A DNA stretch of 64,000 bases from Candidatus Geocrenenecus sp. JGI 0000106-J15 (GTDB lineage Archaea > Thermoproteota > Nitrososphaeria_A > Caldarchaeales > Wolframiiraptoraceae), in NCBI GenBank assembly GCA_000405685.1, contig ASPF01000012.1:14326-78325 (forward strand). The letters run 5' to 3'. The translations under genes and the position numbers were made by a program. Under the pieces are notes generated by a model, which saw only the letters and a list, made by a program, of their open reading frames with translations, had not been told where the DNA came from and searched no databases. Below are positions 1 through 64,000 of the stretch, piece by piece. Positions within the stretch are counted from its first letter, which is position 1; the number at the start of each line of letters is the position of its first letter.

Positions 1-3000
1 GTTGCAGACCTATACTTCGATTACTGGGGATATGATATGGTCGTCTTCCTCGAGAACGGGACGGTGCTAGGAAACGTTACATACATATATATCGATGATG
101 CGATAGCAACGGTGAAATTCCATGAGGTACTCGGAAATGACTACTACTTATATGCATATAGCGAGTATTATGCGCTCGTAGCGGATATAGATGTAGATGG
201 TAGAGATGACTTCAGCGGATTCGATGACTTCTACGTGGGAGGCTATTATGGTGGGCCTGTAGAGGTGGAGATATTCTGGCAGTTTGCAACACCTAGAATA
301 CTGGTTAGCGGGACAGACTACTACGTAGACCTAGGCGTGGTGGAGTTCGACAACCTATACCGCCCAATACTGGTATCAGGAGGAATAGACTACATAGAGA
401 TCTACACCAACTATGGTGGACTAGAGTTCGATGTAGACAGCGGAGATATAGAGTGGGATGGAGTATCAGGGATGACACCCGACTCTGGAACAGCACCAGG
501 TGTTTGGTGGGCTTACTTCTATACGGGCATAAAGAAGGCATTAATCAAGCCTGCAGCAGGAATGGATGACTATGCAGATTTCGACGAGGATAACGAGGTA
601 CAGTTTGAGTTCGACCCAGAGCTGACGACGATAGAGCTTGAGCTTGACCATGCCACATGGGAAGATGATGTAACAGGCACTCACCGCGACTTCACTGGGA
701 TAGTCAGCCTAACAAGAATCGATTACGGCTACTTCTATGGAATGATCGTGCCATTGTCAGATGACTATCCTGCAAGCGACTTCGCACTACTAAAGACCGG
801 AACGGTATTCGTAACAGCAGATGTCCATGACATACAATTCACCGTAACAGATAATCTAGGGAACCCACTGCCAGCAGGCCAGACAGAGGTACAATTGATA
901 CTGCCGAACGGCGAGGTAGTTGCTAGGAGGCCGGGAGACATACCAGACCAGTTTATAGGAAACCTGGCATGGAGCTATAAACTATTCGGTGAAGGGAATG
1001 TAGTATTCTTCCAGCTACCTGGGTCAACAGGGCCATACGGTATAAGAGTGCTATATACTGGAACAGAAGTATACTACGACAGAGACGTAATAGACGTCCT
1101 AGAGGTAACAGAGTTTGTAACAATAGTCGTCAAGGTCTACAAGGTTAAGGTAGTATTCGAAGACTGCCAGGGACAGCTAATGCCTGGATTATACTACAAG
1201 TTCACGCTACCAAACGGTAGAACAGACTGGGACCGTACAACCAAGGAAGGAGAAGTAGACTTCCCATACATGGCTGGAGGAACATTAACAATACATAGTG
1301 TATGGTGGAAAGGAGTAGAACTACCATTAATGGAGGCCAAGTTCGCAACAGGTGAAAAGATAGAACTAGTAGACGGTAAACTAGTACTAGAGATAGGTGA
1401 AGGAATAGATGCGCCAATAGTAGTCAAGGTACCAATCAAAGATCTCATCTTCTACACAATGGACTTCCAAGGAGAGATCAAGATACCACGTCTAAACGTA
1501 ACACTTACATGGATGGGTACACCTAAGCCGTGGAGCACTGAGAAGATCTACTTCTTAGAAACACTCGACCCGACAGGAGACGCCAATACAGAATTATACA
1601 ACACGAGCATCCAAGTACATCCATTATGGTTCAACTACACAGTAAAAGCATTCTTCCAGAAGATAGCTGACGACTCTCCAATGGATGGGATGACAGAGTG
1701 GGAGGCCAAATACGTATTCTACAAGATGCCTCCAACAATCTACAACATAACAGTAACAACAGTAACAGATGTAGAAACATATGGAGAAGAACCAGTAGAT
1801 GGAGTAGGAGGAACAACACCTGGAACAAGCAAATGGCCTGGAAGAAGAGACGTAGAAACACCATACGAGATAAAGATAGACTGGGCTGGATGGAGTGAAG
1901 ATTATGAGGACACGATACCAACCATAAGAACGGGACCAGCAGACGAAGTAAACGATAGAGTAGTCCTTAGAATCTTCGGATCAATGGATGGTGTACCAGT
2001 AACAACAGAAAACTTCCCAGAATGGCTTGTAGAAGCATGGAACCCAGAACTGATAGGTATTAGGACAGCCTTGGTCTGCAAAGAAGAGATAAAGCTTAAG
2101 ACATGGGCACATGACTTCTGGAAGAGCGTAATAGATGGAGACTACCGTGTAGGAGATGCAAGCTTCAAGATAGAGAACGACAATGGCTTCGAGATGATAT
2201 ACTACGACCTAGTAGAAGAGAAATGGATTGGAAACACATACACAAGCAAGTGGACAGAAGACATCAAAGACATCTCAGCAATAATGAAAGACAGCCACTA
2301 CACAAGCAACATATACTGGAATGGAAGCTACATACTCAAAGACCTATACTTCGAGACAAACATGACATACAGCTACAGCAAAGAAAAGAACGCAAGCTTC
2401 ATAGTAGACAAATTCTACAACGCATCTATGACCTCTGACGCGACACCTGGAGCAGACGGATTCTGGAGCCCCAACAAAGTAGACCCAACACTTAACTTCA
2501 CATTAGTAGGTACAGAGAACCTTTGGAAGACAGACCGTAGATTCAGTGCATGGGTGAAGAGGATCAAGGGAGAAACATGGAAAGACTGGTATGATGCATG
2601 GTTCCTAGTGTACGAGCTACCGAGAGACACAGATGAATACAAAGTAGCAAAGGGACTAGATGGTAAAGGAATACTACCAATACCGATACCAGTAGCATTC
2701 ATAAAGCTTGGAGCATTCGCAAAAGGAGGAGAACCACTAAACAAAGCACTAATAGAACTATGGACACTACACATGGATGTAGAAAACACAGTAAAGATAT
2801 CAGCAGCAGATGAAGGAACTGATACATTCTACTACTACATCCCTGATGAAGTAGTGGCAAGAGTACCAGTAGAAGTATCATGGAGATGGGAGAAGAAGCT
2901 AGTAGAAACAAACGAGCCACAAATCTACGACCTTAAGAGGTGGGATAGAGTATGGCTAACATTCACAACGTACACTCTACGTGAATATGTCTGTGAGATT

Positions 3001-6000
3001 CCAGAAATAACAGCCTATGGAGTAAACCTGACCAACACCCTAAGAGACACAAGACTTGCAGTCGTGCCATGTGAAGAAGGGCAGATAGAAGTATGGCTGC
3101 ACTTCGTTGGACACTCTGGTGACGATGTAACCTATACAGTTGAGCTTAGATGGAATGGAGACCTAATAGCTGCTACCACTGAAGTATTGGACGTAACTCT
3201 TGGAGGCGAAATTTGGGTAGCAGGCATAAAAGTCGAAATATACGATATCCATACATCATCTGATTTTGGAGTATGGGCTGAAGCAGACGTAACAATTTCT
3301 GGAAGCTACACTATAAGAGCGCCGACGACTGAAGTGCTTGAATCAAGAACGATATTTGTCCAAGTACCACCATCACCAGCAAAGCTAATACTGAGAAACG
3401 TCCTAGAAGAGACAGGTATTGATGTAGCTGTCTCCGCAGACTATGTATATCCATTGATAACAGCCTACCCAAGAGACAATAACCCAGTAGTAACGGACCT
3501 ATGGGGTGAAGAAGACGGAGTACTCAGCTATGGTAGATGGTACACAGAAGCAGACGGTTATGTGGATAGTTTCAAAGACCTTGGAGTGGCAGATCCAAGA
3601 TACGGCTCAGTAATACTGCCAATAGCTGGTTGGCTTAATGAGACATTCCATGACGGGATAGCTGCTACAGAAGACGAATTCCATTACCAGCTAAACATTG
3701 TATGGAAGAGCGCGGTAGTCTACAGCGACAACATAGTCCTAGACAAGAAAGGCTACGTAACTGGTCCAAGCGATGTCTACACAGTAACATTCTACCTAGC
3801 ATTAAGCAACAGCACCAAAGCACCGGTCAAAGGGCTGAATGCATGGATATACTACATGAACGTAACAGAATGGCATCTAGCAGACCTATGGTATGCTGAC
3901 GACGTAGTAGCTCCAGGAGTATATCCAGAAGAAATCTATCCACCACAAGACTATGAAGCATGTGAAGACAGCATCATACCATGCGAGCTAAGAGTAACAC
4001 TAGCAAGCGAGCTATGGCCCGACGGCAAGAAGACATTCGAACTAATACCTGGACCGAGATTCATGAACACTACATGGAAGTACGTCTTCTCTGCAAACCA
4101 CACTGCAATAGACTGGATGGACGACCTAGTAGCAACACAATTCGTACTAAACAATGAGACATTCGGAGACAACGGACTAAGAGTCAAGACAACAACAAGA
4201 ATAGATGTACCGATAATGCTTAACGCAGCAAGATGGGTAGTCTTCGAAGTAGCAACATGGAGAGATGAAGCAGGAGTACCAACGGCATACCCAATGAAGG
4301 ACTACATAGTCAAGTATGAGATAAGGAAGCCGAAGTATGAAACAGGACCAGCACTAACAGCAACTTCTGGAACAGCAACAACAGATGCTGAAGGTAAAGT
4401 AGTAATAACAAGTGATCCATCCGACCCCAAGAAAGTATTCTGGGCAGGAATGGTGATAAGATACCGCGTAGAACCGCCAGCATACACATCAGACTACTCA
4501 GATGCATTCTGGGGTAGCTGGCTCAAAACTAAGGAAGTGGACTTCGTAGACAAGAAAGCAGACTATAGAGCACCTGCAATCGCACCGATAATGAGCCACG
4601 CCTACTATCCAGACGAAGAACCAACACACTATGCTATAGCTAAGATAGAGACAACATGGGTACCGAGAGAAGAAGGAGGATGGTGGTGCAGCGGGCTATG
4701 TGTCCACGAGCATAGAAGCAAGCCATTTATAGTATGGGTTGACTACACAGCAGTAACAGTCCGTGTAACAGACTTCAATGGTAGACCACTAGCAGGAGCA
4801 TTCGTACAGCTGTGGGATAAGGCAAGCGGCAAACTAGCAGCATGGCACTACACAGCAGCAACAGAATGGGAGGCACTACCACTAGACGTAGCTGGAATGA
4901 TTGCATGGCATGGACTAGACCCAGCAACCGACTCAGTAAAGATACCATTCCAGACAAAGCCGAGAACATTCGGAGGAGCAGGATTCACAGGAGTAATGAA
5001 CGTAACACTAGGCCCAGTAGCATTCGACACAAACAACGATGATAGAGTAGACTTCAACCTAGCCCACCGTGGAATACCAGGCTACACAGACACAAGCTTC
5101 ATAACATACATAGCAAGAGCATTCTGGCTAGCAACAGATAAGACACCAACAGCTGCTACAGGAACTCTAGTAGCAGTATGGCCATACATGCCTGAGAAAG
5201 CCCAGAAAGTATACGACAGCGAAGAAGACGAAGTAACATGGAAGCTACTACTACCAAGACACGTAGCAGGAGCAGCATATAGACCAGGAATGGCCGCATA
5301 CTACCCACAAGTACTAGACTCAAGCAGATATGCAGTAACGGGAAGCCTAGTCAAGGAGCATAGAGATGTATACGCAGCGGTCTTCGACATAAAGATGAGG
5401 TTCAGCTATGAAGGAAAACCACTGGCAGAAATAGCTAAAGACCTTGTTGTAACATTCGAGAAAGCATATGATGTACTAACATTCACAGGAAAAGACATAG
5501 TAGACATAAAGATGCTACCACGTGGAACATACACAGTAATCGCCAAGTACAAAGGAATCGAAGTAGCTAGAAGAACATTAGACCTAAGCGCAGTCAACGT
5601 CGGTACAGTAACAGCAGACATACCATTAGCGATGAGAGATGTAAGCCTACAAGTAGTAGACATGTTTGGTAGACCACTACCAGACGCCAAGGTAAGCATA
5701 TCACCTGAATCATTCGCAGGATACAGCAATGTTGGAGGAATAATAACTATTAGAGCAATAGTAACAACTCAGACATACGAGTTCACAGTATCATGGGCAT
5801 CAGCAACATACGGCAAAGAAGCATCAGTAATAATCGCAGACACACCAGACGGTCTAGCGGCTAGAAAGACCATAGAGCTACCAGTAGGAGACGTAGTAGT
5901 AAGCGTAGTAGACAGGAAGGGAGAACCAATAGCTGGAGCAACAGTAAAGTTCGGCCCAGTAGAGAAGACGACAGACGCAGATGGTAAAGCATACTTCGAG

Positions 6001-6540
6001 CAAGTACCACTAGAAGCAGCTGGAAGAGGAGTATCGTACGATGTATCAGTAGTACGTGAAGGATTCACAGTCCACAGTAAACCAGAGACAGTAAGCAGAT
6101 CAAAGACAACGATAACAGTGATAGGCGAGCTATTCAGCCTCAAAGTCCGTGTAGTAGGAGCAGCAGGCCAAGGATTACCATTCGCCAAAGTAGTAGTAAA
6201 GAGAGCAGGAGCAGAGATAGGAACATTCACAACAGATGCAGGCGGATTCCTAGAGATATCTAAGCTACCATTAAGCGACTACACAGTAGAAGCTGAATGG
6301 AAAGGCTTCAGAGGAGAAGCAGCAGCAACCCGCGACGACTTGATGGCTGGAAGAGCAGTAGAGATCAGCCTACCACCATACATGGAGATAGCTGGAGTAC
6401 CATTCACATTCGCAGCATTCCTAGGACTAATAATAGGACTAATAATCCTCGTCGTCGTACTAGTAATAATCTTAACAGAATACGCCCGCTGGCGTGGAAG
6501 AAGACTAGGAATCTACCCACCACCTCCACCTAAAAAGTAA
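1..6540 (+). CDS. Giant cell-surface (S-layer-like) protein, 5'-partial. It has beta-rich Thr/Tyr/Trp-rich repeats, several carboxypeptidase-regulatory-like (CarboxypepD_reg) beta-sandwich modules near the C-terminus, a C-terminal TM helix and a PPPPPKK tail.
   Basis: The ORF track gives 37..6540 (2167 aa), but the frame is open back to nt 1 with no upstream stop, so the gene continues beyond the window. Repeated modules include VTVRVTDFNGRPLAGAFVQLWD, VSVVDRKGEPIAGATVKFG and LKVRVVGAAGQGLPFAKVVV. The C-terminal hydrophobic stretch is LIIGLIILVVVLVIIL, followed by a basic/Pro tail. A T-rich tract follows the stop codon. Confidence 0.75.
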   Translation, partial: VADLYFDYWGYDMVVFLENGTVLGNVTYIYIDDAIATVKFHEVLGNDYYLYAYSEYYALVADIDVDGRDDFSGFDDFYVGGYYGGPVEVEIFWQFATPRILVSGTDYYVDLGVVEFDNLYRPILVSGGIDYIEIYTNYGGLEFDVDSGDIEWDGVSGMTPDSGTAPGVWWAYFYTGIKKALIKPAAGMDDYADFDEDNEVQFEFDPELTTIELELDHATWEDDVTGTHRDFTGIVSLTRIDYGYFYGMIVPLSDDYPASDFALLKTGTVFVTADVHDIQFTVTDNLGNPLPAGQTEVQLILPNGEVVARRPGDIPDQFIGNLAWSYKLFGEGNVVFFQLPGSTGPYGIRVLYTGTEVYYDRDVIDVLEVTEFVTIVVKVYKVKVVFEDCQGQLMPGLYYKFTLPNGRTDWDRTTKEGEVDFPYMAGGTLTIHSVWWKGVELPLMEAKFATGEKIELVDGKLVLEIGEGIDAPIVVKVPIKDLIFYTMDFQGEIKIPRLNVTLTWMGTPKPWSTEKIYFLETLDPTGDANTELYNTSIQVHPLWFNYTVKAFFQKIADDSPMDGMTEWEAKYVFYKMPPTIYNITVTTVTDVETYGEEPVDGVGGTTPGTSKWPGRRDVETPYEIKIDWAGWSEDYEDTIPTIRTGPADEVNDRVVLRIFGSMDGVPVTTENFPEWLVEAWNPELIGIRTALVCKEEIKLKTWAHDFWKSVIDGDYRVGDASFKIENDNGFEMIYYDLVEEKWIGNTYTSKWTEDIKDISAIMKDSHYTSNIYWNGSYILKDLYFETNMTYSYSKEKNASFIVDKFYNASMTSDATPGADGFWSPNKVDPTLNFTLVGTENLWKTDRRFSAWVKRIKGETWKDWYDAWFLVYELPRDTDEYKVAKGLDGKGILPIPIPVAFIKLGAFAKGGEPLNKALIELWTLHMDVENTVKISAADEGTDTFYYYIPDEVVARVPVEVSWRWEKKLVETNEPQIYDLKRWDRVWLTFTTYTLREYVCEIPEITAYGVNLTNTLRDTRLAVVPCEEGQIEVWLHFVGHSGDDVTYTVELRWNGDLIAATTEVLDVTLGGEIWVAGIKVEIYDIHTSSDFGVWAEADVTISGSYTIRAPTTEVLESRTIFVQVPPSPAKLILRNVLEETGIDVAVSADYVYPLITAYPRDNNPVVTDLWGEEDGVLSYGRWYTEADGYVDSFKDLGVADPRYGSVILPIAGWLNETFHDGIAATEDEFHYQLNIVWKSAVVYSDNIVLDKKGYVTGPSDVYTVTFYLALSNSTKAPVKGLNAWIYYMNVTEWHLADLWYADDVVAPGVYPEEIYPPQDYEACEDSIIPCELRVTLASELWPDGKKTFELIPGPRFMNTTWKYVFSANHTAIDWMDDLVATQFVLNNETFGDNGLRVKTTTRIDVPIMLNAARWVVFEVATWRDEAGVPTAYPMKDYIVKYEIRKPKYETGPALTATSGTATTDAEGKVVITSDPSDPKKVFWAGMVIRYRVEPPAYTSDYSDAFWGSWLKTKEVDFVDKKADYRAPAIAPIMSHAYYPDEEPTHYAIAKIETTWVPREEGGWWCSGLCVHEHRSKPFIVWVDYTAVTVRVTDFNGRPLAGAFVQLWDKASGKLAAWHYTAATEWEALPLDVAGMIAWHGLDPATDSVKIPFQTKPRTFGGAGFTGVMNVTLGPVAFDTNNDDRVDFNLAHRGIPGYTDTSFITYIARAFWLATDKTPTAATGTLVAVWPYMPEKAQKVYDSEEDEVTWKLLLPRHVAGAAYRPGMAAYYPQVLDSSRYAVTGSLVKEHRDVYAAVFDIKMRFSYEGKPLAEIAKDLVVTFEKAYDVLTFTGKDIVDIKMLPRGTYTVIAKYKGIEVARRTLDLSAVNVGTVTADIPLAMRDVSLQVVDMFGRPLPDAKVSISPESFAGYSNVGGIITIRAIVTTQTYEFTVSWASATYGKEASVIIADTPDGLAARKTIELPVGDVVVSVVDRKGEPIAGATVKFGPVEKTTDADGKAYFEQVPLEAAGRGVSYDVSVVREGFTVHSKPETVSRSKTTITVIGELFSLKVRVVGAAGQGLPFAKVVVKRAGAEIGTFTTDAGGFLEISKLPLSDYTVEAEWKGFRGEAAATRDDLMAGRAVEISLPPYMEIAGVPFTFAAFLGLIIGLIILVVVLVIILTEYARWRGRRLGIYPPPPPKK

Positions 6541-6560
6541 CAACAAAACACCCCCAAACC

Positions 6561-6592
6561 CCCAATTTTTTACTTCTCCCAATTTTTTTATA
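6561..6592 (+). terminator. T-rich tract downstream of the giant ORF; candidate archaeal oligo-T terminator.
   Basis: cccaattttttacttctcccaatttttttatat immediately 3' of the stop codon at 6538-6540. Confidence 0.3.
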
Positions 6593-6786
6593 TATGAAAA
6601 GAAAATTCAGTATAAATTCTCATCTTCAAAATATCTCTCAATAGTGTCTAGATAAGTATCTTTTATCCATTCCACATCTTTAACATAATCATAAAACGTT
6701 TCACACATGCTATCGAAGCTTAAGAATCGATTAAACAAAATGCTTATTCAGACACGATCAGACTTCAAATCCGTTAATGTTATATT

Positions 6787-7333
6787 ATGGGAGAACATTT
6801 AAGCGAACTAACTGATGACTGGCCAGAGGTCGTAAAAATCGCAGAAAAGTTAAGTCTAGGTGAGAAGCTGGATAGAAAAGATGAAACGTGGATAAATGAG
6901 CTAACAGAAACAACTGGATGGGACAGAGATGATATTATCGACGAGTTTAAAAACATAAATGTAGATCCTTCTAAAAGAGCTGAAAAGTATAAACAACTTC
7001 ACGAAGAATATTTTAGAGAAGCTAAGAAGTTCAAAGAAGAAGGTGACAATAAACAGGCAGGAGAAAAGCTGTGGGGAGCCGTAACAGCATTAATAAAGCT
7101 CTATACAGCAATCAAAGGCATCCCCATACTACATTGGAGCAGAGGAAGGCTGGAGAAATTTATAACAAATAATGTTGAGGAGAACTATAAACCGTTATTT
7201 AGAGACCTACTCGATAAAAACACAGGTTTTCCATGAATACTTCTATGAAGCACATCTAGACGATAAAGCATTTGAAGAAAGATGGGAGGAAGCAGTAAAA
7301 CTTCTCGAGAAAGCAAAAGAACACGTCAAGTAG
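6787..7333 (+). pseudogene. PaREP1-family (HEPN-like) protein with an apparent frameshift at an A5 run (~7216-7220). ORF 6787..7236 continues in the +1 frame to 7333.
   Basis: The N-terminal part reads ...GEKLWGAVTALIKLY...HWSRGRLEKFI.... The shifted frame reads FHEYFYEAHLDDKAFEERWEEAVKLLEKAKEHVK, which matches the conserved C-terminal HxxFYE core of PaREP1 proteins. Removing one A at 7216-7220 restores a single ~181-aa reading frame. Confidence 0.5.
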
Positions 7334-7373
7334 TATTTATATTCAGCTTGAAAATACGTATCTAATAGCTAAC

Positions 7374-7616
7374 TTGGCAGCAAATACTCCAAGAAAAATT
7401 AGAGAAGAGATAAGAACATCAAAAATAGATCTATCTGAAATAATTAGAGAAGCTTTAGAAAGCAAGGTCAAGAAGAAAATAGAAAAACTATTAAGAGAAC
7501 TAGAAAATATGAAGAATCTTCAAACACAGCCAGACGAAACAGTTAAACTGATTAGAGAGAGAGCCGAGATGAAAGGTAGACTACTTGATTCATCAGCTTT
7601 AATCAACTGTGTCTGA
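7374..7616 (+). CDS. Putative VapB-like antitoxin ORF (80 aa). Its last 15 codons are in frame with, and identical to, the start of the downstream PIN toxin.
   Basis: Small charged helical protein immediately upstream of, and overlapping, the PIN-domain gene. Same reading frame as the toxin. Confidence 0.35.
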   Translation: MAANTPRKIREEIRTSKIDLSEIIREALESKVKKKIEKLLRELENMKNLQTQPDETVKLIRERAEMKGRLLDSSALINCV

Positions 7617-7952
7617 CTAGGAAGGGCTGCAAAGATACTCGGCGAGTATACAATAGAACTAGTAAAATTTGAAGTAGGAAACTACGTCTGGAAAAGACGT
7701 AGCAGCCTAAGTTATAAAGAAAGCAAGAATCTGCTTGAGAAACTTTTAGAACTAATAAACTTAATGAATATTCTTCATGTTGACTTTCTAGAAGCACTAT
7801 CTATAGCAGTAGAAGAAAACATAACATTCCATGATTCATACTACATTCAAGCAGCAATCCAGAATAATCTAGAATTAGTAACTGACGATCCTAAACTTTA
7901 TAACGTAGCCCGAAAATATGTCGAGGTCTTAAGAAGCCAAGACATCAAATAA
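7569..7952 (+). pseudogene. vapC: vapC (PIN-domain toxin) interrupted by an in-frame TGA at 7614-7616.
   Basis: ATG at 7569 gives MKGRLLDSSALINCV, the conserved PIN N-terminus with the first catalytic Asp. TGA follows at 7614-7616. The same frame then continues without any stop: LGRAAKILGEYTIELVKF...MNILHVDF...HDSYYIQAAI...LVTDDPKLY (ORF 7764..7952). All four PIN acidic positions are present. Total length would be 127 aa. Confidence 0.6.
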
Positions 7953-8026
7953 AAATACTAAAAACAACTTCTAAGACCTCAGGTTGCTAGAAACTTAAGA
8001 AGCTATAGCTAGATATAGCTAAGAAT

Positions 8027-8371
8027 CTACAACCTTATCCTTACCCCTTTCTCTAAAGCTTCCGTTACGATAGTCTTTCTACCATAAAACTTCTTCAACT
8101 CCTCTTCTGTATATGGAAACATCTCAAGACTGAAAGACCCATCCCACAGCATACTTAAAATAATCATATTCTCGATAAAGCTATGCTTCTTAAACTCTTC
8201 TGAGACAACTATCATATCCAAGTCACTATCTATCAATGGTGTACCAGAAACTCTTGAACCAAAAAGATAAACTTCAGAAACATTTAGAACCTTCTTCAAC
8301 CTTCTTAGAAAAGATGCTAACGCTCTCTTCTGCTTCTTCGACAGCTTTACATTATCCAATTCTCTAATCAA
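8027..8371 (-). CDS. Minimal nucleotidyltransferase (MNT), partner of the upstream HEPN gene.
   Basis: LFGSRVSGTPLIDSDLDMIVV carries the GS...DxD motif. Overlaps the HEPN gene by 4 nt. Confidence 0.75.
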   Translation of the reverse strand: MIRELDNVKLSKKQKRALASFLRRLKKVLNVSEVYLFGSRVSGTPLIDSDLDMIVVSEEFKKHSFIENMIILSMLWDGSFSLEMFPYTEEELKKFYGRKTIVTEALEKGVRIRL

Positions 8372-8778
8372 GGCAGACCACCAACTTTCCTAGCCCAGTC
8401 AACAACTTTACAAGCTGCCCCAATACATCTCTCAACAATCTCTCTACTATATGCTTCACTAGGAACAGTATTTGCAGCATTAGGATACCTGGCTATAGTA
8501 TAATGTGGGTTAAGTATCTTCAGCTCATCCAATATTTCATCAGCCTCAACAACCCTCCCAAGCTTTAATAAATCATGACCCCTCGGAGGTAAACGATGTT
8601 TCCTCACTATGTATAATGCTTTCAATGCTTTCTCAGCAGCTTGATGGCATAAGAAAGCTGCAATACTATACTCTTCAATCTCGAGATTCTTCTTCGCCTG
8701 CCTCAAATTATGTAGAGACTCCCTCCACCAGTAGAGGGCTTCTTCTCTTATCTCTCCACCTTCCATCCCTAGAACCAC
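8368..8778 (-). CDS. HEPN-domain protein (toxin component of a HEPN/MNT module).
   Basis: HEPN Rx4-6H-type motif HYTIARYPNAA. Size 136 aa. Operonic with the MNT gene. Confidence 0.7.
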   Translation of the reverse strand: MVLGMEGGEIREEALYWWRESLHNLRQAKKNLEIEEYSIAAFLCHQAAEKALKALYIVRKHRLPPRGHDLLKLGRVVEADEILDELKILNPHYTIARYPNAANTVPSEAYSREIVERCIGAACKVVDWARKVGGLP

Positions 8779-9190
8779 TCTACATAATTATACTTAAGAC
8801 TTTACCAGTTTTCAACCAACCGAGTCTAAAAATCCTATAGAGAATCTCCTTGATGCTTCAGACTAAGATCTGCCAAGACTTCATAGAGAAGGATCTCAAG
8901 CCGATGGAGAAAATTTACCAGATCTGGCCTTAGTTCTTATAATTCCTCCCCTCTATATCTATAAACTAGAATATAGCGCATAAACATGAATTCTCAGATT
9001 AATCAAGCTGAATCTATTGACATTACACTTGGCTTTACCAACATATTCCATACAATCTCTATACTTGGATATTCTCCTAAGATTTTAATCACGCAACAAT
9101 AGACTTCCACTGACATACACCAACTCCACAAAACCCATAAAAAATTAAAAACAGTTTAGAGATGACTAGAATAGTTGATATTAGAGATTC

Positions 9191-9300
9191 GCGGCGGGAG
9201 GGATTTGAACCCTCGAGGCCTGTAAAAGGCCACGGGCTTACTTATCTATCTCCATTAGATCTCAAGGCCCGCCCCTTAGTCCTGGCTTGGGTACCGCCGC
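9191..9300 (-). tRNA. Intron-containing class II tRNA, most likely tRNA-Ser(UGA). 110 nt including a ~22-nt intron in the anticodon loop.
   Basis: Minus-strand read: GCGGCGG TA CCCA(D-arm with GG)...anticodon stem CGGGC / loop CUUGAG + intron / GCCCG. Variable arm is a 5-bp stem GGCCU/AGGCC. T-arm is GAGGG-TTCAAAT-CCCTC. Acceptor 3' strand is CCGCCGC and the discriminator is G. The long variable arm plus G73 favour Ser. The alternative reading with anticodon GAG (Leu) requires a G:U-containing anticodon stem and an A73 that is not present. Confidence 0.6.
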
Positions 9301-9492
9301 TCTCCTATTCAACGATCTTGTAGCAGTCTTATTTATGCAATGTTCTGTAATATTTATTATTCTCTTTACAATCTAGGAAAAGGGTATCCTGCAATTTATA
9401 CATCTCCCACAAATGAAACATTCAATCAGACTTTCCTATTGAAAGTTTAGCACTAAGGTTTAGGGATCCCTAGGCGTCCACTGATCTAACTC

Positions 9493-10500
9493 TTATGCTT
9501 TCATCTGATTTAACTTAATTCTTAACTGGTCTAATTCTCTTCTTATAGCTTCTTCATGGAACTCCATGAACCATTCCTGACCCCTAGATATATCCCACAG
9601 CCTACTTATCAACGATATACTATTCTCCAGATGTTTTATTATTCCTCCAGGCTCATATCCTGTCCCAGTGTAGAGTATCTTCTGACGAGCTGACCAATCT
9701 CCAGGCTGGTCTGCACCAGGAATAAACTCTGAAGCATACTTCTCAAGAATCTCGTAATCCGTTACTCCTCCAAGCTTTCTAATCTCTCTATACTCTGAGT
9801 AGTAGCTCTCATCTGGACCATATAATGGCATATCATACATGTTATAGCATAGAGCAGTAATATCTCCAAGAGCTATAAAGTATATCTTCTTGAAGCCTAA
9901 ATCTAATGCTATTTTTTCAACAACCCTCATACCATACTCAGAGATAAATCCATAAACTATCAGCTCTCTAAGCTTTGAATTCTTCTTCTCAGCCTCCTCG
10001 TAGATCTTCTTGAGAGCCATCTCAGCCGTCCTACCACTCGCCTCCGTATCAGGCTTAACTACAACCAAGTCTCTACATTCTGGAATCATTGAAAAATCTT
10101 GATAAACTACTTCAATCTCCTTCATAGATTCTTCATCATGAGACCTATAAGATGGCAGCCTATATCTCGGTCTAATCCACACCTCCCTAAAATCTATACC
10201 CGACCTTCTTAAAGCTTCATGGAGACAATAACCTGGAGCAGCCCTTAAAACATGCTCAAAAACTATCTCATCCCTCTCCAACTCACCTATCGATGTTAAT
10301 TCCATCAAAGCCTTCGCAGCATCAAGAGCTACCATACCCATATATCCTATTAACTCATCACCAACTATATGGGGATGACATGCTACACTTCTAACCTCAG
10401 GAGAATCCAAGATGTAAACATCTGAACTTGACTGCAACCCCTCAACCTTGTATATCTTCGTACTCTTTCTAAGACCTTGCAGTTCAACTTCTTCTGTCAA
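9493..10500 (-). CDS. Divergent type-I phosphoribosyltransferase (uracil-PRTase-like) protein with N- and C-terminal extensions.
   Basis: Three motifs recall uracil phosphoribosyltransferase (UPRT): IVGDELIGYMGM (compare ILRAGLGM), LVVVKPDTEASGRT (compare LIVDPMLATGGS, the PRPP loop), and EFIPGADQPGDW (compare IIPGLGDAGD). At 335 aa it is far longer than canonical UPRT (~210 aa). Confidence 0.35.
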   Translation of the reverse strand: MTEEVELQGLRKSTKIYKVEGLQSSSDVYILDSPEVRSVACHPHIVGDELIGYMGMVALDAAKALMELTSIGELERDEIVFEHVLRAAPGYCLHEALRRSGIDFREVWIRPRYRLPSYRSHDEESMKEIEVVYQDFSMIPECRDLVVVKPDTEASGRTAEMALKKIYEEAEKKNSKLRELIVYGFISEYGMRVVEKIALDLGFKKIYFIALGDITALCYNMYDMPLYGPDESYYSEYREIRKLGGVTDYEILEKYASEFIPGADQPGDWSARQKILYTGTGYEPGGIIKHLENSISLISRLWDISRGQEWFMEFHEEAIRRELDQLRIKLNQMKA

Positions 10501-10743
10501 TCCAACCCTAATATTGAAAGCCTCGATCAGCAGATCTATAATTGATTGACTAATTACTCGAGGCAGTTAAAGCCCATCCATTAAATGTAAAAGCTGGTTA
10601 TTAAGAATTCTCAATCCTTCCTCACCACTTAGAAGCCTTATGTATTTAGCACGAAGTAGCCTGGCCAGAGAGATATTAAGACTATAACCTAACATCTTCC
10701 GATGAAACTTTAATGTATAGCTTATACAATAGCTATAGAGAGG

Positions 10744-11136
10744 ATGAGCTACGAACGTTGGAGAGACTGGCTTGACGAAGCAAGAGACGACTTCATCTCA
10801 GCTGAGATACTTCTAAAAGAAGGTAGATATAGTAAGGTCTGTTTCTTATCACAGCAAGCAGCAGAGAAAGCCATTAAAGCACTCTTAATATTCAAGTTCA
10901 AGAAATTTGAAACAATACATAGTGTGGCAGAATTGCTTAGGAGAGCTGAAGCCTCAGAAGAACTGATCAAGCTTGGGCTAGAACTCGATAGACACTATAT
11001 TACTTCGAGATACCCAAATGTATGGCCTCTAGGCGCACCCTCAAAAATGTATAGAGAAGAAGATGCTGTCTCAGCAGTAAATGCAGCTAGGAGGATAATA
11101 GAATATGTTGAGAGAGAGATTAAAACTAGTTATTGA
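10744..11136 (+). CDS. HEPN-domain protein.
   Basis: HEPN motif region ...RHYITSRYPNVW. Overlaps the downstream MNT gene. Confidence 0.7.
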   Translation: MSYERWRDWLDEARDDFISAEILLKEGRYSKVCFLSQQAAEKAIKALLIFKFKKFETIHSVAELLRRAEASEELIKLGLELDRHYITSRYPNVWPLGAPSKMYREEDAVSAVNAARRIIEYVEREIKTSY

Positions 11137-11476
11137 GAAGAACCCTCCACTCAGAGAACTTGAAGATGACTTGTTAGGCCTAGTCTCATCAATAGATTCT
11201 GAAGACACCCTCATAATAGTCATAGCAGGCTCCGTTGCAGAAGGCAGATACGTCTCAGGAATAAGCGATATCGACATCCTCGTTATAAAGAAGGAAGGAC
11301 CGCCAACCTCTAGAATAACGTCTATTAAGGATATTGATGTTGAAATAACATCTCTAGGGCTAAACGACGTCCTAGAAGCTTTAAAGTCTAGAAACTACTC
11401 CATCTCCCAAGCATTGGATAAAGGCATATACCTGAAAGGTGAAGAAAACAAGAAGATAGTCTTTAACCTTGTTTAA
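11105..11476 (+). CDS. Minimal nucleotidyltransferase (MNT), partner of the HEPN gene.
   Basis: IVIAGSVAEGRYVSGISDIDILVI carries the GS...DxD motif. Confidence 0.7.
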   Translation: MLRERLKLVIEKNPPLRELEDDLLGLVSSIDSEDTLIIVIAGSVAEGRYVSGISDIDILVIKKEGPPTSRITSIKDIDVEITSLGLNDVLEALKSRNYSISQALDKGIYLKGEENKKIVFNLV

Positions 11477-11522
11477 CATTGTATCTATATACGTATCCGC
11501 ATAGACCAGTTCCAAAACACTT

Positions 11523-12869
11523 CTATTCTTCTCTAAGTATCTTGTCTATATTATCTCTTACTGGCAGGTATATCTTCTCATAGAATTCTCTCTGGCTTTT
11601 TATCGTTTCAAGAGGGAACCGCTGAATATATCTTAACGCTGCCTCCCAATACTTCTGGAACGTTTTCTGACCGCCAAATCTCTGTACAACCTGTCGATCA
11701 AAATCTCTAGGAGTCTGCTCTTGCCCACCTATCATGTACCATCTTCCAGGAACCCTGTAAACTACTTCATCTCCAACTACTTCTTCTAGCTCGCTTATCT
11801 TCTGCTCTCTGCTCGGCAATGGCTTACTTAACAGCTTTCTCTGACCAATCCCCCTCTTCTTAGCCCATGCATAAAAGATTGCTCTATTCAGCCCGAAAGA
11901 CTTGGCCTGCTCTATATCACCCCTTAGTACATAGTATCTTGCTGCTTGCATTAAAGCCATCACCTGGAATCTTCCTGTAGACAAAGGCTGGCTAGCCGAT
12001 CCTAACTCTGGAGACTTATCTCCTCTTAACTCTTCTCCTATAACTGTCCGGGCAATAGACTCTACCCTCACCTCTTTCATCGCCTTCTCCACAAGACCAT
12101 CTAACTCTCCTTCAATGTATTGATCCCATTCTCTCCAGTATCTGAATCTATCTAGCTCCGTCCATTCTAAGCTAAAGTTTTCTATCTCATCTGGATCTAT
12201 AGTTATAGCTACTATGTCTAGCTCTCTATGAATGCTTAGAGGTGAAGTAAATACTCTCTGTACATCTATTATATTCTCTATCTTCAGCTTCTTCTCATAC
12301 GATTTAGACTTAGCAGCTATCTCTGATAGTTTACTCCTTACTTGCTTGAGTATGTATTCTACTATTGTGTGAGCTGTCTTCACTGGGTTAGGTCTCCAGT
12401 AGCTTTCACTAATTGCTTTCTCATTCAAATGTATATGGACCCCTCTCCCCGACCATACAAGGTATAACGACTTCTCTACGCCATGCCGATGCAACCCCTC
12501 AAGCATCATTTTTACAGCTTCTATGGTTAAGTCTATTTCTTCCAGGTTTCCATCTATATCTATGCTTGGTGTCGCTCTAGATATATTCTCTACCCTCTCT
12601 AAATCCTCCCTCGATAATATCCTATTATAGATGTTGATAGTTCCATATATTGTTCGGATATTCCTATCACTAAACCTGTTTATCATCTTTTTTACATCAG
12701 CCGGCTCATTTATCGTTAATGGCTTCTCATCAAAGTATCTATAAAATATTCTCTTACCATGCATTGGCCTAGCCTCTAGAGCTACCCATCTACCTCTACA
12801 GAACTTAGCAACTTCCTCTTGCACTTCTTTTCTAAGATAATGTCTTAAGACTGCAGGCTCGGTCTCCAT
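11523..12869 (-). CDS. Archaeo-eukaryotic primase (AEP) superfamily protein, PriS-like (primase small subunit / prim-pol), 448 aa, with no Zn-knuckle.
   Basis: All three AEP/PriS catalytic motifs are present: SIDIDGN (DxD), YLVWSGRGVHIHL (SGxGxH), and IIDVQRVFTSPLSIHREL (D..R..R.P.SxH). The N-terminal region is collinear with PriS (RHYLRKE...FYRYF...RTIYGT). No Cys cluster was found. Confidence 0.6.
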   Translation of the reverse strand: METEPAVLRHYLRKEVQEEVAKFCRGRWVALEARPMHGKRIFYRYFDEKPLTINEPADVKKMINRFSDRNIRTIYGTINIYNRILSREDLERVENISRATPSIDIDGNLEEIDLTIEAVKMMLEGLHRHGVEKSLYLVWSGRGVHIHLNEKAISESYWRPNPVKTAHTIVEYILKQVRSKLSEIAAKSKSYEKKLKIENIIDVQRVFTSPLSIHRELDIVAITIDPDEIENFSLEWTELDRFRYWREWDQYIEGELDGLVEKAMKEVRVESIARTVIGEELRGDKSPELGSASQPLSTGRFQVMALMQAARYYVLRGDIEQAKSFGLNRAIFYAWAKKRGIGQRKLLSKPLPSREQKISELEEVVGDEVVYRVPGRWYMIGGQEQTPRDFDRQVVQRFGGQKTFQKYWEAALRYIQRFPLETIKSQREFYEKIYLPVRDNIDKILREE

Positions 12870-13542
12870 CTACATCCAACATTGTATATAGTGCGGGTTT
12901 CATTTATCTTAATCTAGTAAATCATGTCATGTGTAACAGAGATATTCCCAAAATCAATAGCCTCGTAGTATGCGATCAATTTTTCTGTTAGAAAAACTAT
13001 TTAACAACCACGCCCGCATCAATAACTATTCTACGTTTACTCCCTGTTCTTCTCTTACCCATCTTATAATCTCCTCCGTAGATAATCTCTCGACTCTTCA
13101 ACGGAACTCGTCCAACTTTCTCATAGCATTTTTAGCAACCCCATCTTAATCTCTTAGATTCTATAACCTCTAAGATACTCTCCAGTCAACGTTGACTTTT
13201 CTCATTAATTTCTTTAATTCTTCTGGGACTTTTATGGGCACGTTTACAAGCCCCTCGTTAGCTCATCATAATAGTAATATAAATTGAGATTGTCATATAA
13301 GGGTTGATTGGAGCCTTACTTACCTAATAATATGAGTCTCACATCTATGAACTTGTCTCTGCTTATTGAATAACTAAGGCAACTATAAGATAAGAGACTC
13401 CAGTTTTCTTAGCTAACATATAGTTGAATTGTTCTTCAAGCAGAGACCCTCTAGAGCATATACATATAAGTCTTCAACATCGTCTTCTTCTGTGAAAAAC
13501 ATTTACTTTCATATCTCCTGGAAGAATACATTTTTAGATTTA

Positions 13543-13908
13543 CTAAAGTTGAATGTAGAGTAAAGCCGTGTATTCTTCTAATTTCTCAGTCAACGGGTTT
13601 ACGCGTAGCTGCATTGCTTCAAGAGTTATCACTCCAAGCAAGACCCTGTCAATACTCCTACTCACCAGGATAGGCAGTATTCTCCTCTTCCCATTAACTT
13701 CAATGATAGCATGCGTCAATTCAAGCTCATCATAGCCTCTCGCCGTCAAGACTTTCACCCTCTCACCTGTCACTGGAAGATTAAGCTCTCTTGCAATATC
13801 TTCAGGTATAACTGTGAATGTCGAACCTGTATCTACCAAGGCTTTTACTCGGATAATTTTGTCTCCCCTTAAATCCCCAATCTTAACTTCAGTCTCTACG
13901 TGCCCCAA
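13543..13908 (-). CDS. Retropepsin-like (clan AA) aspartic protease, 121 aa.
   Basis: ALVDTGSTFTVIPEDIA carries the DTGS active-site motif and the hydrophobic-Gly flap region. Typical single-domain length. Confidence 0.65.
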   Translation of the reverse strand: MGHVETEVKIGDLRGDKIIRVKALVDTGSTFTVIPEDIARELNLPVTGERVKVLTARGYDELELTHAIIEVNGKRRILPILVSRSIDRVLLGVITLEAMQLRVNPLTEKLEEYTALLYIQL

Positions 13909-14241
13909 CCTAGTCTCTCTTCAACTATTTTTCTAAAACGGATATAAATATTACTTTGACATCCATACCTATTTCCTTTGAACATATGACTAGTATATTA
14001 GGTGTGAGTAAGGATCGAGCAGACACATTGAGATGTTAGGTAGCAGGGGATGGACATTACCTCTTAATCTTTCTCCTACTTTATCTTCTTGGTCGTCTTC
14101 TCAGCCTCGATTCACCCTTCTTAAAATCTAGAAGTATTGCGCCGAGCATACTTACAACGTAATCTCTTACCGCGACTTCCTCTATGTAAGGGTTAACAAT
14201 AATATTTACTTTGACTTCTAATGGCTCCCTATCCTCTAAGA

Positions 14242-14469
14242 TTAATTCAGCTCTCCAACAGATATGTAGTATGGTGTGATTATCTCCCCTCCACCTGTCT
14301 CCAATAGGGTGCCCATGGTTGATCTAGGAGGCCATAGGTGGAGCTTCTCAGCTATACTTACTGGGATTACAATGTCTAGCTGGTCTGACTCGAAAACACT
14401 ATTTAACAACGCTGAAGTCTCAATCACGTCATCTTCTATTCTAATCGTTACTTTTACTCTACAGACCAT
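14242..14469 (-). pseudogene. Truncated, catalytically dead paralog of the adjacent retropepsin-like protease (75 aa).
   Basis: VKVTIRIEDDVIETSALLNSVFESDQLDIVIPVSIAEKL aligns to the DTG region of the two intact paralogs, but DTG(S/A) is replaced by NSVF. It is about half the normal length. Confidence 0.35.
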
Positions 14470-15363
14470 TGCTACTCACTTTATCACTAATTTCTTCTTC
14501 ATGTATCCAAGCTTTCTAACAATCATCTTTTTCAATGTAAATTCTCTCAATATTCTAATATCTTTCTCCCTGCTTTTCATCACAATCTATTCTGTAAAAA
14601 AGGGTATAATCGGTTATTAATGTTTTCTCAACTTTGAAAGATTACTGAAGGTAGTGTTAGAAATGATTTCTAGAGCCTCGATATATTAAGTATCAGATCT
14701 TGATTAAAAGTAATTGTCGATCAAGGTTGGATTAATATAGATAGAGATAAAAGATCTGAGAGAAGGACAGAATAGGTTATGGGAGGACGCCAACAAAACT
14801 ATGAGAGGAGGTTGGAGATTGGGCGAAGGGTAGGGTATACTAGACTGTGGGAGGAGGTTAGACGACTTAGGCTAGACTATAGCCGTCTTACCATAAACTT
14901 TAGGGGCTTCAGAAACTATGTGTCTAGAGCCTTCGTCGAACTTAAATCTGACCTCTGTGTAATATTCAAGATGCAATCTGCAGCATACATAAAACTACTC
15001 ATAGAAAAGCCATAGAGACAAACATATTCTGTGAAGAGCCATTAATCGTAGGAGAAGTCACTATAACAGTAAAAGATGAAGACGAAGCCCAGCTTGAGAT
15101 AGAGAAGTAATTGAGAAGGATCGAGGCCAAGAACCTTATATAGAAAAGAACCTCTACTCAAGGTACTGTCAGTAGTTAATGCAGTTCCAGCGGTTGCAAA
15201 TAAGCTCCAAGAAGAGGCAGGGAAGTATGACATAAAATTTATTCTAGGAGAAGAGATAGTTGAAGCATAGTATATCATGATTAGAAGGGTTTGGGAAACT
15301 TACGTTATCAACTTTCTAAATCAACTTGAAACTGTATAGAAAGAAGAATGTTTTCAACCATTA

Positions 15364-16071
15364 CTATATCTTATCAGATAGACTGAGTTTACTTAGTTCT
15401 CCTGCTAGCTCTTCATCATTTGCTATCTTTAGGCCTGTCCAAAGATCTTCATCAAGTTTTATACTCTTTTCTGAAAGGATAATCTCAACATTGTTGAGAA
15501 CCTCTTCGAGCTTACTAGGAGGTAGGGTATGCAGAGACGTCTTGAGCCTATAATCTAACATGTAGATAAGCTCCATACCTAAAGCCGCTAGGAATGGCTC
15601 AAACTCCCGGTCAAAGATTATACCACGAGTTATGTATCCATCACGATACTTTGAGATTATTTTGTAAAGTAGCTTCCTGACGTCTCTTCTAAACAATAAC
15701 TTATCCTTAAAGTATACTGGAACATCTCCATCATCCTCTATAGATATGTTGAGACCCTCCTCACATATCTCCTCAATGATAGCCTTTAGCTCTCCAGGCA
15801 TCTTCTCTAGCACTTCACCATAATCACCTACACATTCATGGGAGAAGTCGCCCTTCCTAATCCATCTAACCTCGATATTATGACTGTAGACAAACCTAAC
15901 CTCATAGCCTAGACTCCATAGCTTCCTAACAAAATATGATTCAGCAACTAAACCAATAATATTCTGCCCATCGCTGTTCCCATACTTGTGGAAGAAGCCT
16001 TCAGGGAACGCAGAGCCTATTCGGACACCATTAACACTTACCTCAATGATATCTAGCCACAACCCTGACAA
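15364..16071 (-). CDS. Hypothetical protein (235 aa); possible PD-(D/E)xK nuclease-like N-terminal region.
   Basis: Long ORF with coding-like composition. GLVAESYFVRKLWSLGYEV is reminiscent of restriction-endonuclease-fold cores. No firm family assignment. Confidence 0.3.
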   Translation of the reverse strand: MSGLWLDIIEVSVNGVRIGSAFPEGFFHKYGNSDGQNIIGLVAESYFVRKLWSLGYEVRFVYSHNIEVRWIRKGDFSHECVGDYGEVLEKMPGELKAIIEEICEEGLNISIEDDGDVPVYFKDKLLFRRDVRKLLYKIISKYRDGYITRGIIFDREFEPFLAALGMELIYMLDYRLKTSLHTLPPSKLEEVLNNVEIILSEKSIKLDEDLWTGLKIANDEELAGELSKLSLSDKI

Positions 16072-16552
16072 AACAATTAAACTAACTAGCTATAATACGT
16101 TTACTTTAGCTTAGTAATTCATAGCCTTAAGTTAGATGCAATTTTAATAGGATACGAATTCATTCACTGGGCTGTCCTGCTGTAGCTTCTTCAGCTGGCT
16201 TCTCCTGAACTTCCTCAGCCTTCTTCTTCGACCTGCATCCTGAACCTTTCTTGCGAGGCACGTCTCTCAGAAAGACTATGAGAAACCTTAGGATAAATTC
16301 ATTCTGCCAGACGATATAGTAAATTACTTAATAGAATACTCTAACGATAATACCGACCTTTGGATTTAAAACATCGAATGGGCGGATAGCTCACTAAATA
16401 TATACTAAATTTCTCAAAAAGCTTCTAAATAGCTCATTTCCATGATATGCATCCCTGCCACCATCTGGAAGATTAATGGATGGCATATACTTGTAGCTTA
16501 GGCTAGTAAAGTGATGAAGCCAGGTCATGACAACCATTATAGCATCGGATAT

Positions 16553-17517
16553 TCATGAGGTTACTCTGAGAAAGGTAGATTGTGGTAGGCGGGTGGGGAT
16601 TAAGTGAAGGTTGAATATGGGTATTCCGATTGTTGGTAATGCATATCTTTCATCCAGTAGCATACCACATTTATCGCATGCTATAGCATTCGGCTCATTG
16701 ATCGATTGGCATCCAGGGCATATCTTAGGCTTCAGGGTCTGATCTTTCTCTTCTCTTTTAGGTGGGAGGCCATAGTATTCAAGGATTGATGAATCTATAT
16801 CTAACCCAGCTAGTCTTACATAGTGTTCCGCCATCTTTGATCCTGCAGTCCATCCAGCGAATGCTTTAAGCTGGTGTTCTCTTAGAACGTTGGCTAACTC
16901 TGTTAATTGACTATGCCTAAAAATGTAAGGATATATCCGCTTGTTTATTCCAGCCTTCCTCGATATTCTCTGACTAAACCTGTTAAGCCAACCTCTGTAA
17001 GTTCTTCATTTCCTCTCCTAGTCTTGCTCCAGTATCATAGAACATTGCGATGAGGCATTTATCCCTTGTATTATCTGCATAGTCAATGAACTTTAAGAAT
17101 CCCTCTTTAGTCAGGATATCTTTAGGCGACTTTACTGGAAGCTCTTTCTTACGGATAGTTATAGAGATGTTTTCGACGATCTTAGGATATGGCCCCTCCC
17201 TCCAGCCATCGTTTAGAAGCCATCTATAGAAGGCTTTGATTCGAGTAGCATGTGGAGCCCTCGTATGAGGCTTCCGATTCGTGAGAAAAGCTAGTACATT
17301 CTGCTCTCTAGCCTTCCTAAAATCTCTACCTTTGAGATGCTTGTCTAAGGCCGATAAGACTAAAGCATAACTTCTCTGCTAATCCTCACTATACCCTTGA
17401 CCTTCTAGGAAAGCTAGAAAATCATGGATAACCTGTTTATCCTCAGGGTTTAGGTATTCTGCATTATGAAAGCGATAGTATCCCCTCTCAAGCTTCTCAG
17501 ACTCTAATTCATCTGAG
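16553..17517 (-). pseudogene. int: Decayed tyrosine recombinase (phage-type integrase): N-terminal SAM-like domain, box I, box II and the catalytic Tyr are all recognisable, but the gene is interrupted by an in-frame TAG, a TAA followed by a frameshift, and lacks a start codon. The C-terminal piece carries an extra Zn-ribbon.
   Basis: Minus-strand translation from ~17517: FSDELESEKLERGYYRFHNAEYLNPEDKQVIHDFLAFLEGQGYSED-TAG-QRSYALVLSALDKHLKGRDF...RIKAFYRWLLNDGW...LIAMFYDTGARLGEEMKNLQRLA-TAA. A frame change follows into ...INKRIYPYIFRHSQLTELANVLREHQLKAFAGWTAGSKMAEHYVRLAGLD... (ORF 16553..16834), ending with CPGC...CDKC. The motifs are TGxRxxE, HxxRHS and E-H-Y-V-R (the catalytic Tyr). Confidence 0.55.
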
Positions 17518-17787
17518 AATTATTTAAGTGAAATGATCTCAATCAAATGTGTTGGTTCAGCGCTCAAAAGACTTTGAAATAGAGAATAGACACTATTCAG
17601 GGAACATTAACCAGATGGATATAGAATTATTCTACTAGTGCGTATGCATACTGGTAAGTCACTAAATTCATAACTAGGGTGGTAGAGAAGAAATCTTACA
17701 TTTTTAGCTAGGCACGTGAGACCTGAAGGCGCCGCGAAGTCATTAATTAACTTCTACTAGTTTAGTTGTATACAAGCAGGGGTTGGG

Positions 17788-18258
17788 CTACTTGAGAGGT
17801 ACACTGATGCCAGGAGCAAATGGCTGCCCCTGGTTACATCGAACATCTCGCCCATATACTATAATATATGGGATTCGAGTTGCCCCAACCCCTGCTCTTC
17901 CATGTTTTACTTGTCTGTTCGTTAATGCGAATTCTCCCAGCCTATGACCTATCATTTCTGGTCTAATTTCTACTGGCACATATTCTTTACCATTATATAC
18001 ATGTATTGTCAGTCCAACCATTTCTGGAATTATTACCATGTCTCTTGCATGTGTTTTTAAAGGTTTCTTTGGTTTTTCCCCTAATTTAGTTAGTGTTTTA
18101 TATTCTTTGATTTTTTCAAGTAGTTTAAGTTGTGCATGTGTTAATCCTCTTTCTAAGCTTCTCCTAGCTCTACTTGGTAGCAGCTTGATTACCTGGTCCA
18201 TGCTCATCTGTTGTAGCTGTTCTAATGTATATCCTCTGTAAGTGAATTCTCTTGGCAT
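17788..18258 (-). CDS. rps19: 30S ribosomal protein uS19 (S19P).
   Basis: [19 protein letters not shown]...[44 protein letters not shown]...[10 protein letters not shown] is canonical uS19. The true start is the ATG at 18256-18258; the ORF-track N-terminal extension is spurious. Confidence 0.9.
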
Positions 18259-18280
18259 GCATAGAAGAATATTTAGGCAG

Positions 18281-18294
18281 GATATAAATTTGAC
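18281..18294 (-). promoter_or_regulatory. TATA-box-like element (TTTATATC on the minus strand) ~25 nt upstream of the rps19 start codon, implying a leaderless independent transcript.
   Basis: Plus-strand gatataaatttgac at 18281-18294. The spacing is typical for crenarchaeal leaderless mRNAs. Confidence 0.4.
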
Positions 18295-19015
18295 CTGTTT
18301 AGCCCCCAATTTAACGATTAGACTTTATTTCATAGTCTAAGGTTTAAGGTAAAATCTCCTATATGAGGATAAGGATGGTCGAGTTGACTAAACTCCATGT
18401 CTAACGTACATGAGTCATAAGTTAAACATCCTTGACAAAATCTTCTTGCCCATATATTTTATGATCTTCTAAGGTGAGTATGAATAATGAACTATTATTT
18501 TATTACTTCTTCTGCTAAGCATATTTCTTTTCTAGAACCGTTTAGCCAGTAAGTATTCTATAACTTCTCCATAACCTCCTAAGAAGCTCACTAAATAGGA
18601 AGTTATTATAGAAGTCTGACGTAAGCATTATAAACCCTTCATAGCCTGTTTTAATAGGAGCTTTCACTTTATTTAGAATCTTCTCACCGCGAATATTGTT
18701 GAGTGAAATTTGTATTAGAGGTGAAGGATTCCTCATACCTTTAAGGTTTTTCATACACTCTATGGTTCTATGGATCCTCCTAGATCATTTATTCAGAGAG
18801 GACATAATTTAACATTTTTATGAATTTCAGGCATTATCATAAGTTTTTGTGGCTAAGGATTCAAGAGTTAAGTAACTCATGAGGCATGACATCCTTTTAC
18901 ATGTATTTCTTAGTCAAATCTGAGTTTAATTAGACTGCTTTGCACAACTATATACATCAATGTTTTAAAAACAAATTAACTACATTCTTCAAGAGATTTT
19001 AAGTGACTTGGTATA

Positions 19016-20311
19016 ATGAGTAAGTCTATTCAAGTCTCTCTATCTATTGATGAGTTACCAAAATACTGGTATAACATTCTACCCGACTTACCTGGAAAGC
19101 TTCCAGAACCGTTAAATGAAGATGGAAGGTTGGAGAAATTAAAAGATATTTTAATTCCAGAATGCCTAAGACAGGAGTTTTCAAATGAGCGTTGGGTGAA
19201 GATCCCTGAAGAGATAAGAGAGTTGTATATCCGTGCTGGAAGACCTAGACCTCTACATAGAGCAGTAGGTTTAGAGAAGATGCTAAAGACACCTGCCCGT
19301 CTATATTACAAGAGGGAAGATCTTTCTCCAACTGGAAGCCATAAAGTGAATACTGCTATTGCACAAGTCTACTATGCTGCTGAAGGTGGATACAGCCGTG
19401 TAGTAACTGAGACAGGTGCAGGTCAATGGGGGACAGCAGTAGCATATGCAGCATCATTAATGGGTCTAAAATCTACAATCTACTGGGTGAGAGAAGCATA
19501 TGAGTGGAAGCCTGAGAGAAGAAGATTCATGAAGCTCTATGGTGCAGAAGTGCTTGCTTCACCATCAGATAGAACAGAGTTTGGAAGAAAGATGCTTAAA
19601 AACGACCCAGACCATAAAGGAACCCTTGGTATAGCTATCTCTGAAGCAGCTGAAGACGCTTTAAAACATCCTGATACAATATATCCTGTAGGAAGTGTAT
19701 TGAACTACGTACTTATGCATCAGACGGTCATAGGGTTAGAAGTTGTAAAACAGCTAGAGATCATTGATGAAGTTCCAGACATTATGATTGGATGCCTTGG
19801 AGGTGGCAGCAACTTCGGTGGGCTCACATTACCTATGATTGGAAAAGTTCTTAGAAAAGAAGTAGACAAGAAGATCAGGTTTTTAGCAGCCCAATCAGAA
19901 GCTGCACCTAATCTTGTTAAAGGAGTCTACCAATATGATTTTCCCGATACTGCACAGATTCTACCGAAGATCAAAGGATACACTTTAACTCATAGCTTCG
20001 TCATGCCTCCTATATGGGCTGAGGGTCTCAGATACCACATGGCCTCGCCGATAATAAGCTACCTAAAGAATATAGGGTTGGTTGAAGCAGTTGCCCACCC
20101 TAAAGATGAGAAAGCAGTATTCGAAGCAGCTAGAATGTTTATCCAAGCTGAAGGATTCCTACCTGCTCCAGAGTCATCGTATGCTATCAGAGCGATGATT
20201 GACGAAGCAGTTAAAGCAAAAGAAACAGGTGAAGAAAAAGTAATAATTGCAAATATAAGTGGACATGGATTCTTAGACCTTGAAGCATATAGCCGAGTAT
20301 TGAACATATAA
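19016..20311 (+). CDS. trpB2: Tryptophan synthase beta chain-like PLP enzyme (TrpB2 type).
   Basis: ...SPTGSHKVNTAIAQVYYAAEGG... contains the PLP-lysine motif. Size 431 aa, typical of stand-alone TrpB2. Confidence 0.75.
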   Translation: MSKSIQVSLSIDELPKYWYNILPDLPGKLPEPLNEDGRLEKLKDILIPECLRQEFSNERWVKIPEEIRELYIRAGRPRPLHRAVGLEKMLKTPARLYYKREDLSPTGSHKVNTAIAQVYYAAEGGYSRVVTETGAGQWGTAVAYAASLMGLKSTIYWVREAYEWKPERRRFMKLYGAEVLASPSDRTEFGRKMLKNDPDHKGTLGIAISEAAEDALKHPDTIYPVGSVLNYVLMHQTVIGLEVVKQLEIIDEVPDIMIGCLGGGSNFGGLTLPMIGKVLRKEVDKKIRFLAAQSEAAPNLVKGVYQYDFPDTAQILPKIKGYTLTHSFVMPPIWAEGLRYHMASPIISYLKNIGLVEAVAHPKDEKAVFEAARMFIQAEGFLPAPESSYAIRAMIDEAVKAKETGEEKVIIANISGHGFLDLEAYSRVLNI

Positions 20312-20370
20312 TCTTAGATTCTCTAAAGCTAGGGAAAAATAGTCGAATGCTTCATTTAAAATATATTATA

Positions 20371-21090
20371 TTACCTCTTCCTTCGGCCCGTTCTCTTAGC
20401 TGATATCAATCCAACTTTTCTTCCAGGAGGTGCAGTTCTAGAAACTGTTTCAGGCCGTCCTAGTTTCTTTCTAGTTCCACCGAATGGATGGAACGCTGGA
20501 ACCATAGCTACACCACGTGTCCTTGGGTAAGGTCTATGCTTAGCCTTCATCCAGTGATGTTTCTTCCCAGCTTTGAGGAATGGTTTATCATGTAATCCTC
20601 CTCCAGCTACAGTTCCAACAACCGCTAAAGATTTAGAACTTAACTCAGCCATCTTCTTAGAAGGCATCAATAATATAGTCTTGTCGCCAACCTGAGACAT
20701 TACAGTAGCATATGTTCCAGGAGCTCTAACAAGCTTTCCCCCATCACCAGGCTTTAACTCGATCATCGAGACTATAGTTCCTTCTGGTGCTTTTCCTAAA
20801 GGAATTATATTTCCAGGCTTAATAGATGCTTCAGCACCCATCTCTATAATCTGCCCGACATGTAATCCTTCAACAGCTGCTACACTGAATGTTCTACCAT
20901 CTTCAAGAACGATCTCTGCGACTGGTGCACCTCTACCAGAGTCATGATGAAGCTCTTTCACATATCCTAAGACTAGGTTACTCGATCCAATAACCATGGA
21001 TGGATAACCTAGAGTAGACCTCCTCTTAAGAGAGGCCTTGAAAGTCGGCGACCCCCTACCAATCCTCTGAGCCCTAATCCTCCTACCCAT
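20371..21090 (-). CDS. rpl2: 50S ribosomal protein uL2 (L2P).
   Basis: MGRRIRAQRIGRGSPTFKA...HHDSGRGAPVAEI...GGGLHDKPFLKAGKKHHWMKAKHRPYPRTRGVAMVP..HPFGGT is canonical archaeal uL2. Confidence 0.9.
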   Translation of the reverse strand: MGRRIRAQRIGRGSPTFKASLKRRSTLGYPSMVIGSSNLVLGYVKELHHDSGRGAPVAEIVLEDGRTFSVAAVEGLHVGQIIEMGAEASIKPGNIIPLGKAPEGTIVSMIELKPGDGGKLVRAPGTYATVMSQVGDKTILLMPSKKMAELSSKSLAVVGTVAGGGLHDKPFLKAGKKHHWMKAKHRPYPRTRGVAMVPAFHPFGGTRKKLGRPETVSRTAPPGRKVGLISAKRTGRRKR

Positions 21091-21301
21091 TCACCAACCC
21101 ACTTTACAAGATTCAATATATCTTCTCAATATTAACATTAACGTAAAGCGATCAGCTGGAAAGTTAATATCTCTCCAGGTACTTTAAAAGAGTAGCTAAT
21201 ACATCGTAAAAAATCATCTACCGATAATTGAGCAGAGAAGTAGTAAGTTCTCTTAAAAATCTTTAAATAAACAGTTCTACAATACCTTCTTTAGAAAATA
21301 G

Positions 21302-22114
21302 ATGGCTGACAGGCTAAAACGAGAATTTATTGAGCTACTTGAGAAAGATAATGAATTCAGATATCTAGTTGCAGGATATCTAGGATACTTGGAGATACTA
21401 AAAAGGCTTGATATTCTACATGAAGATCAGAATAAAATCTGGCAAGAGATAAGATCGCTTAGAGAAGGGCAAGAAAAACTATGGGAAGGACAGAACAAGC
21501 TCTGGGAGAATAATACTCGTTTATGGGAAGAGGTAAAGAATCTAAGAATGAGCCAGGAGAAGCTCTGGGAAGAAGTTACGAGATTAAGAGAAGGGCAAGA
21601 AAAACTATGGGAAGGACAGAACAAGCTCTGGGAAGAGGTTAAGATTCTAAGGGAAGAGCAGAACAAGCTATTTGAAAATTATGAGAAGATGCGCAAATAC
21701 ATGTTGACGGGCTTTAGAGAGTTGAGGATGACTCTAGGAGTAACTTTTGAGGAGTACTCGGCTGGATTCCTCGAGATGATGCTTGTAGAGATGGGTTATT
21801 CTGAAGCTAGAGTTGAGAAGAAGTATCTTGTCCATGATGGAGAGGTTATCGAGATTAATCTATTCTGTGAGAAACCTCTTGTAGTTGGTGAAGTGACAAT
21901 GAGTATTAGAACGATTGATGAAATAAATAGAGAAATGGAGAAACTTCTTAAGCGTGTAGAGATAATTGAAAAGAAGTATGGAGAGAAACCGTTAATGTTG
22001 ATATTGTCTGTTGCGAGACCTGCTGCAGAGATCTCTGAATCGTTGAGGGTTTTAGCGGAGAAGAACGGAGTTAAGCTTATAATAGGGAGAGAGATTGAAG
22101 AACTCTTATCATAG
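21302..22114 (+). CDS. Coiled-coil repeat protein with a C-terminal PD-(D/E)xK-like (DUF3782-like) domain.
   Basis: N-terminal LREGQEKLWEGQNKLWEEVK heptad repeats are encoded by a 126-bp tandem DNA duplication. The C-terminal part reads ...LVHDGEVIEINLFCEKPLVVGEV.... Confidence 0.4.
   Translation: MADRLKREFIELLEKDNEFRYLVAGYLGYLEILKRLDILHEDQNKIWQEIRSLREGQEKLWEGQNKLWENNTRLWEEVKNLRMSQEKLWEEVTRLREGQEKLWEGQNKLWEEVKILREEQNKLFENYEKMRKYMLTGFRELRMTLGVTFEEYSAGFLEMMLVEMGYSEARVEKKYLVHDGEVIEINLFCEKPLVVGEVTMSIRTIDEINREMEKLLKRVEIIEKKYGEKPLMLILSVARPAAEISESLRVLAEKNGVKLIIGREIEELLS
21461..21640 (+). repeat. Intragenic tandem duplication, period 126 bp (42 aa), with a 47-bp identical core.
   Basis: agagaagggcaagaaaaactatgggaaggacagaacaagctctggga occurs at 21461-21507 and again at 21587-21633. 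Confidence 0.7.
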
Positions 22115-22201
22115 ACATAGATTCGTTAGTTCGTGGATTAAGATATAGAGTTTAATTTTTTAAAGACCTAGAGTATATTAGTTAGATTGAGATAAACTGA
22201 T

Positions 22202-23044
22202 ATGTTTGCTCAGAAGAGGCTTGTAAAATTAGATGTTCTTATTCCATCCTCATTTTCTCATGAATCTCATCACCCTATTGAAAAGATTATAAGAATAGGA
22301 AGTATTGCAAGGTATCTAGCTGCATCCCGTGTAGACACCTTGATAATATATCCTGAAGAACTTGATTCTCCCCAGAAAGATAATGCAGAATATATTAGGC
22401 TTGTAATGGATTACTTGAATACAGCTCCCTATCTTAGAAGGAAGATCTACCCCTTAACCTCTAGATTAAAGTATGTTGGAGTACTGCCGCCTCTAAATAT
22501 TCCAACACATCCTGAGAGAGAAGATCTTGAGGTAGAACATTATAGAGAAGGATTAGTGATCTCATCTAACAAGAAATCCATTATATATGCTGGATTAAAG
22601 AAGATGCTTAGAACAGATAAGAAGTTCAAGAAGGGAGCAAGAGTGATAGTTAGAGTAATACCTTCTCAAGATAAGATGAGATTCAAATTATACTCTAAGA
22701 AAAAATCTAAGATATACTCAGGATTTAGGACCGCCGTAGTCTTACAGAGGCTTGACGAGATCATTAAAGACTATGATGTGAAAATAGCAACCTCAAGACT
22801 TGGTGTAGACATTAGAGATATTTGGATGGAATTAGAAGAAAAGATAAAAAAAGCAAAGAAAATATGTATAGTATTTGGTTCAGCTAAGCGAGGCCTTAAA
22901 GAAATAGCTGAATTACATAGATTTGATTATGAGAAGACGTTCAACTACATTATTAATACTTTTCCAAATCAAGCAGTAAGAACCATAAGAACTGAAGAAG
23001 CAATAGCATATACACTATCCATACTCAACTTAATCAAATTCTAG
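22202..23044 (+). CDS. SPOUT-superfamily RNA methyltransferase-like protein (COG2106/DUF171-like).
   Basis: The N-terminus LDVLIPSSF...IARYLAASRVDTLIIYPEE resembles the COG2106 family start (L.V.IPSS...IARA..IF.VDEI.IY). Confidence 0.4.
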   Translation: MFAQKRLVKLDVLIPSSFSHESHHPIEKIIRIGSIARYLAASRVDTLIIYPEELDSPQKDNAEYIRLVMDYLNTAPYLRRKIYPLTSRLKYVGVLPPLNIPTHPEREDLEVEHYREGLVISSNKKSIIYAGLKKMLRTDKKFKKGARVIVRVIPSQDKMRFKLYSKKKSKIYSGFRTAVVLQRLDEIIKDYDVKIATSRLGVDIRDIWMELEEKIKKAKKICIVFGSAKRGLKEIAELHRFDYEKTFNYIINTFPNQAVRTIRTEEAIAYTLSILNLIKF

Positions 23045-23053
23045 ACTTCTTCT

Positions 23054-23485
23054 TTAGATATCTAATACGAATCTAACTACAAATTCTTGATTTTTCTTCA
23101 ATATCTCCATCCTCCAATATGTTGCAGCTTTAACATGGACACCTATCCTGTGAAGTTTAGGATTAAATTGTTCTCCACATAGTTTAGCTGAGAGAGTGTA
23201 CTGGTCACCTACTCTCTCGATTGACTTTACTTCGACAACTTTAGCTATAAAACCCTCAATATCAAACAATGCAATTAAGTATTGCAGCCACTCAACTAAT
23301 AAAGCTTCTAAGTCTTCTCCAACAACACTAATGTCTTTCTCAATCTTACATTCTACATTATCTGTAGAAGATATAGTATTGTAGAGTGCAAGAGCAGCTT
23401 GAGAGAAAGCTTCATGCAACGATTCTCCGTAAGCTTCTACGTAAACATCACCGATATGTTCAAGAAACCTAAAGCCTCCAACCAT
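23054..23485 (-). CDS. Archease.
   Basis: FRFLEHIGDVYVEAYGESLHEAF..AA.A......VGEDLEALLVEWLQYLIALFDIEGF...HVKAATYW fits the archease family pattern. Size 143 aa. Confidence 0.75.
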   Translation of the reverse strand: MVGGFRFLEHIGDVYVEAYGESLHEAFSQAALALYNTISSTDNVECKIEKDISVVGEDLEALLVEWLQYLIALFDIEGFIAKVVEVKSIERVGDQYTLSAKLCGEQFNPKLHRIGVHVKAATYWRMEILKKNQEFVVRFVLDI

Positions 23486-23590
23486 CCTATCCCCTGTAAC
23501 TAGATATATTCGTGGTATTTTTATCTAAGCTGACTATATCATAAAAGAACTTCTTTAGAAAGTTTAGGCGGAGCTGATTATATAATCATT

Positions 23591-24691
23591 TTAACGAGTT
23601 TCTTCCCATCCTTCTTCCCATGATTCTCCTCTGCCCCATCCTCCCCATTCTTCCTCTTCTACTCTGATTACGCTACGTCTTTTCCTGATAATAATTACTA
23701 CAATAGCTATAGCAACTATGACTACTGCTATTATTATGATTATATTCCTTAAAGTTTCTTGACCAAGAAATGGCCAAGGCCACATCTGAGTCTGAGTTCC
23801 ACTCGTTATAGTGACGTTCTCTATCTTAGCTGGATATATCTCTACTTTTACGGTGTAGCCTCCTCCACCTCCAGCACCACCCATATTCTCAACAGAAAGA
23901 TAGAATGTATTTACACCAGTCTCCCAATCTCCACGAACTCTAAGAGTTACAGGTTCTCCTTTACTCTCAGATTTATTATGTCTTAGAGAAAACCCGTCGG
24001 GCGTGAGGAGAGATGCCCAGATCATTAGATATGGTTCAGGTTTAACCTCAACGTATATCTCATCTTTAGGCTGGAGATTCATACTTAGCTTATAATAATC
24101 TGAGTAATCATTTCCATATTCTTTCTCAGCTAAGTATCCTTTAAAGGTAGTTACGGCATCTCTAGAGATAGAAGGAGCTGGAATAGCATCTTTCATATTA
24201 GCTCCAGCATCTCTTCCAGAGTCTGCATCAAAGAAATACTCAATAGATATCTCTAGAGTATAGTTTAGGCTTCCACTACTTTTTCCAATCCGGATATATA
24301 ATGTATTTTCATCAGGATTGGTTGGATCGTATGCTAATAGATAACTTAACTCAACCTTCTTTATTACGTTTTTTCCAACTACTTGGTCGATACCAATAAG
24401 CCTAGCTCTACTTGGAGAGTAGAGTGAAACCGTAGTCAATCCAGGCTCAATACCTTTTAAGCTTCCCGAGATGCTGATCTGGATACCGCTCTTTAAATTT
24501 GTAAACATATAGTAATGATTATCTTCAAAAATCTTGGTTAGAGAACCGCTAATCGATGCTGAGCCTGTAGAAAGATCTACAGGTTTAGCAGTGTCGAAAT
24601 CAAGCCCAGGCTCTACTTCTTGAGAGTAGATGAGCGGAGTACATATTAGCATGATAGATAACAATAAAACAGTTATGCTTGCCTTCTCCAT
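23591..24691 (-). CDS. Secreted/surface protein with an N-terminal signal peptide, a C-terminal TM anchor and a Trp/Gly/Glu-rich cytoplasmic tail.
   Basis: Signal peptide MEKASITVLLLSIMLICTPLIYS|QEV. C-terminal IIIIAVVIVAIAIVVIII followed by RKRRSVIRVEEEEWGGWGRGESWEEGWEE. Confidence 0.5.
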   Translation of the reverse strand: MEKASITVLLLSIMLICTPLIYSQEVEPGLDFDTAKPVDLSTGSASISGSLTKIFEDNHYYMFTNLKSGIQISISGSLKGIEPGLTTVSLYSPSRARLIGIDQVVGKNVIKKVELSYLLAYDPTNPDENTLYIRIGKSSGSLNYTLEISIEYFFDADSGRDAGANMKDAIPAPSISRDAVTTFKGYLAEKEYGNDYSDYYKLSMNLQPKDEIYVEVKPEPYLMIWASLLTPDGFSLRHNKSESKGEPVTLRVRGDWETGVNTFYLSVENMGGAGGGGGYTVKVEIYPAKIENVTITSGTQTQMWPWPFLGQETLRNIIIIIAVVIVAIAIVVIIIRKRRSVIRVEEEEWGGWGRGESWEEGWEETR

Positions 24692-25159
24692 CCCATGAAA
24701 ATAACCGTATTACTCTCTGAAATAGTTTCCGTATAGAATATTCCTCGGAAATCCTCGGAGATTACATACATATAAACTTCGAAAATACTTTAGTCCTTCC
24801 AACTTATCCACATCCCTTCTTACTACTATTTTTAAGCTATATACCATAATCCATAGAGTTATTCTTGTTTTTATAGATCCTCTTCTTCTAATCTTTACCC
24901 TATTTCCAAGCTCTACTAGTCTTGATGCTCCTTCTCTAACACCTCTATAACTTTACATTGATTCCTCATATACTCTTCCTCCTACTTTAACATCATATAC
25001 CCCTCCCCCACTTTTTCTTGCAACCTAGATGTTCCAGTTCTCAGGCCATGCTAATGGTTGTCGAAATCCGGGGGTCTTAGGTTGAACTATTTGGTAATGG
25101 TTTAGCCATTACTTAACGTTAAGCCTCATGATTCAGTTTAACCCTTTCAGAGTGGAAAT

Positions 25160-25847
25160 ATGAGGATGGTGTTAAAGATTCGAAAAAAGGCGTGATAATT
25201 CGTCCTAAGAAACGAGGGATGCTATAGGTCTTAAGGAGGGAGATGATGTAGCCGTGGAAGTTACTGTGTATAGCTTCGTTTTAAGAGCATCGAAACCTAA
25301 CTCTGTTGACGTACCGGATATTGTAGAAGAGCTTCTAGGTGAAGAATACAAGTTTGAAGAATATAGATATAGGAGGCTATTTCAGAGTGAAGAAGATAGT
25401 ACTTGATACTAGCGTGCTCATCGAGTATATCCTATTCCAGAGTTCTCATCGTCTAAAAGTTGAATCATTATTTAATAAAGTGGTCCCGTAGGGACCTAGA
25501 ATTATTTGTTAATGCGGTCACCCTTAGTGAGACGTTATACGTGTCCTCTAAAATATACCAAGCGGCAGGATTGGAAGCTCCTAATATAGAAGCTCTATAT
25601 TTCGTAGAATTGATTAAAGGGTAGAATGGAGATCGTGAATATCAGTGAAGATGTAGCGATGAGAGCTGGAGAACTGAAGAAGAAACTACGTATAGCGTTG
25701 CTAGACTGCTATATAATATCTGTAGCTGAAGCTATAAATGCGAGACCATTATTTAAGAAGCAGGAAAGTGGGATGACGCCGATTCTAAACAGCCTAGAAA
25801 AACTAGGCGTACTATTCTTGGATAAGATGAGCATAGATGAACTTTGA
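25160..25847 (+). pseudogene. vapBC: Shattered vapBC module: an AbrB/SpoVT-type antitoxin (~25160-25406) and a PIN toxin (~25387-25847), each broken across three reading frames.
   Basis: Antitoxin pieces: MRMVLKIRKKA*, VIIRPKKRGML*, and GLKEGDDVAVEV...EEDST*. Toxin pieces: VKKIVLDTSVLIEYILFQSSHRL...VVP*, DLELFVNAVTLSETLYVSSKIYQAAGLEAPNIEALYFVELIKG*, and MEIVNISEDV...IALLDCYIISVAEAINARPLF... (ORF 25626..25847). Frame changes sit at A6, G3 and C3 homopolymer runs. Confidence 0.55.
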
Positions 25848-26147
25848 ATAAGCAGAAAAATAGGTAATCTTAAAATAGTTTTTAAGACAACCTTCTTTGA
25901 AAAATTAACTTCATCAATGAAACTGAGGATATCTCCTACCTACTGCACTCCGCTTCAGAATAATAGTTTCACCTCTTAGAGTATGGCAGATCTCTTCCAC
26001 AACTCAAGTAATCCTCCAGTTCATGCATGATGTTAAGAATTATTAGTTAATTATTATTCCTAGTCAATGAAAATGACCTGAGAAATAATATAGTACTCCA
26101 TCATTATCCATCTGTGCTTGATATATTAAAGTAGATGAGCTTTTCAT

Positions 26148-27479
26148 CTATCTAGGGCCAAGCCCTATCGCTGAAAATTTTATCTCCCTAAATTCTTCAG
26201 GATCGTATAGTCTTCTACAATCTAGTAGAGCTGGTCTCCTCATATACTTCTTCAACGTCTCCTGCCTCAACTCTTTGTATTCAGCCCATTCTGTTCCAAG
26301 TATGCAAAGATCTGAGCCAGTTAAGCACTCCTCGATAGTTCTACAATAGATGACTTTGTCTCCTAAAATCTTTTTAGCTTTCTCTAATGCTTTAGGGTCA
26401 TGTACCTTAATCTCTACATTATATTTTAGAAGTTCTTCAACCAGTCGTATAGATCTAGATTCTCTAACATCATCTGTACCAGGCTTGAATGCTAATCCGA
26501 GGATCGAGATGGTTTTTCCATCTAGTCTTCCTACTAGTTCTTCTACGAGTTTCACAGCATTCTCTATCTGCGATTCATTGATCTCTATTATTGATTCAAC
26601 TAAATTGAGGCGGAGCCCTATCTCTTCTCCAAATCTAAGAAATGCTTTTACATCTTTTGGAAAACACGATCCACCCCATCCGAGCCCAGCGTTTAGGAAT
26701 TCTCTACCAATTCTCTTATCCATTCCAATACCTTCAGCAATAACTTTCACATCTGCATTGGGTATACGTTGACAAAGCTGTGAGATCATGTTTATGAAGC
26801 TAATCTTTGTTGCGAGGAAAACATTACTGACATACTTAATTAATTCAGCGTTCGTCGGATTAGTTATAAGAACTGGAGGCATGGATATCCCATGAAACCT
26901 CTTATAAATATCTAGTAAGATTCTCCCAGATTCTTCATCGATGGCCCCAATGATTATTCTATCAGGGTTAAAGATGTCGTAAAGTGCTCTACCCTCCCGC
27001 AGGAACTCAGGATTAAAACATAAACCATATTCTCCAATATTTTTACCTGACCATTCCTCTAGGGTCTTCTTGATAACATTTAGGGTGGTTCCAGGCGGTA
27101 TAGTACTTCTAACAACAAGGAGCAAATACTTATCAACTCTTCTATAAGATTCACCAAGCATCTCTATCGTCTCTTTAACATATCTTAAGTCTACCGAGCC
27201 ATCTGGATTCGAAGGTGTTCCAACACATATGAAACATGCATCGCTCTCTTCAAGCATCTCTTTATAACTAGAAGTTACTTTAAGAGACTTCTCTTCTAAG
27301 ACCTTCTTCAATAAATCTTGTAGACCTTCTTCATAGATGGGTGCTTCTTCCCTCTTGATTAATTCTATTTTCTCTAGATCTGTATCTAATCCAGTAACTT
27401 TAAAAGACCTAGAAGCAAAAGCACAAGCCAACGGTAGACCCACGTATCCTAATCCTACAATACCTATTCTGTTAATCAT
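26148..27479 (-). CDS. Nucleotide-sugar (UDP-glucose/GDP-mannose family) 6-dehydrogenase.
   Basis: N-terminal Rossmann GxGYVG (IGIVGLGYVGLPLA), the catalytic Cys region GGSCFPKD, and size 443 aa. Confidence 0.85.
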   Translation of the reverse strand: MINRIGIVGLGYVGLPLACAFASRSFKVTGLDTDLEKIELIKREEAPIYEEGLQDLLKKVLEEKSLKVTSSYKEMLEESDACFICVGTPSNPDGSVDLRYVKETIEMLGESYRRVDKYLLLVVRSTIPPGTTLNVIKKTLEEWSGKNIGEYGLCFNPEFLREGRALYDIFNPDRIIIGAIDEESGRILLDIYKRFHGISMPPVLITNPTNAELIKYVSNVFLATKISFINMISQLCQRIPNADVKVIAEGIGMDKRIGREFLNAGLGWGGSCFPKDVKAFLRFGEEIGLRLNLVESIIEINESQIENAVKLVEELVGRLDGKTISILGLAFKPGTDDVRESRSIRLVEELLKYNVEIKVHDPKALEKAKKILGDKVIYCRTIEECLTGSDLCILGTEWAEYKELRQETLKKYMRRPALLDCRRLYDPEEFREIKFSAIGLGPR

Positions 27480-27488
27480 CTATATCGC

Positions 27489-28466
27489 CTAGATGATCAA
27501 CTTCTCTGATAAGAACCATTTAACATATCTTTGAATCATTTCTTCAAGATCTATCTTTGGGCTCCACCCTAAAATATTCTTTGCCTTACTATTGTCACAA
27601 TAGCTTATGAGAGATTCATGGGGTTTAAGTTCTCTAAAGTTTACCTGAACCCTCTTTTTGAACTCTTCCATCATTAGTTCTGCAATCTTCAAAACACTTA
27701 TAGGTCTACCAAACCCGATATTGAATATCTCAGCTCTTCTTGCTTTCATGCCTACCGCTATAGTTCCTTCTACAGCGTCTCCAACATATGTGAAATCTCT
27801 CTGAGCAGGCTTAAACTCTCCATCAACCCATTTTCCATAAACTTCAATTGCTCTCGCCAAGAAAATATTCTCAGCGAAGATCTTGAAGACGATGTTTCCT
27901 CTACATCTCTCACCTACAATGTTAAAGTATCTAATTATCGGGCAGTCTAATCCATATGTTTCTACATAGAGTTCACATAGTTTCTCACCGAAGAACTTAC
28001 TCATAGCATACGGTCCCTTAGGCTTAGGCAGTAAATCTTCTTTAAGAGGAGGCTGATGATCTCCATATACGCTTGAACTAGACGTGTAGATTATTTTAGG
28101 TGAGGGCTCAACAATTCTAGCCGATTCAAGTATATTTAATAATGCTCTATAGTTGTTATCAAGATACTGGTAAGGCTGGCTTATACTAAGTCTATGGGAT
28201 GCAATCGCTGCCAGATGATATATCTTCTCAAACCTGTATTCTTTAAACAATTGAAGTGTAGCCTCGGGCTCTCTTAAATCAATATATGCTATCTTTAAGT
28301 TCTTCAAGTTCGGACTCCTAACAATATGTCTATAGTTGTCTTCAAGAGGCTGGGGATTACTTAGTGCTACTACTTCTTCACCTAGCTCTAGAAGCTTCTC
28401 AACTAGATGGCTTCCTATGAATCCGAAAGCACCAGTCACTAAGATCAAGGCTCTGCATGTAAGCAT
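27489..28466 (-). CDS. NAD-dependent nucleotide-sugar epimerase/dehydratase (SDR family).
   Basis: LVTGAFGFIGSHLVEKL glycine-rich loop and the YxxxK region (YAMSKFFGEKL). Size 325 aa. Confidence 0.8.
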   Translation of the reverse strand: MLTCRALILVTGAFGFIGSHLVEKLLELGEEVVALSNPQPLEDNYRHIVRSPNLKNLKIAYIDLREPEATLQLFKEYRFEKIYHLAAIASHRLSISQPYQYLDNNYRALLNILESARIVEPSPKIIYTSSSSVYGDHQPPLKEDLLPKPKGPYAMSKFFGEKLCELYVETYGLDCPIIRYFNIVGERCRGNIVFKIFAENIFLARAIEVYGKWVDGEFKPAQRDFTYVGDAVEGTIAVGMKARRAEIFNIGFGRPISVLKIAELMMEEFKKRVQVNFRELKPHESLISYCDNSKAKNILGWSPKIDLEEMIQRYVKWFLSEKLII

Positions 28467-28477
28467 GATTTACGATG

Positions 28478-29347
28478 CTATATACTTGTCTTAGATGAGA
28501 GATGGTAAGATATTTCTAAAGCCTCCCAGAGAGTTTTCGGGTTACCAACATCTAGCCTAGCAATATGGTTTGGAAGCTTAACTGCCACAACTTTCTTCCC
28601 CATCTTTAGCAATCCTCCTATACCATCAGTCAACTGTATTTCTCCACCGACTCCAGGTCTTACTTTAGATAAGCAATCTAAGATCTCAGTCTCAAAAATG
28701 TATACTGGAAGTATAGCGATGTCTGACCATGGTCTCTGGGGTTTCTCTTCAACTCTATTAACTATCCAAACATCTCCTTCAACGGTTTCTCCACCTATTA
28801 CTCCATATGGACGAGGATCATCAACCTTCATAACTAGTAGGGTTGCAGAACAACCATATCTAAAATGTATTTCTAAGAGTTTATCAAGATGTTCACAATT
28901 GCTTGAAGCAATATATGTATCCCCAGCATGAACTATGAATGTTTCATCTATGAGACCTCTCGCTCTTAAGACTGCATCTCCGAAACCTTTAGGTTCAGGC
29001 TGATTCAAGAATACAATCATACTATCGTAAACCATATTGTAGAATCTCTCCATCTCTTCTGCATAATCATCTTTCCCCCTTCCCCTAAGAAGATTGATGA
29101 AGCTTAAATCAGGTGTAAAATGATCTTCTATAGCTCTCTTACCTCTACCAACCACTATAAAGTATTCACGGATGCCTATAGAATATAGTTGCTCAAAAAT
29201 AACTTGAATAAGAGGCTTCAGTAAACGTTCCATGCTACTACTCTTAACAAATATTGGAAGCATCTCTTTAGGAATCTCCTTAGTAACAGGTAGAAGACGA
29301 GTACCTAAACCAGCAGCAGTAATAACAGCTTTCCTAACTTTAACCAT
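28478..29347 (-). CDS. Sugar-1-phosphate nucleotidyltransferase (glucose-1-phosphate thymidylyl/uridylyltransferase-like).
   Basis: N-terminal KAVITAAGLGTRLLPVTKEIPKEMLPI is the G-x-G-T-R-L signature of the family. Confidence 0.8.
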   Translation of the reverse strand: MVKVRKAVITAAGLGTRLLPVTKEIPKEMLPIFVKSSSMERLLKPLIQVIFEQLYSIGIREYFIVVGRGKRAIEDHFTPDLSFINLLRGRGKDDYAEEMERFYNMVYDSMIVFLNQPEPKGFGDAVLRARGLIDETFIVHAGDTYIASSNCEHLDKLLEIHFRYGCSATLLVMKVDDPRPYGVIGGETVEGDVWIVNRVEEKPQRPWSDIAILPVYIFETEILDCLSKVRPGVGGEIQLTDGIGGLLKMGKKVVAVKLPNHIARLDVGNPKTLWEALEISYHLSSKTSI

Positions 29348-29421
29348 CTCAAGAAATCTAGAAACTAGAATCTTAATAACATTTCCTCAAAAATATCATA
29401 GCCACTAACAATAATATTTAC

Positions 29422-30632
29422 TTATGAGCATGCAGTCTCATAGAAATATGAAATAGAAGAGATCTCAGGTCTCTTAAGTAAATATTGACATGGATCGAAG
29501 TAGTATCCTGAAGCGTAAAGTCTAACAGTCCTCGCCAAGTATAGTAGAAACATCAACACATAAGATAGTCTAATCAGATCTGCTGTTAATCTACTATGTA
29601 TTTGAATCTCTCTTAAACCTATCTCAATTAATACTGGTATCACTGGCATGAGGTAAGCGAGATGCCTAAAGAAGTCTATATCTCCTTTAAGTATTAAGAG
29701 ACCTCCTGCTAGAAGTAGTCCAAAGACTGCTTGGCCTAGCATCAATTTGTTTATTTGTTTAAAATAAGTTAACGATATTATCAGAGGAAGTATTCCTAGT
29801 AATCCTAAGAAATGTACAACAAATACAATTAAAAATGTAAAAGAATTTCCAAGACCTATATTTAGATATGCTTGGATATCTTCTGAATGTATCTCCCATG
29901 GAAGTACAGGGGTGATAGCCGTCATAAATGCTCGATAGATTTCTTCAAGCGTTGGAATATGGGGTTGAAAATCAGAATATGATACGCCCCCACTCGCAAT
30001 AACATATAGTTGCCAGCCAACTACTCCAGTAACCCAGCCAGAGGAAACGACTAAGAGATTCTTCTTCTTAAATTTAGGCATAATCAAGAATATAATGATT
30101 AAGAATAGTGGTAGAGCAACAAAACTCTCCCTAGCCAACATGAGCAGTAATGGTATGGAAAAGAGTAAAACTTTATCGTGTATTCTACTCTCATCGCTAA
30201 TTTTCATAAGAATAATCAATAAAGCCGTCATTAAAATGGCTGTAAAAGTATCTACATATGTAGGCTAAACAATAAGTAGATCGATGGAAACATTAATCCA
30301 AAGACATTCAAGGATGACCCATTTAAACGTGCCAAGATACTCTGGAGACCAAAGAACAATGTAGCCAAAGCTAATGGTACTATCTTATAAAATATATCAG
30401 CAATAGCAAGTAACAGATAATATAGTGGAGATCTAACACAAAGTAATATTTTATGACTGTTTGAGATAATTATTTCACCACTACAAACTGGATCGTATGG
30501 AAAACCTGTTGTAGACATAACTTTAGAGGTCCATATAACGATAGCTGGGTCACCGTAGGGAGGCACTATTAGAATTATCATACATAGGAGGATAAAATAT
30601 GTGAGGATTGCTAGTCTATCTATCTGCCACAT
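29422..30632 (-). CDS. GT-C-type (PMT/ArnT-like) multi-TM glycosyltransferase-like membrane protein, apparently split into two adjacent frames (30252..30632 and 29422..30231).
   Basis: Both pieces are polytopic. The upstream piece carries the YGDP..D loop motif typical of GT-C first loops. Only 20 nt separate the ORFs, and they are in different frames. Confidence 0.35.
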
Positions 30633-30859
30633 AATCTATTAATCTCTAAAATTACTATGTTATAATTATTATCTCAATGTCTTCAAGAATTGTTTGAAGT
30701 ATAGCATTATTGATAAAGGTAGAATAATCTGGACTTAAGTATCTGGAGATTTCAACATGGATATCTTTAGTTGGTTCTCCTCCCTCAACTTCTTTAACTC
30801 ATGTCATCTGTATGAGAAAAGTTTAAGAAAATCAGAGAGAATAATTATATAGAGTAGGT

Positions 30860-31216
30860 TTGGGTTTTGTTAAAGTTAAGTTTAGAATTTATAATCCTGC
30901 TGATAGAAGTAAATTCGTAGATGTAGAGGGTATAGTAGATACAGGAGCAATATATGCCGTTGTAAGTAGGAGTTATCTTGAATCGATAGGTCTCAAGCCC
31001 GTAGAAAAAAGAGTATTTAGAGTATTTGGCGGCGAAGTTGAAAGAGAAGTAGGTATAGCAGAGATAGAATTAATGGGTAGAAGAGGCGGGATAACAATAA
31101 TATTCGGTGAGGAGAAGGATATCTCTATTCTAGGAGTGACTGCTCTAGAAGCACTTGGTCTTGAGGTGGATCCGATAAAGAATACTTTAAAAGAATCACA
31201 ATTACTTATGCTATAA
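30860..31216 (+). CDS. Retropepsin-like (clan AA) aspartic protease, second intact paralog, embedded in the glycan locus.
   Basis: VEGIVDTGAIYAVVSRSYL has the DTGA motif. Size 118 aa. It is collinear with the 13543..13908 protein. Confidence 0.65.
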   Translation: MGFVKVKFRIYNPADRSKFVDVEGIVDTGAIYAVVSRSYLESIGLKPVEKRVFRVFGGEVEREVGIAEIELMGRRGGITIIFGEEKDISILGVTALEALGLEVDPIKNTLKESQLLML

Positions 31217-31311
31217 GTCTCTCTAGGAGATGGAGCTTCATAGATTAAAACTAAACTAAGTAGCTCATAGATAGGATAAGGATAGCAACATAGGTCAACC
31301 TTTTTCAATAA

Positions 31312-32427
31312 TTAATTCCTACACAGTACATCACGGTACACTCTAAGATATTTTAATGCGATGTTCTCGGGAGAGAACTCTTTAGCTGATTCTCTAGCTT
31401 TATTCTTCATCTCTTCTCTTAGTTTTTTGTCTTCTAAGAGTAGGAGGATCTTCCGTGAAAGTTCATGCCAATCTCTAGGATTAAATGAGAAACCGTTTAA
31501 ACCTTCCCTAACAATCTCTCTTAATCCACCTACTCTAGATACTATTATTGGTAGACCCGATGCGAGAGCTTCAGCTGCAACCATACCAAAAGGTTCATAG
31601 ATAGATGGTAAAACGAAAACTGCTCCATCTTCAAGTATCTTCTCTACATCAGGTCTAAAGCCTTGAAATTCTACATTATCTAATATAGATAATTTTCCAG
31701 CTAATGCTACCAGTTCTTTTTCTTGACTTCCTCCACCAACTATTACTAGCTTAACGTCTGTTTTCTTCTTTAGGATCTCAGATGCAGCGATAATCAAAGT
31801 CTCAATATTTTTTGCTTTCTCGAATCTAGCTATACAGACTATGTTTAAGCCCTGTGCTGTAATGCTTGAAAATCTTTCATAATCTATAGGATTTGGTATA
31901 CCAGCAGCTCTGAAACCATACTTCTTTAAGTGATCCGCCATCCAATTACTACAACCAACGATCTTATCGGCTAGCTTCAACCCAATATTCCATGAAAATT
32001 TTAATAACAATTTATCGAGAAGACCATAACTATGAGGTGAGATAGATATCTCAAGATTCGGGTCGCCTTCAACTGTATAAACCAGCTTTCTCTTAAGAAG
32101 TTTAGCTGCTAAACCAACTACTAAAGCCTCCTTAGTCCCATGACAATGAACAATATCAATATTGTATTTCTTGATCACCTTGAGAGAAGAAAAGAATAAC
32201 CAAACCCAGTATGATAAACTCTTAAAATAAAACTTTGATAAAGATATTTCGACCTTCTTCTCTTTAAGTCTCTGATAGAGTCTTAGATATTCTCTTCTAG
32301 GGATCGTAGATAAGAGGACCGGCTCAATACTATGTGATGTCAGCCCAAGCATAAGATGAAGCATGGCCATAGTTGCTCCACCAATATGGCTACCTGAAGC
32401 AGTAAATAGAACCCTTGTCTTCCTCAT
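31312..32427 (-). CDS. GT4-family (GT-B fold) glycosyltransferase.
   Basis: C-terminal EPFGMVAAEALASGLPIIVSRVGGLREIV is the E-x7-E/GT4 signature. Confidence 0.8.
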   Translation of the reverse strand: MRKTRVLFTASGSHIGGATMAMLHLMLGLTSHSIEPVLLSTIPRREYLRLYQRLKEKKVEISLSKFYFKSLSYWVWLFFSSLKVIKKYNIDIVHCHGTKEALVVGLAAKLLKRKLVYTVEGDPNLEISISPHSYGLLDKLLLKFSWNIGLKLADKIVGCSNWMADHLKKYGFRAAGIPNPIDYERFSSITAQGLNIVCIARFEKAKNIETLIIAASEILKKKTDVKLVIVGGGSQEKELVALAGKLSILDNVEFQGFRPDVEKILEDGAVFVLPSIYEPFGMVAAEALASGLPIIVSRVGGLREIVREGLNGFSFNPRDWHELSRKILLLLEDKKLREEMKNKARESAKEFSPENIALKYLRVYRDVLCRN

Positions 32428-32528
32428 CCCTTAATCATCATCCTTATCCATTAACATAAACTTAATTTATACTATCTATGAATCTTATACTTGTTTATAT
32501 AGAGCAGCTAATTTACCGTTAAGATAGA

Positions 32529-33677
32529 ATGATTAGAGTAATGACATTCGTTAGACGTATAGCAGGCCTCCTTGAACCATCGCTAGAATCAGAATTCTAT
32601 GAAGAATTTACTGAACTCTCAAAATATCTAGAATTAATTGTCGTATCAGACATGGTAGATTCGATGACTCATAATTTTAAAGTACATAAAGCACGGACTA
32701 TTAGAATCCCAAAGATATATGGCATATCCAAGATAATTTCATACTGCTATGCAGTATTCAAGTACAGGAAGGAGATAGATATCTTGTATGTTAGAACTTT
32801 TAGCCCACCTGAGATAATCGCATTAATATTTAGTAAAAAACTTTTAAGGAAAAAATCAGTACTATTGATACCTGGTACATGGATATTCGAGCCTCCGACG
32901 TTTAAGAATAGAATATTTAAATGGATTTTCCTGAAGGCAGTTAATGCAGCAGATGTGTTAATACTCTATACGCCGCTAATGCTCCCTGAATTATGTAAAC
33001 ACTTTCCAGTTTTTAATAATTTTAGAGGAAAAATAACATATATCCATAATGGTGTCAATATCGAAAGATTCACCTTAGGTGTACCAGATGCAACCATATT
33101 ATCGAGATACTCAATACCATTGACTAAGAAGATTATATTATTTGTTGGAAGAGTATCTTCTAGAAAGGGGGTAATCGACCTTGTTAAAGCATTTTCAATT
33201 GTTAAGAAGAATATAGACGAGGTAATGCTCTTAATAGTGGGTAAGGAAGAAGCTAAGTATGGAGAGAAAGTCAAAAGAGTTATACAAGAACTCAATATAG
33301 CGGATTCTACTCTATTGTTTGGACCTATTCCCAATAAAGAGGTAGTGGAGATACTGAAAAAATGTGATCTATTTGTATATCCATCGGTAGGAGGTGAAGG
33401 TATTCCTAGAGCTATAATCGAGGCAATGGCTTGCGGTAAACCCGTTGTTGCAACAAACATAGCAGGTATACCCGAAGTTGTTAAGAATGGGGAAACAGGC
33501 TTTTTAGTCGAGGTAGGAGACTATCAATCTCTTGCTCTATATATCATGAACATATTAAGAAATGAAGAACTAGCGAGGACACTAGGGATTAATGCAAGAA
33601 GACTTGTTGAAAGGGAATTTAGCTATGAGGTAGTTATTCCAGAATTAGTTAAAACTTTTAAGACTATAATTAGATGA
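32529..33677 (+). CDS. GT4-family glycosyltransferase.
   Basis: EGIPRAIIEAMACGKPVVATNIAGIPEVV signature. Size 382 aa. Confidence 0.8.
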   Translation: MIRVMTFVRRIAGLLEPSLESEFYEEFTELSKYLELIVVSDMVDSMTHNFKVHKARTIRIPKIYGISKIISYCYAVFKYRKEIDILYVRTFSPPEIIALIFSKKLLRKKSVLLIPGTWIFEPPTFKNRIFKWIFLKAVNAADVLILYTPLMLPELCKHFPVFNNFRGKITYIHNGVNIERFTLGVPDATILSRYSIPLTKKIILFVGRVSSRKGVIDLVKAFSIVKKNIDEVMLLIVGKEEAKYGEKVKRVIQELNIADSTLLFGPIPNKEVVEILKKCDLFVYPSVGGEGIPRAIIEAMACGKPVVATNIAGIPEVVKNGETGFLVEVGDYQSLALYIMNILRNEELARTLGINARRLVEREFSYEVVIPELVKTFKTIIR

Positions 33678-33686
33678 TGCTATTGA

Positions 33687-34652
33687 ATGAAAGTACTAAT
33701 GGTCGGTAGAAGAAAATCTATAGCATTTGATGAATTAAAAAAATACTGGGGCGAAGTTATCTTCTCGTCGCCACCTCGAATTCCTCTGAAAAAATATGAT
33801 CTTATAATAGCACAAGAACCGACACTTAGGATAGGCCCAATTGCTTATCTTACAGCAAAGATATGCAGGGGAAAATTCATTGTGGAAGTTCATGGAGAGT
33901 ATATTGAAGGCTGGCTTAAAGGTGTACAGAAAACTGCGTCTGTTTTTGTATTAAAGAATGCTGACTTTGTTAGAGCAGTTAACAATAATATTGCTAATCA
34001 ATTAAGACGAATCAGTATTAAAAAAATACTGGTGATACCATCAGTTTATGTAAGAACAGACATCCTTAAAATAATGAAAAATCAAACGGAGAGAGAAAAG
34101 ATAGTATTGTATGCTGGTAGAATAGCTCCAGAGAAGAATTTACCTCTCTTAATACAGTCCTTTAAACATGTTATTAAAGAAGAACGAACAGCTAAACTGC
34201 TAATTATTGGTGAAGGTCCAGAGAAAGCTAAACTCACCAAGCTAATAAAAGAATACAATCTAGATGGAGCGGTAACTTTGTTAGACAAATGGCTAAGCTT
34301 AGAGGAATTAGCAATTTACTATAATGAAGCAGCAATATTTGTTTTAACCTCATTATATGAAGGAGGCCCACGAGTAATCTTCGAAGCAGGCGCATGTGGA
34401 ACACCATTCATATCAACTCCAGTAGGAATACTGTCTGAATTAGTAAGCGATGGAGAATGTGGTTACTTCCTGAACAATCCAGATCCGAAAGAATTGGCTG
34501 AGAAGATCTTACTATTGCTTGATCAACCAGATTTAAGACAGAAGATGGGAGAGACCTTTAGGAGAATAATAATTGAGAAATTTGAATGGAGCAAAGCAAT
34601 AAGAAGATATGCGGAAGCATATATTAAGGTTCTTAAAGAGGATAAAACTTAA
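33687..34652 (+). CDS. GT4-family glycosyltransferase.
   Basis: EGGPRVIFEAGACGTPFISTPVGILSELV signature. Confidence 0.75.
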   Translation: MKVLMVGRRKSIAFDELKKYWGEVIFSSPPRIPLKKYDLIIAQEPTLRIGPIAYLTAKICRGKFIVEVHGEYIEGWLKGVQKTASVFVLKNADFVRAVNNNIANQLRRISIKKILVIPSVYVRTDILKIMKNQTEREKIVLYAGRIAPEKNLPLLIQSFKHVIKEERTAKLLIIGEGPEKAKLTKLIKEYNLDGAVTLLDKWLSLEELAIYYNEAAIFVLTSLYEGGPRVIFEAGACGTPFISTPVGILSELVSDGECGYFLNNPDPKELAEKILLLLDQPDLRQKMGETFRRIIIEKFEWSKAIRRYAEAYIKVLKEDKT

Positions 34653-34691
34653 CTGAACATTAAAGAACAGACTCATTTTCGATTTGATTAC

Positions 34692-35813
34692 TTATGAAAT
34701 TCCCGCTAGTAGCGAGCTTTCTGCAAATATATAGATATCCCACGGAGGAGAGAACCTTCCAAGATGATAATATACATAAAATATAGATAGTGTTAAATTT
34801 AGTACATATATGGTTATCCTTAATATGTTTATAGAGAGCATGTTCAGAAACGGTTTACTGTGTAGAGCCTTTATTATCTCTTCTAGTCCTATGCCTGCCA
34901 GAGGCATAGTTGCATAGAATGTTACTACACCTATTCTCAAGTCTCTGAAAGGCCATAATAGATATGAGATGAAAGCAGGTATCAACAGGGAAAAGAATAT
35001 GAGATTCTGTCTTCTATCATTGAGATTGAAGAAACCTATAATTAATGCTAAAATAGCAAAGGGAAAGTGGCTAAGAGCTATTGCTTTCGATATGTCAACT
35101 AAATCAGCATAGAATAATACACCATATCTCTCTTGACTATATTGTAAACCAGCTCTAAGATAATGGGTCCAATAATTCTCACCTATCCAAAATGTTGTGA
35201 ATATCTGCCAACAGATTACTGGTAAGACTAGAAAGATAACATATAGTATTGTTTTCCTAAGGTTCTTGTTAACTAGACTTAATAGAAGTATTGAGAAAAC
35301 TACTGGTAGAGTTGATTCTTTAGCAAGTAGACCTATACCACTTAGAATCGAGAGAACATAGTAGTGATTAGTGTTTGATGATTTAATGAACTGTAGATAG
35401 AGCCATAAGATGAGTAAAGTGAAGAAGGTGCTTCCCGCTTCTAACATTACGGAACCAAAATATAGAAGAGCTGGTGGACTAACGCACAAGAGGATTGAGG
35501 CATTGAAAGCAATACTACGTGACCTCGTTATCTCAAGAGTTATGAAATATGTTAGAAATGTGGAGCCAATCCATAAAATTATGTTAACAACTCCGTATGC
35601 AATAGGGATCCATAGGAGGGTTGCTAAGGGGGAGGCAATCAAAGGTATTAAAGGACGTGCTGATAGCCAACCTGCAGGTGGATATGGAGATATCCCTAGA
35701 AAGTATCTTGTTAAATGGATGTAGATCTTTGAGTCGCTATACACTATACCGAAGAACAATATAGAGCAGAAAACTGTTATAGCCCCTAGAGTTAAGATAT
35801 ATTTTCTGTCCAT
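34692..35813 (-). CDS. Polytopic membrane protein; candidate Wzy-like polymerase or GT-C glycosyltransferase of the glycan locus.
   Basis: Around 10 predicted TM segments. Located among GT4 genes and a flippase. Confidence 0.4.
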   Translation of the reverse strand: MDRKYILTLGAITVFCSILFFGIVYSDSKIYIHLTRYFLGISPYPPAGWLSARPLIPLIASPLATLLWIPIAYGVVNIILWIGSTFLTYFITLEITRSRSIAFNASILLCVSPPALLYFGSVMLEAGSTFFTLLILWLYLQFIKSSNTNHYYVLSILSGIGLLAKESTLPVVFSILLLSLVNKNLRKTILYVIFLVLPVICWQIFTTFWIGENYWTHYLRAGLQYSQERYGVLFYADLVDISKAIALSHFPFAILALIIGFFNLNDRRQNLIFFSLLIPAFISYLLWPFRDLRIGVVTFYATMPLAGIGLEEIIKALHSKPFLNMLSINILRITIYVLNLTLSIFYVYYHLGRFSPPWDIYIFAESSLLAGIS

Positions 35814-35951
35814 GATTGTTACCCCGAAGGGTATGGAGCGTGTAAAATTTAAAGCTTGAGTTAATTTTTAGTTATTTATCTCATGAATCGCTAAACAGAA
35901 TTTTAAAATACTTGTTGACCTGTTTCTTTACGTCGAAATCTTTAGCTCTCT

Positions 35952-37078
35952 CTAGAGCTTTTTCCTATATTCTTCAAGTTTCACTGGATTTTTTAAGAGT
36001 TTGATTATTTCAGCCGCCCAGAGTTCTTCTTGCCAAGTTAAGGGTTCTCTAGCTGTATATCTTTTACCATCCATTACAGGCATTAGTATACCATATTCAC
36101 CATACTCTGGCTTTGTAAGTCTACTTACTTTATACTGTGTTCTTGGAGCAAGTATCTCTCTAGGTCCTGAGAGACAATCTGCTGAAATAACGGGCAAGCC
36201 GCATGCAAGCGCTTCTAGAACCACATTTGGAAAACCCTCCCAAAGTGATGTAAGACAGAAAAGCGTGCTTCGACGCAAGTATTTAAATGGATTATCTTGC
36301 CAGCCCAGAAAGAGAACTTTCCCACTTAATCCAAGGTTAGAGACCAGCTCTTTAAGATATTCCTCTAATTCACCATGCCCACGAATTACTAACTGGTCTT
36401 AGGTAATGCTTCGTTTACCTTTTTAAACAACCGGATTAAATACCATTGACCTTTTTGATGTACCATACGACCAATGTTAATAATCACTGGATTAGAGAAA
36501 AAGTAGTCATATTTTTCATCTAGTTCTTCAGAGGCTAACTTATTTATCAATGAAACATCAACAGGGTTATGGATGACTTCGATTTTCCAGTCTGGTAAGC
36601 CGAACTTTTTTATCAACTTATATTTTATTGGATATGATACGACGATGACTTTCTTTATCAATAGTTTCGTGGCAAGAGATACAAGGAATCTAAAAAATAT
36701 TTTATGGTGAGGGCGCTTCATATACGGTTCAAAAAAGTAGTTGTGTATAGCGTAGAATCTGCCCTTACATTTGTTAAATAAGGTGAATGTTAGTCCTTGA
36801 CCTGTGGGAGATAACAATATAGCATCAGGTCTTGTTTTAGAAAGTAAACGATTGAATCTAATAAACACTTTGAATGCTTCGAAAATATTATTATAATCGC
36901 CAATATGATAGATTGGATGTTTAATGGGATAGGTAACAGACTTTTTGAATAATATAATGTAAACAGCTATATGTTCAGGAGCATGTAATGATAGCCATGA
37001 CACAATTCTTTCAGCTCCACCGAATGATAACTTAGGAGATATTATTACCAATTTTCTCTCTTTGTTTCTATTTTCCAT
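35952..37078 (-). pseudogene. GT4 glycosyltransferase split by a single frameshift (N-terminal ORF 36389..37078, C-terminal ORF 35952..36278).
   Basis: The N-terminal piece ends ...LFKKVNEALPKTS*. The other frame continues DQLVIRGHGELEEYLKELVSNLGLSGKVLFLGWQDNPFKYLRRSTLFCLTSLWEGFPNVVLEALACGLPVIS, which is the GT4 C-terminal signature. The junction lies at T5/A4 runs near 36380-36400. Confidence 0.6.
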
Positions 37079-37123
37079 AGTAACTTTCTATACTAGAACT
37101 CATATAAAAGACTAGCTTGCTAA

Positions 37124-38578
37124 TTAATCTGTCAGATAGAAGAGTTTTCGAGTTGTTTCTTGTAAGAATGTTTTTATTAATCTTCTACTTTCCTTATCTA
37201 TTAAATATAAGCTTACGAAAAAGATCGTCGATGCTATTGCTATCGCAAAGAGAGTTGAGACAGTTCTTATCGGTTCGAACAAGATCAAGTAAATAGCCAT
37301 TGGAATACATGCTATTGTCGTGATACCCACATCCTTTAAGATCTTCGTAAGATTAAGATACTCTATGCACATTATGGATAGTATTGTAAAAGATATTGAG
37401 GCCACTATTAAACGTGCTAATGCAGCTCCAAGCGTCCCAATCCATGGTATCGTTATGATTGATAATACTATTAGTGTTGCTGTTGTACTATAATCAATTA
37501 ATGTTAATTTAAAGAGTTTGCTTCTTAATAGTGTCTTAGAATCTACTTTCAAGCTATAGTCTATTTTTTCTAAGCCAGATATGACTCCATATAGGATGGT
37601 TGAGTAAGATGTTAGAACTGCGGAAGACAAGAGTGGCCAGAGTATCCGTGCACTATCTCTATATATGGGACCGAATATCCCGAACAATTCTCTTGAGAGT
37701 ATTATACCTCCGATAAGCATTGGAACAACAAATATCGTAACAAACTTCATTATTGAGCTGACTTCTTCTCTGGATGTAGAAGTCTTAGATAAAACACTCA
37801 TAGTAAATGGTAGAGATAGTTGAGAAGAAGTCCTAACAGCGTTTGAGATTGTTACTCCTACTCCATAGGTAGATAGTTGTAATGGTGAGAGAAGCGTTCC
37901 AATCAAGAACTGGTCTGAAGCACTATTTACATATCCTACTGCAGACTGTATAGTCGGAAGCCAGAAATGTCTAATTCTACTCTTTAGCCAATCTTTATCA
38001 AAGCTTTTTTCAATCTCTCCCCTGATCGCATAAATACCATATATTACGTAGACGAGGTTAGCGATAACAACTGCAACCAATACTCCTGTTAACCCGTGTG
38101 GAAGAAGATACAACCCGATAGGTATCTTCAAACCATCAATTAAAGGAACCCTCCAACCCACCTTCTGAGGATATCTAACATACATTATAGAATTGATAGA
38201 TGATGATGCATAGTAGATCGGGATAAGCAGTGAAGCCACTATGAAAGGATGGATAGATGCCTGGGATAATTTGGATAAAATCCCAGATAGAGATAAGAAA
38301 ATTAATGTTAACGGTATCGATATTACTGTTGATGATATAATTGAAGTCTTAGCGATTAACCTTCCTCTAGCGAAATCTCTCGTCGCCCAAAATGGTAAAA
38401 CCTTAACAAGAAACTCAAAATACGTTATTATGCTACCGATGTAGAACCATAAACCAAGATCACTCTGTGTAAGATTCCTAGAGATCAAGACAATGAAGAT
38501 GAAGCCGAAAAGAAATGACAACAGATTACTTGTAAAAAGTATAAACCCGCTGAGCCTAACCCTGATCCTCGAGGTCAT
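37124..38578 (-). CDS. Wzx-like polysaccharide/oligosaccharide flippase (MOP superfamily).
   Basis: Size 484 aa with ~12-14 TM helices and typical polysaccharide-biosynthesis-protein topology. Confidence 0.65.
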   Translation of the reverse strand: MTSRIRVRLSGFILFTSNLLSFLFGFIFIVLISRNLTQSDLGLWFYIGSIITYFEFLVKVLPFWATRDFARGRLIAKTSIISSTVISIPLTLIFLSLSGILSKLSQASIHPFIVASLLIPIYYASSSINSIMYVRYPQKVGWRVPLIDGLKIPIGLYLLPHGLTGVLVAVVIANLVYVIYGIYAIRGEIEKSFDKDWLKSRIRHFWLPTIQSAVGYVNSASDQFLIGTLLSPLQLSTYGVGVTISNAVRTSSQLSLPFTMSVLSKTSTSREEVSSIMKFVTIFVVPMLIGGIILSRELFGIFGPIYRDSARILWPLLSSAVLTSYSTILYGVISGLEKIDYSLKVDSKTLLRSKLFKLTLIDYSTTATLIVLSIITIPWIGTLGAALARLIVASISFTILSIMCIEYLNLTKILKDVGITTIACIPMAIYLILFEPIRTVSTLFAIAIASTIFFVSLYLIDKESRRLIKTFLQETTRKLFYLTD

Positions 38579-38725
38579 CAGTACAGTCTACCTCTTAGGA
38601 TTCAAATATTTAATACTTCTCCAATACAATAAACATATCTGATACAACAAACATCCATATAAAACGAGTAAGAAGAAAAAACGTAAGATTAACATATATC
38701 TAAATCTTCTCTAATTGTTAGAAAT

Positions 38726-39622
38726 ATGAGAATAGCCACCGCTGTTTCACGCTATCCATTCTATAACTTTAGATACCTGAAATTACTAAACCTAGTAGAA
38801 CCTGATGTCGTTTGGTTATTCGATACCGCTATCCCTTTAACACCATTAATAATAAAACCACCAATAATTCTAGATATTGAGGATCCGAATCTTACTCCGT
38901 TAACTAAGTTTTCTTTAATACGAGACCTTTATCTGATGAGAAACAATCGTGTAAAGAAGATAGTCACTACAACAAAAATTCTAAAAGATAAACTCATGAA
39001 ACTTTATGATATGCCTGAAGATAAGATTGAAGTAATCCCTTACGGTGTGAATCTCGAATTATTCAAACCCACAGACTTACCCGATGAAAACACTATTCTT
39101 TACTATGGTACTTTAGCACCTCATCGTTCGAGATTCCTTGTTAAAGTTGTTGAAGAAGTGTTGAAACGTAGAAGAGATGTAAAGTTTATAATCATAGGCG
39201 ATGTGCCAAGATGGCTGCAAGAATATCTGACCCGCAAAAACTATATAGAAAATATAGTTATGCCTGGATATATTGAGCATGATAAACTTCCTGAATGGAT
39301 TAAAAAAGCTAGAGTCTGTATCTTTACACAAGATATCTCGCTTGGAGGAAGACTATCATTTAAACTATTAGAGTACATGGCCTCTGGAAGACCCACAGTA
39401 GCAACTGATGTTGATGAATCATGGCCTATCAAAGAGTCAGGTGCTGGAATAATTTCACCACTTAATCCTGAGATCTTTGCAGATAATGTAATTAAATTAT
39501 TGGAGGATAAAGTCTTGGCTGTAATGCTTGCTGAGAAAGGTGTAAAATATACTAGACAGTATAATTGGAGCGATATGGTGGCTAGATATGTTAAGCTTAT
39601 AAAAGAAATGACAGAAAACTAA
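38726..39622 (+). CDS. GT4-family glycosyltransferase (short form).
   Basis: ...LEYMASGRPTVATDVDESWPIKESGAGI... signature region. Confidence 0.65.
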   Translation: MRIATAVSRYPFYNFRYLKLLNLVEPDVVWLFDTAIPLTPLIIKPPIILDIEDPNLTPLTKFSLIRDLYLMRNNRVKKIVTTTKILKDKLMKLYDMPEDKIEVIPYGVNLELFKPTDLPDENTILYYGTLAPHRSRFLVKVVEEVLKRRRDVKFIIIGDVPRWLQEYLTRKNYIENIVMPGYIEHDKLPEWIKKARVCIFTQDISLGGRLSFKLLEYMASGRPTVATDVDESWPIKESGAGIISPLNPEIFADNVIKLLEDKVLAVMLAEKGVKYTRQYNWSDMVARYVKLIKEMTEN

Positions 39623-39623
39623 T

Positions 39624-40697
39624 CTAGCTTATCTCCAATTGAAAATTTCTTTCTATTATTTCTTGGAGTTGTTTAGCTCTATGCATTAATGTATGAGTTT
39701 GTATTATCCTGTTATAGCCAGCTTCAGCAACTCTGTTTCTCGCCACATCATCCAACAAATATGTTTCAACATTATCTAAGAATTCTTTCTCATCATCACA
39801 AGCTATAACTTCTTTTCCTACCTCGAAGAGCTCATTGATGCCCGCCACTCTATCGGAGATAAGTAGCTGTCCAGACCCTGGAACCTCGAAGGTTCGTAAA
39901 TTCAGTGCTGTATGACATTTCCTAGAATTATCTCTATGTATATTGATGCAGACCTTTGCCATGTTATGAAACTTATTTAATAACTGTATTGCACACTAGG
40001 AATTATCTTTGCATCCTTAACGTTAAGATTGGCAGTCCAGCCCGATCCTATAATAACGACAGATCTGCGAAAACGTTTTATGAGAGGATATAGATAAGTC
40101 CTATAACCTACTTCTCTATCTCTGAGGTATCTACCAGTAAAAAGTATGTCTATCATCTTCTTACTTTTCCTGATAGGATAGAATAAATTAGTGTCGCAGG
40201 CTAAGGGAAAAAGATAGCATCTACTCCATGCTTTGTCCAGAGCTCACATCCACCTTTTGAATAACACAACAGAAGGCATCTACTGTTGCTCAGATATTGT
40301 GAATACTCTGCGTAAGGAATATTGGGTGAATCAATATCCCACAGAATCATGGGGAAAAGATGTTTTGCCAACTCAACTACTCCTGGATAACTTAATGCGG
40401 TAACACTTAACAAAAGACAATCAAAATTCCTTAGAACGTACTTGACAAAAGAATATCTTTCGGAGAATAATCTTGCATGCCTCAAGCCTCTTCGAAAAGA
40501 TAAGCTATAAACGCTAGGAAAGATAACATTATACATATCAGGAGAATATAACTTGATCCTTTAAGTCCTAAGTATAATATCATTGTAGCCGATAGGATGG
40601 ACCATTATGCTATCATCCAGAAAGGATAGGCTCTGAGCTAAAGACTTTAAAATATAGCTTCCTTTCTCAAAATCGAGTGAGGGGCCAAGAACAGCCA
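39624..40697 (-). pseudogene. CgeB-like (Glyco_trans_1_2) glycosyltransferase broken into at least four pieces by frameshifts/stops.
   Basis: Pieces in order: MKLAVLGPSLDFEKGSYILK... (start ~40697), MYNVIFPS...GVDAIFFP (40201..40536), ...DTNLFYPIRK...VVIIGSGWTANLNVKDAKII.. (start-less), and MAKVCINIHRDNSRKCHTALNLRTFEVPGSGQLLISD...ACDDEKEFLDNVETYLLD...HTLMHRAKQL (39624..39962). Together they match the CgeB-family GT profile. Confidence 0.5.
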
Positions 40698-40749
40698 GCT
40701 TCATTTTAGCTTGATGGAAACTAATATATTGAAGTGACTAATATAGCTT

Positions 40750-41770
40750 CGCTCTTAATCAGGGAGTTTGTTGGTAGGCGTAGGGTTGATCTCCCACCTT
40801 ATCTAACCTTATTCTATGCTGGCAGAGCTTCTGAACCTATTCGTATGTGAGGCTTCAGCTGCTAGGTTTCTGAGGGGGGTTCGATGGGCTGGAGGCATCC
40901 GCTGCCCTTACTGTAGTTCTGAAGCTATCATTAGATGGGCTTGGTACAGGCGTGTGTATCAACGGTATCGATGTAAGGCATGTAGACGTACATTCAATGA
41001 TAAGACTGGAACAATCTCTGCCTACAGCCGTATACCCTTAAATGAATGGCTATTCCTCGCATATCTTCTAGGATGCCTCCACATATCTATCTTGGAGGCT
41101 TCAAGAAAGCTTGAGCGTAGCTATGGAGCCTTCTACCGCTCAGCTAGGAAGATAATATACGCTATCCATAGATGTAGGAGGAGGTTATGGGGTTCTAGGA
41201 AGCTTCCAGGAGATGTAGAGATGGATGAAGTATATGTTAAAGCAGGCTTAAAAGGAAGAGGTAACTATTGGAGGATACTATCTCTTGGAAGGAAGCCTAG
41301 ATGTAGGGGTTTGAAGGCTAGGAGAGGAAGAGGCTCCTGGAAGAAGGATATGCCTCCAATAATAATCCTTGTTGAACGTAGAGGGGTGGAACGCTACATT
41401 CCATCTACCGATGTAGAGAAAAGAACCATTGAAAAGATTGTCTCAAGACATGTAGAGCCTGGCTCCAGAATCTACACAGACAGCTTCACATCCTATACTA
41501 TCCTCCAAACCCTAGGCTTCAAACATGAAAGAGTAAACCACTCAATAAGAGAATCTGCTAGAGGAAACATACATACCAACAACTGTGAGAATAGAGCATC
41601 AATCCTGAAGCCATGGCTAGCCATACACAGAGGAGTATCCAAGGATAACCTTGACGTATACTTAAGCTTCTTCCATCTTCAGAGAACCACAAGCAAACTC
41701 CCAAACCTCCAAAAGATCAAGCTCATAATAAAAACTTAAACCCCACCAACAAACTCCATGATTAAGAGCG
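40750..41770 (+). mobile_element. Intact IS1595-family insertion sequence (1021 bp) with 26-bp terminal inverted repeats (25/26 identical) and an 8-bp target-site duplication TATAGCTT.
   Basis: Left IR cgctcttaatcagggagtttgttggt at 40750-40775. Right IR (reverse complement) cgctcttaatcatggagtttgttggt at 41745-41770. The TSD tatagctt lies at 40742-40749 and 41771-41778. Confidence 0.8.
40816..41739 (+). CDS. tnp: IS1595-family DDE transposase with an N-terminal Zn-ribbon.
   Basis: CPYCSS...YRCKACRRTFNDKTGT is the transposase zinc-ribbon. DEVYV, IYTDSFTSY and VNHSIRE...HTNNCEN match IS1595 DDE-region motifs. Confidence 0.75.
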   Translation: MLAELLNLFVCEASAARFLRGVRWAGGIRCPYCSSEAIIRWAWYRRVYQRYRCKACRRTFNDKTGTISAYSRIPLNEWLFLAYLLGCLHISILEASRKLERSYGAFYRSARKIIYAIHRCRRRLWGSRKLPGDVEMDEVYVKAGLKGRGNYWRILSLGRKPRCRGLKARRGRGSWKKDMPPIIILVERRGVERYIPSTDVEKRTIEKIVSRHVEPGSRIYTDSFTSYTILQTLGFKHERVNHSIRESARGNIHTNNCENRASILKPWLAIHRGVSKDNLDVYLSFFHLQRTTSKLPNLQKIKLIIKT

Positions 41771-42191
41771 TATAGCTTTAGAGAGAATTGGAAGCTAAAA
41801 TTTGGCAGATAAGCGCTAGATACACTTATCTAGATTATACAGATCTAAAAGTAAAGATAAGTAAACTGCTAGAATATGATCTTGAAAAATTTGGATATGA
41901 AAATAGAGTAGAAGCACTTAACATCGCATCCAAAAGTTATAAAGAACTAAAAGAAAAAACTCCTATCACTTAGAGACAAATTTGAAAAACGATAAAGTAT
42001 GATAGTGTCTAAAGGCTTAAAGCATATGTCTTCCCCAGCCTTATCTGTAAATTAAAAATCTCTATAAATAAACGAAACCTTAAATAAAACTCGACTGGAC
42101 CGCCCGCCAAGAGATTAAGGCGATCGAGAGAACTGTCAGACTACTAACAGAGATTAATATATCAGAATCTGAAATATTTTTTGGAGAAGAT

Positions 42192-42908
42192 ATGTTGAGT
42201 GAAGCTTATTCCAAGCTCTTACTAAGATTCGGGCTTAGGAAGTTTAGGTCATCTGACGCCTTGTACATTGTAGGAGCAGAAAGACTCTACTTGATTCTAC
42301 ACAGGCTATGTAGGGCTGGTTACTTAGTAAGAATTTCCAGGGGAGTTTTTAGAGTCTCTCATCCTACTGTGCTTGTCTTGGAGCGGGCTGGCTATAGATG
42401 GAGAGATAAGATAATCCAGAAAGATTATCTGGAATTTCTAGAATCACTTGTTGTAAAGGTCCTCGAAGGATTTTGGGATAAGCTCATCTCGCTGGTGATC
42501 TTCGGGTCCGTGGCGGCCGGCCAGGCGAGGGCTGAGAGTGACGTGGACCTACTGATCATAGCCGAGGACCTGCCGGAGAGATACTCGGATAGGTTGAGGC
42601 TCTGGAGGGAAATTGTGGCTGGTCTCGAATCCGAGAGGCTGAGGCTCTGGAGGGAGAAAAAGCTTTACCCGTTGATAGATCCTATACTTTTAACCCCAAG
42701 CGAGGCTGAAAGAATTCAGCCATTCTACCTCGACCTTTTGGAGTACGCTGTAATCGTCTATGATAGAGATGGCTTCATGCACCGGGTTCTCGAAGGATTG
42801 AGAGCTAAGCTGAAGATCCTAGGAGCGATTAAAGTGGAGCTTCCAGATAAGTCATGGTATTGGGTTATTAAGCCTGGCGCTGGTTTTGGAGAGGCGATCA
42901 TGGTTTGA
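42192..42908 (+). CDS. Nucleotidyltransferase (MNT/Pol-beta-like) with an N-terminal extension; partner of the downstream HEPN gene. Compositionally GC-rich.
   Basis: VIFGSVAAGQARAESDVDLLIIAEDL carries the GS...DxD motif. Contains an internal 45-bp duplication (RLRLWRE twice). Confidence 0.65.
   Translation: MLSEAYSKLLLRFGLRKFRSSDALYIVGAERLYLILHRLCRAGYLVRISRGVFRVSHPTVLVLERAGYRWRDKIIQKDYLEFLESLVVKVLEGFWDKLISLVIFGSVAAGQARAESDVDLLIIAEDLPERYSDRLRLWREIVAGLESERLRLWREKKLYPLIDPILLTPSEAERIQPFYLDLLEYAVIVYDRDGFMHRVLEGLRAKLKILGAIKVELPDKSWYWVIKPGAGFGEAIMV
42591..42655 (+). repeat. Intragenic 45-bp direct duplication.
   Basis: aggttgaggctctggaggga at 42591-42610 and aggctgaggctctggaggga at 42636-42655. 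Confidence 0.6.
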
Positions 42909-43330
42909 GGATGGATGACTTGGCCCGTGATTATCTTAGAAGGGCTGAGGCCAGGCTCGCATCCGCTCGATATGCTCTCAACCAAGGCTACTATCCAGAA
43001 GTTGTTAGATATTCTCAGGAGTGCGTAGAACTCTCTTTAAAGGCGTGCTTAAGACTTGTCGGAGTCGAGTATCCAAAGGTTCACGATGTCGGCGATGTCC
43101 TGAGAGCAGAGTCCATGAGATTTCCAAGCTGGTTTAGAGAGGAGGTTGATAGGCTTGCAGAGATCTCTAGGAATCTCGCAGAGAAGCGTGCTCCAAGCAT
43201 GTACGGAGTAGAGATTGCTGGAAAATCCCCTGATGATCTCTTCAATAAAGATGATGCCATGAAAGCCTTAGAAAGAGCGGAGCTTGTTCAAAGGCTGGCG
43301 AAAAAACTTCTAGAGCAAGCTAAGTTCTAA
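42905..43330 (+). CDS. HEPN-domain protein.
   Basis: Size 141 aa, helical. Follows the MNT gene with a 4-nt overlap. HEPN-like Arg/His positions (…EKRAPSMYG…). Confidence 0.55.
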   Translation: MRMDDLARDYLRRAEARLASARYALNQGYYPEVVRYSQECVELSLKACLRLVGVEYPKVHDVGDVLRAESMRFPSWFREEVDRLAEISRNLAEKRAPSMYGVEIAGKSPDDLFNKDDAMKALERAELVQRLAKKLLEQAKF

Positions 43331-43843
43331 GTATATTAATGGTCTCTAGGCTTAAGTACCAAGTATCTCCTACGTCCTTAGTTCAGCATAGTCAAGACGT
43401 AGTTAAGATGGGTTATTCAATCTCAAAAAGCATTTTTTTCTAGAGAGATATCATGTTTTCGAACTTGCTGAATCGAGGAAGAATGTATTGAAGATGCTTA
43501 TATAAGATGAAGAGTTATAAGTAAATCTTTCCAGAGTAGAGTCTAAGAATAGTGATAAGTTATATGCTTTCAGAGGATGTAGGTCAAGAATCTGTCAAAG
43601 CGATGTTGAATATTTTAACAAAAGATCGGAGAAGGTTAAAGAACGTTTTAAGAGATGGCGAAGTCTATTCTCAAATGTTTGGAAGCCGTATGAACCATAC
43701 TACTTAGAAGAAGCCTATAAGAAGAAGATAAAGCTGGGTGCATCATGTCTAAGGTAGAGATCATACTTTATAGCTGCTAGAAGAACATGTTATAGGAAGA
43801 ATGTGAATTTTAGATCTTTCTAGAGTTCTTAGTTGCTTATGAT

Positions 43844-44305
43844 CTATGTTTTGTTCTTTTTCTTCATGTCTAAGGTTATCTTTGCAATCTTTGATATATT
43901 CCATTCTCCATGCCTGTTTACATAGATGTAACTATGCTCCTTAAGCTTCTCCAACATCTTTAGAATCTTCTCTTCTATATCTAGTCTATCGTAGACTACT
44001 CCATAGCCTAGTGCGAGACCTGAGAGAAAACCTCCGACCTCCATATTCTTATCCAACCCTCTAATATCTAGAACATGAACGTCAAGTGTAATAAAGTAAT
44101 TGAATAGTCTATTCAAATATTCTATTATCTTCTCTTCTAAGCTAATCTTTTCTTTAAGATCTTCTAAGTAGTTAACTACTACTAGGATGTCTAGGTCTCT
44201 CCCATGACCCATGTAGATACTACTACCGAATAGAATGATAGACATTAATCTATCTCCTAGAATCTCATTCAATGCTTGATTAATCTTCAATTCTAACTCC
44301 TTCAT
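43844..44305 (-). CDS. Minimal nucleotidyltransferase (MNT).
   Basis: LMSIILFGSSIYMGHGRDLDILVVV carries the GS...DxD motif. The start codon is uncertain; the ORF track extends it to 44398. Confidence 0.6.
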   Translation of the reverse strand: MKELELKINQALNEILGDRLMSIILFGSSIYMGHGRDLDILVVVNYLEDLKEKISLEEKIIEYLNRLFNYFITLDVHVLDIRGLDKNMEVGGFLSGLALGYGVVYDRLDIEEKILKMLEKLKEHSYIYVNRHGEWNISKIAKITLDMKKKNKT

Positions 44306-44720
44306 CTTCAAGAAACCTCCTAGCTTCCACAAATGCTTCTCCTGCAAGCTTAACTGCTCTTTCAGCTTTTTCTCTAGTAACGTATTGGGCTGGCTCAACT
44401 ACTTTTTCATCGATTATGAATGGGTACCTGCTTCTAGTATAATATTCATGAAGCTTCTCTAATGCTTCAACAATCTTAGTAAACTCTTCTCTCCATCTAT
44501 CTTGGAAAGCTTTCAAGAAGTAGCCTGTCAATCTAGGACCACAATTATATACGTATTCCGCCTTGGCTTCAAGCATTGCTTTGACAGCTTTCTCTACACA
44601 TTGCTGTGAGAAGAAGATAGATGCAGGATAATCATAAAGTTTAAGCATATCTTCTGCTCTCTTAAGGTCTCTCCAAGCTTCTCTAAGATAGCTTCTAGCA
44701 AACTCTCTGAATAAGCTCAT
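44280..44720 (-). CDS. HEPN-domain protein.
   Basis: ...HEYYTRSRYPFIIDEKVV... HEPN motif region. Upstream of and overlapping the MNT gene. Confidence 0.6.
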   Translation of the reverse strand: MSLFREFARSYLREAWRDLKRAEDMLKLYDYPASIFFSQQCVEKAVKAMLEAKAEYVYNCGPRLTGYFLKAFQDRWREEFTKIVEALEKLHEYYTRSRYPFIIDEKVVEPAQYVTREKAERAVKLAGEAFVEARRFLEDEGVRIED

Positions 44721-45068
44721 CCAGTTCTACATCTCTATACATAGTTTTATAGTTTACTCCTAAACTGCAACAACCACTTTGAATACTCTCTAAATTTGAA
44801 GACACCTAAAACATAGTGTGACTCCGAGAGCAGATAGATGTTTTGCAAACAGCTGAAAAACTAGATGTATATCTTCTATTAGTTTGTTTATGATCTCTCT
44901 TAGATCTATGAGTTCCACCTACCTGAACTTTTTATCTTCTTCAACATACCCTTATAAAATTCATTCCTCGAACTCAAGATCTACCTGTATTACAAATAGT
45001 ATGATAGCAGTCCATGCTATATCTTAGAAATAGGGTGTGAATGATGCGTAATAGCTGTTAGGCGAATC

Positions 45069-45329
45069 CTAGAATATTCCTAGTTTTATTGCTAGTTCTG
45101 AAGCTGGCGTATCAGATGAGAGTTTTACGTATGCTTTCTTCTCTCCTAGAGGTGTTATCAACGTATTTATCTTGATGACTTTAACACCGTAGAGTTCTTC
45201 TACCGCTCTCTTAATATCTTTCTTTGTTGCTTTACTGTCTACTATAAATGTTATCTTATTTTCTTTCTCTATAAGTGAGACAGCATCCTGGGTGATTACA
45301 ATCCTCTTGATTACTTCTGAAGACTTCAC
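45069..45329 (-). CDS. rpl23: 50S ribosomal protein uL23 (L23P); GTG start overlapping the rpl4 stop (GTGA).
   Basis: [57 protein letters not shown] is canonical uL23. Confidence 0.9.
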
Positions 45330-46159
45330 TTTAATCCCCCTAGTAATACTTCATCGATCTTCTCAAAAGCATTAACACTGTAGATTGTTAATCTTCCAGG
45401 CTTAGCCCCTGGAGCTAGATGGAGTACACTTAAATCTTTCAACTTAACAACATCTACTCCAGGGATGTTCTCTGAAGCCTCCGATATTCCCATGTCTTCT
45501 AATACGACAATTAATGGTCCGATTTTCCTCTTGTATCTTCTACCACGCTTCTTACCCTTACCTGCCCTGATCTTTTTCTCTCTACATCTCTGAAGTTCTT
45601 CTTTAAGACCAATCTTCTCAAGGAATTCTCTAAGCTCTCTAGTTCTAGCTATTGATTCAATCTTCTCATTGACAACTATTGGTAGACTTATGTTTTCTGG
45701 AATTCTATGTCCACGTTTTGTTACTGCATCTGGAACGCCTGTATATGCTACCGCAGTTATCAACGCTATCCTCTTTTCTTTCTTATTCAATTCTTTGTAT
45801 ATCTTCTTCTCAGGTGTAGGTGGATGGGTTGGGCGACCACCAACAGCTGATGGAACCATCCCACCTGATTGTGCTTTACCTGTTCCTGATGCTCTTATCC
45901 TAGATATCCTCGCCATACCGTATCCAGCCCCCCAAGAATCTACAGAATATTTATGTCCAGATCCTTTAAATGCTCCTTTAGGTTGTAGTTTATGTGTTTG
46001 GAGATGTATGAATGCTCTCCATACAAGGTCTTCTCTTAACGGTGCATAGAAGACTCTTGGAAGAGCTACCTCGCTAATCTTAGAACCTTCTAGATCTATA
46101 ACTGGTATCTTCTTCTCTATACCTTCAGATGCTTTAAGCAACTCTACCAATATGCTCAT
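45326..46159 (-). CDS. rpl4: 50S ribosomal protein uL4 (L4P).
   Basis: ...[49 protein letters not shown]... is canonical archaeal uL4. ATGA overlap with rpl3. Confidence 0.9.
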
Positions 46160-47142
46160 CTTGGAACACCAACCATTATTATCTGTGGTGCTTCATGAAG
46201 CCTAGGAGGTCTAGCAGGCTTTCTCAATACTACAGCTCTCTTAGGAACTCCTGGAACTGTTCCCTCCAGTATTACTGCCTCTGTTCTAACTACTCCGAAG
46301 TGGGGATATCCACCTTTAGGTGTATATTCTAAACCACTCTCACTATATGTGAGTATTCTCTTATTGTATTCTGTTCTACGATGATATCCCATCTGTCCTG
46401 CTCTTGGAACAGTATATGTTACATAGGCTGGGCTTCTACCACCTATTGCTCCAACCTCTCTCCTAGTCTTCCTCTTCTTCCTAGGCTGTATCTTCACTTT
46501 ATGTCTACCTACTACTCCTTCGAATCCTTTACCTCTAGATACAGCTATAACATCTATGAACTCTCCATTATTGAAGACTTCAGAGATTTTTACTTCCTTA
46601 CCAAGTCTATTAATAGCATATTCTAGTGCTTTATCTAGTGGTCCACCTACTTTTATCTCGATGAGGTCTACCTTCTTCTTAGATAATCCAGCCAGCTTAG
46701 GTCTTGCAAGAGCTATTACTCTAATCTCCTTCAAATTATCGAGGCTACTCTTTAATTTCTCTAATTTTTCTTTCTCATTAGGTCTCCAAGTAGGAATACT
46801 TTTCTTGATCTCTTCAGGTAGATTACTAGCCCAGACTCTTGTATACTCTTTTAATGCACCATTCTCCTCAGTATATCCAACTATTCCTGCGATGATTATT
46901 GGAGGTGTAGCTATTACTGTTCCTACTTTTGCTACTTCAAGACCTTGAGTGGGAGAATTCGGTATATTATCTATATAGTAGACCGTTGTATGTCCAGCTT
47001 TATATCCTATGAATCCGAGTAGCTTAGGTTCACCATCGTATGGAGGCCAATACTTTACACGGGGAACTATACGGCTAGCTCTACCTCTAGGAAGATATGC
47101 TAGCGAGCTCCTCCTAGGAGCAGACTGTTTTCTATGACCCAT
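46156..47142 (-). CDS. rpl3: 50S ribosomal protein uL3 (L3P).
   Basis: MGHRKQSAPRRSSLAYLPRGRASRIVPRVKYWP...FEGVVGRHKVKIQPRKKRKTRREVGAIGGRSPAYVTYTVPRAGQMGYHRRTE is canonical uL3. Confidence 0.9.
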   Translation of the reverse strand: MGHRKQSAPRRSSLAYLPRGRASRIVPRVKYWPPYDGEPKLLGFIGYKAGHTTVYYIDNIPNSPTQGLEVAKVGTVIATPPIIIAGIVGYTEENGALKEYTRVWASNLPEEIKKSIPTWRPNEKEKLEKLKSSLDNLKEIRVIALARPKLAGLSKKKVDLIEIKVGGPLDKALEYAINRLGKEVKISEVFNNGEFIDVIAVSRGKGFEGVVGRHKVKIQPRKKRKTRREVGAIGGRSPAYVTYTVPRAGQMGYHRRTEYNKRILTYSESGLEYTPKGGYPHFGVVRTEAVILEGTVPGVPKRAVVLRKPARPPRLHEAPQIIMVGVPR

Positions 47143-47325
47143 AAACCCTCTACTAATCCATCCATCTAGACCTCTACAATAAAAACGTATCTACGATAGA
47201 TCGATACGTTAATCACATACTATATATTTGACATAATCTTCTACATCCTGTTCACAATCGCTCTTAAGAGATGATGATAAACAGTTTATAGCTTAGCTTC
47301 TCAATCTATTCTTAAGGTAGCTTGG

Positions 47326-47763
47326 TTGACTAAAATAGATAAGAATGTTTTCCAGAAGCTCATTAGAGAGGTGGCTGAAGCTATTGAAGAAGTTAGAGAA
47401 ATTATTTCTCTAGATGTAGATACTTTTCTGAATGATAGAAGAGCAAGATTCAGTCTAAGGTATAGTATAGTATTGATCGTTGAGTCTTTAGCAGATATAG
47501 CTGTAGCCATTCTAGAAAAAGACTTTAACGAGGTTGTTGAATCTTACAGAGATGCCATAACGAAGTTAAGAGATAAGCGTGTACTGGAAAGCAGAGTCGC
47601 AGAGTCCATAGCAAGACTTGTAAGTTTGAGAAACCTAATAGTTCATAGGTATTGGGCAGTTGATGATCTGAAGATTTATGAATCTGCTAAAAGCAGTGGA
47701 ATAGAGAATATTGAGAGATTCATAGAAGAGGTGTCGAGATACGTCGAGGTTAAGGATGATTGA
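47326..47763 (+). CDS. hepT: HepT-like (DUF86) HEPN toxin.
   Basis: ...LVSLRNLIVHRYWAVDD is the R-x4-HxY HepT motif. Size 145 aa. Confidence 0.7.
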   Translation: MTKIDKNVFQKLIREVAEAIEEVREIISLDVDTFLNDRRARFSLRYSIVLIVESLADIAVAILEKDFNEVVESYRDAITKLRDKRVLESRVAESIARLVSLRNLIVHRYWAVDDLKIYESAKSSGIENIERFIEEVSRYVEVKDD

Positions 47764-48169
47764 AGAATCTAGAAGGAAGACGAAGATTCTCAGTGTTCAT
47801 GAGAAGAGAGAGATTATAAAATTATTGAAAGAAGCATTCAATAATATTGATGAAGTCTCTTTAGCTATAATTCATGGAGGATTTATAGAATGTAGAGTCT
47901 TCCGAGATATCGATATAGCGTTGTATCTCTCATGTGTTCCTCTTAGAGAAGACGTTCTTGAAGAAGTTAGAGAAGCATTAGAGAAGAAGCTTGATATCGC
48001 AATCGATATACAGATTTTGAATTATGCTCCACCTAGGTTTATTGTAAAAGCTTTAAAGAATGGCTTGATAATCGTTGAAAAAGTCCCTGGGTTTAGGGGA
48101 ATCTTATTTATACATGCACTCGAAGAACTGAATAGACTTAAAAGACCTAGAAATATTAAACTTATCTAA
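47756..48169 (+). CDS. mntA: MntA-like nucleotidyltransferase antitoxin.
   Basis: IIHGGFIECRVFRDIDIALYL carries the G[GS]...DxD motif. Overlaps hepT by 8 nt. Confidence 0.65.
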   Translation: MIEESRRKTKILSVHEKREIIKLLKEAFNNIDEVSLAIIHGGFIECRVFRDIDIALYLSCVPLREDVLEEVREALEKKLDIAIDIQILNYAPPRFIVKALKNGLIIVEKVPGFRGILFIHALEELNRLKRPRNIKLI

Positions 48170-48183
48170 TAAATCTCAGGGGT

Positions 48184-48870
48184 TTATCTTCTCGTTTCTA
48201 GAGATTTGATAGCCTGCGCTGCAAGCTGGGAGATCTTTACTTCTCCAAAAAATCCATCATAGTAGATTTTAACGATAGACTCATCATTTAGCATGTTCTT
48301 TAGTTTAGATAAAGCTTGATCAATCTTTAACTCTTGTATAGTTTTAATAGTATATGCTCTAGTCTCAGGGTCAGGGTCATCGAGTAGTTCTAGTAGTCTA
48401 TCTTTTAAGTTTATTTTAGCTTCTAGAATTCTTCTACCTATTCTTCCTAGAGAATAGATTACATATTTCATTTTTAGTTCCGGGTTTTCTATAAGGGAGG
48501 CAGTAGGATTGATGAAGTCGTTGAAGTCTTCTTCCATGATTCTACCGATTTCTCCAACTACTATTGGTGCACCCATACAGTAGCCTCCATTCTCTTCATT
48601 CATGTACCAGAACATTCTTCTAATAGTCTCCTTGGCGGTCTCAGGCTCATCTCTATAGAGATATCTGCAGATATATCCTATAGCTTCTGCAGCTCTAAAC
48701 ATATATAATTCATCACCATAGAGGTAGGAGATCAATATAGATAACGTCTTCTTAACGTTACCTATCTTTACGAGTTTATCGAATTCTCTATTTTCTAGAA
48801 TCTTAAGTATCTCTTTCTTCATATCTTTTCTTCTTTTATCATTTTTTCTAGAAGCTGGGTCGGTCTCCAT
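48184..48870 (-). CDS. HEAT/PBS-lyase-like repeat protein, hypothetical.
   Basis: LELLDDPDPETRAYTIKTIQEL and AAEAIGYICRYL are HEAT-like repeats. Confidence 0.35.
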   Translation of the reverse strand: METDPASRKNDKRRKDMKKEILKILENREFDKLVKIGNVKKTLSILISYLYGDELYMFRAAEAIGYICRYLYRDEPETAKETIRRMFWYMNEENGGYCMGAPIVVGEIGRIMEEDFNDFINPTASLIENPELKMKYVIYSLGRIGRRILEAKINLKDRLLELLDDPDPETRAYTIKTIQELKIDQALSKLKNMLNDESIVKIYYDGFFGEVKISQLAAQAIKSLETRR

Positions 48871-49307
48871 TCTTCTTTAATAGTATCGAGGACGATGTAT
48901 GTAATAGTCCTTTCTACATGCTCGTTTGCTAGTAATGTTTTAATGAATGTGCTTAATTCTTCTCTATCTTTAAATCTTGCAAGGATTACTGAGTCGGATT
49001 CTCCTGTTACATCATAGACACCATGTACGTTCGGATATGAAGCAATCAATTTTTGGACTTCAAGTAGTTTTCCATGTCTTATTCTTACATGGATTACTGC
49101 CGACAAAGTGTAGCCAATCTTAACGGGATCAATTAAGGCTATGTACCCCTTGATTACACCATTCTTCTCTAATGCTTCTACACGAGAGACAATGGTTGAG
49201 ACAGATACACCTATCTTCTCGGCGATCTTCCTAAAACTAGCTCTACCATCACGGAGAAGCTCAGCAAGTATCTTATAATCAAGATCATCTAGAGCTACCT
49301 GAACCAT
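48819..49307 (-). CDS. lrp: Lrp/AsnC-family transcriptional regulator.
   Basis: LDDLDYKILAELLRDGRASFRKIAEKIGVSVSTIVSRVEALEKNGVIKGY is the HTH, followed by a RAM domain. Confidence 0.85.
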   Translation of the reverse strand: MVQVALDDLDYKILAELLRDGRASFRKIAEKIGVSVSTIVSRVEALEKNGVIKGYIALIDPVKIGYTLSAVIHVRIRHGKLLEVQKLIASYPNVHGVYDVTGESDSVILARFKDREELSTFIKTLLANEHVERTITYIVLDTIKEEWRPTQLLEKMIKEEKI

Positions 49308-49706
49308 AATCTAGTAACTCTCCAAGAGATATAGGGAAGCCTTCAGTTAATATGTCTTACGAGTATTTCAATCAAAGCAAGCATTAATAATCGCTTCTTG
49401 AATTTATTTTTCCTATAAGCTGATGGAGAACCTCATAATATCCGCTAAGGAGCTACTTGATTGTTTAGGGAGTGATTTCAGGAACAGATTAGATAAGTTA
49501 AGTATTGTAGTTCTTGAAGAAGCTTACAATAAGATGAAGGATAAAGAGTTGGAGAGGCTACGGAAGGTGTGGAAGGAGTTAATAGATGAATAAGTTAAGC
49601 TTTAAGTCTCAGACAAATTATTTTTGATACTTTAAGTTTTAAGTTATTCAGATATCAGTCTATTAGAGTGTCGTCGAGTTAACTTATTGTCTTATATTTT
49701 AAGTAA

Positions 49707-50222
49707 ATGTTTTTATTTTTATTTTGCATGAGTTATTGCATGGTTGTTAAGATTTCTGATGTAACTAGTGAGATTGTAGATCTAATCTCTAGGGATAATG
49801 TAGTTGGGCTTGCTACTCATAGGCATCTTCCCCATGAGAAAGCTATCTATATGAGGCATGGAGTATGCGGGTTTGCAGTAGATGTTATGCTTGAAGAAGA
49901 TGGTAGAAAGAATCTCTACTTTGTGCTTGTTACTGCTGAAGCTAAGCCAAGGAAGAAGATAGTAGATGACTGGATGAAGTATAGTGGAAGAGTAACATAC
50001 TACTTAACTGTGAAGACTGATAGAGGATTCAAGACTAAGAAGAGGATCTCAACATACCGTGATGGAGAACAATTATTCAAGCAGGTTGAAGAAGTTAGAC
50101 AAGCATTCTATAGAAAGTATAGAGAGCTGAAGATGAAGCAGGAGGTTGCACCTGTTAAGGTTGAAGAAGAGATATTTCATATGGTAGGGATCGAGGAGAG
50201 AGACTTATTTCTAGGAGTATAA
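49707..50222 (+). CDS. Hypothetical protein (171 aa).
   Basis: ORF with coding-like composition. No family recognised. Confidence 0.3.
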   Translation: MFLFLFCMSYCMVVKISDVTSEIVDLISRDNVVGLATHRHLPHEKAIYMRHGVCGFAVDVMLEEDGRKNLYFVLVTAEAKPRKKIVDDWMKYSGRVTYYLTVKTDRGFKTKKRISTYRDGEQLFKQVEEVRQAFYRKYRELKMKQEVAPVKVEEEIFHMVGIEERDLFLGV

Positions 50223-50247
50223 TCTTCTTAGATATGGAAATAATAGA

Positions 50248-51519
50248 ATGAAGAATGGACCAGGCATATTCCAGTTAGCAGTCATTAATAAGAAGGATCA
50301 AAGAAGATATGAAGAGATAATTGAAACTAGACTAGAGATATTCGACTTTGTCACACTCAAGGAAAAATATATAGGACTAGACAATGATCAAGCAATAATT
50401 TTACATTTCTCTAATCCTTCGATCTTAGATGAGAGAAGCAGTGGTATAATATCTGTTGAATGTTATCCAGATGATCTTGTTAATGTTTTTGAGAAGATGA
50501 GGCTGGATATTTCATTAAAGGATCTTGGAGGGATGCTTGATGGTGTTGATGGATTCTTTACAGGCTTCATCATGGATAAGTCTAGAATTGTTATGTTTAG
50601 AGATCATGTAGGAGCTATACCATGCAATTACAGGGTTGATGATAGCTCTTTTGTGGCCACATCTTTTAAGAAGATGGTTGATGGATCGGTTTCCACTCCA
50701 CCTGGGAGGATAATTGTCTGGGATGGTAGATCATTTAAGATTCATAGATGGTATAGGTGGAGAAGATTTACTGGAGACTATATTGTTGAACTGAAGAATA
50801 GGTTGATTGATGTTTTCTCAAGATATCTTCCAGATAGTTTTAGTCTAGGTTTCTCAGGTGGTTTAGATAGTGTATTGATTGCTTATATCGGTTCTATGCT
50901 TGGAAGAAGGATAGAATGTATAACTGTTGGAGCTGAGGATTCTATTGATTTTCAGTGGGCTGAAGAAGCAGCAGCACCATTAGGTTTAAAACTTAAGAAG
51001 ATTATGATTGATGAAAAACTTGTAAAAAATACTGTAGAAGTTGTTTCAAGATATTTGGTAGAGCCAACCCTTATGGATCTATCTATAGCCTCGGTATTCT
51101 ATCTTGTGTCCACAAATAGTGTTCATGGCTTCATTGTTTCTGGTCAAGGTGCAGATGAGCTATTCGGTGGATACTATAAGTATGTAAAGCTTGGAAGAGA
51201 GAAAGGACTAGGATATGTTCAAGGCGTCATGATGAAAGATATACTTGAGTTGCATAAGACGAATATTGAGAGAGACTACTTAACAGTAGCAGTCGCAGGT
51301 AGGAAACTTATTCAACCATACTTGGCCAAGAAGATCTATGAAACAGCATTATCCACTCCAGTAAGCTTGAAGATTAGCCTAGAGAATAATTCTGAAAGAA
51401 AGATAATATTGAGGAAAGTAGGCAGGATACTTAGACTTCCAGATAAATTAATAGGGAGACCTAAGAAAGCATTACAATATAGTTCAAAAATACAGAAAAT
51501 GTTTTCCTCTGCTGTATAA
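50248..51519 (+). CDS. Asparagine-synthase-like PP-loop ATP pyrophosphatase (AsnB family paralog) with a degenerate N-terminal glutaminase-like domain.
   Basis: FSLGFSGGLDSVLIAYIG is the SGGxDS PP-loop. ...GQGADELFGGY matches the AsnB C-domain. No N-terminal Cys2. Confidence 0.6.
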   Translation: MKNGPGIFQLAVINKKDQRRYEEIIETRLEIFDFVTLKEKYIGLDNDQAIILHFSNPSILDERSSGIISVECYPDDLVNVFEKMRLDISLKDLGGMLDGVDGFFTGFIMDKSRIVMFRDHVGAIPCNYRVDDSSFVATSFKKMVDGSVSTPPGRIIVWDGRSFKIHRWYRWRRFTGDYIVELKNRLIDVFSRYLPDSFSLGFSGGLDSVLIAYIGSMLGRRIECITVGAEDSIDFQWAEEAAAPLGLKLKKIMIDEKLVKNTVEVVSRYLVEPTLMDLSIASVFYLVSTNSVHGFIVSGQGADELFGGYYKYVKLGREKGLGYVQGVMMKDILELHKTNIERDYLTVAVAGRKLIQPYLAKKIYETALSTPVSLKISLENNSERKIILRKVGRILRLPDKLIGRPKKALQYSSKIQKMFSSAV

Positions 51520-51626
51520 ATGTTATAGGGTTGGTGAGTGGCCCCTTGGAATAAGTTATTGTAGAGAAAATATCATCGTTTTCATAAAGATAATGATTAA
51601 ATAGAATATTTCTTGAATTATGCTCG

Positions 51627-52049
51627 ATGAGGAAGAGGCTAATACCGTTAATAGCATTATTAACAATGTTGGCTGTAGTAGCAGTAGCATACTCTGTAGA
51701 AATAAGTCTTCCTGAAGGAGAACCGCCAGACCTAGGTGCAACACCTAATGTAGTTGTGGCATGTCCGACACCGAAAGGTACCCTTTGTCAGATAGACAGT
51801 ATAAAGTGGATAATCTCGCCAACCCCTCCAAGAATGGTTACGGGTGTAAAAATTGACTGGAACCCTGGAAGTGCAAGTGGATATGATGTATACGTTGAAT
51901 TATACAATAGTGGCGATAATTACGTTGGAGGTGGGTCGGCAACTAGCACGAATACTGATCCTTTGGAAGTATCTTTCTCCGCATCAGTCAATCCTAAGGA
52001 TATCGATAAGATAAGGATAGTGATAATTGAAACTGGAGGTTACGAGTGA
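51627..52049 (+). CDS. Small secreted protein 1 (signal peptide ending VAVAYS|VEIS).
   Basis: N-terminal MRKRLIPLIALLTMLAVVAVAYS; the beta-rich mature part is ~115 aa. Confidence 0.55.
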   Translation: MRKRLIPLIALLTMLAVVAVAYSVEISLPEGEPPDLGATPNVVVACPTPKGTLCQIDSIKWIISPTPPRMVTGVKIDWNPGSASGYDVYVELYNSGDNYVGGGSATSTNTDPLEVSFSASVNPKDIDKIRIVIIETGGYE

Positions 52050-52069
52050 AATAAAGAGGCTAAAAATCT

Positions 52070-52546
52070 ATGAAGGGTAGACTTCCAAACTTCCTCTTTT
52101 TATTTTTTCTCATAATCACGTTCTTCATATTATTCTCTATTCTCGAAGCATACTCAACCCTAATAACAATATCAGAAGTAGAACCATTACCTGGGAGAAG
52201 TAGTATCACATATCTTCTCTCAAAATATACTGGTAGCCATGGAAGGTTTAACTTCATGGTTGAGACGAGGAGCGTAAGGCTTCAACCAACAGGAGCTTAT
52301 GTGAACTCAGCTGTAATCACATTATACTGGAGTGTAGAATCCCCTCCAGGTCAAAATGGAAGAAACTTCATTATATCAGTAAGACTCTACGATGATGAAG
52401 GAAGAAGTCTAACTAGCGGTTCTGTTACTGTCTGCCTTCTAAAGAGCACAAACTCAGGAAGCTATACTATAACCTTGTCGAACACGAATATTGACGATGT
52501 AGCCAAAGTGGAGACCTCAATAAGAGATGATGGACATTGGTGTTAA
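52070..52546 (+). CDS. Small secreted protein 2 (signal peptide ending LEAYS|TLIT).
   Basis: MKGRLPNFLFLFFLIITFFILFSILEAYS; Thr/Ser-rich beta-type mature domain. Confidence 0.55.
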   Translation: MKGRLPNFLFLFFLIITFFILFSILEAYSTLITISEVEPLPGRSSITYLLSKYTGSHGRFNFMVETRSVRLQPTGAYVNSAVITLYWSVESPPGQNGRNFIISVRLYDDEGRSLTSGSVTVCLLKSTNSGSYTITLSNTNIDDVAKVETSIRDDGHWC

Positions 52547-52932
52547 ACATGATGAAGAAGACTCTTATCATATTTATCTTCATAATCTTAATAACTACTA
52601 CATTAGCATACTCTACAGCAATCTACGTTGGAGACCTAGGCCAGCTTGGAGCATCTGAAAAAACACCTGTAGCTAAATATAATCTCAGAGTCTACTCAGT
52701 CTCAATAACGGTTGAAAACAATCAGATAACAAGTATAACGATAACAGTAGCATCATCCATTCCAGGAAACTACAATATATATGCAAGAGTCACGAGTGGG
52801 TCATGTAGTGCAACTGCCACTTGGAACAATGTAGACCTTTCAACACAGAGAACACTCTCATCATCTCTCACGCCACAATGTAGCTATACTCCTCCTGGTG
52901 CCGCAGTCGAGGTAGGAGGTGAGCCTGTATGA
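52537..52932 (+). CDS. Small secreted protein 3 (signal peptide ending TLAYS|TAIY).
   Basis: MMKKTLIIFIFIILITTTLAYS; the mature domain is compositionally similar to protein 2. Confidence 0.55.
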   Translation: MVLNMMKKTLIIFIFIILITTTLAYSTAIYVGDLGQLGASEKTPVAKYNLRVYSVSITVENNQITSITITVASSIPGNYNIYARVTSGSCSATATWNNVDLSTQRTLSSSLTPQCSYTPPGAAVEVGGEPV

Positions 52933-53588
52933 AGCTTAAACTACTAACTATATTCATGGTTACAGTTATAGTTTTAATGAGTCTTGGGTTTGTTGATGAT
53001 ATTAGATTGTATCGTATTGTTTCTCCTAGTATGGAGCCTCTTATACCTGTAGGCTCGCTTGTAGTAGTCTCACGTTCTGAGCCAGTCGGTATCGGAGACA
53101 TAGTAGCATATAGGCTAGACGTAATAGGTAGAAGCTATACACTTGTACACAGAGTAGTCGATGTTAAAGATGGATACTATACTATTAGAGCAGATGTTGA
53201 CCCTACAAGTGCAGGTGAAACATTAGAAGCAGGGAAGATTATTGGTAAAGTAGTATTGGCTATACCATTCCTAGGATATATTGCAGGAGTAGTAGCTGTT
53301 CTACCAGCTATGATATTATTGATACCTCTTGCATCAAAGAAAGATGGTATGGGCTTCCCGACAGCAGCCTTCATATCATTCCTACCATCGATCCTACCTA
53401 TACATGGTCTCGCAGCATCCATAGGCCAGATACCCTTCACAGCGATAACAGCTGGCTCAATAATAACTACAAGAATAATACTAGAGAAGAAAGATAAAGA
53501 TATAGCAGAATTAGTTTATCTAGTCGCTGCAGCAGTAAGCATTATAAGCATCAACGTAGTAGAGATGGTGGGCTGGCTTGCCACCTAG
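52929..53588 (+). CDS. Type I signal peptidase of the archaeal/eukaryal Sec11/SipW type (Ser-His), with a C-terminal polytopic extension.
   Basis: The Ser box is RIVSPSMEPLIPVGSLVVV. GDIVAY. The His box is TLVHRVVDV. An N-terminal TM is present, plus ~100 extra hydrophobic C-terminal residues. Confidence 0.7.
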   Translation: MKLKLLTIFMVTVIVLMSLGFVDDIRLYRIVSPSMEPLIPVGSLVVVSRSEPVGIGDIVAYRLDVIGRSYTLVHRVVDVKDGYYTIRADVDPTSAGETLEAGKIIGKVVLAIPFLGYIAGVVAVLPAMILLIPLASKKDGMGFPTAAFISFLPSILPIHGLAASIGQIPFTAITAGSIITTRIILEKKDKDIAELVYLVAAAVSIISINVVEMVGWLAT

Positions 53589-55437
53589 ACAATTAACATT
53601 CTTCATAACAATAATAATTCTGGCAGCCCTCCTAGCATATACTATCAACACAGGATACACAACAACTGAATATATAATCAACTCAAACTACATAGTACCA
53701 CTAACACTAAACGGTGTTGAAGCACAACCACCAGTCAAAGCATTAGCTGGAGATACAGTATGCGTAAAAGAACTTACAGTATATCTGCAGCAAAATAAGC
53801 GGCTAGTATTTAGAGGATGGGATGATGGATTAACAGACCAATGTAGAGTAGCTGGAGGAAACCATACAGCAATATACGAGATGGAGGTCCTACTACAAGT
53901 CTACACCGAACCCAAGGCATTAAGAAAGAGTGAATGGGTGAAAGCAGGCTCCCTAATAAAACTAGAATACCCTGAGATCTACTATCAAGATGGATCAGAG
54001 AGATATGTTTTCGAGTCGTGGAGTAGTGGAGAAAACCCATTCCACCCAACCAACATAATCTATGTCTCTGAGCCAACCCGTCTAGAAGCAAGATACATCA
54101 AGGAATATCTTATAACAGCTGTAGGAGAAGCAGAGATAAATGGTACAGGATGGTATAGAGAAGGAGAAGTAGCAGTACTAGCTACACCGCCAGTAATCTA
54201 TCTATCAAATGATGAGAGATTAATCTTTACAGGATGGGAATCTATAGGACCAGTACCTGTAATCATCAACAGCCCCCAGAGTCCTATCACCATAATAAAC
54301 GTTAAAGGTCCATATATCTTAGAAGCAAAATATGAGAAACAATATAGAGTTGAGGTAACAAGCCCTAAAGGTGTATTATTTAAAGGATGGGTGAGAGACG
54401 GCGAGACGATTAGGATACAAGCAGACCCAACGATACAGCTACAAGAAGATGTAAGGCTGAGATTCATAAGATGGAGTTTAAGCGACCTTCCATCAGTACC
54501 AGACTTAACCCTCCAAGTACATCAACCATACAATCTAACAGCACTATACATTAAGCAATACTATCTAGCAGTAGAATCCCAGTATGGTGTAGCAGGTGCA
54601 GGATGGTATGACGAAGGAGCAATAGCAACTGTTAGAGCAAACCCCCAGCCTCCATCCAACATCTTGATAAACAGGAAACTAGTAGGATACTCAGGAGACT
54701 GCCAAGAAGATTGTCAGACAACCAATGGGGCAATAACATTAAAGATGGATTCACCTAAGAAGATAAGAACGATCTATGCTACTGAGCCAAACCTACTAAC
54801 AATAGGGATAATAACAGGGATAGGTGGAGCACTAGTAGCAGTATACGCTCTAACAGGTAGGAGAAAGCCTGAAGAAGTTGAGGTGAAAATCGAGGAAGCA
54901 TTAAAGGCAAAAACAATGAAAGAACCTGCTACTGCTGCCGCCCCCTCAAAAGCATTATTCAAATGCATGGAGTGTGGAGCAACTATTAGAGGTCAAGATA
55001 AAGCATTAAAACATTCAAGAAAACATAGATATGATAATATAGTTAAAGAATATGTAGCATTAGAAGAGATTGCTGAACCGATAAGTGAGAGGACAGCGAT
55101 ACTATGGATGAAAGGACTTAGACTTAGAATTACTCCACCAGAGCAGCCGACTGTTAAAGACCTTGTAAAGCCAGGGGACATCGTAAGATACACAGAGATA
55201 CCTGGAAGACTTAGAGTAGAGGTAGTTGAGAAGCATGAAAGATACGGTCTACCAGTCTTTACAGTAATAGCTGTCCCAGAAGAAGCTGGAAAGAATGGAT
55301 ATAGAAGATACATAAACGACCTAGTAGCACAAGATGGAAAAATATACTGTATAGATGAGGAATGCAGCTGTAGACTCTCCATAGAAGAACGTGCACCAAG
55401 ACTCAAGCAAGAGGAAAGCATCCCGAAACCCTCATAG
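53578..55437 (+). CDS. Large membrane protein: signal peptide (LLAYT|INT), four ~85-aa extracellular repeats, one TM helix, and a ~200-aa cytoplasmic domain with Zn-ribbon motifs.
   Basis: Repeats have the pattern ...[LV]xF[RT]GW... ... L.A.Y[IK]K[EQ]Y. TM is LLTIGIITGIGGALVAVYAL. The cytoplasmic part carries CMECGATIRGQDKALKHSRKH and CIDEECSC. Confidence 0.55.
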   Translation: MPPRQLTFFITIIILAALLAYTINTGYTTTEYIINSNYIVPLTLNGVEAQPPVKALAGDTVCVKELTVYLQQNKRLVFRGWDDGLTDQCRVAGGNHTAIYEMEVLLQVYTEPKALRKSEWVKAGSLIKLEYPEIYYQDGSERYVFESWSSGENPFHPTNIIYVSEPTRLEARYIKEYLITAVGEAEINGTGWYREGEVAVLATPPVIYLSNDERLIFTGWESIGPVPVIINSPQSPITIINVKGPYILEAKYEKQYRVEVTSPKGVLFKGWVRDGETIRIQADPTIQLQEDVRLRFIRWSLSDLPSVPDLTLQVHQPYNLTALYIKQYYLAVESQYGVAGAGWYDEGAIATVRANPQPPSNILINRKLVGYSGDCQEDCQTTNGAITLKMDSPKKIRTIYATEPNLLTIGIITGIGGALVAVYALTGRRKPEEVEVKIEEALKAKTMKEPATAAAPSKALFKCMECGATIRGQDKALKHSRKHRYDNIVKEYVALEEIAEPISERTAILWMKGLRLRITPPEQPTVKDLVKPGDIVRYTEIPGRLRVEVVEKHERYGLPVFTVIAVPEEAGKNGYRRYINDLVAQDGKIYCIDEECSCRLSIEERAPRLKQEESIPKPS

Positions 55438-55515
55438 AAACCAAGAAAATAAAATCACTTAGAGAAGCTCTACAATACATAAGTTGAAGTAGAAACATGA
55501 ATAAAGAGAAGATAA

Positions 55516-56079
55516 ATGAGCAGACTATCAGGAAACCCTATAGAGAGCTTGAAAGAGATCTATGAATTACTCTCTAGACTAAAAGAAGTTAAGAGGACCG
55601 GATGGCTGGAGAGAGGAATTAGAGAACCTGAGTCTGTTGCAGATCACTCTTTCAATGTTACTGCACTCTCAATAATACTAGCAGAGATTAAAGGTCTAGA
55701 TGTTGCTGAAGTAGCTAGAATGGCCATACTCCATGATCTACCAGAAGCAGTGATAGGAGACTTAACACCATCTCAGAAGAAAGAGAGAATAGAAGAAATA
55801 AGAGAAATAGAAGAAGAAATCGTAAAATCGATAACAGAATCCATACCTAGAGAAGTGGGAGAGAAATATCATGAAGCATGGAGAAAACTCGTCGAAGATG
55901 GCTCTCAAGAAGCTAAGCTCGTAAAACTAATCGATAAACTAGAGATGGGGCTACAAGCCGTCAAGTACATTAAAAAAACTGGAAACAAGAAACTACTAGA
56001 AATATACTCTTCTGCAGTAGAATCTGTAAAAGAAGACCCTGAACTACTAGACCTTCTAGAGAAAGCGTTAAATGAATGA
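55516..56079 (+). CDS. HD-domain phosphohydrolase (YfbR-like 5'-deoxynucleotidase family).
   Basis: ESVADHSFNV...ILHDLPEAVIGDLTP are the H...HD...D motifs of the family. Confidence 0.75.
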   Translation: MSRLSGNPIESLKEIYELLSRLKEVKRTGWLERGIREPESVADHSFNVTALSIILAEIKGLDVAEVARMAILHDLPEAVIGDLTPSQKKERIEEIREIEEEIVKSITESIPREVGEKYHEAWRKLVEDGSQEAKLVKLIDKLEMGLQAVKYIKKTGNKKLLEIYSSAVESVKEDPELLDLLEKALNE

Positions 56080-56121
56080 AGATATATACCTCCCCATCTC
56101 CATTTATAGTAGATAGTAAAA

Positions 56122-57216
56122 ATGTTCTTAGCTGATAAGATATCAACAAAAGCAAAATATCCATTTCTTCCAGAAGCTAAACAAGCCTTCATAGCGTCAG
56201 GGTTTGAGCTAGAATCTTTTAAAGATCCATCTACAAGACCTATAGTTGAGAGAGCATCCTCAAGAATCATTAATGCATTACTGCATGGAGAGAACGTCAA
56301 CCCATATGAAGTTGTAGAAGATGATTTAACTGAGCTAGCATCCTTCCCACTTGCAATAATCCTAGCAGCAAAAACAAGCGATAAATATCTTCAGAGAAGA
56401 TTCGCATTAGCAGAAGCATCTATAGCATACAAGAGGCTGAACATGGAAGGAGACCCTGAATTCATCTTAAGAATCGCTAGAGAAGTCTTCAAGATAGATG
56501 TAGAGTATGATGATACATACCCACCATACAGCTACACAGTAAGCTTGATAGACTACTTAAAATCTGCATCTAAATTCAATGACCCAGCCTGGAAGCTGGT
56601 AAACAGAATAGTAGTTAGAGGTAGAGTATACATAGAATCCCGTGAGCTTATCCGTCTTCTAAGAGATAAGATAGAAAGATATATTCTAGAGAATATTGAG
56701 AAAGCGGAGAAAGAAATTGGAAAACTACCAGAGAATCTTGAAGAAGCTGTAAAGAATATTAAAAACAAGATACCTGAAAGAAAAATTGAAGATCTAACAT
56801 TAAAAGAAGGATCAAGACCTGAAGCATGGCCTCCATGCATGAAGTCGATATACTCTAAGCTTAAATCAGGTGAAAGTGTAAGCCATTTCGCAAACTTCAT
56901 GATAGCAGCATTCCTAGTAAATACAGGGGTTCCCACAGAAGAGATAATCTCAATATACTCTCAGAGAAGCGACTTCAATGAAAGAATAGCTAGATACCAG
57001 GTAGAACATATCGCAGGAATGAAAGGTAGTAGGACGAGATACATTACGCCAAGTTGTAGTAAGATAAAGACTAACGGGTTATGTATTGAAGATGGAAGAC
57101 TATGCGGAAACATTAAGAACCCGATGACATACTATAAGAGGAAGATAAGGGAGCTTAAGAGAATTGATAAAGATAAAGCTGAACAGACAGGAGAACACAA
57201 TCAATCTAGCGGCTAG
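56122..57216 (+). CDS. priL: DNA primase large subunit PriL, Fe-S domain.
   Basis: ...EAWPPCMKSIYSKL...VSHFANFMIAAFLVNTG...SIYSQRSDFNERIARYQVEHIAGMKGSRTRYITPSCSKIKTNGLCIEDGRLC contains the PriL Cys ligands and the WPPCM motif. Confidence 0.85.
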   Translation: MFLADKISTKAKYPFLPEAKQAFIASGFELESFKDPSTRPIVERASSRIINALLHGENVNPYEVVEDDLTELASFPLAIILAAKTSDKYLQRRFALAEASIAYKRLNMEGDPEFILRIAREVFKIDVEYDDTYPPYSYTVSLIDYLKSASKFNDPAWKLVNRIVVRGRVYIESRELIRLLRDKIERYILENIEKAEKEIGKLPENLEEAVKNIKNKIPERKIEDLTLKEGSRPEAWPPCMKSIYSKLKSGESVSHFANFMIAAFLVNTGVPTEEIISIYSQRSDFNERIARYQVEHIAGMKGSRTRYITPSCSKIKTNGLCIEDGRLCGNIKNPMTYYKRKIRELKRIDKDKAEQTGEHNQSSG

Positions 57217-57526
57217 CCTAGCTGAAGAACTAGGCTCCCTAGAAGTATTCCCGATAATCAAGAATAATGAAATAGTACTAGATGATTCATCCTCAAGTAG
57301 AATCTTAAGCATTGAAGAAGTATTACCATACATCAGAAGAAGCCTAGAGAAATCAAAGACAAAGTATAGATACATACATGTTAAAGGAGAGACAATCTAC
57401 ATAGAAGATGTAGAAAGCGGAGAGAAAATATCTGAACCTCCCCTACTATTCTGCCCATTCTGTGGATACGCAACACAATATGAAGAAATATACTGGATAC
57501 ATGTAAAAAGCCATGGAGTAATCTAA
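57164..57526 (+). CDS. Small protein with a C-terminal C2H2-like zinc finger; overlaps the priL 3' end by 53 nt.
   Basis: LLFCPFCGYATQYEEIYWIHVKSHG. Confidence 0.4.
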   Translation: MIKIKLNRQENTINLAASLAEELGSLEVFPIIKNNEIVLDDSSSSRILSIEEVLPYIRRSLEKSKTKYRYIHVKGETIYIEDVESGEKISEPPLLFCPFCGYATQYEEIYWIHVKSHGVI

Positions 57527-57530
57527 AACA

Positions 57531-58412
57531 TCATTCCTGGTCTTTAAGAAATATCTTTAATCCTAAATCTCTTTCCGAGATCCCGCTAATCCTTTTATAG
57601 TTAATTGCTGGATCAAGCTTATCCATGGCCCCTACTAGCTCATTATAAGTAGGTTCAAGCTTCTTATAGATTACCCCTACGGGATGCTTACCTTCTCTCT
57701 GAATAGATAAAACTAGATTAACTGCATCTCTAACATCCTCTAGCGGAGCCCCCTCTTCCTCAACATAAACTATCTTCTCTCTTAATTCTCTAACCGTTCT
57801 CATAAGATTAAAAGTGGGACAAACACTCAGTATATTGATTAATGAGAATCCACGATGATTAATCGCTTCCTTAAAGTATTCTTTTAATCTTTTTACATCA
57901 CCAATAAAACCTTGAGCTACAAAAGTTACACCACTCACCAATGCTAAGAGTAGAGGATTAATAGGCTTCTCTGGCCAGCCTGATGGATAATTCTTCATTA
58001 CAGAATAGATAGGAGTAGTAGGTGAAGACTGCCCCCTAGTATTTCCGAATACTCCATTATCTACAACAATATATGTTATCTCTACATTTCTTCTAGCAGT
58101 ATGAACTAGATGGTTGCATCCAATACTATATGCATCTCCATCTCCTGAGACTCCTATAACCTTCAGCCTAGGGTTTGCAAGCTTTACTCCAGTCGCTGTA
58201 GGTAAAACTCTTCCATGTATTCCTTTAACAGCATTAGTATTAATGTAGCTCCAGATGAAGGTTGCGCAACCTATACCACATACTATGACGATCTCTTCAG
58301 GTTTAAGATTAAGCTCATAGAATGCATTCTTTAATGCTTCATAAATAGAGAAGTCACCGCATCCTGGACACCATCTAGGCTTAGCCCGCTCAAAAACATC
58401 CATTAAGCTCAT
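57531..58412 (-). CDS. 2-oxoacid:ferredoxin oxidoreductase beta subunit (TPP-binding).
   Basis: KPRWCPGCGDFSI plus the TPP-binding GDG motif region (GVSGDGDAYSIG). Confidence 0.85.
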   Translation of the reverse strand: MSLMDVFERAKPRWCPGCGDFSIYEALKNAFYELNLKPEEIVIVCGIGCATFIWSYINTNAVKGIHGRVLPTATGVKLANPRLKVIGVSGDGDAYSIGCNHLVHTARRNVEITYIVVDNGVFGNTRGQSSPTTPIYSVMKNYPSGWPEKPINPLLLALVSGVTFVAQGFIGDVKRLKEYFKEAINHRGFSLINILSVCPTFNLMRTVRELREKIVYVEEEGAPLEDVRDAVNLVLSIQREGKHPVGVIYKKLEPTYNELVGAMDKLDPAINYKRISGISERDLGLKIFLKDQE

Positions 58413-60151
58413 CCACCTCCATCATAGACTAGTCCACGATAGATCTCTACAGGTCTAAACGGGCATCCATCAAACTTCCTTATACTCCTTAACTCAGCAG
58501 TCTTCGGAAGCTTTGAAGATACAAGATTCAAGAGTTGACCTGAAGCATTCTGCTCAATAACATATATCTTCTCAACATTCTTTAGAGTTTCTTCAAGCAT
58601 CCTTGGAAGAGGCCACAACTGCTTCAAAGGTATATGCAGCATCATTCTACTAGATTTTCTAATCTTCTCTAAAGCTTCTTCTACAGCACCTCTACATGAA
58701 CCAATACTGACAACAGCTTCACAAGCTTCAGCATCCCCTAAAACCTCCCATCCTACAGGGCTCTCTTCCAGCTCTCCTAATTTTCTCAACCTCTTTATAG
58801 ACATGTCAACATGTATCTTACCATCCTGCGTGCCTAAACCTTTAACATCATGCTCTACACTACTGGCTACAACTAGAAAACCATCAAGAGGCGGAGAAGG
58901 AATACCATCAGCTGAACCACTATAGCTAGGAAATACTTGTAGTAGACCTCCTCCGACACTGGAGACATTCTTACGACCTGAAGTTCTAGATGCTTCAAGC
59001 TTATCTAGAGTAAAATAATTCATTACGTAAACCTGGTCTAGCAACAATATTACTGGACACCTATATCTATCAGCAAGCTCGAAAGCCAGCATAGTCATAC
59101 TATAATATTCTTCTATAGTGGAGGGGGCTAAAACAATCCTTGGAACATCTCCATGGGATGGATGTGTCGCTAAGTCTATATCTCCCTGCTCATAAGCTGT
59201 TGGCATACCCGTACTTGGACCAACTCTCTGAACATCTACAACTACTATAGGTATCTCAGCCATGGCTGCGAACCCAATCCCCTCAACCATTAAAGACAAC
59301 CCTGGACCAGATGTTGCAGTCATAGATCTAGCTCCAGCATAACTTGCACCTATAATCATGCTGATTGCAGAAAGCTCATCTTCAACTTGGACAGCTAGAC
59401 CCCCAACTTCTGGAAACCACTTCATAATCTTCTCCATTATACTAGTAGATGGTGTAATAGGATAGCCAGCGAAGAACTTGCATCCAGCAGATAATGCACC
59501 TAGAGCAACCATATCTGAGCCCTGCACAATACTCTTCGAGGCACTTAAGCTAGGTAGATCAAAGCTTTCTAAACCGCTCTCAATAAATAATTTGTATCCT
59601 GCCTCAACCCCTCTAAGATTAGATTCTAAGAGATCTTTCTTTGAAATCTTCTCTAAAACTATTGAGACAGAATTATATCCGAGTCCAAGCAATCCCGAGA
59701 TAAAACCTACTACAACAATATTAGGTCTAGACTTAGCCTCCGATGATGTCTTCTTTAATGGTTGCCTAAAGACCCTGCAATTATATTGAGGGATGCTTAA
59801 ACTTTCATCAATTAAGATTATGCTATCTCTTAACAGTAAATCATCAACATCTTTCACCCCAGACTCATCGAGTACAGCTAGAACGTCTATTTTATCTGGA
59901 GGAGCACTAATCTCTACATCAGAGATTCTAATCTCTGAATAAGTAGATCCACCTCTAACAATTGTTGGAAACCATCTAAAAGTATACACGTTTAACCCTT
60001 TTAAAGCACATGCTCCAACTATAACTTCAGTTGCAAACTCTATACCCTGACCTGTCAGCCCAGCAATCCTTACTGAGACATCTTTCAAGACGACTTCATA
60101 AACAGATCGCAAACACTCTCTCAAAAATATTCCTAGAGACATCAAAGTCAT
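58409..60151 (-). CDS. 2-oxoacid:ferredoxin oxidoreductase alpha subunit (fused gamma-alpha, Sulfolobus/Aeropyrum type).
   Basis: Size 580 aa. The N-terminal gamma-like domain reads IAGLTGQGIEFATEV. ...AGYPITPST... The stop overlaps the beta-subunit start. Confidence 0.8.
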   Translation of the reverse strand: MTLMSLGIFLRECLRSVYEVVLKDVSVRIAGLTGQGIEFATEVIVGACALKGLNVYTFRWFPTIVRGGSTYSEIRISDVEISAPPDKIDVLAVLDESGVKDVDDLLLRDSIILIDESLSIPQYNCRVFRQPLKKTSSEAKSRPNIVVVGFISGLLGLGYNSVSIVLEKISKKDLLESNLRGVEAGYKLFIESGLESFDLPSLSASKSIVQGSDMVALGALSAGCKFFAGYPITPSTSIMEKIMKWFPEVGGLAVQVEDELSAISMIIGASYAGARSMTATSGPGLSLMVEGIGFAAMAEIPIVVVDVQRVGPSTGMPTAYEQGDIDLATHPSHGDVPRIVLAPSTIEEYYSMTMLAFELADRYRCPVILLLDQVYVMNYFTLDKLEASRTSGRKNVSSVGGGLLQVFPSYSGSADGIPSPPLDGFLVVASSVEHDVKGLGTQDGKIHVDMSIKRLRKLGELEESPVGWEVLGDAEACEAVVSIGSCRGAVEEALEKIRKSSRMMLHIPLKQLWPLPRMLEETLKNVEKIYVIEQNASGQLLNLVSSKLPKTAELRSIRKFDGCPFRPVEIYRGLVYDGGG

Positions 60152-60309
60152 AAGACATAACTAAAATGAGATAGAATAAATTCCGTAAGAAGAAAAATAT
60201 TTAATATTTTAGGAAAGAATAAGGCAATTGTTTGCATAATTCGAAAAATGTCAAGAATAACTTTACTAGAATATACGATCTTAGAGTTGACTTACCTGTT
60301 AGATGAATT

Positions 60310-60669
60310 TTAGGTTTTAAAGAACAGCCAGCCCCTCAATGTATTGATTAAGATATATTTCCCGTTCAGTTTAGATCCGTAAATATACATTACAATCTTC
60401 TTATCAGGTTCATACTCTAAGAGCTTGTATTCACCTTTATCCCAGATCTTAACTATTCCTGCACCGTATCCTTCAACAATCTCACCTTCAAAGCCAGCAT
60501 AAGATAACTCATGGTCAGCTTGAGGTATACAGAGCCTCTTCACACCCTTATCGATTGGAGGCTCTTTCCTCATCGCCCAAGACTTCAACACGCCTTCCAT
60601 CTCGATCCTTAGATCGTAGTGGAGACCAGCCTTCTTTGCAAAATGTTGATGAATAACATATATCGGCAT
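60310..60669 (-). CDS. Stand-alone LigD 3'-phosphoesterase (PE) domain protein.
   Basis: HYDLRIEMEGVLKSWAMRKEPP...KRLCIPQADHELSYAGFEGEIVEGYGAGIVKIWDKGEY matches the HYDLRLE/SWAVPKGPS hallmark motifs of the LigD PE domain. Confidence 0.75.
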   Translation of the reverse strand: MPIYVIHQHFAKKAGLHYDLRIEMEGVLKSWAMRKEPPIDKGVKRLCIPQADHELSYAGFEGEIVEGYGAGIVKIWDKGEYKLLEYEPDKKIVMYIYGSKLNGKYILINTLRGWLFFKT

Positions 60670-60675
60670 AAAAGC

Positions 60676-61566
60676 TCACTTTACTCTAAATAAGTATAGT
60701 CTACCATTCGCATACACACCATCTATAACTTTCTCATCTATGAGCCAAGAAATATAAGATTTTAAAGCTGAACTATACAAGAAGTACATTGGAGGAGATA
60801 ATTCAAGCTTCAACTCTAATAGAATATTTGAGAAGAGTTCCTCAAAAGATATCTTGCTCTGAGCATGTTCTTCAATAAGTTTCCTAACTTTCATTATAGA
60901 GTTGAGATTAACATTGATAACATTACCTATATTCGAGGCGGGATCGAAATGGCAAGGTACATAGTATTTATGGTCTTCCTCCTTAAGCTTACTGAGTGTT
61001 TTTACAGCTTCTCGAACGTTGAAATGATACAACACCTTAAACTTCTCTACAAGATTCTCAGGGAATAAAGCATCACCGATAAAAAATATATCATCAGCAA
61101 CTAAGCCATACATATTAAATGAATGACCAGCCAAGGCAACATATCTTAAATCGAGTTCTCCATCCACATCTTCACTTATTGTCTTGTAAACCTTAGAAGG
61201 CTTAGCCATGAAGAATTTCTCCCTCATACTCTCGGGAGGATAAGATCCATAGAGAAAGATAGGTTCAAGAACTGGATTCTCAATAAAGTATGACTCTATA
61301 CTTGGAGAAATTATATTTGCTTCACATCTATCTAATATTATACGGTTTCCACCTATATGGTCTGCATGAGAATGGGTATTGAAAATATACTTAATCTTTA
61401 ATCCAGCATCGTTAACGATGTTGATTATCCTCCTACCTTGATCTTCATCCAGCCCTGTGTCAACCACTATGCACCAATTATCTCTAACAATTACACCAAT
61501 ATTGGTCCTTCCAGGAATATAGTAAACATCCTCCACTATCTTCTTCAGTTCTCTAACAGGGCACAT
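60676..61566 (-). CDS. Metallo-beta-lactamase-fold hydrolase.
   Basis: FNTHSHADHIGGN is the HxHxDH motif. Immediately upstream of, and co-oriented with, the PE-domain gene (6-nt spacer). Confidence 0.7.
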   Translation of the reverse strand: MCPVRELKKIVEDVYYIPGRTNIGVIVRDNWCIVVDTGLDEDQGRRIINIVNDAGLKIKYIFNTHSHADHIGGNRIILDRCEANIISPSIESYFIENPVLEPIFLYGSYPPESMREKFFMAKPSKVYKTISEDVDGELDLRYVALAGHSFNMYGLVADDIFFIGDALFPENLVEKFKVLYHFNVREAVKTLSKLKEEDHKYYVPCHFDPASNIGNVINVNLNSIMKVRKLIEEHAQSKISFEELFSNILLELKLELSPPMYFLYSSALKSYISWLIDEKVIDGVYANGRLYLFRVK

Positions 61567-61678
61567 CTAAACATCATTAAAGAGATAACCAAGTTAATAA
61601 TAATTACTTCTAAATAATTGAAATGTAGAGAGATTAAAGATAAAAATAGGGAAGAATCGAGAAATCTAGAGGAGAAGC

Positions 61679-62986
61679 TTGGGAGCATCTTTAAGAGAAT
61701 TATTAAATAAACTACAAGATAGAGGCAAGATTATAACTATAGAAAACTCTGCATCTGTTAAGTTTGAGATACCATCTATACTAAAGAAACTCGACCCTAA
61801 ACCCGTACTATTTGAGAAGATAACTGAATATCCAGACTTTAAGCTTATAGGAAATCTATGTGCAGATAGAAGCCTCCTAGCAGAAGCTATTAATACTTCT
61901 CCACAAGAACTCAGGATAAAATTAATTCAAGCATTAGAGAACCCTAAAGAGAAGAAGATAGTTGAGAATCCTCCATGCCAAGAAGTAGTTATTGATAATC
62001 CAGACTTAACCCGTCTCCCATTTATCTGGACTGGGCTGAGAGATCGTGCACCATACATAACTGCAAGCATAATAGTTGCTTACGATAGAGAGTATGGTTA
62101 TAATGCAAGCTATCATAGACTTATGCTTCTAGATAAAAAAAGAATAGCAGCTAGAATCGTTCCAAGACATCTCTATAAATATATTGAGAGAGGATGTAGA
62201 GAAATAGCTATAACTATTGGGAACCATCCAGCATTCATGCTTGCAGCCTCCATAACCTCAAGCATAGAATTAGATGAACTCTCAGTAGCCTCATCATTAT
62301 CAGATATAAGATATGCGAAAACACTAACGAACAATCTCTTAGTTCCAGCTGAATGTGAGATAGTATTAGAAGGATACATTACAGATGAATATACAGATGA
62401 AGGACCATTCCTAGATATTCTAGGAACATACGATATAGTTAGAAAAGAAAGAATAATAGAGATAAGATGTATAACTATGAGGAAGAACCCGATATTCCAG
62501 TATATACTGCCAGCAGGCTATGAACATAAGAATCTAATGGGTCTGCCTAGAGAAGCAACAATGTTCTATGAAGTTAGTAAGGTATGTGAATGCCTAGATG
62601 TTAGACTAACACCTGGAAGCGGTGGATGGCTTAACGCAATAGTCAAGATAAGAAAGAAGAATGATGAAGACGGTAAGAAAGCTATAGAAGCAGCATTCAG
62701 AGGACATGAAAGTCTAAAATATGTAGTAGTAGTAGATGAAGATATAGATATCGATAACCTTGAAGAAGTTGAATGGGCCATATCTACAAGAACCCAGCTA
62801 GATAGAGACCTAGTAATAAAACCAGGTCAGAAGGGATCATCACTCGACCCCTCAGCAGATCAAATTACGAGATTAACATGTAAAGCTGGAATCGATGCAA
62901 CGATCCCATTAACAATAGGAGATGAGAAATTCCGAAAAGCCATCATACCTGAAGTAGATATAAAGAGATTCCTTAAAGATGGATAA
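61679..62986 (+). CDS. UbiD-family decarboxylase; candidate anhydromevalonate phosphate decarboxylase of the archaeal modified mevalonate pathway.
   Basis: UbiD-like N-terminus (LRELLNKLQDRGKIITIENSASVKFEIPS...), size 435 aa. Immediately followed by an AcnX-like gene. Confidence 0.65.
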   Translation: MGASLRELLNKLQDRGKIITIENSASVKFEIPSILKKLDPKPVLFEKITEYPDFKLIGNLCADRSLLAEAINTSPQELRIKLIQALENPKEKKIVENPPCQEVVIDNPDLTRLPFIWTGLRDRAPYITASIIVAYDREYGYNASYHRLMLLDKKRIAARIVPRHLYKYIERGCREIAITIGNHPAFMLAASITSSIELDELSVASSLSDIRYAKTLTNNLLVPAECEIVLEGYITDEYTDEGPFLDILGTYDIVRKERIIEIRCITMRKNPIFQYILPAGYEHKNLMGLPREATMFYEVSKVCECLDVRLTPGSGGWLNAIVKIRKKNDEDGKKAIEAAFRGHESLKYVVVVDEDIDIDNLEEVEWAISTRTQLDRDLVIKPGQKGSSLDPSADQITRLTCKAGIDATIPLTIGDEKFRKAIIPEVDIKRFLKDG

Positions 62987-63081
62987 GCAACTACAATATT
63001 CATGGTTTTGACTCAAGCTTAATATAATTCAATAAAATTCTAAACTATGATAGGCTCTCCAAGAAATATGTGTGGTGGATA

Positions 63082-64000
63082 ATGTATCTAACCCGAGAAG
63101 AAGAGAAGATGCTCAAAGGCGAGATGGGATATGCAAAACAAGTAGCTATGGAGATTCTTTTAGCCTTAGGGGAGATATATGGAGCAGAAAAGATGGTGTT
63201 GATAAAGAGTGCCCAGATATCAGGGGTATCATATATGAATCTAGGTGAAGCTGGAGTAGAATGGCTTGAAGAATTGTCTACAGATGGTAAAGTAGAAGTA
63301 TATACAACATTGAATCCTGCTGGAATGGATATTGAGAGATGGAGGGAGATGAGTATAAGTAGAGAATTCGCTGAAAAGCAGATTAGGATAACCAACGCAT
63401 ACACTAAGATGGGCATCCATCTAACCTTAACATGTACACCTTACCTTGCAGGAAATAAGCCAAGTCTAGGAGACCACATAGCATGGGCTGAGAGCTCAGC
63501 AGTAGTTTACGCCAACTCAGTGATCGGAGCTAGAACCAATAGAGAAGGTGGACCAAGCGCATTAGCTTCTGCATTAACTGGTAGAACACCATACTATGGG
63601 TTACATATTACTGAAAATAGAGCTTACTCTTTAAGAATAAATGTTCCAAATCTTAGAGACGAATATGATTTCGCTCTACTAGGATATATCTCAGGAAAAC
63701 TCTGTAAAGGAAGGATACCTATGTTTTCTAGAGTAGAATCTGCTAATCAAGTTGAACTTAAAGCTCTTGGAGCAGCATTGGCAAGCACAGGAGGAATAGC
63801 AATGTTCCATGTTGAAGGATTAACTCCAGAATATATGCTGCCTCCACAAGATAGAGTTGAGGAAATAGATATAGAAGAAGGAGACCTTAAGAATGCTGCA
63901 GAAGAATTAAATGATAATGTTGAACCAGACTTGATATTTATCGGATGCCCACATGCCTCTCTTGAAGAACTGATAATGGTTATGCAGAGACTTAGAGATA
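63082..64000 (+). CDS. AcnX-like (DUF521) large subunit, 3'-partial; candidate mevalonate 5-phosphate dehydratase large subunit.
   Basis: MYLTREEEKMLKGEMGYAKQVAMEILLALGEIYGAEKMVLIKSAQISGVSY...TTLNPAGMD...AWAESSAVVYANSVIGARTNREGG matches aconitase-X family conserved regions. Runs off the window end. Confidence 0.6.
   Translation, partial: MYLTREEEKMLKGEMGYAKQVAMEILLALGEIYGAEKMVLIKSAQISGVSYMNLGEAGVEWLEELSTDGKVEVYTTLNPAGMDIERWREMSISREFAEKQIRITNAYTKMGIHLTLTCTPYLAGNKPSLGDHIAWAESSAVVYANSVIGARTNREGGPSALASALTGRTPYYGLHITENRAYSLRINVPNLRDEYDFALLGYISGKLCKGRIPMFSRVESANQVELKALGAALASTGGIAMFHVEGLTPEYMLPPQDRVEEIDIEEGDLKNAAEELNDNVEPDLIFIGCPHASLEELIMVMQRLRD

Follow-up and report, generated by a model that had tools for sequence, protein, structure and literature searches.

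The window analysed here, 64,000 nt of DNA, carries on its minus strand a decayed tyrosine recombinase gene close to rps19 (S19; 17788..18309, minus strand, Pfam PF00203), which is collinear in four related contigs (L003, L010, L014, L020). The original prediction had placed the recombinase at 17517..16553. We found the gene and its neighbour as described, but nucleotide homology to loci with intact integrases moved its limits to 17571..16623 (minus strand), a relic of 949 bp that comprises an element end, a leader and the integrase pseudogene. On the far side of a block of other genes lies the predicted intron-containing tRNA-Ser(UGA) gene (9190..9300, minus strand; predicted at 9191-9300), which ARAGORN in default mode missed and Rfam matches with 39.7 bits. 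The block between the two holds, as predicted, an AEP-fold protein (11523-12869), a HEPN/MNT pair (10744-11476) and a retropepsin-like protein (13543-13908). The second of the two announced HEPN/MNT pairs (8027-8778) is located beyond the tRNA gene, the second ‘protease’ (14242-14469) matches no family, and searches of Pfam, NCBIfam and PDB sequences gave no support for a ‘PRTase-like’ protein.

This arrangement had been read as a remnant provirus or integrative plasmid of 7-8 kb that extends from the tRNA-Ser gene, as its attachment site, to the integrase, with the AEP, HEPN/MNT, PRT-like and retropepsin-like genes as cargo. The integrase does point to the tRNA side, as an attL-int-cargo order would, distant relatives of the integrase adjoin tRNA genes including tRNA-Ser, and one Caldiarchaeum element has the 5' part of a tRNA-Ser gene as its integration site (PMC6563490). 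The GC3 of the block is also slightly raised (about 0.37-0.43 for 9.5-16 kb versus about 0.25-0.36 for most genes of the window), but this shift does not coincide with the proposed ends. Against such an element, no part of the tRNA is repeated in the window: the best matches to 9150-9340 are chance matches of 10-15 nt, and a tRNA-Ser-derived repeat was also absent from a general repeat search of the window. Nor is there an empty site for the whole block, as the region from the tRNA-Ser to p235 (9130-16097) is collinear in relatives without the integrase, in full in L020 and in parts in L002, L003, L014 and L018, the extra DNA being 17567..16621 only. Related Geocrenenecus-like contigs show the order L2-TrpB-S19-p235-protease-primase-HEPN/MNT-PRT-tRNA-Ser without an integrase; L020 carries L2, TrpB, S19, p235, protease-like genes, PIN, AEP, MNT/HEPN, PRT and tRNA-Ser, partial synteny is seen in L002, L003, L010, L014 and L018, and the adjacency of PRT335 and tRNA-Ser is kept in L002 and L020. 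Two families of the block also look vertically inherited: homologues of the primase-like AEP, more than 460 of them and chromosomal, occur in several archaeal classes, and the identity of p235 falls from 97% to 52% as a species-like gradient. Moreover, host homology takes over at 16621, the point at which element homology stops, and the RNA genes associated with this integrase family are situated upstream of the integrase, with their ends about 65-110 nt from it, and not 7 kb downstream. The original prediction had named in advance the lack of an att-like repeat and conserved synteny as findings that would speak against it; since both were observed, its element extent, cargo and tRNA anchor are not supported, and a tRNA-anchored element of this size can be regarded as refuted. 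None of the tRNA-Ser, AEP, HEPN/MNT and retropepsin-like genes or p235 is cargo: they belong to the chromosome and keep a conserved order, and the tRNA is excluded as the attachment site.

The edges of the relic are sharp. In a nucleotide comparison it matches the intact-integrase loci L006 and L001 over 17567..17005 and 17026..16621. Host homology stops at 17568 in six related contigs (L010, L014, L017, L020, L021, L022), 216 nt separating the rps19 stop codon from this left junction, and picks up again at 16623/16617 in L018 and L010. At the other edge (16622..16623, minus strand) the integrase ends after codon 354 of 455 and gives way to host DNA at a 2-nt (TA) microhomology, so that the last 102 codons are absent and the tail of the reading frame, PIFNLHLIPTRLPQSTFLRVTS, is read-through into host DNA. 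The adjoining intergenic DNA (16103..16621) lies outside the element; it is shared collinearly by L018 and L010, joined from 16400 onwards by L014, L015 and L017. Within the 64,000-nt window there is neither a second integrase fragment nor a second copy of the att site.

Lesions were defined by pairwise alignment to the closest intact integrase, the 455-aa protein P0001 encoded at locus L006. The gene had been described as lacking a start codon, yet the TTG start of the intact homologue (L006 position 300) is retained at 17489..17491 (minus strand). It is followed, after codon 13, by a frameshifting 1-nt deletion outside any homopolymer (17453..17454, minus strand), where L006 has AATACACTAAAC versus AATAC-CTAAAC in the relic; because of this deletion the N-terminal sequence proposed earlier, FSDELESEKLERGYYRFHNAEY, is out of frame. 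The in-frame TAG expected near 17384 is present at 17379..17381 (minus strand) and results from a TAC>TAG substitution at a position that is Tyr in nine of ten close homologues (alignment A1). The reported split near 16987 corresponds to a frame break near 17000, but the main lesion had been missed, namely an internal deletion of 190 bp (junction 17026..17027, minus strand) that lies between imperfect repeats of about 22 nt and removes L006 766-955. This costs the gene about 64 codons of the stretch from box I to box II, among them the one for the Lys of the beta-hairpin GKTG, and the frame is shifted until a second 1-nt deletion (16973..16974, minus strand), identified by alignment to L006, returns it to the original one. 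The predicted box I ‘YDTGARLGE’ straddles the deletion junction and ‘EEMKNLQRLA’ is an out-of-frame translation, while box II (IFRHS), the Trp and the catalytic Tyr codon (AEHYVRL; 16820..16822, minus strand; invariant Y288 in alignment A5) are kept. In terms of the catalytic set, R(II), W and Y are retained, K is deleted and R(I) falls on the deletion junction; PF00589 still matches the relic with 29.1 bits.

We considered that the integrase might be intact in the organism and that metagenome misassembly had produced frameshifts and junctions. The source does seem to be a contig from a metagenome assembly, and many related contigs break just upstream of the integrase, which indicates population heterogeneity there. 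However, the relic carries five independent lesions of different kinds, none of them inside a homopolymer, as the original prediction had argued for the in-frame stops when it called the decay real; the identity at the junctions, 8 and 2 nt, is too short to mislead a k-mer assembler, and both flanks of the relic run on collinear with relatives. The probability of such an artefact is therefore close to negligible. These data support a genuine integrase pseudogene, inactivated by several lesions, that an integrated mobile element left behind. No function is possible for any part of the relic, which in itself is ordinary: a solitary leftover whose neighbours are ordinary host genes.

The kind of integrase that was lost is best read from its intact homologues as a family of XerC/D-like tyrosine recombinases of about 450 aa. 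In these proteins R157, K183, R256, W278 and Y288 are invariant (alignment A5) and PF00589 is annotated, and they show both the catalytic residues and the two-domain fold of the tyrosine recombinase superfamily. The catalytic Tyr is followed by a CxxC-x10-CxxC zinc ribbon and then by a helical tail of about 100 aa. An AF2 model of P0001 (pLDDT 83.8) contains the SAM-like domain, the catalytic domain, the ribbon and the helical tail in that order, and Foldseek with this model retrieves XerA, XerH, IntI4, Cre and lambda Int at probability 1.00, the match to XerA, XerH, IntI or Cre covering the first ~300 residues only. The relic keeps the ribbon as CPGC-x10-CDKC (16667..16720, minus strand), with a weak match to Pfam DZR. 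Its presence past the catalytic Tyr had been predicted correctly, but it is not unusual: C322, C325, C336 and C339 are nearly invariant in A5, the ribbon is also found in relatives of 35% identity (L023-L025), and it is a hallmark conserved throughout a large archaeal integrase family. With XerA, XerC and XerD (PDB 4a8e, 5hxy, 1a0p) the family shares the SAM-like N-terminal and catalytic domains and the invariant R, K, R, W and Y (Foldseek to XerA, E 5e-11; phmmer to 4a8e, 7.5e-14). It differs from them by about 150 extra C-terminal residues that form the zinc ribbon and a helical bundle, by a Tyr in place of the first His of HxxR (YIFRHS) and by its ties to mobile elements rather than to dif. 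An identity as XerA (NF040815) was rejected at 98.7 bits versus an equivalog cut-off of 220 and at 455 aa versus about 280 aa.

Upstream of every close integrase locus for which upstream DNA was in the data we found a 57-nt RNA gene, all of these loci having been retrieved through their integrase and none of them being an unoccupied copy (an empty attB). It ends 63-75 nt from the integrase in intact relatives and 100 nt from it in L045. As a C/D-box sRNA we regarded an RNA of 50-60 nt in total with a C box RUGAUGA, D' and D boxes CUGA, a C' box, guides of about 12 nt and a short terminal stem. The copy in L041 (9883-9939), GGG A AUGAUGA GUCUGACCAGG CUGA GCGCG AUGAUUG GGAUCUUGAGCG CUGA CCC, shows the C, D', C' and D boxes, the guides and the terminal stem of this architecture. 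Rfam family RF00095 (snoPyro_CD) matches it end to end (1-58/58) with 31.9 bits against a gathering score of 45 (E 2.3e-5 in a 151-nt search), and more than 15 further archaeal C/D-box sRNA families match weakly at identical coordinates. Both guides are conserved next to integrases that are 50-99% identical to P0001, with one or two substitutions in three of 11 attL loci.

The 3' end of this sRNA gene overlaps the attachment site. Direct repeats (TCNTGAGCGCTGACCCA...) bound elements of 6.7-10 kb, with attL and attR found in L041 (9924 and 17662), L040 and L044. An attR was thus found for two independent elements only (L040/L041 and L044), and none was found within about 10 kb in L036 and L045. 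The two L041 repeats have housekeeping genes on their outer sides and, between them, ORFs that match no Pfam family. Within the sRNA the att site covers the final 8 nt of the D guide together with the D box and the stem. On these sequence features, the best reading is that integration would rebuild the sRNA at attL and leave a direct repeat of 17-26 nt at attR, in which case TCTTGAGCGCTGA would be the sequence on which the integrase acts. A tRNA gene lies upstream of the integrase at 35 of 74 more distant family loci, whose integrases are best read as targeting tRNA genes likewise. The att repeat precedes the integrase start codon by 65-135 nt, and the integrated elements of L041, L040 and L044 carry an intact integrase gene. 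This layout, with att outside the ORF and the gene intact when integrated (L041, L044), resembles pNOB8-type non-suicidal integrases (PMC8371274), the likeness being drawn from the att layout. SSV-type suicidal integrases, in contrast, have attP inside the ORF, so that the integrated gene is broken into int(N) and int(C), one at each end of the element (PMC8371274). This type was rejected on the att upstream of the ORF, the intact integrated copies and the lack of an int(C) piece in the window; the truncation seen here arose by a secondary deletion and does not represent an int(N)/int(C) split.

At the left junction of the window, alignment A7 and the junction sequence define an element end or att arm (17554..17571, minus strand) that consists of the core TCTTTTGAGC (17571..17562) followed by GCTGAACC. 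These 18 nt are what the window retains of the sRNA, its 3' end, and correspond to the final 8 nt of the D guide, the D box CTGA (17560..17557) and the terminal stem. The direct repeat that forms attL and attR in L040, L041 and L044 has its left edge at exactly the nucleotide where this arm begins. The host DNA at this junction shares only TCTTGAGC with the att core; L020 and L010 have this sequence in their empty sites, and the integrase loci L006 and L001 contain it too. The empty site of L018 reads TCTTTGAGC, with one extra T, and the window core TCTTTTGAGC has two extra T, so that the junction identity amounts to 8 bp only if slippage in the T-run is allowed. An 8-bp match could also guide a microhomology-mediated deletion instead of an integrase-mediated exchange.

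Taken together, the locus is likely the dead, solitary relic of a small integrative element with an sRNA-type att that integrated at a secondary site and was later cut back by deletion. The host is a Geocrenenecus-like member of Caldarchaeales, and the element would have entered 216 nt downstream of rps19 at a site that shares TCTTGAGC with the att core. Thaumarchaeal att sites may be as short as 8 bp, and 15 of 68 thaumarchaeal integrated elements lie in intergenic DNA (PMC6563490, PMC8371274). A later deletion may then have taken away the integrase from codon 354 on, the cargo, attR and about 3.7 kb of the neighbouring host DNA, and the 190-bp deletion, the two 1-nt deletions and the nonsense substitution would have followed, if the events occurred in this order.

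Alternatively, the sRNA might belong to the element rather than to the host, and the left junction might stem from an 8-bp microhomology deletion of the true left end instead of a site-specific exchange. Among the loci, all retrieved through the integrase, the sRNA adjoins integrases only; it occurs with two host flanks, one Alba-like (L001, L006) and one NUDIX (L007, L041, L045); and short-microhomology deletions are present elsewhere in the relic. However, attR duplicates the 3' part of the sRNA and not its 5' part, which places the 5' part outside the DNA bounded by the repeats. In both flank types the sRNA has RNase Z-like and THUMP methyltransferase genes nearby, which is what one expects of a host locus, and distant family members have tRNA genes at the equivalent position. 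In addition, the window junction coincides with the left edge of the repeat to the nucleotide, and an sRNA owned by the element calls for one additional deletion event that integration at a secondary site does not need. We thus consider element ownership of the sRNA unlikely.

Elements of this family, at 6.7-10 kb, are similar to the cryptic elements and proviruses of Thaumarchaeota and Aigarchaeota (Krupovic et al. 2019, PMC6563490), which are small with the integrase at one end. They also share with the thaumarchaeal integrated elements of that survey short att sites, from 8 bp up, integration at the 3' portion of RNA genes or in intergenic DNA, and mostly ORFan cargo. Unlike those, the closest subclade here adjoins a C/D-box sRNA gene instead of a tRNA gene, and the copy in the window is a relic only. 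sRNA targets are absent from that survey, whose sole mention of ‘zinc’ concerns an unrelated provirus protein; a review of archaeal tyrosine recombinases (PMC8371274) mentions neither sRNA targets nor zinc. The domain architecture of the family and its sRNA target are modestly new. Distant relatives of the integrase are found on tailed proviruses with tape-measure, tail-tube and tail-collar matches. Outside the Archaea, bacterial phages and islands integrate into small RNA genes (tmRNA ssrA; ffs 4.5S RNA, PMC12540744); the present target differs in being archaeal and, as judged from its sequence, a C/D-box methylation guide RNA. Common to both are an att core that extends over the 3' end of a small, conserved non-tRNA RNA gene and a replacement 3' end supplied by the element.

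Six-frame translation of the minus strand (17800..16380) revealed a tyrosine-recombinase remnant split over three frames, and Pfam placed S19 (PF00203) directly upstream of it. The reconstructed protein matched PF00589, a SAM-like N-terminal domain and, weakly, a double zinc ribbon. Lesions were listed by aligning the nucleotide sequence with that of its closest intact relative (84% identity), a gene at 300-1667 of the integrase locus L006 that encodes the 455-aa protein P0001. Compared with L006, the minus-strand relic (17571..16623) keeps a TTG start codon (17491..17489) and carries a frameshifting 1-nt deletion (17454/17453), a nonsense substitution of TAC to TAG (17381..17379), a 190-bp deletion flanked by imperfect 22-nt repeats (17027/17026) and a further frameshifting 1-nt deletion (16974/16973). 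The last 102 codons are absent, the gene being fused to host DNA after 16623. Across these lesions the integrase runs through frames 0, 2, 1 and 0. None of the indels sits in a homopolymer and the decay is therefore real, as the original prediction had held. Its view of the integrase was largely right, but details had been mis-read: the missing start codon, the box I "YDTGARLGE" and the string "EEMKNLQRLA" are artefacts of reading across the lesions. The relic is an ordinary, non-functional scar.

Comparison with related loci delimited the foreign DNA. Host homology on the rps19 side stops at 17568 in six relatives (L010, L014, L017, L020, L021 and L022) and at 17562 in L018, and restarts at 16623 (L018) or 16617 (L010). 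Homology to integrase loci spans 17567..16621, and 949 bp of the sequence are foreign. L018, the closest relative, whose flank is 94% identical, has at this position a 3.7-kb segment with three genes, as does L010; these encode proteins of 390 aa and 217 aa and a 279-aa HTH protein (HTH_Crp). Decayed pieces of this segment persist in L014, L017 and L020-L022, indicating that it is ancestral host DNA that was lost from the window. The idea that a single element had been split, with the integrase kept in the window and the cargo in L018, was dropped because the 3.7 kb of L018 and the intact-integrase loci have no cargo in common. At the right junction of the relic the parental sequences share only TA, as expected for an ordinary deletion end. 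The gap between the S19 gene and p235 (15364-16071) is a hot spot of change: relatives carry there a TnpB (OrfB_IS605 / Cas12f TNB) remnant or the three genes (L014 6116-6685, L017 451-1020, L018 358-3384, L010 5645-8657), and the window carries the integrase relic.

The original prediction had joined the integrase to a tRNA-Ser as the ends of an element with primase, toxin-antitoxin and protease cargo. The sole Rfam tRNA in the whole window lies at 9190-9300 on the minus strand and has a 20-25-nt intron, a long variable arm and the anticodon loop CU-UGA-GA, which identifies it as tRNA-Ser(UGA); ARAGORN in default mode found no tRNA, and the Rfam covariance model was needed for detection. An att-like repeat of this tRNA was absent from the window, where repeats derived from the tRNA or the junctions were limited to chance matches of 10-15 nt. 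Scanning reference genomes with the AEP protein (11523-12869, minus strand) placed the lineage in Candidatus Geocrenenecus (Caldarchaeales; PMC9246946), with matching contigs L002 from G. arthurdayi and L003 from G. huangii. The order AEP, MNT/HEPN, PRT335 (a 335-aa neighbour) and tRNA-Ser in L002 matches the window, and L003 reads TrpB, HEPN, S19, MNT/HEPN, AEP, PRT335 and tRNA-Ser, without an integrase. Further gene contexts came from the contigs of p235 homologues (97% to 52% identity). Among these, L020 (14.6 kb) holds L2, TrpB, S19, p235, a coiled-coil remnant, both protease-like ORFs, PIN, AEP, MNT/HEPN, PRT and the tRNA region. Apart from the S19-p235 gap (window 17567..16098), it aligns collinearly with window 21152..8426, the two being 80-93% identical in nucleotide sequence. 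Conserved synteny and a missing tRNA repeat are what the original prediction had itself named as speaking against the element, and as both were found, the element is refuted. GC, GC3 and codon usage shift only weakly, with ends that do not match those proposed. Of the two HEPN/MNT pairs said to lie between tRNA and integrase, one does (10744-11476), but the other (8027-8778) lies beyond the tRNA. PRT335, p235, the 75-aa ORF at 14242-14469 and the AEP protein had no match in PHROGs, NCBIfam or Pfam, PDB sequence searches with PRT335 and the AEP protein were empty, and window 12.9-17.8 kb shares no cargo with the intact-integrase loci. For the window, the result is thus a correction: the ~7 kb resembling provirus cargo is conserved chromosome, and only the 949-bp scar is foreign.

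Several smaller features of this region were observed. The 75-aa "second protease" ORF (14242-14469, minus strand) has no family match and reads NSV where DTG is expected; the gene annotated here in relatives encodes 130 aa, and the window copy may be degenerate or mis-started. A 78-aa ORF (14736-15015, plus strand) is a remnant paralogue of the coiled-coil protein at 21302-22114, which has LWEGQNKLWE-type 21-nt/63-nt repeats; L014-L016 have a longer version of the paralogue (221 + 108 aa). A small toxin-antitoxin-type cluster (6787-9189) is located downstream of the tRNA-Ser 3' end and comprises the HEPN/MNT pair at 8027-8778, a PIN fragment (7764-7952), an 80-aa ORF and PaREP1 (6787-7236). 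Its content varies among relatives and its bounds show no tRNA repeat; in G. huangii the orthologue of this HEPN/MNT pair lies between S19 and the AEP gene. Within 17788-21090, rps19 is set apart from rpl2 (20371-21090) by an opposite-strand TrpB-like PLP enzyme (19016-20311), a break in the ribosomal-protein cluster that is kept in all relatives examined. At the window's start, a 2167-aa ORF (37-6540, plus strand) has a GC content of 0.45, above that of the rest of the window.

The "PriS-like AEP primase" was correctly read as an AEP (primase-polymerase) fold, but it is a conserved chromosomal gene rather than cargo. The 448-aa protein has invariant DxD and SGxGxH motifs, and its AF2 model (pLDDT 86.8) best matched Prim-PolC and LigD-pol, then PriS, in the PDB. 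Proteins of this family, numbering more than 460 and ~450 aa long, occur in the Nitrososphaerota, Methanomethylicia and Thermoproteota, and in Geocrenenecus-like genomes the gene always adjoins that of the unannotated 335-aa protein (window 9493-10500, minus strand). Canonical PriS and PriL are encoded elsewhere in a relative, making this a second, uncharacterised chromosomal AEP.

A protein-collection search returned 21 relatives of the integrase, the close ones being 437-470 aa long. After the catalytic Tyr, all close relatives have a short linker, CxxC-x10-CxxC and a ~100-residue helical tail, and the ribbon also occurs in relatives of only 35% identity at the ends of predicted tailed proviruses (IMG/VR). 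The zinc-ribbon tail, taken for an oddity at first, is thus a hallmark of the family. In the AlphaFold model of P0001 (pLDDT 83.8), the SAM-like domain is followed by the catalytic domain and the ribbon (320-342), and the fourth and last module is a long helix with a helical bundle (345-452). Foldseek matches to XerA, XerH, IntI4, Cre and lambda Int were confined to the first ~300 residues. With 98.7 bits, P0001 stays below the XerA cut-off of 220 and is not an orthologue of XerA. A metagenome scan found more than 472 relatives, and the comparison brings to light an archaeal integrase family with hundreds of metagenomic members. Literature searches, whose incomplete coverage leaves novelty unproven, gave no description of a zinc ribbon in archaeal tyrosine integrases; judged from sequence, the ribbon and helical C-terminal module appears to be undescribed, a modest novelty.

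We found a conserved 57-nt sequence upstream of the integrase in all 12 close loci whose upstream DNA was compared (L001, L006, L007, L034, L036, L037 and L039-L044; integrases 50-99% identical to P0001), ending 63-75 nt before the start codon. L035 has only its 3' half, the contig beginning inside it, and in L045, an N-terminally truncated integrase copy, it lies ~100 nt upstream. The sequence, for example ATGATGWGTCTGACCAGGCTGA...GATCTTGAGCGCTGA, has C, D', C' and D boxes, two 11-12-nt guides and a GGG/CCC terminal stem. The guides are conserved, with one or two substitutions only in L043, L044 and L007, and their predicted complements are 5'-CGCUCAAGAUCC-3' and 5'-CCUGGUCAGAC-3'. Archaeal C/D-box families in Rfam align with the sRNA over its full length; RF00095 scores highest, but its 31.9 bits (E 2e-5) do not reach the gathering score. 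Downstream, a direct repeat of 17-26 nt matches the 3' part of the sRNA (TCNTGAGCGCTGACCCA...); the 5' part is not repeated. These attL and attR repeats are 6.7 kb apart in L040, 7.7 kb in L041 and 10 kb in L044. In L041 they enclose the integrase and four ORFs without Pfam hits, with NUDIX and other host genes to the left and flavodoxin, an RNase Z-like gene and a THUMP methyltransferase to the right. In L036 and L045, a search of about 10 kb gave no attR, the distant element in L008 had no convincing att repeat, and the att core was absent from IMG/VR. On the simplest reading, the sRNA gene would be the chromosomal attB of this subclade, and integration at its 3' end would regenerate the sRNA, just as tRNA targets are regenerated upon integration. 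Of 74 more distant loci, 35 have a tRNA gene where the sRNA would lie. An SSV-type integrase split, raised because the gene ends exactly at the host junction, was rejected, as the att site lies upstream of the ORF and there is no int(C) fragment in the window.

The start of the relic coincides exactly with the left edge of the attL/attR repeat. With a slash marking the junction, the window reads ...CAAAGTCTTTTGAGC/GCTGAACCAAC..., the empty sites AGTCTTGAGC/CATG (L020) and AAAGTCTTTGAGC/CAATG (L018), and the integrase locus L006 GATCTTGAGC/GCTGAACC; the pseudo-site downstream of rps19 is AAAGTCTTGAGCCATGATTT. Comparison of these junctions shows that the relic still holds the last 18 nt of the sRNA including the D box. 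An integrase-mediated exchange may have taken place at a secondary site 216 nt downstream of rps19 with an 8-bp core in common; a single deletion would then have removed the integrase 3' end, the cargo, attR and 3.7 kb of host DNA, followed by small-scale decay. That the sRNA was instead borne by the element, the left junction being a microhomology deletion, seems improbable to us, since it requires one extra event and does not account for a duplication confined to the 3' part of the sRNA. Returning to a chromosomal sRNA target, we see an even chance that a subclade of the zinc-ribbon integrases has exchanged tRNA genes as its chromosomal target for the 3' end of a C/D-box methylation-guide sRNA gene and that the relic is a natural off-target integration, narrowing strand exchange to the 8 bp TCTTGAGC in the D guide.

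An archaeal tyrosine-recombinase review (PMC8371274) and a thaumarchaeal element survey (PMC6563490) make no mention of an sRNA-gene target, and our literature searches gave no description of C/D sRNA genes as att sites, although their coverage was incomplete and novelty is thus unproven. The attachment site of this subclade is probably modestly new, and on sequence grounds a C/D-box guide RNA gene is likely a new kind of archaeal attachment site. If confirmed, this would widen the stable-RNA-gene targeting rule of integrases to RNA-guided modification genes, and the pairing of sRNA and integrase would provide a simple marker for mobile elements in uncultured thermophilic archaea.

Two further observations concern this type of site. 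In L099, a different C/D-box-like sequence (ATGATGTAAGAGTGTGATCTCTGATTTATGATGAGAGACGGACGGACTGA) lies ~158 nt upstream of a 36%-identical integrase at 6187; here a C/D sRNA gene may have been adopted as attachment site for a second time, independently. The RNase Z-like and THUMP/UPF0020 methyltransferase genes (L001 7413-9361; L041 19096-20762) are placed differently between lineages: one has them upstream of the sRNA and integrase genes, another in inverted form on the downstream side of attR, which suggests an inversion ending at or near the attachment site.

Follow-up and report, generated by a model that had tools for sequence, protein, structure and literature searches.

Ribosomal Protein Genes of the Window

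The 64,000-nt stretch of DNA analysed here (the window) carries five ribosomal protein genes, identified, like trpB2, by Pfam and NCBIfam profile searches and all lying on the same strand in three pieces: rpl3-rpl4-rpl23, with 4-nt start/stop overlaps at both L3/L4 and L4/L23, then rpl2, and then rps19 (Table 1). The gap between L23 and L2 is 23,978 nt, and that between L2 and S19, 2,112 nt; the latter contains trpB2 on the opposite strand (the TIGR01415 cut-off is 519). No L22, S3, L29, or S17 gene was found by tblastn in the whole 64 kb window, and no further ribosomal-protein ORF by Pfam. The recombinase pseudogene downstream of rps19 retains the motifs YDTGARLGE and PYIFRHS in frames –1/–2 (about 16835–17540) and matches Phage_integrase at 28.8 bits, with the cut-off of 27.1, as well as Phage_int_SAM_4. 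The coordinates, strands, and profile matches confirm the initial annotation, which had described a L3-L4-L23-L2-S19 string in three pieces, with overlapping rpl3-rpl4-rpl23, rpl2 ~24 kb away and rps19 2 kb further, an opposite-strand trpB2 between them, a TATA box ~25 nt upstream of rps19, and past it an integrase remnant and no rpl22 or rps3.

TATA-like boxes upstream of L3, L2, and S19 are conserved across species. The rps19 box is kept as TTTATAT, CTTATAT, or CTTAAAT at an equal distance in 11 Wolframiiraptoraceae loci, including L010 with its rps19 only 80 nt past rpl2; the spacing implies a leaderless mRNA. A conserved TTTTTATT box is seen upstream of rpl3 (~47178–47185), and a conserved TTAATATT box, upstream of rpl2 (~21128–21135), whose ATG is preceded by GGTGA. 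The conserved AT-rich boxes suggest that L3-L4-L23, L2, and S19 are separately transcribed units.

Table 1. Coordinates of features in the window.
Feature	Position	Strand	Basis or remarks
rpl3 (uL3), piece 1, gene 1	46156..47142	–	Pfam Ribosomal_L3 1.1e-75
rpl4 (uL4), overlaps rpl3	45326..46159	–	Pfam Ribosomal_L4 1.4e-33
rpl23 (uL23), last of piece 1	45069..45329	–	Pfam Ribosomal_L23 1e-15
HEPN/nucleotidyltransferase toxin-antitoxin pair, directly after rpl23	43844..44720	–	Pfam HEPN 1e-18
Second nucleotidyltransferase/HEPN pair	42192..43330	+	Pfam NTP_transf_2 and HEPN; also in L032–L034
IS1595-family insertion sequence (transposase 40816–41739)	40750..41819	+	Pfam DDE_Tnp_IS1595 1.3e-20 and zinc ribbon
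Glycan biosynthesis island	26148..40536	.	Pfam
Decayed PIN (vapC-like) gene, split over three frames	25339..25847	+	Motifs by eye
orf366, conserved between rpl23 and archease in the genus	23591..24691	–	Orthologues
Archease (RtcB RNA ligase cofactor)	23054..23485	–	Pfam Archease 2.4e-38
SPOUT-type putative RNA methyltransferase	22202..23044	+	Pfam Methyltrn_RNA_3 1.8e-47; relatives alike in position
rpl2 (uL2), piece 2	20371..21090	–	NCBIfam NF007180 292.7 bits; Pfam Ribosomal_L2_C
trpB2 (TrpB-like PLP enzyme), rpl2/rps19 gap	19016..20311	+	TIGR01415 588.5 bits
rps19 TATA-like box TTTATAT	18282..18288	–	Centred about –27 from ATG
rps19 ORF, 156-aa read-through	17788..18258	–	Pfam PF00203 (Ribosomal_S19) 1.5e-31
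rps19 exon 1, codons 1–128 plus 1 nt (predicted)	17874..18258	–	Pfam Ribosomal_S19; ends ...ACU CGA A
rps19 intron 1, 29 nt (predicted)	17845..17873	–	Canonical BHB CUCG[AA^U]-hairpin-CGAG[AU^G]
rps19 micro-exon 2 (GUUCGAUGUA), 10 nt (predicted)	17835..17844	–	..GU UCG AUG UA of Ser-Ser-Met-Tyr after splicing
rps19 intron 2, 31 nt (predicted)	17804..17834	–	Canonical BHB GAUG[UA^A]-hairpin-CAUC[AG^U]
rps19 exon 3 (predicted)	17788..17803	–	U GUA CCU CUC AAG UAG; completes ...MYVPLK*, invariant family C-terminus
Tyrosine-recombinase (integrase) pseudogene, frameshifted, downstream of rps19	16553..17540	–	Six-frame translation, Pfam
tRNA-Ser(UGA), splice-geometry control	9190..9300	–	Rfam tRNA 39.7 bits

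Intervening DNA

Among the loci compared (L-numbered, contigs of relatives), the first HEPN/nucleotidyltransferase pair also follows rpl23 in L032–L035. The IS1595 copy has empty sites in L032 and L034, which align with the window up to position 40749 and resume at 41820; hence this copy is strain-specific, and it is the sole element for which this is demonstrated. The glycan island encodes a UDP-glucose dehydrogenase, an epimerase, an NTP transferase, GT1/GT4 glycosyltransferases (some truncated), and a flippase-like protein; it has low GC content (the range along the window is 0.34 to 0.46) and is 88–90% identical to L032, the flanks being 99% identical. In L032 the glycosyltransferase genes that are truncated in the window are longer, so their decay is probably also strain-specific. 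An orthologous glycan cluster is located after S19 in L010, and the sugar-nucleotide end of the island adjoins orf366 in L004 and L006.

Fragments of the decayed PIN gene contain PIN-like motifs IVLDTSVLIEY ... LLDCYIISVAEA, called by eye. No Pfam or NCBIfam match was obtained for orf366; its orthologues occupy an equal position in L002–L007 and L021–L028, and archease adjoins rpl2 across Geocrenenecus. Thus, the 24 kb gap, initially regarded as accessory, does contain glycan genes, pseudogenes, an insertion sequence, toxin-antitoxin pairs, and a split PIN gene, but orf366, archease, and the SPOUT methyltransferase are conserved rpl2 neighbours in the genus.

Gene Order in Caldarchaeales

The best relatives of L2 and S19 come from Ca. 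Geocrenenecus, Wolframiiraptor, and Aigarchaeota MAGs, so that this DNA, taken in the initial annotation for crenarchaeal, belongs to an archaeon near Ca. Geocrenenecus (Wolframiiraptoraceae) in the hot-spring lineage Caldarchaeales (Aigarchaeota) and not to a classical crenarchaeote. The gene order in G. dongiae is L3-L4-L23-[orf359-archease-MTase]-L2-S19, seen in eight independent NCBI MAG assemblies (24 contigs carry the allele); in L010, L3-L4-L23-[ORFs of 424 and 459 aa]-L2-S19-glycan island; and in Wolframiiraptor, L3-L4-L23-[ADH, three ABC transporter genes]-L2-[MFS]-S19. S19 stands alone in Ca. Caldiarchaeum subterraneum and Calditenuis, and L031 has L23-L2-S19 without L3-L4 or L22. 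Wherever S19 identity is 76% or more and both genes are on the contig, L23 and L2 are at least 2.8 kb apart; in more distant loci the gap is 6–76 nt. L22, S3, L29, and S17 are absent near S19 in every Caldarchaeales locus examined. In contrast, L22 is found within 3 kb of S19 in 33 of the 62 outgroup loci, eight outgroup loci have L3-L4-L23-L2-S19-L22-S3 in order, and six of them continue to L29-S17. Judging from these loci, the three-piece state is shared by the family, and the S19|L22 break, by the order.

The initial annotation had proposed either an assembly chimera or a lineage-specific disruption by insertions. If unrelated contigs had been joined, the dispersal of ribosomal genes would be only apparent, and the probable origin of the sequence as a metagenome-assembled genome and the GC variation along the window, as well as the IS element and repeated HEPN/MNT pairs that could mislead assemblers, might raise this suspicion. 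However, each junction also turns up in contigs assembled independently, from other samples and with other assemblers. The arrangement L3-L4-L23, HEPN/NT pairs, glycan genes recurs in L032–L035 with 99% nucleotide identity, L032 being collinear with the window at 99% over the piece 1 flank (41820 to 49362) and then on into glycan genes; an identical L23 protein is encoded on six independent contigs (L032–L037), and on those long enough to show the downstream neighbours of rpl23 (L032–L035) these are the same as in the window. L004 and L006 bridge the sugar-nucleotide glycan genes, via orf366, archease, and the methyltransferase, to L2 and trpB2, and L2-trpB2-S19 is bridged by nine or more loci (L001, L002, L005, L006, L011, L038, L040, L044, L045), with trpB2 likewise placed in L020. 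As every junction is present in independent assemblies, a chimera is excluded for practical purposes, its probability being negligible. It is also quite improbable, if less so, that recent strain- or species-specific insertions tore apart an intact L3-L4-L23-L2-S19 string. Mobile and accessory DNA is abundant here (IS1595 with its empty site, toxin-antitoxin, PIN, integrase, the low-GC island), and since the glycan island is missing between L23 and orf366 in G. dongiae, its arrival at this site, by gain or by relocation, falls within the history of the genus. On the other hand, the L23|L2 and S19|L22 breaks are older than the genus. The island placement is not recent either, since L004 and L006, whose proteins are 65–80% identical to those of the window, share sugar-nucleotide genes beside orf366, and L032–L034 have the island after L23 as in the window; this location of the glycan genes recurs in no fewer than three other species or strains. 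Moreover, the position of trpB2 in the L2/S19 gap is common to loci down to 76% S19 identity, and the promoter box of each piece is conserved across genera. Hence insertion after the strain diverged holds for the IS1595 copy, but the breaks predate the genus, and close relatives largely share the dispersed order, with three pieces family-wide.

On the evidence of these contigs, the dispersed gene order is ancestral, neither recent nor misassembled. The arrangements shared between relatives are observed directly and suggest an order of events, with the polarity of rearrangements within the family taken from a handful of MAG contigs and not from a tree. The S10-like cluster of Caldarchaeales would have resolved into independent units L3-L4-L23, L2, and S19, with L22-S3 and the following genes elsewhere in the genome. 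After uncoupling, the junctions may have become permissive sites with cargo differing by genus: ADH and ABC transporter genes and the MFS gene in Wolframiiraptor, the 424/459-aa ORFs in L010, orf366-archease-SPOUT methyltransferase in Geocrenenecus, and trpB2 (L2/S19) in a Geocrenenecus subclade. In the subclade of the window, the hypervariable glycan island and HEPN/MNT modules are also found between L23 and orf366.

Predicted Mini-Introns in rps19

The window rps19 is 60 nt longer than canonical orthologues (136 aa, ending GATRSSMYVPLK), and its 3' end appears to carry two predicted tRNA-type bulge-helix-bulge (BHB) mini-introns interrupting the last nine codons. In-silico splicing restores the family consensus ...GATRSSMYVPLK*. 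Both insertions fold into a 4-bp helix with 3-nt bulges on either side, closed by an 8–10-bp hairpin. For intron 1, the central helix, 5' bulge, and intron hairpin all reappear in the MFE fold, but in a 101-nt context a 1x1 internal loop takes the place of the 3' bulge; for the MFE fold of intron 2, z = –2.9 to –4.8. The outer helix h is weak (two A-U pairs in intron 1; one bp, a mismatch, and two bp in intron 2), and hairpins that carry a 3-nt bulge are no rarity by themselves, with 29 in the window vs. ~21 in shuffles. The control tRNA-Ser(UGA) has a canonical BHB intron of 22 nt (9239–9260; CUUG[AG^A]...UAAG[UA^A]), whose cut geometry is identical to that predicted for the rps19 introns.

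Intronless orthologues have nothing at the insertion point of intron 1, and the boundary is exact. Intron 2 is present in the window, L040/41, L001/44/45, L011–16/47, and L046, and absent in other loci compared. Seven variants of intron 1 are observed, with the hairpin maintained by compensatory helix changes: standard pairs occupy 49/49 helix cells, with 2–4 pair types per position; the variants from L001, L011, and L046 have a G.A mismatch in the central helix. A cut two nucleotides into each bulge yields GATRSSMYVPLK* in all seven sequence variants. Since intron lengths are 29 or 31 nt, the reading frame is broken in L001, L007, L011, L020, and L046, the downstream exon codons being intact. 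The TIGR01025 uS19_arch profile aligns with the predicted spliced protein over the full length; for G. dongiae, a sister species, the protein predicted after splicing is encoded exactly by an allele without introns (genomic, P0121; likewise the pair P0122/P0123), while the exact window-type spliced sequence was not found in the protein collection. All intron-bearing alleles have junction codons CGA-AGU-UCN, and the intronless ones, seven different synonymous combinations. The intron-bearing and intronless alleles of G. dongiae differ by a replaced tract of 2.3 kb starting 14 nt upstream of the intron site. Mobile remnants downstream of rps19 are an integrase (window), TnpB (L011), and LAGLIDADG (L007, L039). 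The rps19 3' end occurs only once in the window, hence no att-type duplication.

At the sequence level, these comparisons establish the rps19 structure, its exact boundaries, the comparative pattern, and the existence of intronless alleles. For the mRNA in vivo, we infer cleavage by the tRNA splicing endonuclease two nucleotides inside each 3-nt bulge and exon ligation by RtcB/archease, which would yield a uS19 of 136 aa ending in the invariant RSSMYVPLK.

Alternatively, the insertions may stay unspliced, giving a longer or frameshifted C-terminus, a pseudogene in decay whose functional copy lies elsewhere, or a tail remodelled by a mobile element upon integration at the rps19 3' end. As the insertions in the window sum to 60 nt without a stop, the unspliced mRNA could yield a 156-aa protein ending SVPLK; mobile-element remnants directly follow rps19 in several lineages, the G. 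dongiae alleles differ by the replaced tract, and BHB-like hairpins are common by chance. Still, we consider this unlikely. In the five loci listed above, read-through gives unrelated, frameshifted tails, whereas the displaced SSMYVPLK codons are preserved and keep their register relative to the splice sites predicted, a pattern unexpected for a pseudogene or a free-running tail. Further, the helix positions covary, synonymous sites of the BHB exon half are frozen in intron-bearing alleles only, the window lacks an att-type duplication, and 114 of the 120 best S19 homologues share the unchanged RSSMYVPLK tail. The 156-aa ORF is thus best seen as reading through two intron-like insertions, and not as the mature CDS. 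Taken jointly, an ancestral split gene order and an rps19 split by BHB introns seem to us a highly probable reading.

Comparison With Known Systems

In a published survey (PMC10833476), the archaeal S10/spc super-cluster consists of a uL3-uL4-uL23-uL2 section followed by uS19-uL22-uS3-uL29-uS17..., and all the non-Asgard archaea covered, apart from one thaumarchaeote, keep the uL22-uS3... core. The window retains equal orthologues, strand, and relative order (L3, L4, L23 ... L2 ... S19), and L3/L4/L23 are still translationally coupled by 4-nt overlaps, but the gaps of 24 kb and 2.1 kb contain unrelated genes, some on the opposite strand, and uS19 no longer adjoins the uL22-uS3... core. Fragmented ribosomal-protein clusters are also known in Nanoarchaeum equitans and Thermoproteales. 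The thaumarchaeal exception with a fragmented cluster is N. aquarius AQ6f (PMC10833476). There too, in a group related to Caldarchaeales, the cluster has come apart across a whole lineage and the genes work as separate units, but the break points differ from those of Caldarchaeales/Wolframiiraptoraceae, whose L23|L2, L2|S19, and S19|L22 breaks have no description in the literature searched.

The predicted rps19 introns are more unusual than the split operon, with one other archaeal protein-coding gene known so far. It is cbf5, whose pre-mRNA has a BHB intron in Crenarchaeota (Watanabe 2002; Yoshinari 2006; Yokobori 2009, PMC2738675), stated as of 2020 to be the sole case in a coding region (PMC7714728). 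Like cbf5, rps19 would have a short BHB-bounded intron in the coding sequence, misannotated by gene callers as a frameshift or truncation and patchily present among close relatives, in a lineage with a hetero-oligomeric endonuclease. Unlike cbf5, the introns are in the uS19 gene of Caldarchaeales, where splicing is predicted, and there are two of them, 10 nt apart, hence a micro-exon, within the last nine codons.

In collaborative homing, as in cyanophage psbA/F-CphI, an intron without an endonuclease is paired with a free-standing homing endonuclease gene. Similarly, the intron-bearing rps19 of G. dongiae travels with a LAGLIDADG gene in one 2.3-kb replaced tract, but a LAGLIDADG remnant also accompanies one intronless allele (L039), an integrase pseudogene takes its place in the window, and a cut in intronless rps19 by the LAGLIDADG protein would be conjectural.

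In Ca. C. subterraneum, which belongs to this order, the splicing endonuclease is a heterotetramer and many tRNA introns occupy non-canonical positions (PMC3082918). The rps19 introns have the hBHBh' geometry of tRNA introns (3-nt bulge, 4-bp helix, 3-nt bulge), with the predicted cut two nt into each bulge and similar lengths (22 nt vs. 29 and 31 nt), but the host RNA is an mRNA, and the weak outer helix comes from coding sequence. An mRNA as a substrate of the tRNA splicing endonuclease, predicted for rps19, is also seen in HVO_1309 of Haloferax volcanii, with a BHB intron in the 5' UTR (PMC7714728); there, unlike in rps19, the intron lies in the untranslated leader and the codons are uninterrupted.

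Ribosomal Protein Genes in the Window

Five ribosomal protein genes have been identified in the window with Pfam and NCBIfam, all of them co-directional and in the canonical relative order L3, L4, L23, L2, S19, and falling into three pieces: L3–L4–L23, L2 and S19 (see the table). The contiguity of the S10-like operon is broken, as unrelated genes separate its members. The spacing from L23 to L2 is 23,978 nt, with approximately 25 genes inside, while the 2,112 nt from L2 to S19 contain trpB2 on the opposite strand. The initial annotation described the same three pieces, and its coordinates and gene identities agree with the domain searches, as does the opposite-strand trpB2 between rpl2 and rps19. 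It also reported an integrase remnant after rps19, which we recognize as a frameshifted tyrosine-recombinase gene, and the lack of rpl22 and rps3 there; in agreement with the latter, tblastn with outgroup queries yields no match to L22, S3, L29 or S17 across the 64 kb. No further ribosomal protein genes are found by Pfam in essentially all window ORFs of at least 90 aa. A search with a Bathyarchaeia L22, whose best 120 matches were all Bathyarchaeia-like proteins, did not locate L22–S3 of Geocrenenecus.

The 24 kb between L23 and L2 comprise, in this order, two HEPN/nucleotidyltransferase pairs, a copy of IS1595, a glycan island, a PIN gene broken over three frames, the conserved gene orf366, archease, a SPOUT RNA methyltransferase, and a coiled-coil protein. 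The glycan island consists of glycosyltransferases (some truncated), a flippase-like gene, a nucleotidyl (NTP) transferase, an epimerase, and a UDP-glucose dehydrogenase.

Features of the window. Square brackets enclose bulges of the bulge-helix-bulge (BHB) motif, ^ is the predicted cut; intron and micro-exon assignments are predictions
Feature	Position	Strand	Length	Identification or structure
L3	46156-47142	-		Pfam/NCBIfam
L4	45326-46159	-		Pfam/NCBIfam; 4-nt overlap with L3
L23	45069-45329	-		Pfam/NCBIfam; 4-nt overlap with L4
L2	20371-21090	-		NCBIfam NF007180
trpB2 (TrpB-like PLP enzyme)	19016-20311	+		TIGR01415, 588 bits
S19	17788-18258	-		Pfam/NCBIfam
rps19 candidate intron 1	17873..17845	-	29 nt	CUCG[AA^U]-CCCAUAUAUU/AGUAUAUGGG hairpin-CGAG[AU^G]
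rps19 candidate micro-exon	between introns	-	10 nt	GUUCGAUGUA
rps19 candidate intron 2	17834..17804	-	31 nt	GAUG[UA^A]-CCAGGGGCAG/CUGCUCCUGG hairpin-CAUC[AG^U]
Tyrosine-recombinase (integrase) pseudogene, 3′ of rps19	~16553-17540	-		Frameshifted
IS1595 copy	40750-41819			DDE_Tnp_IS1595 transposase (Pfam 1.3e-20), N-terminal zinc ribbon
tRNA-Ser(UGA)	9190-9300	-		Rfam (missed by ARAGORN); 22-nt canonical BHB intron
HEPN (or HepT)/minimal nucleotidyltransferase pair	8027-8778			
HEPN (or HepT)/minimal nucleotidyltransferase pair	10744-11476			
HEPN (or HepT)/minimal nucleotidyltransferase pair	42192-43330			
HEPN (or HepT)/minimal nucleotidyltransferase pair	43844-44720			
HEPN (or HepT)/minimal nucleotidyltransferase pair	47326-48169			
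Archease	23054-23485	-		
SPOUT RNA methyltransferase	22202-23044	+		
orf366	23591-24691	-		
Coiled-coil protein	21302-22114	+	270 aa	Weak DUF7801 match
Large ORF	37-6540	+	2,167 aa	C-terminal CarboxypepD_reg and Ig-like domains
Retropepsin-like aspartyl protease	13543-13908	-		gag-asp_proteas 1e-8

Gene Order in Related Genomes

The nearest L2 and S19 sequences come from Candidatus Geocrenenecus (arthurdayi, huangii, dongiae), Wolframiiraptor, Benthortus and ‘Aigarchaeota’ MAGs. These relatives place the source in the family Wolframiiraptoraceae, order Caldarchaeales (described in PMC9246946), and not among the classical crenarchaeotes, as had been supposed. For the broken string two explanations had been offered, an assembly chimera or a rare, lineage-specific disruption by insertions, and neither agrees fully with the comparative data. 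An exact-protein look-up of the window L2 found no identical protein, and an identical L23 is present on six independently assembled contigs, with the same HEPN/nucleotidyltransferase pairs downstream where the contig is long enough. In the related locus L032 the glycan genes come after these pairs, as in the window, the identity being 99% over 41820-49362 and then 88–90% into the glycan island. Loci L004 (G. huangii) and L006 carry (NTP transferase)–epimerase–UDP-glucose dehydrogenase–orf366–archease–methyltransferase–L2–trpB2 exactly as the window does from 29347 to 19016, and L2–trpB2 (reverse)–S19 is observed in at least nine loci. Other assemblies repeat every junction, and thus there is no chimera.

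The insertional explanation is borne out only in part. Segment 40750-41819 is missing from L032 and L034, these empty sites delimiting the IS1595 copy, a strain-specific insertion and the sole element shown to be private to the window. Glycan DNA at 37134-40749 is only 88–90% identical to L032, compared to 99% in the flanks, and the glycosyltransferases truncated in the window have longer L032 counterparts (355 and 352 aa), which suggests that their decay is probably private, too; the island looks like a hypervariable, recombining surface-glycan locus. The splits themselves are largely shared by relatives, the observation that the initial annotation had named as pointing to an ancestral and not an insertional origin. 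In G. dongiae the order is Lrp–HEAT–L3–L4–L23–[orf359–archease–methyltransferase]–L2–[80-aa ORF]–S19 (orf359 corresponding to orf366), as seen in eight independent NCBI MAG assemblies from the 24 contigs with that allele. Locus L010 has L3–L4–L23–[two different genes]–L2–S19, followed by an ArsR gene and the orthologous glycan island, and a Wolframiiraptor MAG has L3–L4–L23–[ADH, ABC transporter]–L2–[MFS]–S19. L2 and S19 are rearranged relative to one another in L008 and L009, the L23–L4–L3 block is inverted and lies approximately 6 kb from L2 in L003, and Ca. Caldiarchaeum subterraneum and Calditenuis have a solitary S19 amid unrelated genes. Tight L23–L2–S19 is retained in L031, with archaellum genes upstream and without L22 downstream. 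The gap from L23 to L2 is at least 2.8 kb in every relative with S19 identity of at least 76% and both genes on the contig, and 6–76 nt in more distant loci.

The uL22–uS3–uL29–uS17 continuation of uS19 has no tblastn match in the window or near S19 in any Caldarchaeales locus. The same queries detect L22 within 3 kb of S19 in 33 of the 62 outgroup loci, largely Bathyarchaeia as judged from the L22 search; eight outgroup loci have L3–L4–L23–L2–S19–L22–S3 in order, six of them running on through L29–S17. Hence, the break between S19 and L22 is at the level of the order Caldarchaeales, and that between L23 and L2, at the family level. Two further arrangements are common to several species: the placement of trpB2 in the L2–S19 gap, and the contact of orf366, upstream of L2, with the sugar-nucleotide genes of the glycan island. 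The broken string is an inherited, lineage-wide organization and is explained neither by recent insertions nor by faulty assembly.

A survey of S10/spc integrity among non-Asgard archaea names one thaumarchaeote as the exception (PMC10833476), and no description of the Caldarchaeales dispersal pattern was found in the literature searched. A textbook “universal” gene string is dissolved across a whole archaeal order, its junctions being landing pads for variable cargo, which is useful for studies of operon evolution and matters for binning and quality checks of MAGs based on S10/spc synteny. This result is incremental and descriptive, of modest interest, and the candidate rps19 mini-introns considered below are the part deserving follow-up.

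As a separate observation, a large, probably Bathyarchaeia group among the outgroup metagenome loci (L056–L117) has L4–L23–S19–L22–S3, with L2 displaced from the L23–S19 junction, so this group, too, departs from the “universal” string.

Promoter-Like Boxes

Upstream of each piece, different species share an AT-rich box at a constant distance: TTTTTATT approximately 40 nt ahead of the L3 ATG, TTAATATT approximately 41 nt ahead of the L2 ATG and followed by GGTGA, and TTTATAT, CTTATAT or CTTAAAT centered at about –27 from the S19 start codon. The last one corresponds to the TATA box ascribed to rps19 in the initial annotation; its spacing is that expected for a putative leaderless archaeal mRNA, and it is kept even in L010, where S19 starts only 80 nt after L2. 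Opposite-strand genes stand between the pieces. From the boxes we infer three candidate autonomous transcription units: L3–L4–L23, L2 and S19 would be transcribed independently, each from its own TATA-like box, and the junctions between genes uncoupled in this way would tolerate insertions, which could explain the differing cargo between genera.

Candidate Introns in rps19

Almost all of the best 120 S19 homologs end with ...GVGATRSSMYVPLK at 131–137 aa, and aberrant tails are observed only in the closest relatives of the window. The window rps19 has 60 extra nt following the Arg codon, which can be folded as two candidate introns separated by a micro-exon, all within the last nine codons (17804-17873, minus strand). 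Both insertions form two 3-nt bulges on opposite strands with a 4-bp helix between them (3 bp and a G·A mismatch in the L001, L011, and L046 variants). The intron helix h′ is strong (8–10 bp), and the exon–exon helix h is weak, with two A–U pairs for intron 1 and one base pair, a mismatch and two base pairs for intron 2; the MFE fold in a wider context changes the 3′ bulge of intron 1. In silico splicing two nt into each bulge yields ACU CGA AGU UCG AUG UAU GUA CCU CUC AAG UAG, with the predicted junctions (slashes) ...ACUCGAA/GUUCGAUGUA/UGUACCUC... and the peptide AGVGATRSSMYVPLK across the first of them. The resulting tail, T R S S M Y V P L K stop, is the family consensus, and the 136-aa protein matches the archaeal uS19 model TIGR01025 end to end. 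As the insertions together add 60 nt and no stop codon, the unspliced message could be translated. An alternative register of intron 2, AUGU[AAC]...GCAU[CAG], was rejected: it makes AUG UAA and truncates the tail, and the MFE fold favors the other register.

The cut positions within the bulges are the same as in the BHB intron of the window tRNA-Ser(UGA), CUUG[AG^A]...UAAG[UA^A], whose splice sites are fixed by the 7-nt anticodon loop. However, 3-nt-bulge hairpins are common by chance: a permissive BHB scanner gives approximately 240 matches, about equal to shuffled sequence, and a stricter hairpin scan, 29 in the window vs. 21 in shuffles. Therefore the motif count alone is no evidence, and comparative data were used.

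Seven sequence variants have intron 1, 29 or 31 nt long, at exactly the same site (window; L040/41; L001/44/45; L011–16/47; L046; G. dongiae L007/L021–28; L020), and intron 2 is restricted to the first five of them. As neither length is divisible by three, the tails predicted by gene callers are frameshifted (P0001, P0003, P0005). The displaced exon codons are intact in all seven variants, and in silico splicing of each yields GATRSSMYVPLK followed by the stop. The hairpins have almost no sequence in common but are always paired: all 49 cells (seven helix positions in seven variants) are standard pairs, with two to four pair types per position, that is, compensatory substitutions. These counts come from a manual structural alignment, as the intron interiors, not homologous in sequence, could not be aligned by MAFFT. 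Moreover, the Arg–Ser–Ser codons at the junction, constituting the exon half of the BHB, are CGA-AGU-UCN in all intron-bearing alleles, compared to seven different synonymous combinations in the intronless ones.

Twelve intronless sequence variants, including G. arthurdayi (95% protein identity), are empty at the exact intron point. The genomic intronless alleles P0121 (contigs L118–L121) and P0123 encode exactly the predicted spliced G. dongiae protein; P0123 belongs to a second such pair (P0122/P0123), with a difference of one residue. The exact intronless G. dongiae alleles show that the insertion is precise and polymorphic within the species. The predicted spliced proteins of the window and L011 types are absent from the protein collection. 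Public S19 annotations in these MAGs have aberrant lengths of 144–188 aa, which the candidate introns would explain, the orthologs having been annotated with what appear to be read-through artifacts. On balance, splicing of the candidate rps19 introns is probable.

To our knowledge, in more than twenty years no archaeal protein-coding gene besides cbf5 has been recognized to contain BHB introns. A second host gene, if confirmed, would mean that the splicing of mRNAs by the tRNA machinery extends beyond a single odd gene, and the presence or absence of the intron within a species would offer a natural system for studying intron gain and loss. In the literature searched, cbf5 of Crenarchaeota is given as the sole coding-region case of a BHB intron, and one further case is in a haloarchaeal 5′ UTR (PMC2738675, PMC7714728, PMC6379350). 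The rps19 candidate differs from cbf5 in several respects: the product is an essential ribosomal protein, the host is not a classical crenarchaeote, and there are two introns with a 10-nt micro-exon. In Ca. C. subterraneum, another member of the order, the splicing endonuclease is heterotetrameric, and there are numerous non-canonical tRNA introns (PMC3082918); an archease gene is present in the window.

Possible Intron Mobility

In G. dongiae, intron-bearing and intronless alleles are 99% identical until 14 nt before the intron site. Beyond that point 213 nt of the intronless allele (L118:6385-6597) are replaced by 2,300 nt in the intron-bearing one (L021:10385-12685), and then homology resumes. 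Within this tract lie the rps19 terminus, intron included, and an opposite-strand gene for a 433-aa LAGLIDADG protein; intronless G. dongiae alleles have neither the tract nor this gene. A truncated LAGLIDADG remnant is found at the same place in the intronless L039, a TnpB remnant, 3′ of rps19 in L011, and the integrase pseudogene, in the window, and thus the DNA just 3′ of rps19 is a hotspot for mobile genes.

The G. dongiae tract may be a homing cassette, with the intron traveling together with the endonuclease. We also consider, as an unlikely extension, that rps19 mini-introns spread between Geocrenenecus populations in a cassette of the rps19 3′ end and a free-standing LAGLIDADG gene, the BHB intron interrupting the endonuclease target in the host allele (“collaborative homing”); the window lineage would since have lost the endonuclease gene, being left with two orphan introns beside decayed mobile-element genes. 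The LAGLIDADG protein has no homolog in the window, and a search for an att-type duplication, with up to three mismatches allowed, found the 16-nt rps19 terminus there only once. If true, such a scenario would provide a concrete mechanism for tRNA-type introns colonizing protein-coding genes.

Other Genes of the Locus

Five HEPN/nucleotidyltransferase toxin–antitoxin pairs are present in the 64 kb, several of them flanking the ribosomal gene pieces, and the same picture is seen in related loci. Archease and the SPOUT RNA methyltransferase adjoin rpl2 throughout Geocrenenecus, and in one Bathyarchaeia locus (L070:305-1851) the same pair immediately precedes L4, which points to a long-standing link with this ribosomal cluster. 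Neither Pfam nor NCBIfam gives a match for the product of orf366, a gene that is nonetheless kept between the rpl23/glycan genes and archease in all Geocrenenecus loci. The coiled-coil protein has internal LREGQEKLWEGQNKLWE repeats, and two or three paralogous copies of it are found in L002, L003, and L011. The 2,167-aa ORF, with recognizable domains only at the C-terminus, is a candidate for a giant surface (S-layer-type) protein. The small retropepsin-like protease ORF is conserved in L011.

Follow-up and report, generated by a model that had tools for sequence, protein, structure and literature searches.

A conserved five-gene cassette that pairs a Sec11/SipW-type signal peptidase with three small secreted paralogues and a repeat-bearing membrane protein, and its possible role in cell-surface assembly

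Five consecutive genes in a 64-kb stretch of DNA (hereafter the window) from the hot-spring archaeon Geocrenenecus (Aigarchaeota/Caldarchaeales) form one conserved unit that encodes three small secreted proteins (P1, P2 and P3), a signal peptidase (SPase) and a large membrane protein (Large). The P1-P3 family is unannotated, and is probably distinct from the protein families of known biofilm-fibre operons. We propose that the cassette is a self-contained operon for the Sec- and SPase-I-dependent assembly of a cell-surface structure, either a fibre or an anchored assembly, working like the TasA, Tafi and AbpX systems with unannotated subunits; we judge this reading about equally apt to be right or wrong. 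Checking of the open reading frames placed all five at 51627-55437 of the window on the + strand, tightly packed or overlapping, just as the original prediction had it:

51597..51603, + strand, candidate archaeal TATA-like box TTAAATA
51627..52049, + strand, P1, secreted, 140 aa, cassette gene 1
52070..52546, + strand, P2, secreted paralogue, 158 aa
52537..52932, + strand, P3, 131-aa open reading frame; probable true start ATG 52549, giving 127 aa
52929..53588, + strand, SPase, Sec11/SipW-type signal peptidase I, 219 aa
53578..55437, + strand, Large, type I membrane protein, 619 aa, TTG start

The later start of P3 is suggested by its orthologues. P1 and P2 are separated by 20 nt, with GAGG found 11 nt upstream of the P2 ATG, P3 overlaps the SPase gene by 4 nt, and the SPase stop overlaps the Large start by 11 nt, in agreement with the overlap predicted for that pair; both overlaps are identical in loci L001, L005 and L006. 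The TATA-like box, recognised from sequence only, lies 24-30 nt 5' of the P1 start and would yield a leaderless or short-leader operon transcript.

The order P1-P2-P3-SPase-Large is found in the window and in 13 further loci (L001, L005, L006, L007, L008, L009, L013, L014, L017, L018, L020, L021 and L022), and is kept in L016, L019 and L023 as far as their contigs extend. Conservation of the order in relatives had been named as a check on the original prediction; every Caldarchaeales locus covering all five genes keeps it, a recurrence that puts the arrangement far beyond chance. SPase identity across the five-gene loci falls to about 29%. The same set in the same order is carried by a Desulfurococcales MAG, and a Chloroflexota MAG has an expanded cassette, with six small genes instead of three and a duplicated Large ectodomain. 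Of the cassette, one MAG has only a P1-like gene and the SPase: Large, P2 and P3 are all missing from the 16 kb read. Two others (L003 and L004) have an intact Large at the syntenic site without P1-P3 or SPase, and show no SPase remnant within the 20 kb read. No further gene around the cassette is common to the loci compared, and the cassette stays together in changing genomic contexts and across phyla. In four distant lineages the family comes with an SPase I gene; the predicted pairing of a dedicated SPase with small secreted proteins persists even in a bacterium and at the minimal locus of two genes. An upstream AsnB-like gene was rejected as a member, being a neighbour in one clade only and remaining where the cassette is absent.

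The SPase comprises an N-terminal transmembrane anchor, a compact catalytic domain and a polytopic C-terminal region:

53028..53030, + strand, codon of the predicted catalytic Ser34 (SPSMEP), invariant in 7 orthologues
53148-53150, + strand, codon of His74 (HRVV), invariant in 7 orthologues
53193-53195, + strand, codon of Asp89, invariant in 7 orthologues
53334..53585, + strand, residues ~136-219, extra membrane region (hydropathy)

It matches Peptidase_S24 at 28.2 bits (cut-off 23.3) and TIGR02228 at 50.6 bits (cut-off 51.85), and among PDB sequences SEC11A/C at E about 6e-7. These Sec11-like matches and the invariant motifs agree with its prediction as a Ser-His SPase I of the Sec11/SipW type. 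The unusual polytopic C-terminal region is likewise real by hydropathy, with hydrophobic segments past residue 103 that amount to ~3-4 extra transmembrane helices, or about five overall; its Lys-rich loops fit an in-out-in-out topology. Caldarchaeales keep this region, as does the Chloroflexota homologue, which matched profile positions 28-213; loci L022, L034 and L038 lack it.

All four secreted proteins, P1, P2, P3 and Large, have signal peptides of n-h-c form with small residues at positions -3 and -1. The features of the small proteins are as follows, a slash marking the predicted cleavage site:

P1 residues 1-23, + strand, signal peptide ending VAVAYS/V
51696..51767, + strand, P1 residues 24-47, mature N-terminal extension, V-x-I-x-L…[Q/D]-L-G-[G/A]-T…V-x-V-x-C-P
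P1 residues 42-135, + strand, Ig/FN3-like sandwich (AlphaFold)
P2 residues 1-29, + strand, signal peptide ending ILEAYS/T
P3, + strand, signal peptide ending TLAYS/T, then conserved segment T-A-I-Y-V…Q-L-G-A-S…V-x-K
P3 residues 50-130, + strand, six-strand Ig-like sandwich with Cys90/Cys115 (AlphaFold)

In each of P1, P2 and P3 an n-region is followed by a hydrophobic stretch of 16-20 aa and then A-Y-S. The shared A-Y-S motif singled out by the original prediction is therefore present, but it is simply an A-x-[S/A] SPase I site: of the 89 P1-family members 85 have Ala at -3, with Y, F or L at -2 and S or A at -1. The hydrophobic stretch is variable whereas A-x-[S/A] and the residues after it are conserved, as expected of a Sec signal that is cut off. 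One unrelated secreted ORF within the window has a signal ending IYS/Q.

With signal peptides removed, pairwise hhalign comparison of P1-P3 gave probabilities of 97.1%, 92.8% and 90.0%, so the proteins described beforehand as paralogue-like are true but distant paralogues. P1 and P2 share an L-Y-D-x-x-G…S-G-S motif, and mature P2 begins T/V-x-I-x-I…P-L-P-x-R and contains Cys122/Cys158. The mature proteins are 105-129 aa long, with 6-7 strands in the models, and N-glycosylation sequons are almost absent. The Ig-like cores of the P1 and P3 models are confident, and Cys46/Cys54 of P1 are conserved. The first ~20 mature residues of the small proteins are conserved at least about as well as the fold, yet AlphaFold leaves them unplaced. 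In P1, Val24 never varies, Ile26 and Leu28 hardly do, and residues 24-47, the stretch with the strongest conservation, average 3.10 bits per column across the family against 2.82 for the core; residues 24-40 are nonetheless unplaced, with pLDDT <50 at residues 17-30 and 32-40. The segment is not folded back onto the domain in the model, unlike reports for AbpA and Saci_0406, and the P1 model has seven strands, with no obvious missing strand or open groove.

Large has the following parts:

Residues ~1-28, + strand, signal peptide, cleavage after G-Y-T28 by orthologue alignment
53740..54786, + strand, residues 55-403, ectodomain of ~five tandem ~70-aa modules of divergent InlB B-repeat type
54787..54858, + strand, residues 404-427, single transmembrane helix
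54859..55434, + strand, residues 428-619, cytoplasmic tail, ~190 aa
54964-55026, + strand, residues 463-483, C2H2 zinc finger (C463-x2-C466-x12-H479-x3-H483), a weak match to the classical C2H2 type
Residues 591-598, + strand, C-x4-C-x-C cluster in the cytoplasmic tail

The signal peptide foreseen for Large exists, although the orthologues move its cleavage site from LLAYT22/I to after T28. Extracellular repeats were also correctly foreseen; instead of four of ~85 aa there are about five of ~70 aa, as judged from self-comparison of the profile (99.6% hhalign probability at an offset of one repeat) and from about five copies of an R-x-x-F-x-G-W motif. PF18998 is matched by the Chloroflexota orthologue (25.7 bits, cut-off 23.6) and carried by distant matches, the Caldarchaeum orthologues falling just under the cut-off. 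The predicted tail and single transmembrane helix hold, but the tail is not a Zn-ribbon, since its finger weakly matches classical C2H2 fingers. It is confined to the clade of Geocrenenecus, L001 and L005.

The likeness to TasA-SipW operons proposed originally is borne out in operon logic, which matches published TasA-SipW, Tafi (TafD) and AbpX loci. As in tapA-sipW-tasA of Bacillus subtilis and the AbpX/SPase I loci of Pyrodictium abyssi and relatives, a subunit gene adjoins a dedicated Sec11/SipW-type SPase I (PMC9245690, PMC12518558, bioRxiv 10.64898/2026.01.04.697558); those loci frequently encode accessory minor subunits and anchors, and the systems likewise occur in archaea and bacteria, Chloroflexota included. 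TasA and AbpX, however, belong to the Peptidase_M73 superfamily and are larger, jelly-roll proteins; P1-P3 have no sequence or listed structural match to them, the AbpX-linked SPases are reported with ten transmembrane helices against about five here, and the cassette has no TapA-like protein. Tafi loci are archaeal clusters of 5-7 genes, found as taf-like loci in Haloarcula, Natrinema, Thermococcales and Archaeoglobales; their TafD is an S24/S26-type SPase with four transmembrane helices, needed for subunit processing and fimbria formation, and tafD deletion abolished the fimbriae and left TafA unprocessed (PMC11821415, PMC12337348). Both they and the cassette combine two or three small secreted subunits and a dedicated SPase with a membrane-anchored component (TafF there, Large here). 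In contrast to Tafi, the cassette subunits are small (105-129 aa mature), Ig-like and without a DUF1102 match, their signals are of Sec rather than Tat type, the SPase lacks an extracellular Ig-like C-terminal domain, a B-repeat stalk with a single transmembrane helix would serve as the anchor, there is no DUF5305 (TafG) partner or tip-protein gene, and the hosts are Caldarchaeales, Desulfurococcales and Chloroflexota.

The thread of Sulfolobus acidocaldarius (Saci_0406; PMC9715654) and AbpA of Pyrobaculum calidifontis (PMC9245690) are also built of beta-rich subunits that pass through Sec/SPase I processing, with a paralogous minor or cap subunit encoded adjacent. Both have larger subunits, that of the thread bearing heavy N-glycosylation (PMC9715654), and neither came up among the best structural matches. 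Neither locus has a dedicated SPase gene; the bundling-pilus locus with its own peptidase evoked by the original prediction is not what is reported for Pyrobaculum, but AbpX and Tafi loci do have one. The mature N-terminus that SPase I creates is the donated strand of the TasA, AbpA, thread and Tafi filaments (PMC9245690, PMC9715654, PMC11821415, PMC12337348, PMC12518558), a feature that the cassette would share with Tafi, thread and AbpA. Chaperone-usher pilins of the FimA/PapA type resemble P1 in having an Ig-like fold and, N-terminal to it, a conserved extension in which hydrophobic residues alternate. Such pilins lack the seventh (G) strand and require a chaperone and an usher, whereas the P1 model is a full seven-strand sandwich and the cassette contains neither gene; we know of no outer membrane in the organisms that bear it.

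Against a fibre count the seven-strand P1 model with its N-terminal segment not folded back, the two loci with Large alone and the near absence of sequons. A somewhat unlikely alternative is a non-filamentous surface complex of fixed stoichiometry, in which P1-P3, once cleaved, would use their N-terminal segments to bind the B-repeat ectodomain of Large, forming a membrane-anchored envelope, adhesion or receptor module. The Chloroflexota locus fits such a complex better than an open-ended polymer, as the small genes rise from three to six exactly where the ectodomain is duplicated, but this correlation comes from one species. One copy of each paralogue in constant order at every archaeal locus covering all three, and the lack of an evident acceptor groove in the P1 model, point the same way, and in one clade the C2H2 tail is a hint of a signalling role or of anchoring inside the cell. 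On the other hand, the lineage with only a P1-like protein and SPase implies that P1-type proteins can work without Large, Large persists at that site in L003 and L004 in the absence of the small genes, and no P-type domain is detectable in Large.

That P1-P3 belong to the TasA/camelysin-AbpX-Tafi (DUF1102) superfamily as highly divergent members, which would make the fibre a homologous TasA-like one, is quite unlikely. The shared logic of subunits, SipW/Sec11-type SPase and anchor favours it, as may the G-G-T-G-x-V-x-V motif, which we take to resemble A-G-T-L-x-L near the mature N-terminus of TasA-like proteins. Published members, moreover, often escape all but the most sensitive profile or structure comparisons (PMC9245690, PMC12337348). 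The TasA/camelysin-like identity suggested at the outset nevertheless found no support: at E<=0.1 Peptidase_M73 and DUF1102 matched none of the 89 P1 and none of the 30 P3 family members, and at E<=1 none of P1-P3 of the window, and the P1 and P3 profiles retrieved no TasA-superfamily chain from PDB sequences at E<=10. Structure prediction of P1 and P3, the proposed check for a TasA-like fold, gave small Ig/FN3-like sandwiches whose neighbours among the matches listed were generic, none from the TasA superfamily, and the mature lengths are well below the 163 aa of AbpX and about 180 aa of AbpA.

It is very unlikely that P1-P3 resemble type IV pilins or ArlF/ArlG, their N-terminal hydrophobic helix either staying on or being cut by a class III prepilin peptidase, and SPase I having no bearing on them. 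P3 has a weak, sub-cut-off match to Arch_flagellin (E 0.0075) and two relatives are annotated in databases as 'UPF0333' and 'FlaG/FlaF family'; but Arch_flagellin touches only 2/30 P3 and 0/89 P1 members, all below threshold, and Pfam shows no class III signal family in P0100, the protein labelled 'UPF0333'. The hydrophobic stretch is not consistently preceded by a [K/R]-[G/A] site, pilus ATPase, platform and prepilin peptidase are not conserved nearby, and both the signal pattern and the recurrent SPase I gene tell against this view. Most improbable of all is a housekeeping SPase I beside unrelated secreted proteins, since, although the window holds no second SPase I, the five genes travel together across phyla, two MAGs lack the cassette SPase at the syntenic site, and the Chloroflexota bacterium has this archaeal/ER-type enzyme within its cassette, Ser-Lys LepB-type SPases being what bacteria normally depend on.

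For a Sec- and SPase-I-dependent surface assembly we infer polymerisation, processing by the cassette SPase and a role for each protein. Sec would export P1, P2, P3 and Large, and the co-encoded SPase would remove their signal peptides at the A-x-[S/A] sites, baring on each small protein a conserved N-terminus: a short strand of alternating hydrophobic residues (V-x-I-x-L), after which P1 and P3 continue with Q-L-G-G-T-G. Through strand donation or edge-strand addition, this segment probably associates with a neighbour's Ig-like sandwich, and such pairing would join P1 with P2 and P3 into a thin fibre or matrix. P1, encoded first and with the largest family, is likely to be the major subunit, and P2 and P3 minor or adaptor subunits. 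The extra transmembrane helices of the SPase may couple cleavage to assembly, and Large, as a membrane-anchored B-repeat stalk, probably tethers the assembly to the cell surface or nucleates it there.

The five genes lie on the forward strand of the window at 51627-55437, where the original prediction had placed them, and encode three small secreted proteins (P1, P2 and P3), a signal peptidase I (SPase) and a repeat-rich membrane protein (Large). We interpret this cassette as a probable surface-assembly operon in which Ig-like subunits of an unannotated family are combined with a private signal peptidase and a B-repeat anchor. The source organism belongs to the Caldarchaeales (Aigarchaeota); among named organisms, Candidatus Geocrenenecus arthurdayi has the closest relative of the locus, with 87% identity in SPase. 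The predicted overlap between the SPase and Large genes is present and measures 11 nt, that between the P3 and SPase genes measures 4 nt, and both recur identically in three relative loci (L001, L005 and L006).

Features of the cassette, in window coordinates
24-30 nt upstream of the P1 start, + strand, TTAAATA box (sequence reading only)
51627-52049, + strand, P1, 140 aa
11 nt upstream of the P2 start, + strand, GAGG (sequence reading only)
52070-52546, + strand, P2, 158 aa
52537-52932, + strand, P3, 131 aa; orthologue starts correspond to the ATG at 52549
52929-53588, + strand, SPase, 219 aa
53578-55437, + strand, Large, 619 aa

Profile HMMs of all five proteins were run on every fetched locus, each of them from a metagenome-assembled genome (MAG) or a metagenome contig. 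The gene order proved to be conserved, being the same at every archaeal locus that covers all five genes: the window, L001, L005, L006, L007, L008, L009, L013, L014, L017, L018, L020, L021 and L022. L016, L019 and L023 likewise keep it to the limits of their contigs. These loci include Caldarchaeum, Calditenuaceae, archaeon HR01 and other Caldarchaeales; SPase identity among them falls to about 29%, their surroundings differ, and no further gene was common to the surroundings of 10 loci. All five genes are also present in a Desulfurococcales MAG. A bacterial version was found in the Chloroflexota MAG GCA_030693085.1 (L036:211-6442 and L037), with six small paralogs (two P1-like, two putatively P2-like and two P3-like), a 273-aa SPase with the helix extension described below and a 762-aa Large whose ectodomain is duplicated. 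At L038:8001-9181 (GCA_027074805.1, GC 49%) a P1-like gene is followed by a 189-aa SPase I, with no P2, P3 or Large within 16 kb. L003 and L004 (GCA_023268155.1 and GCA_038860495.1) have the window neighbourhood and an intact 623-aa Large gene (71% identity) and lack P1-P3 and SPase; a 437-bp spacer remains (L003:9564-10001 and L004:7887-8324, syntenic with window 51519-53578), in which no remnant of the four missing genes was detectable. The SPase gene was found always within the cassette, the bacterial case included, and is missing at the syntenic site in two MAGs.

The AsnB-like gene directly upstream does not belong to the unit. It adjoins the cassette only in the Geocrenenecus-type context and was ruled out as a system member, as it is still there where the cassette is missing. 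It encodes an Asn-synthase-domain protein (50248-51519, + strand) with only a faint glutamine-amidotransferase part, and is preceded by a conserved ORF of 160-171 aa with no family (49707-50222, + strand); these two genes occur together in L003/L004, L006 and L008/L009 as well, irrespective of the cassette. Further upstream, at 47326-48169 (+ strand), the genes for a HepT-like HEPN RNase (145 aa) and an MNT/Pol-beta nucleotidyltransferase (137 aa) overlap; they form a toxin-antitoxin pair, and related genomes have other toxin-antitoxin genes (PIN, RHH) in this slot. L001 (12494-13270, - strand) and L005 (3938-4711, - strand) each have a ParA/MinD-like (AAA_31) gene shortly downstream in the opposite orientation, and a response-regulator gene follows the Chloroflexota cassette.

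On its matches to family models, its closest solved relatives and its invariant residues, SPase is assigned as a Ser-His, Sec11/SipW-type (ER-type, S26B) signal peptidase I, as had been proposed. It scores 28.2 bits against Peptidase_S24 (cut-off 23.3) and 50.6 bits, just below the cut-off of 51.85, against TIGR02228 (sigpep_I_arch); among PDB sequences human SEC11A and SEC11C come closest (E about 6e-7). The seven orthologues compared share the catalytic box Ser34-Met-Glu-Pro (SPSMEP), His74-Arg75 and Asp89 without exception. The unusual polytopic C-terminal region was also borne out, with about three more helices past the usual C-terminal membrane helix and lysine-rich loops compatible with alternating topology. 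Most Caldarchaeales versions share this extension with the Chloroflexota homologue; it is absent from L022, L034 and L038 and is therefore accessory.

P1, P2 and P3 each have a basic n-region, a hydrophobic stretch of 16-20 residues and a small-x-small cleavage site. Across the P1 family (n = 89) position -3 is Ala in 85 proteins, -2 is Tyr, Phe or Leu and -1 is Ser or Ala, and all 89 have Val at +1, with x-I-x-L after it. The AYS sequence that had been picked out before the three mature domains is indeed shared, but it is no special motif: it is an ordinary A-x-[S/A] SPase I site whose -2 residue is aromatic. As a recognition tag it was ruled out by its variation in relatives, which have AYA, AFA or ALA in its place, and VEA, ASA or AHA in Large. 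Elsewhere in the window a 366-aa ORF (23591-24691, - strand), unrelated to the cassette and with no Pfam family, has a signal peptide ending in IYS before Gln and is probably another secreted protein; VYS before Asp, considered as a second unrelated example, was discarded since that protein is a polytopic PMT-like glycosyltransferase.

We found 92 P1-type and 30 P3-type relatives, those with an organism name coming from Nitrososphaerota/Aigarchaeota-type MAGs, and when 1.84 billion representative proteins were searched in full with the P1 profile (HMMER), 105 clusters were returned, nearly all of 120-160 aa. Neither Pfam nor NCBIfam has a model that fits P1, P2 or P3 of the window or any of ten distant members scanned. 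First hhalign scores among P1, P2 and P3 were rejected as proof of paralogy, being inflated mostly by the signal peptides; mature-only alignments of five sequences gave 48%, 25% and 3%. With deep alignments and the signal peptides removed, the probabilities were 97.1% for P1-P2 (E 5e-11), 92.8% for P1-P3 (E 4e-7) and 90.0% for P2-P3 (E 1.6e-6), over most of the predicted strands of the P1 and P3 models. By these profile comparisons P1, P2 and P3 are genuinely, though distantly, paralogous, in line with the original prediction. The mature proteins are of 105-129 aa and have conserved cysteine pairs; N-glycosylation sequons average 0.27 per protein in the P1 family and 0.23 in the P3 family, with none in P1, P2 or P3 of the window (51627-52932). 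In L001 (7986-8432) the signal-peptide part of P1 is out of frame with the mature part, through a frameshift or an assembly error, and the near-identical protein P0059 is intact.

AlphaFold monomer models were made for P1 and P3, from modest alignments, and both are predicted to be small Ig/FN3-like sandwiches. The P3 model has six strands and a mean pLDDT of 84 (core residues 50-130 above 90); that of P1 has seven strands, one of them C-terminal, and a mean pLDDT of 74 (core residues 42-135 averaging 76-95 per ten-residue block). Neither shows a TasA- or AbpA-like jelly roll. The best Foldseek match in the PDB had an E of 8e-3, and the matches listed include no TasA, AbpA, thread, Tafi, cannula or chaperone-usher subunit. 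The initial 20 or so mature residues are unplaced in both models (pLDDT below 50). Their conservation appears to be at least about that of the fold (3.10 vs 2.82 bits per column in P1 and 2.91 vs 3.12 in P3), with the pattern V-x-I-x-L…Q-L-G-G-T-G-x-V-x-V in P1 and P3 and V-x-I-x-[IV]…L-P-x-R in P2.

Large begins with a signal peptide. Cleavage had been placed after LLAYT22, but the orthologue alignment favours a site after G-Y-T28. Extracellular tandem repeats are present, occupying residues 55-403 (self-hhalign 99.6%); they are of about 70 aa and carry five R-x-x-F-x-G-W-type motifs, rather than forming four units of about 85 aa. PF18998 (Flg_new_2) does not match Large of the window, so its assignment rests on relatives: it scores 25.7 bits with the Chloroflexota orthologue, above the cut-off of 23.6, and about 22 bits, just below it, with Caldarchaeum orthologues, and is present in distant homologues. 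Through these relatives the repeats are tentatively assigned to a divergent InlB B-repeat kind. An exact-sequence look-up of Large returned no match, and a search within it for a pilin-like acceptor domain detected none. A single transmembrane helix (404-427) is followed by a cytoplasmic tail of about 190 aa, found only in the Geocrenenecus/L001/L005 clade; other orthologues stop 20-35 residues past the helix. The tail had been described as a Zn-ribbon, but its pattern, C-x2-C-x12-H-x3-H, is that of a canonical C2H2-type finger, with a weak match to classical C2H2 fingers. A second C2H2-like finger in the window, C-x2-C-x12-H-x4-H, ends a conserved 120-aa ORF with no Pfam family (57164-57526, + strand), directly after the primase large-subunit gene.

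The pairing of subunits with an SPase has been published for TasA-SipW, Tafi and AbpX (PMC9245690, PMC12518558, bioRxiv 10.64898/2026.01.04.697558; PMC11821415, PMC12337348), and the cassette is functionally most like the Tafi/taf-like and AbpX/TasA loci. Deletion of the Tafi SPase gene, tafD, abolishes fimbriae and leaves TafA unprocessed (PMC11821415, PMC12337348). In TasA-SipW, Tafi, AbpX, AbpA pili and thread filaments the N-terminus made by SPase I is a strand donated to the next subunit (PMC9245690, PMC9715654). Of the proposed likeness to TasA/SipW the operon logic holds, whereas a TasA-superfamily sequence or fold is not supported, and TasA/camelysin identity is unlikely: Peptidase_M73/DUF1102 (PF12389/PF06510) gave no match in P1-P3 of the window at E<=1 or in 89 P1 and 30 P3 relatives at E<=0.1, no TasA/camelysin superfamily member among PDB sequences matched at E<=10, and the structural matches listed hold no TasA-like neighbour. 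TafD-type peptidases have a C-terminal Ig-like ectodomain, whereas the C-terminal part of the cassette SPase consists of membrane helices only, and none of the five conserved genes matches DUF5305 (TafG). Tafi loci have an Lrp/AsnC-type regulator, TafB, and AsnC/Lrp-type genes lie near several cassette loci (window 48819-49307, - strand; L034:6418-6846, + strand), directly upstream in the Desulfurococcales locus. No twin-arginine pattern (S/T-R-R-x-F-L-K) was seen by eye in the small-protein n-regions (MRKR-L, MKGR-L and MMKK-T). Archaeal bundling pili had been offered as a parallel, but the Pyrobaculum ABP locus and the thread locus were both ruled out as models, a dedicated SPase being absent from each (PMC9245690, PMC9715654); the Sulfolobus acidocaldarius thread subunit is glycosylated, whereas the P1 and P3 families are nearly sequon-free. 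The cassette has no chaperone or usher gene, and chaperone-usher pilins have an Ig fold without the G strand, unlike the seven-strand P1 model. As the defining features tested for the Tafi and AbpX/TasA families were not found in it, we regard the cassette as a separate variant of SPase-carrying surface-assembly operons. No publication describing it was found, and the single paper found to name Geocrenenecus makes no mention of pili, appendages or S-layers.

The simplest reading is that SPase is dedicated to processing the small proteins, since this subunit family is constantly accompanied by a Sec11/SipW-type SPase, even in a bacterium. The small proteins would be exported and then cut by SPase, exposing the conserved V-x-I-x-L segment, which by analogy may pair with the Ig-like domain of a neighbour. 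We infer the steps beyond export and cutting. P1 may be the main subunit, given that its gene comes first, that its family is the largest and that it suffices with SPase in L038; the minor subunits would be P2 and P3, with Large as the membrane anchor. Tentatively, the whole would form a surface polymer or anchored assembly without kinship to the TasA superfamily, in which complete Ig-like domains are joined by the SPase-made N-terminal strand, the B-repeat stalk is the base and the extra membrane domain of SPase an assembly platform, and which would have moved horizontally among Caldarchaeales, Desulfurococcales and Chloroflexota; in all these parts together it is possible rather than probable.

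A serious rival, itself rather doubtful, is a fixed surface complex on Large instead of a fibre. In the P1 model the seven-strand sandwich is already complete and is not self-complemented by the N-terminal segment, and the Chloroflexota co-duplication, from three to six small genes and from one to two Large ectodomains, suggests a fixed stoichiometry; the retention of Large alone in L003 and L004 and the near-absence of sequons also speak against a fibre. Type-IV-pilin-like small proteins are very unlikely: Arch_flagellin gave sub-threshold matches in 2 of 30 P3 members and in none of 89 P1 relatives, the class III motif [K/R]-[G/A] before the hydrophobic helix is inconsistent in the latter, and no pilus assembly ATPase, platform protein or prepilin peptidase is conservedly linked to the cassette at 10 loci. 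A housekeeping role for SPase, the least credible reading, is countered like the pilin one by a variable hydrophobic stretch beside a conserved cleavage site, by the missing pilus machinery and by the conservation of the cassette.

Hardly any Caldarchaeales (Aigarchaeota) have been cultivated, and no description of a surface appendage was found for them in the searchable literature. The cassette offers a concrete five-gene candidate for attachment or matrix building in this order and in some Desulfurococcales and Chloroflexota, and its unannotated subunit family enlarges the growing group of fibre-type systems with their own signal peptidase. With their small size, near-absence of sequons and conserved cysteine pairs, the mature proteins would suit expression and self-assembly tests. 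If the subunits are unrelated to TasA, the combination of subunits with a private signal peptidase would have arisen more than once.
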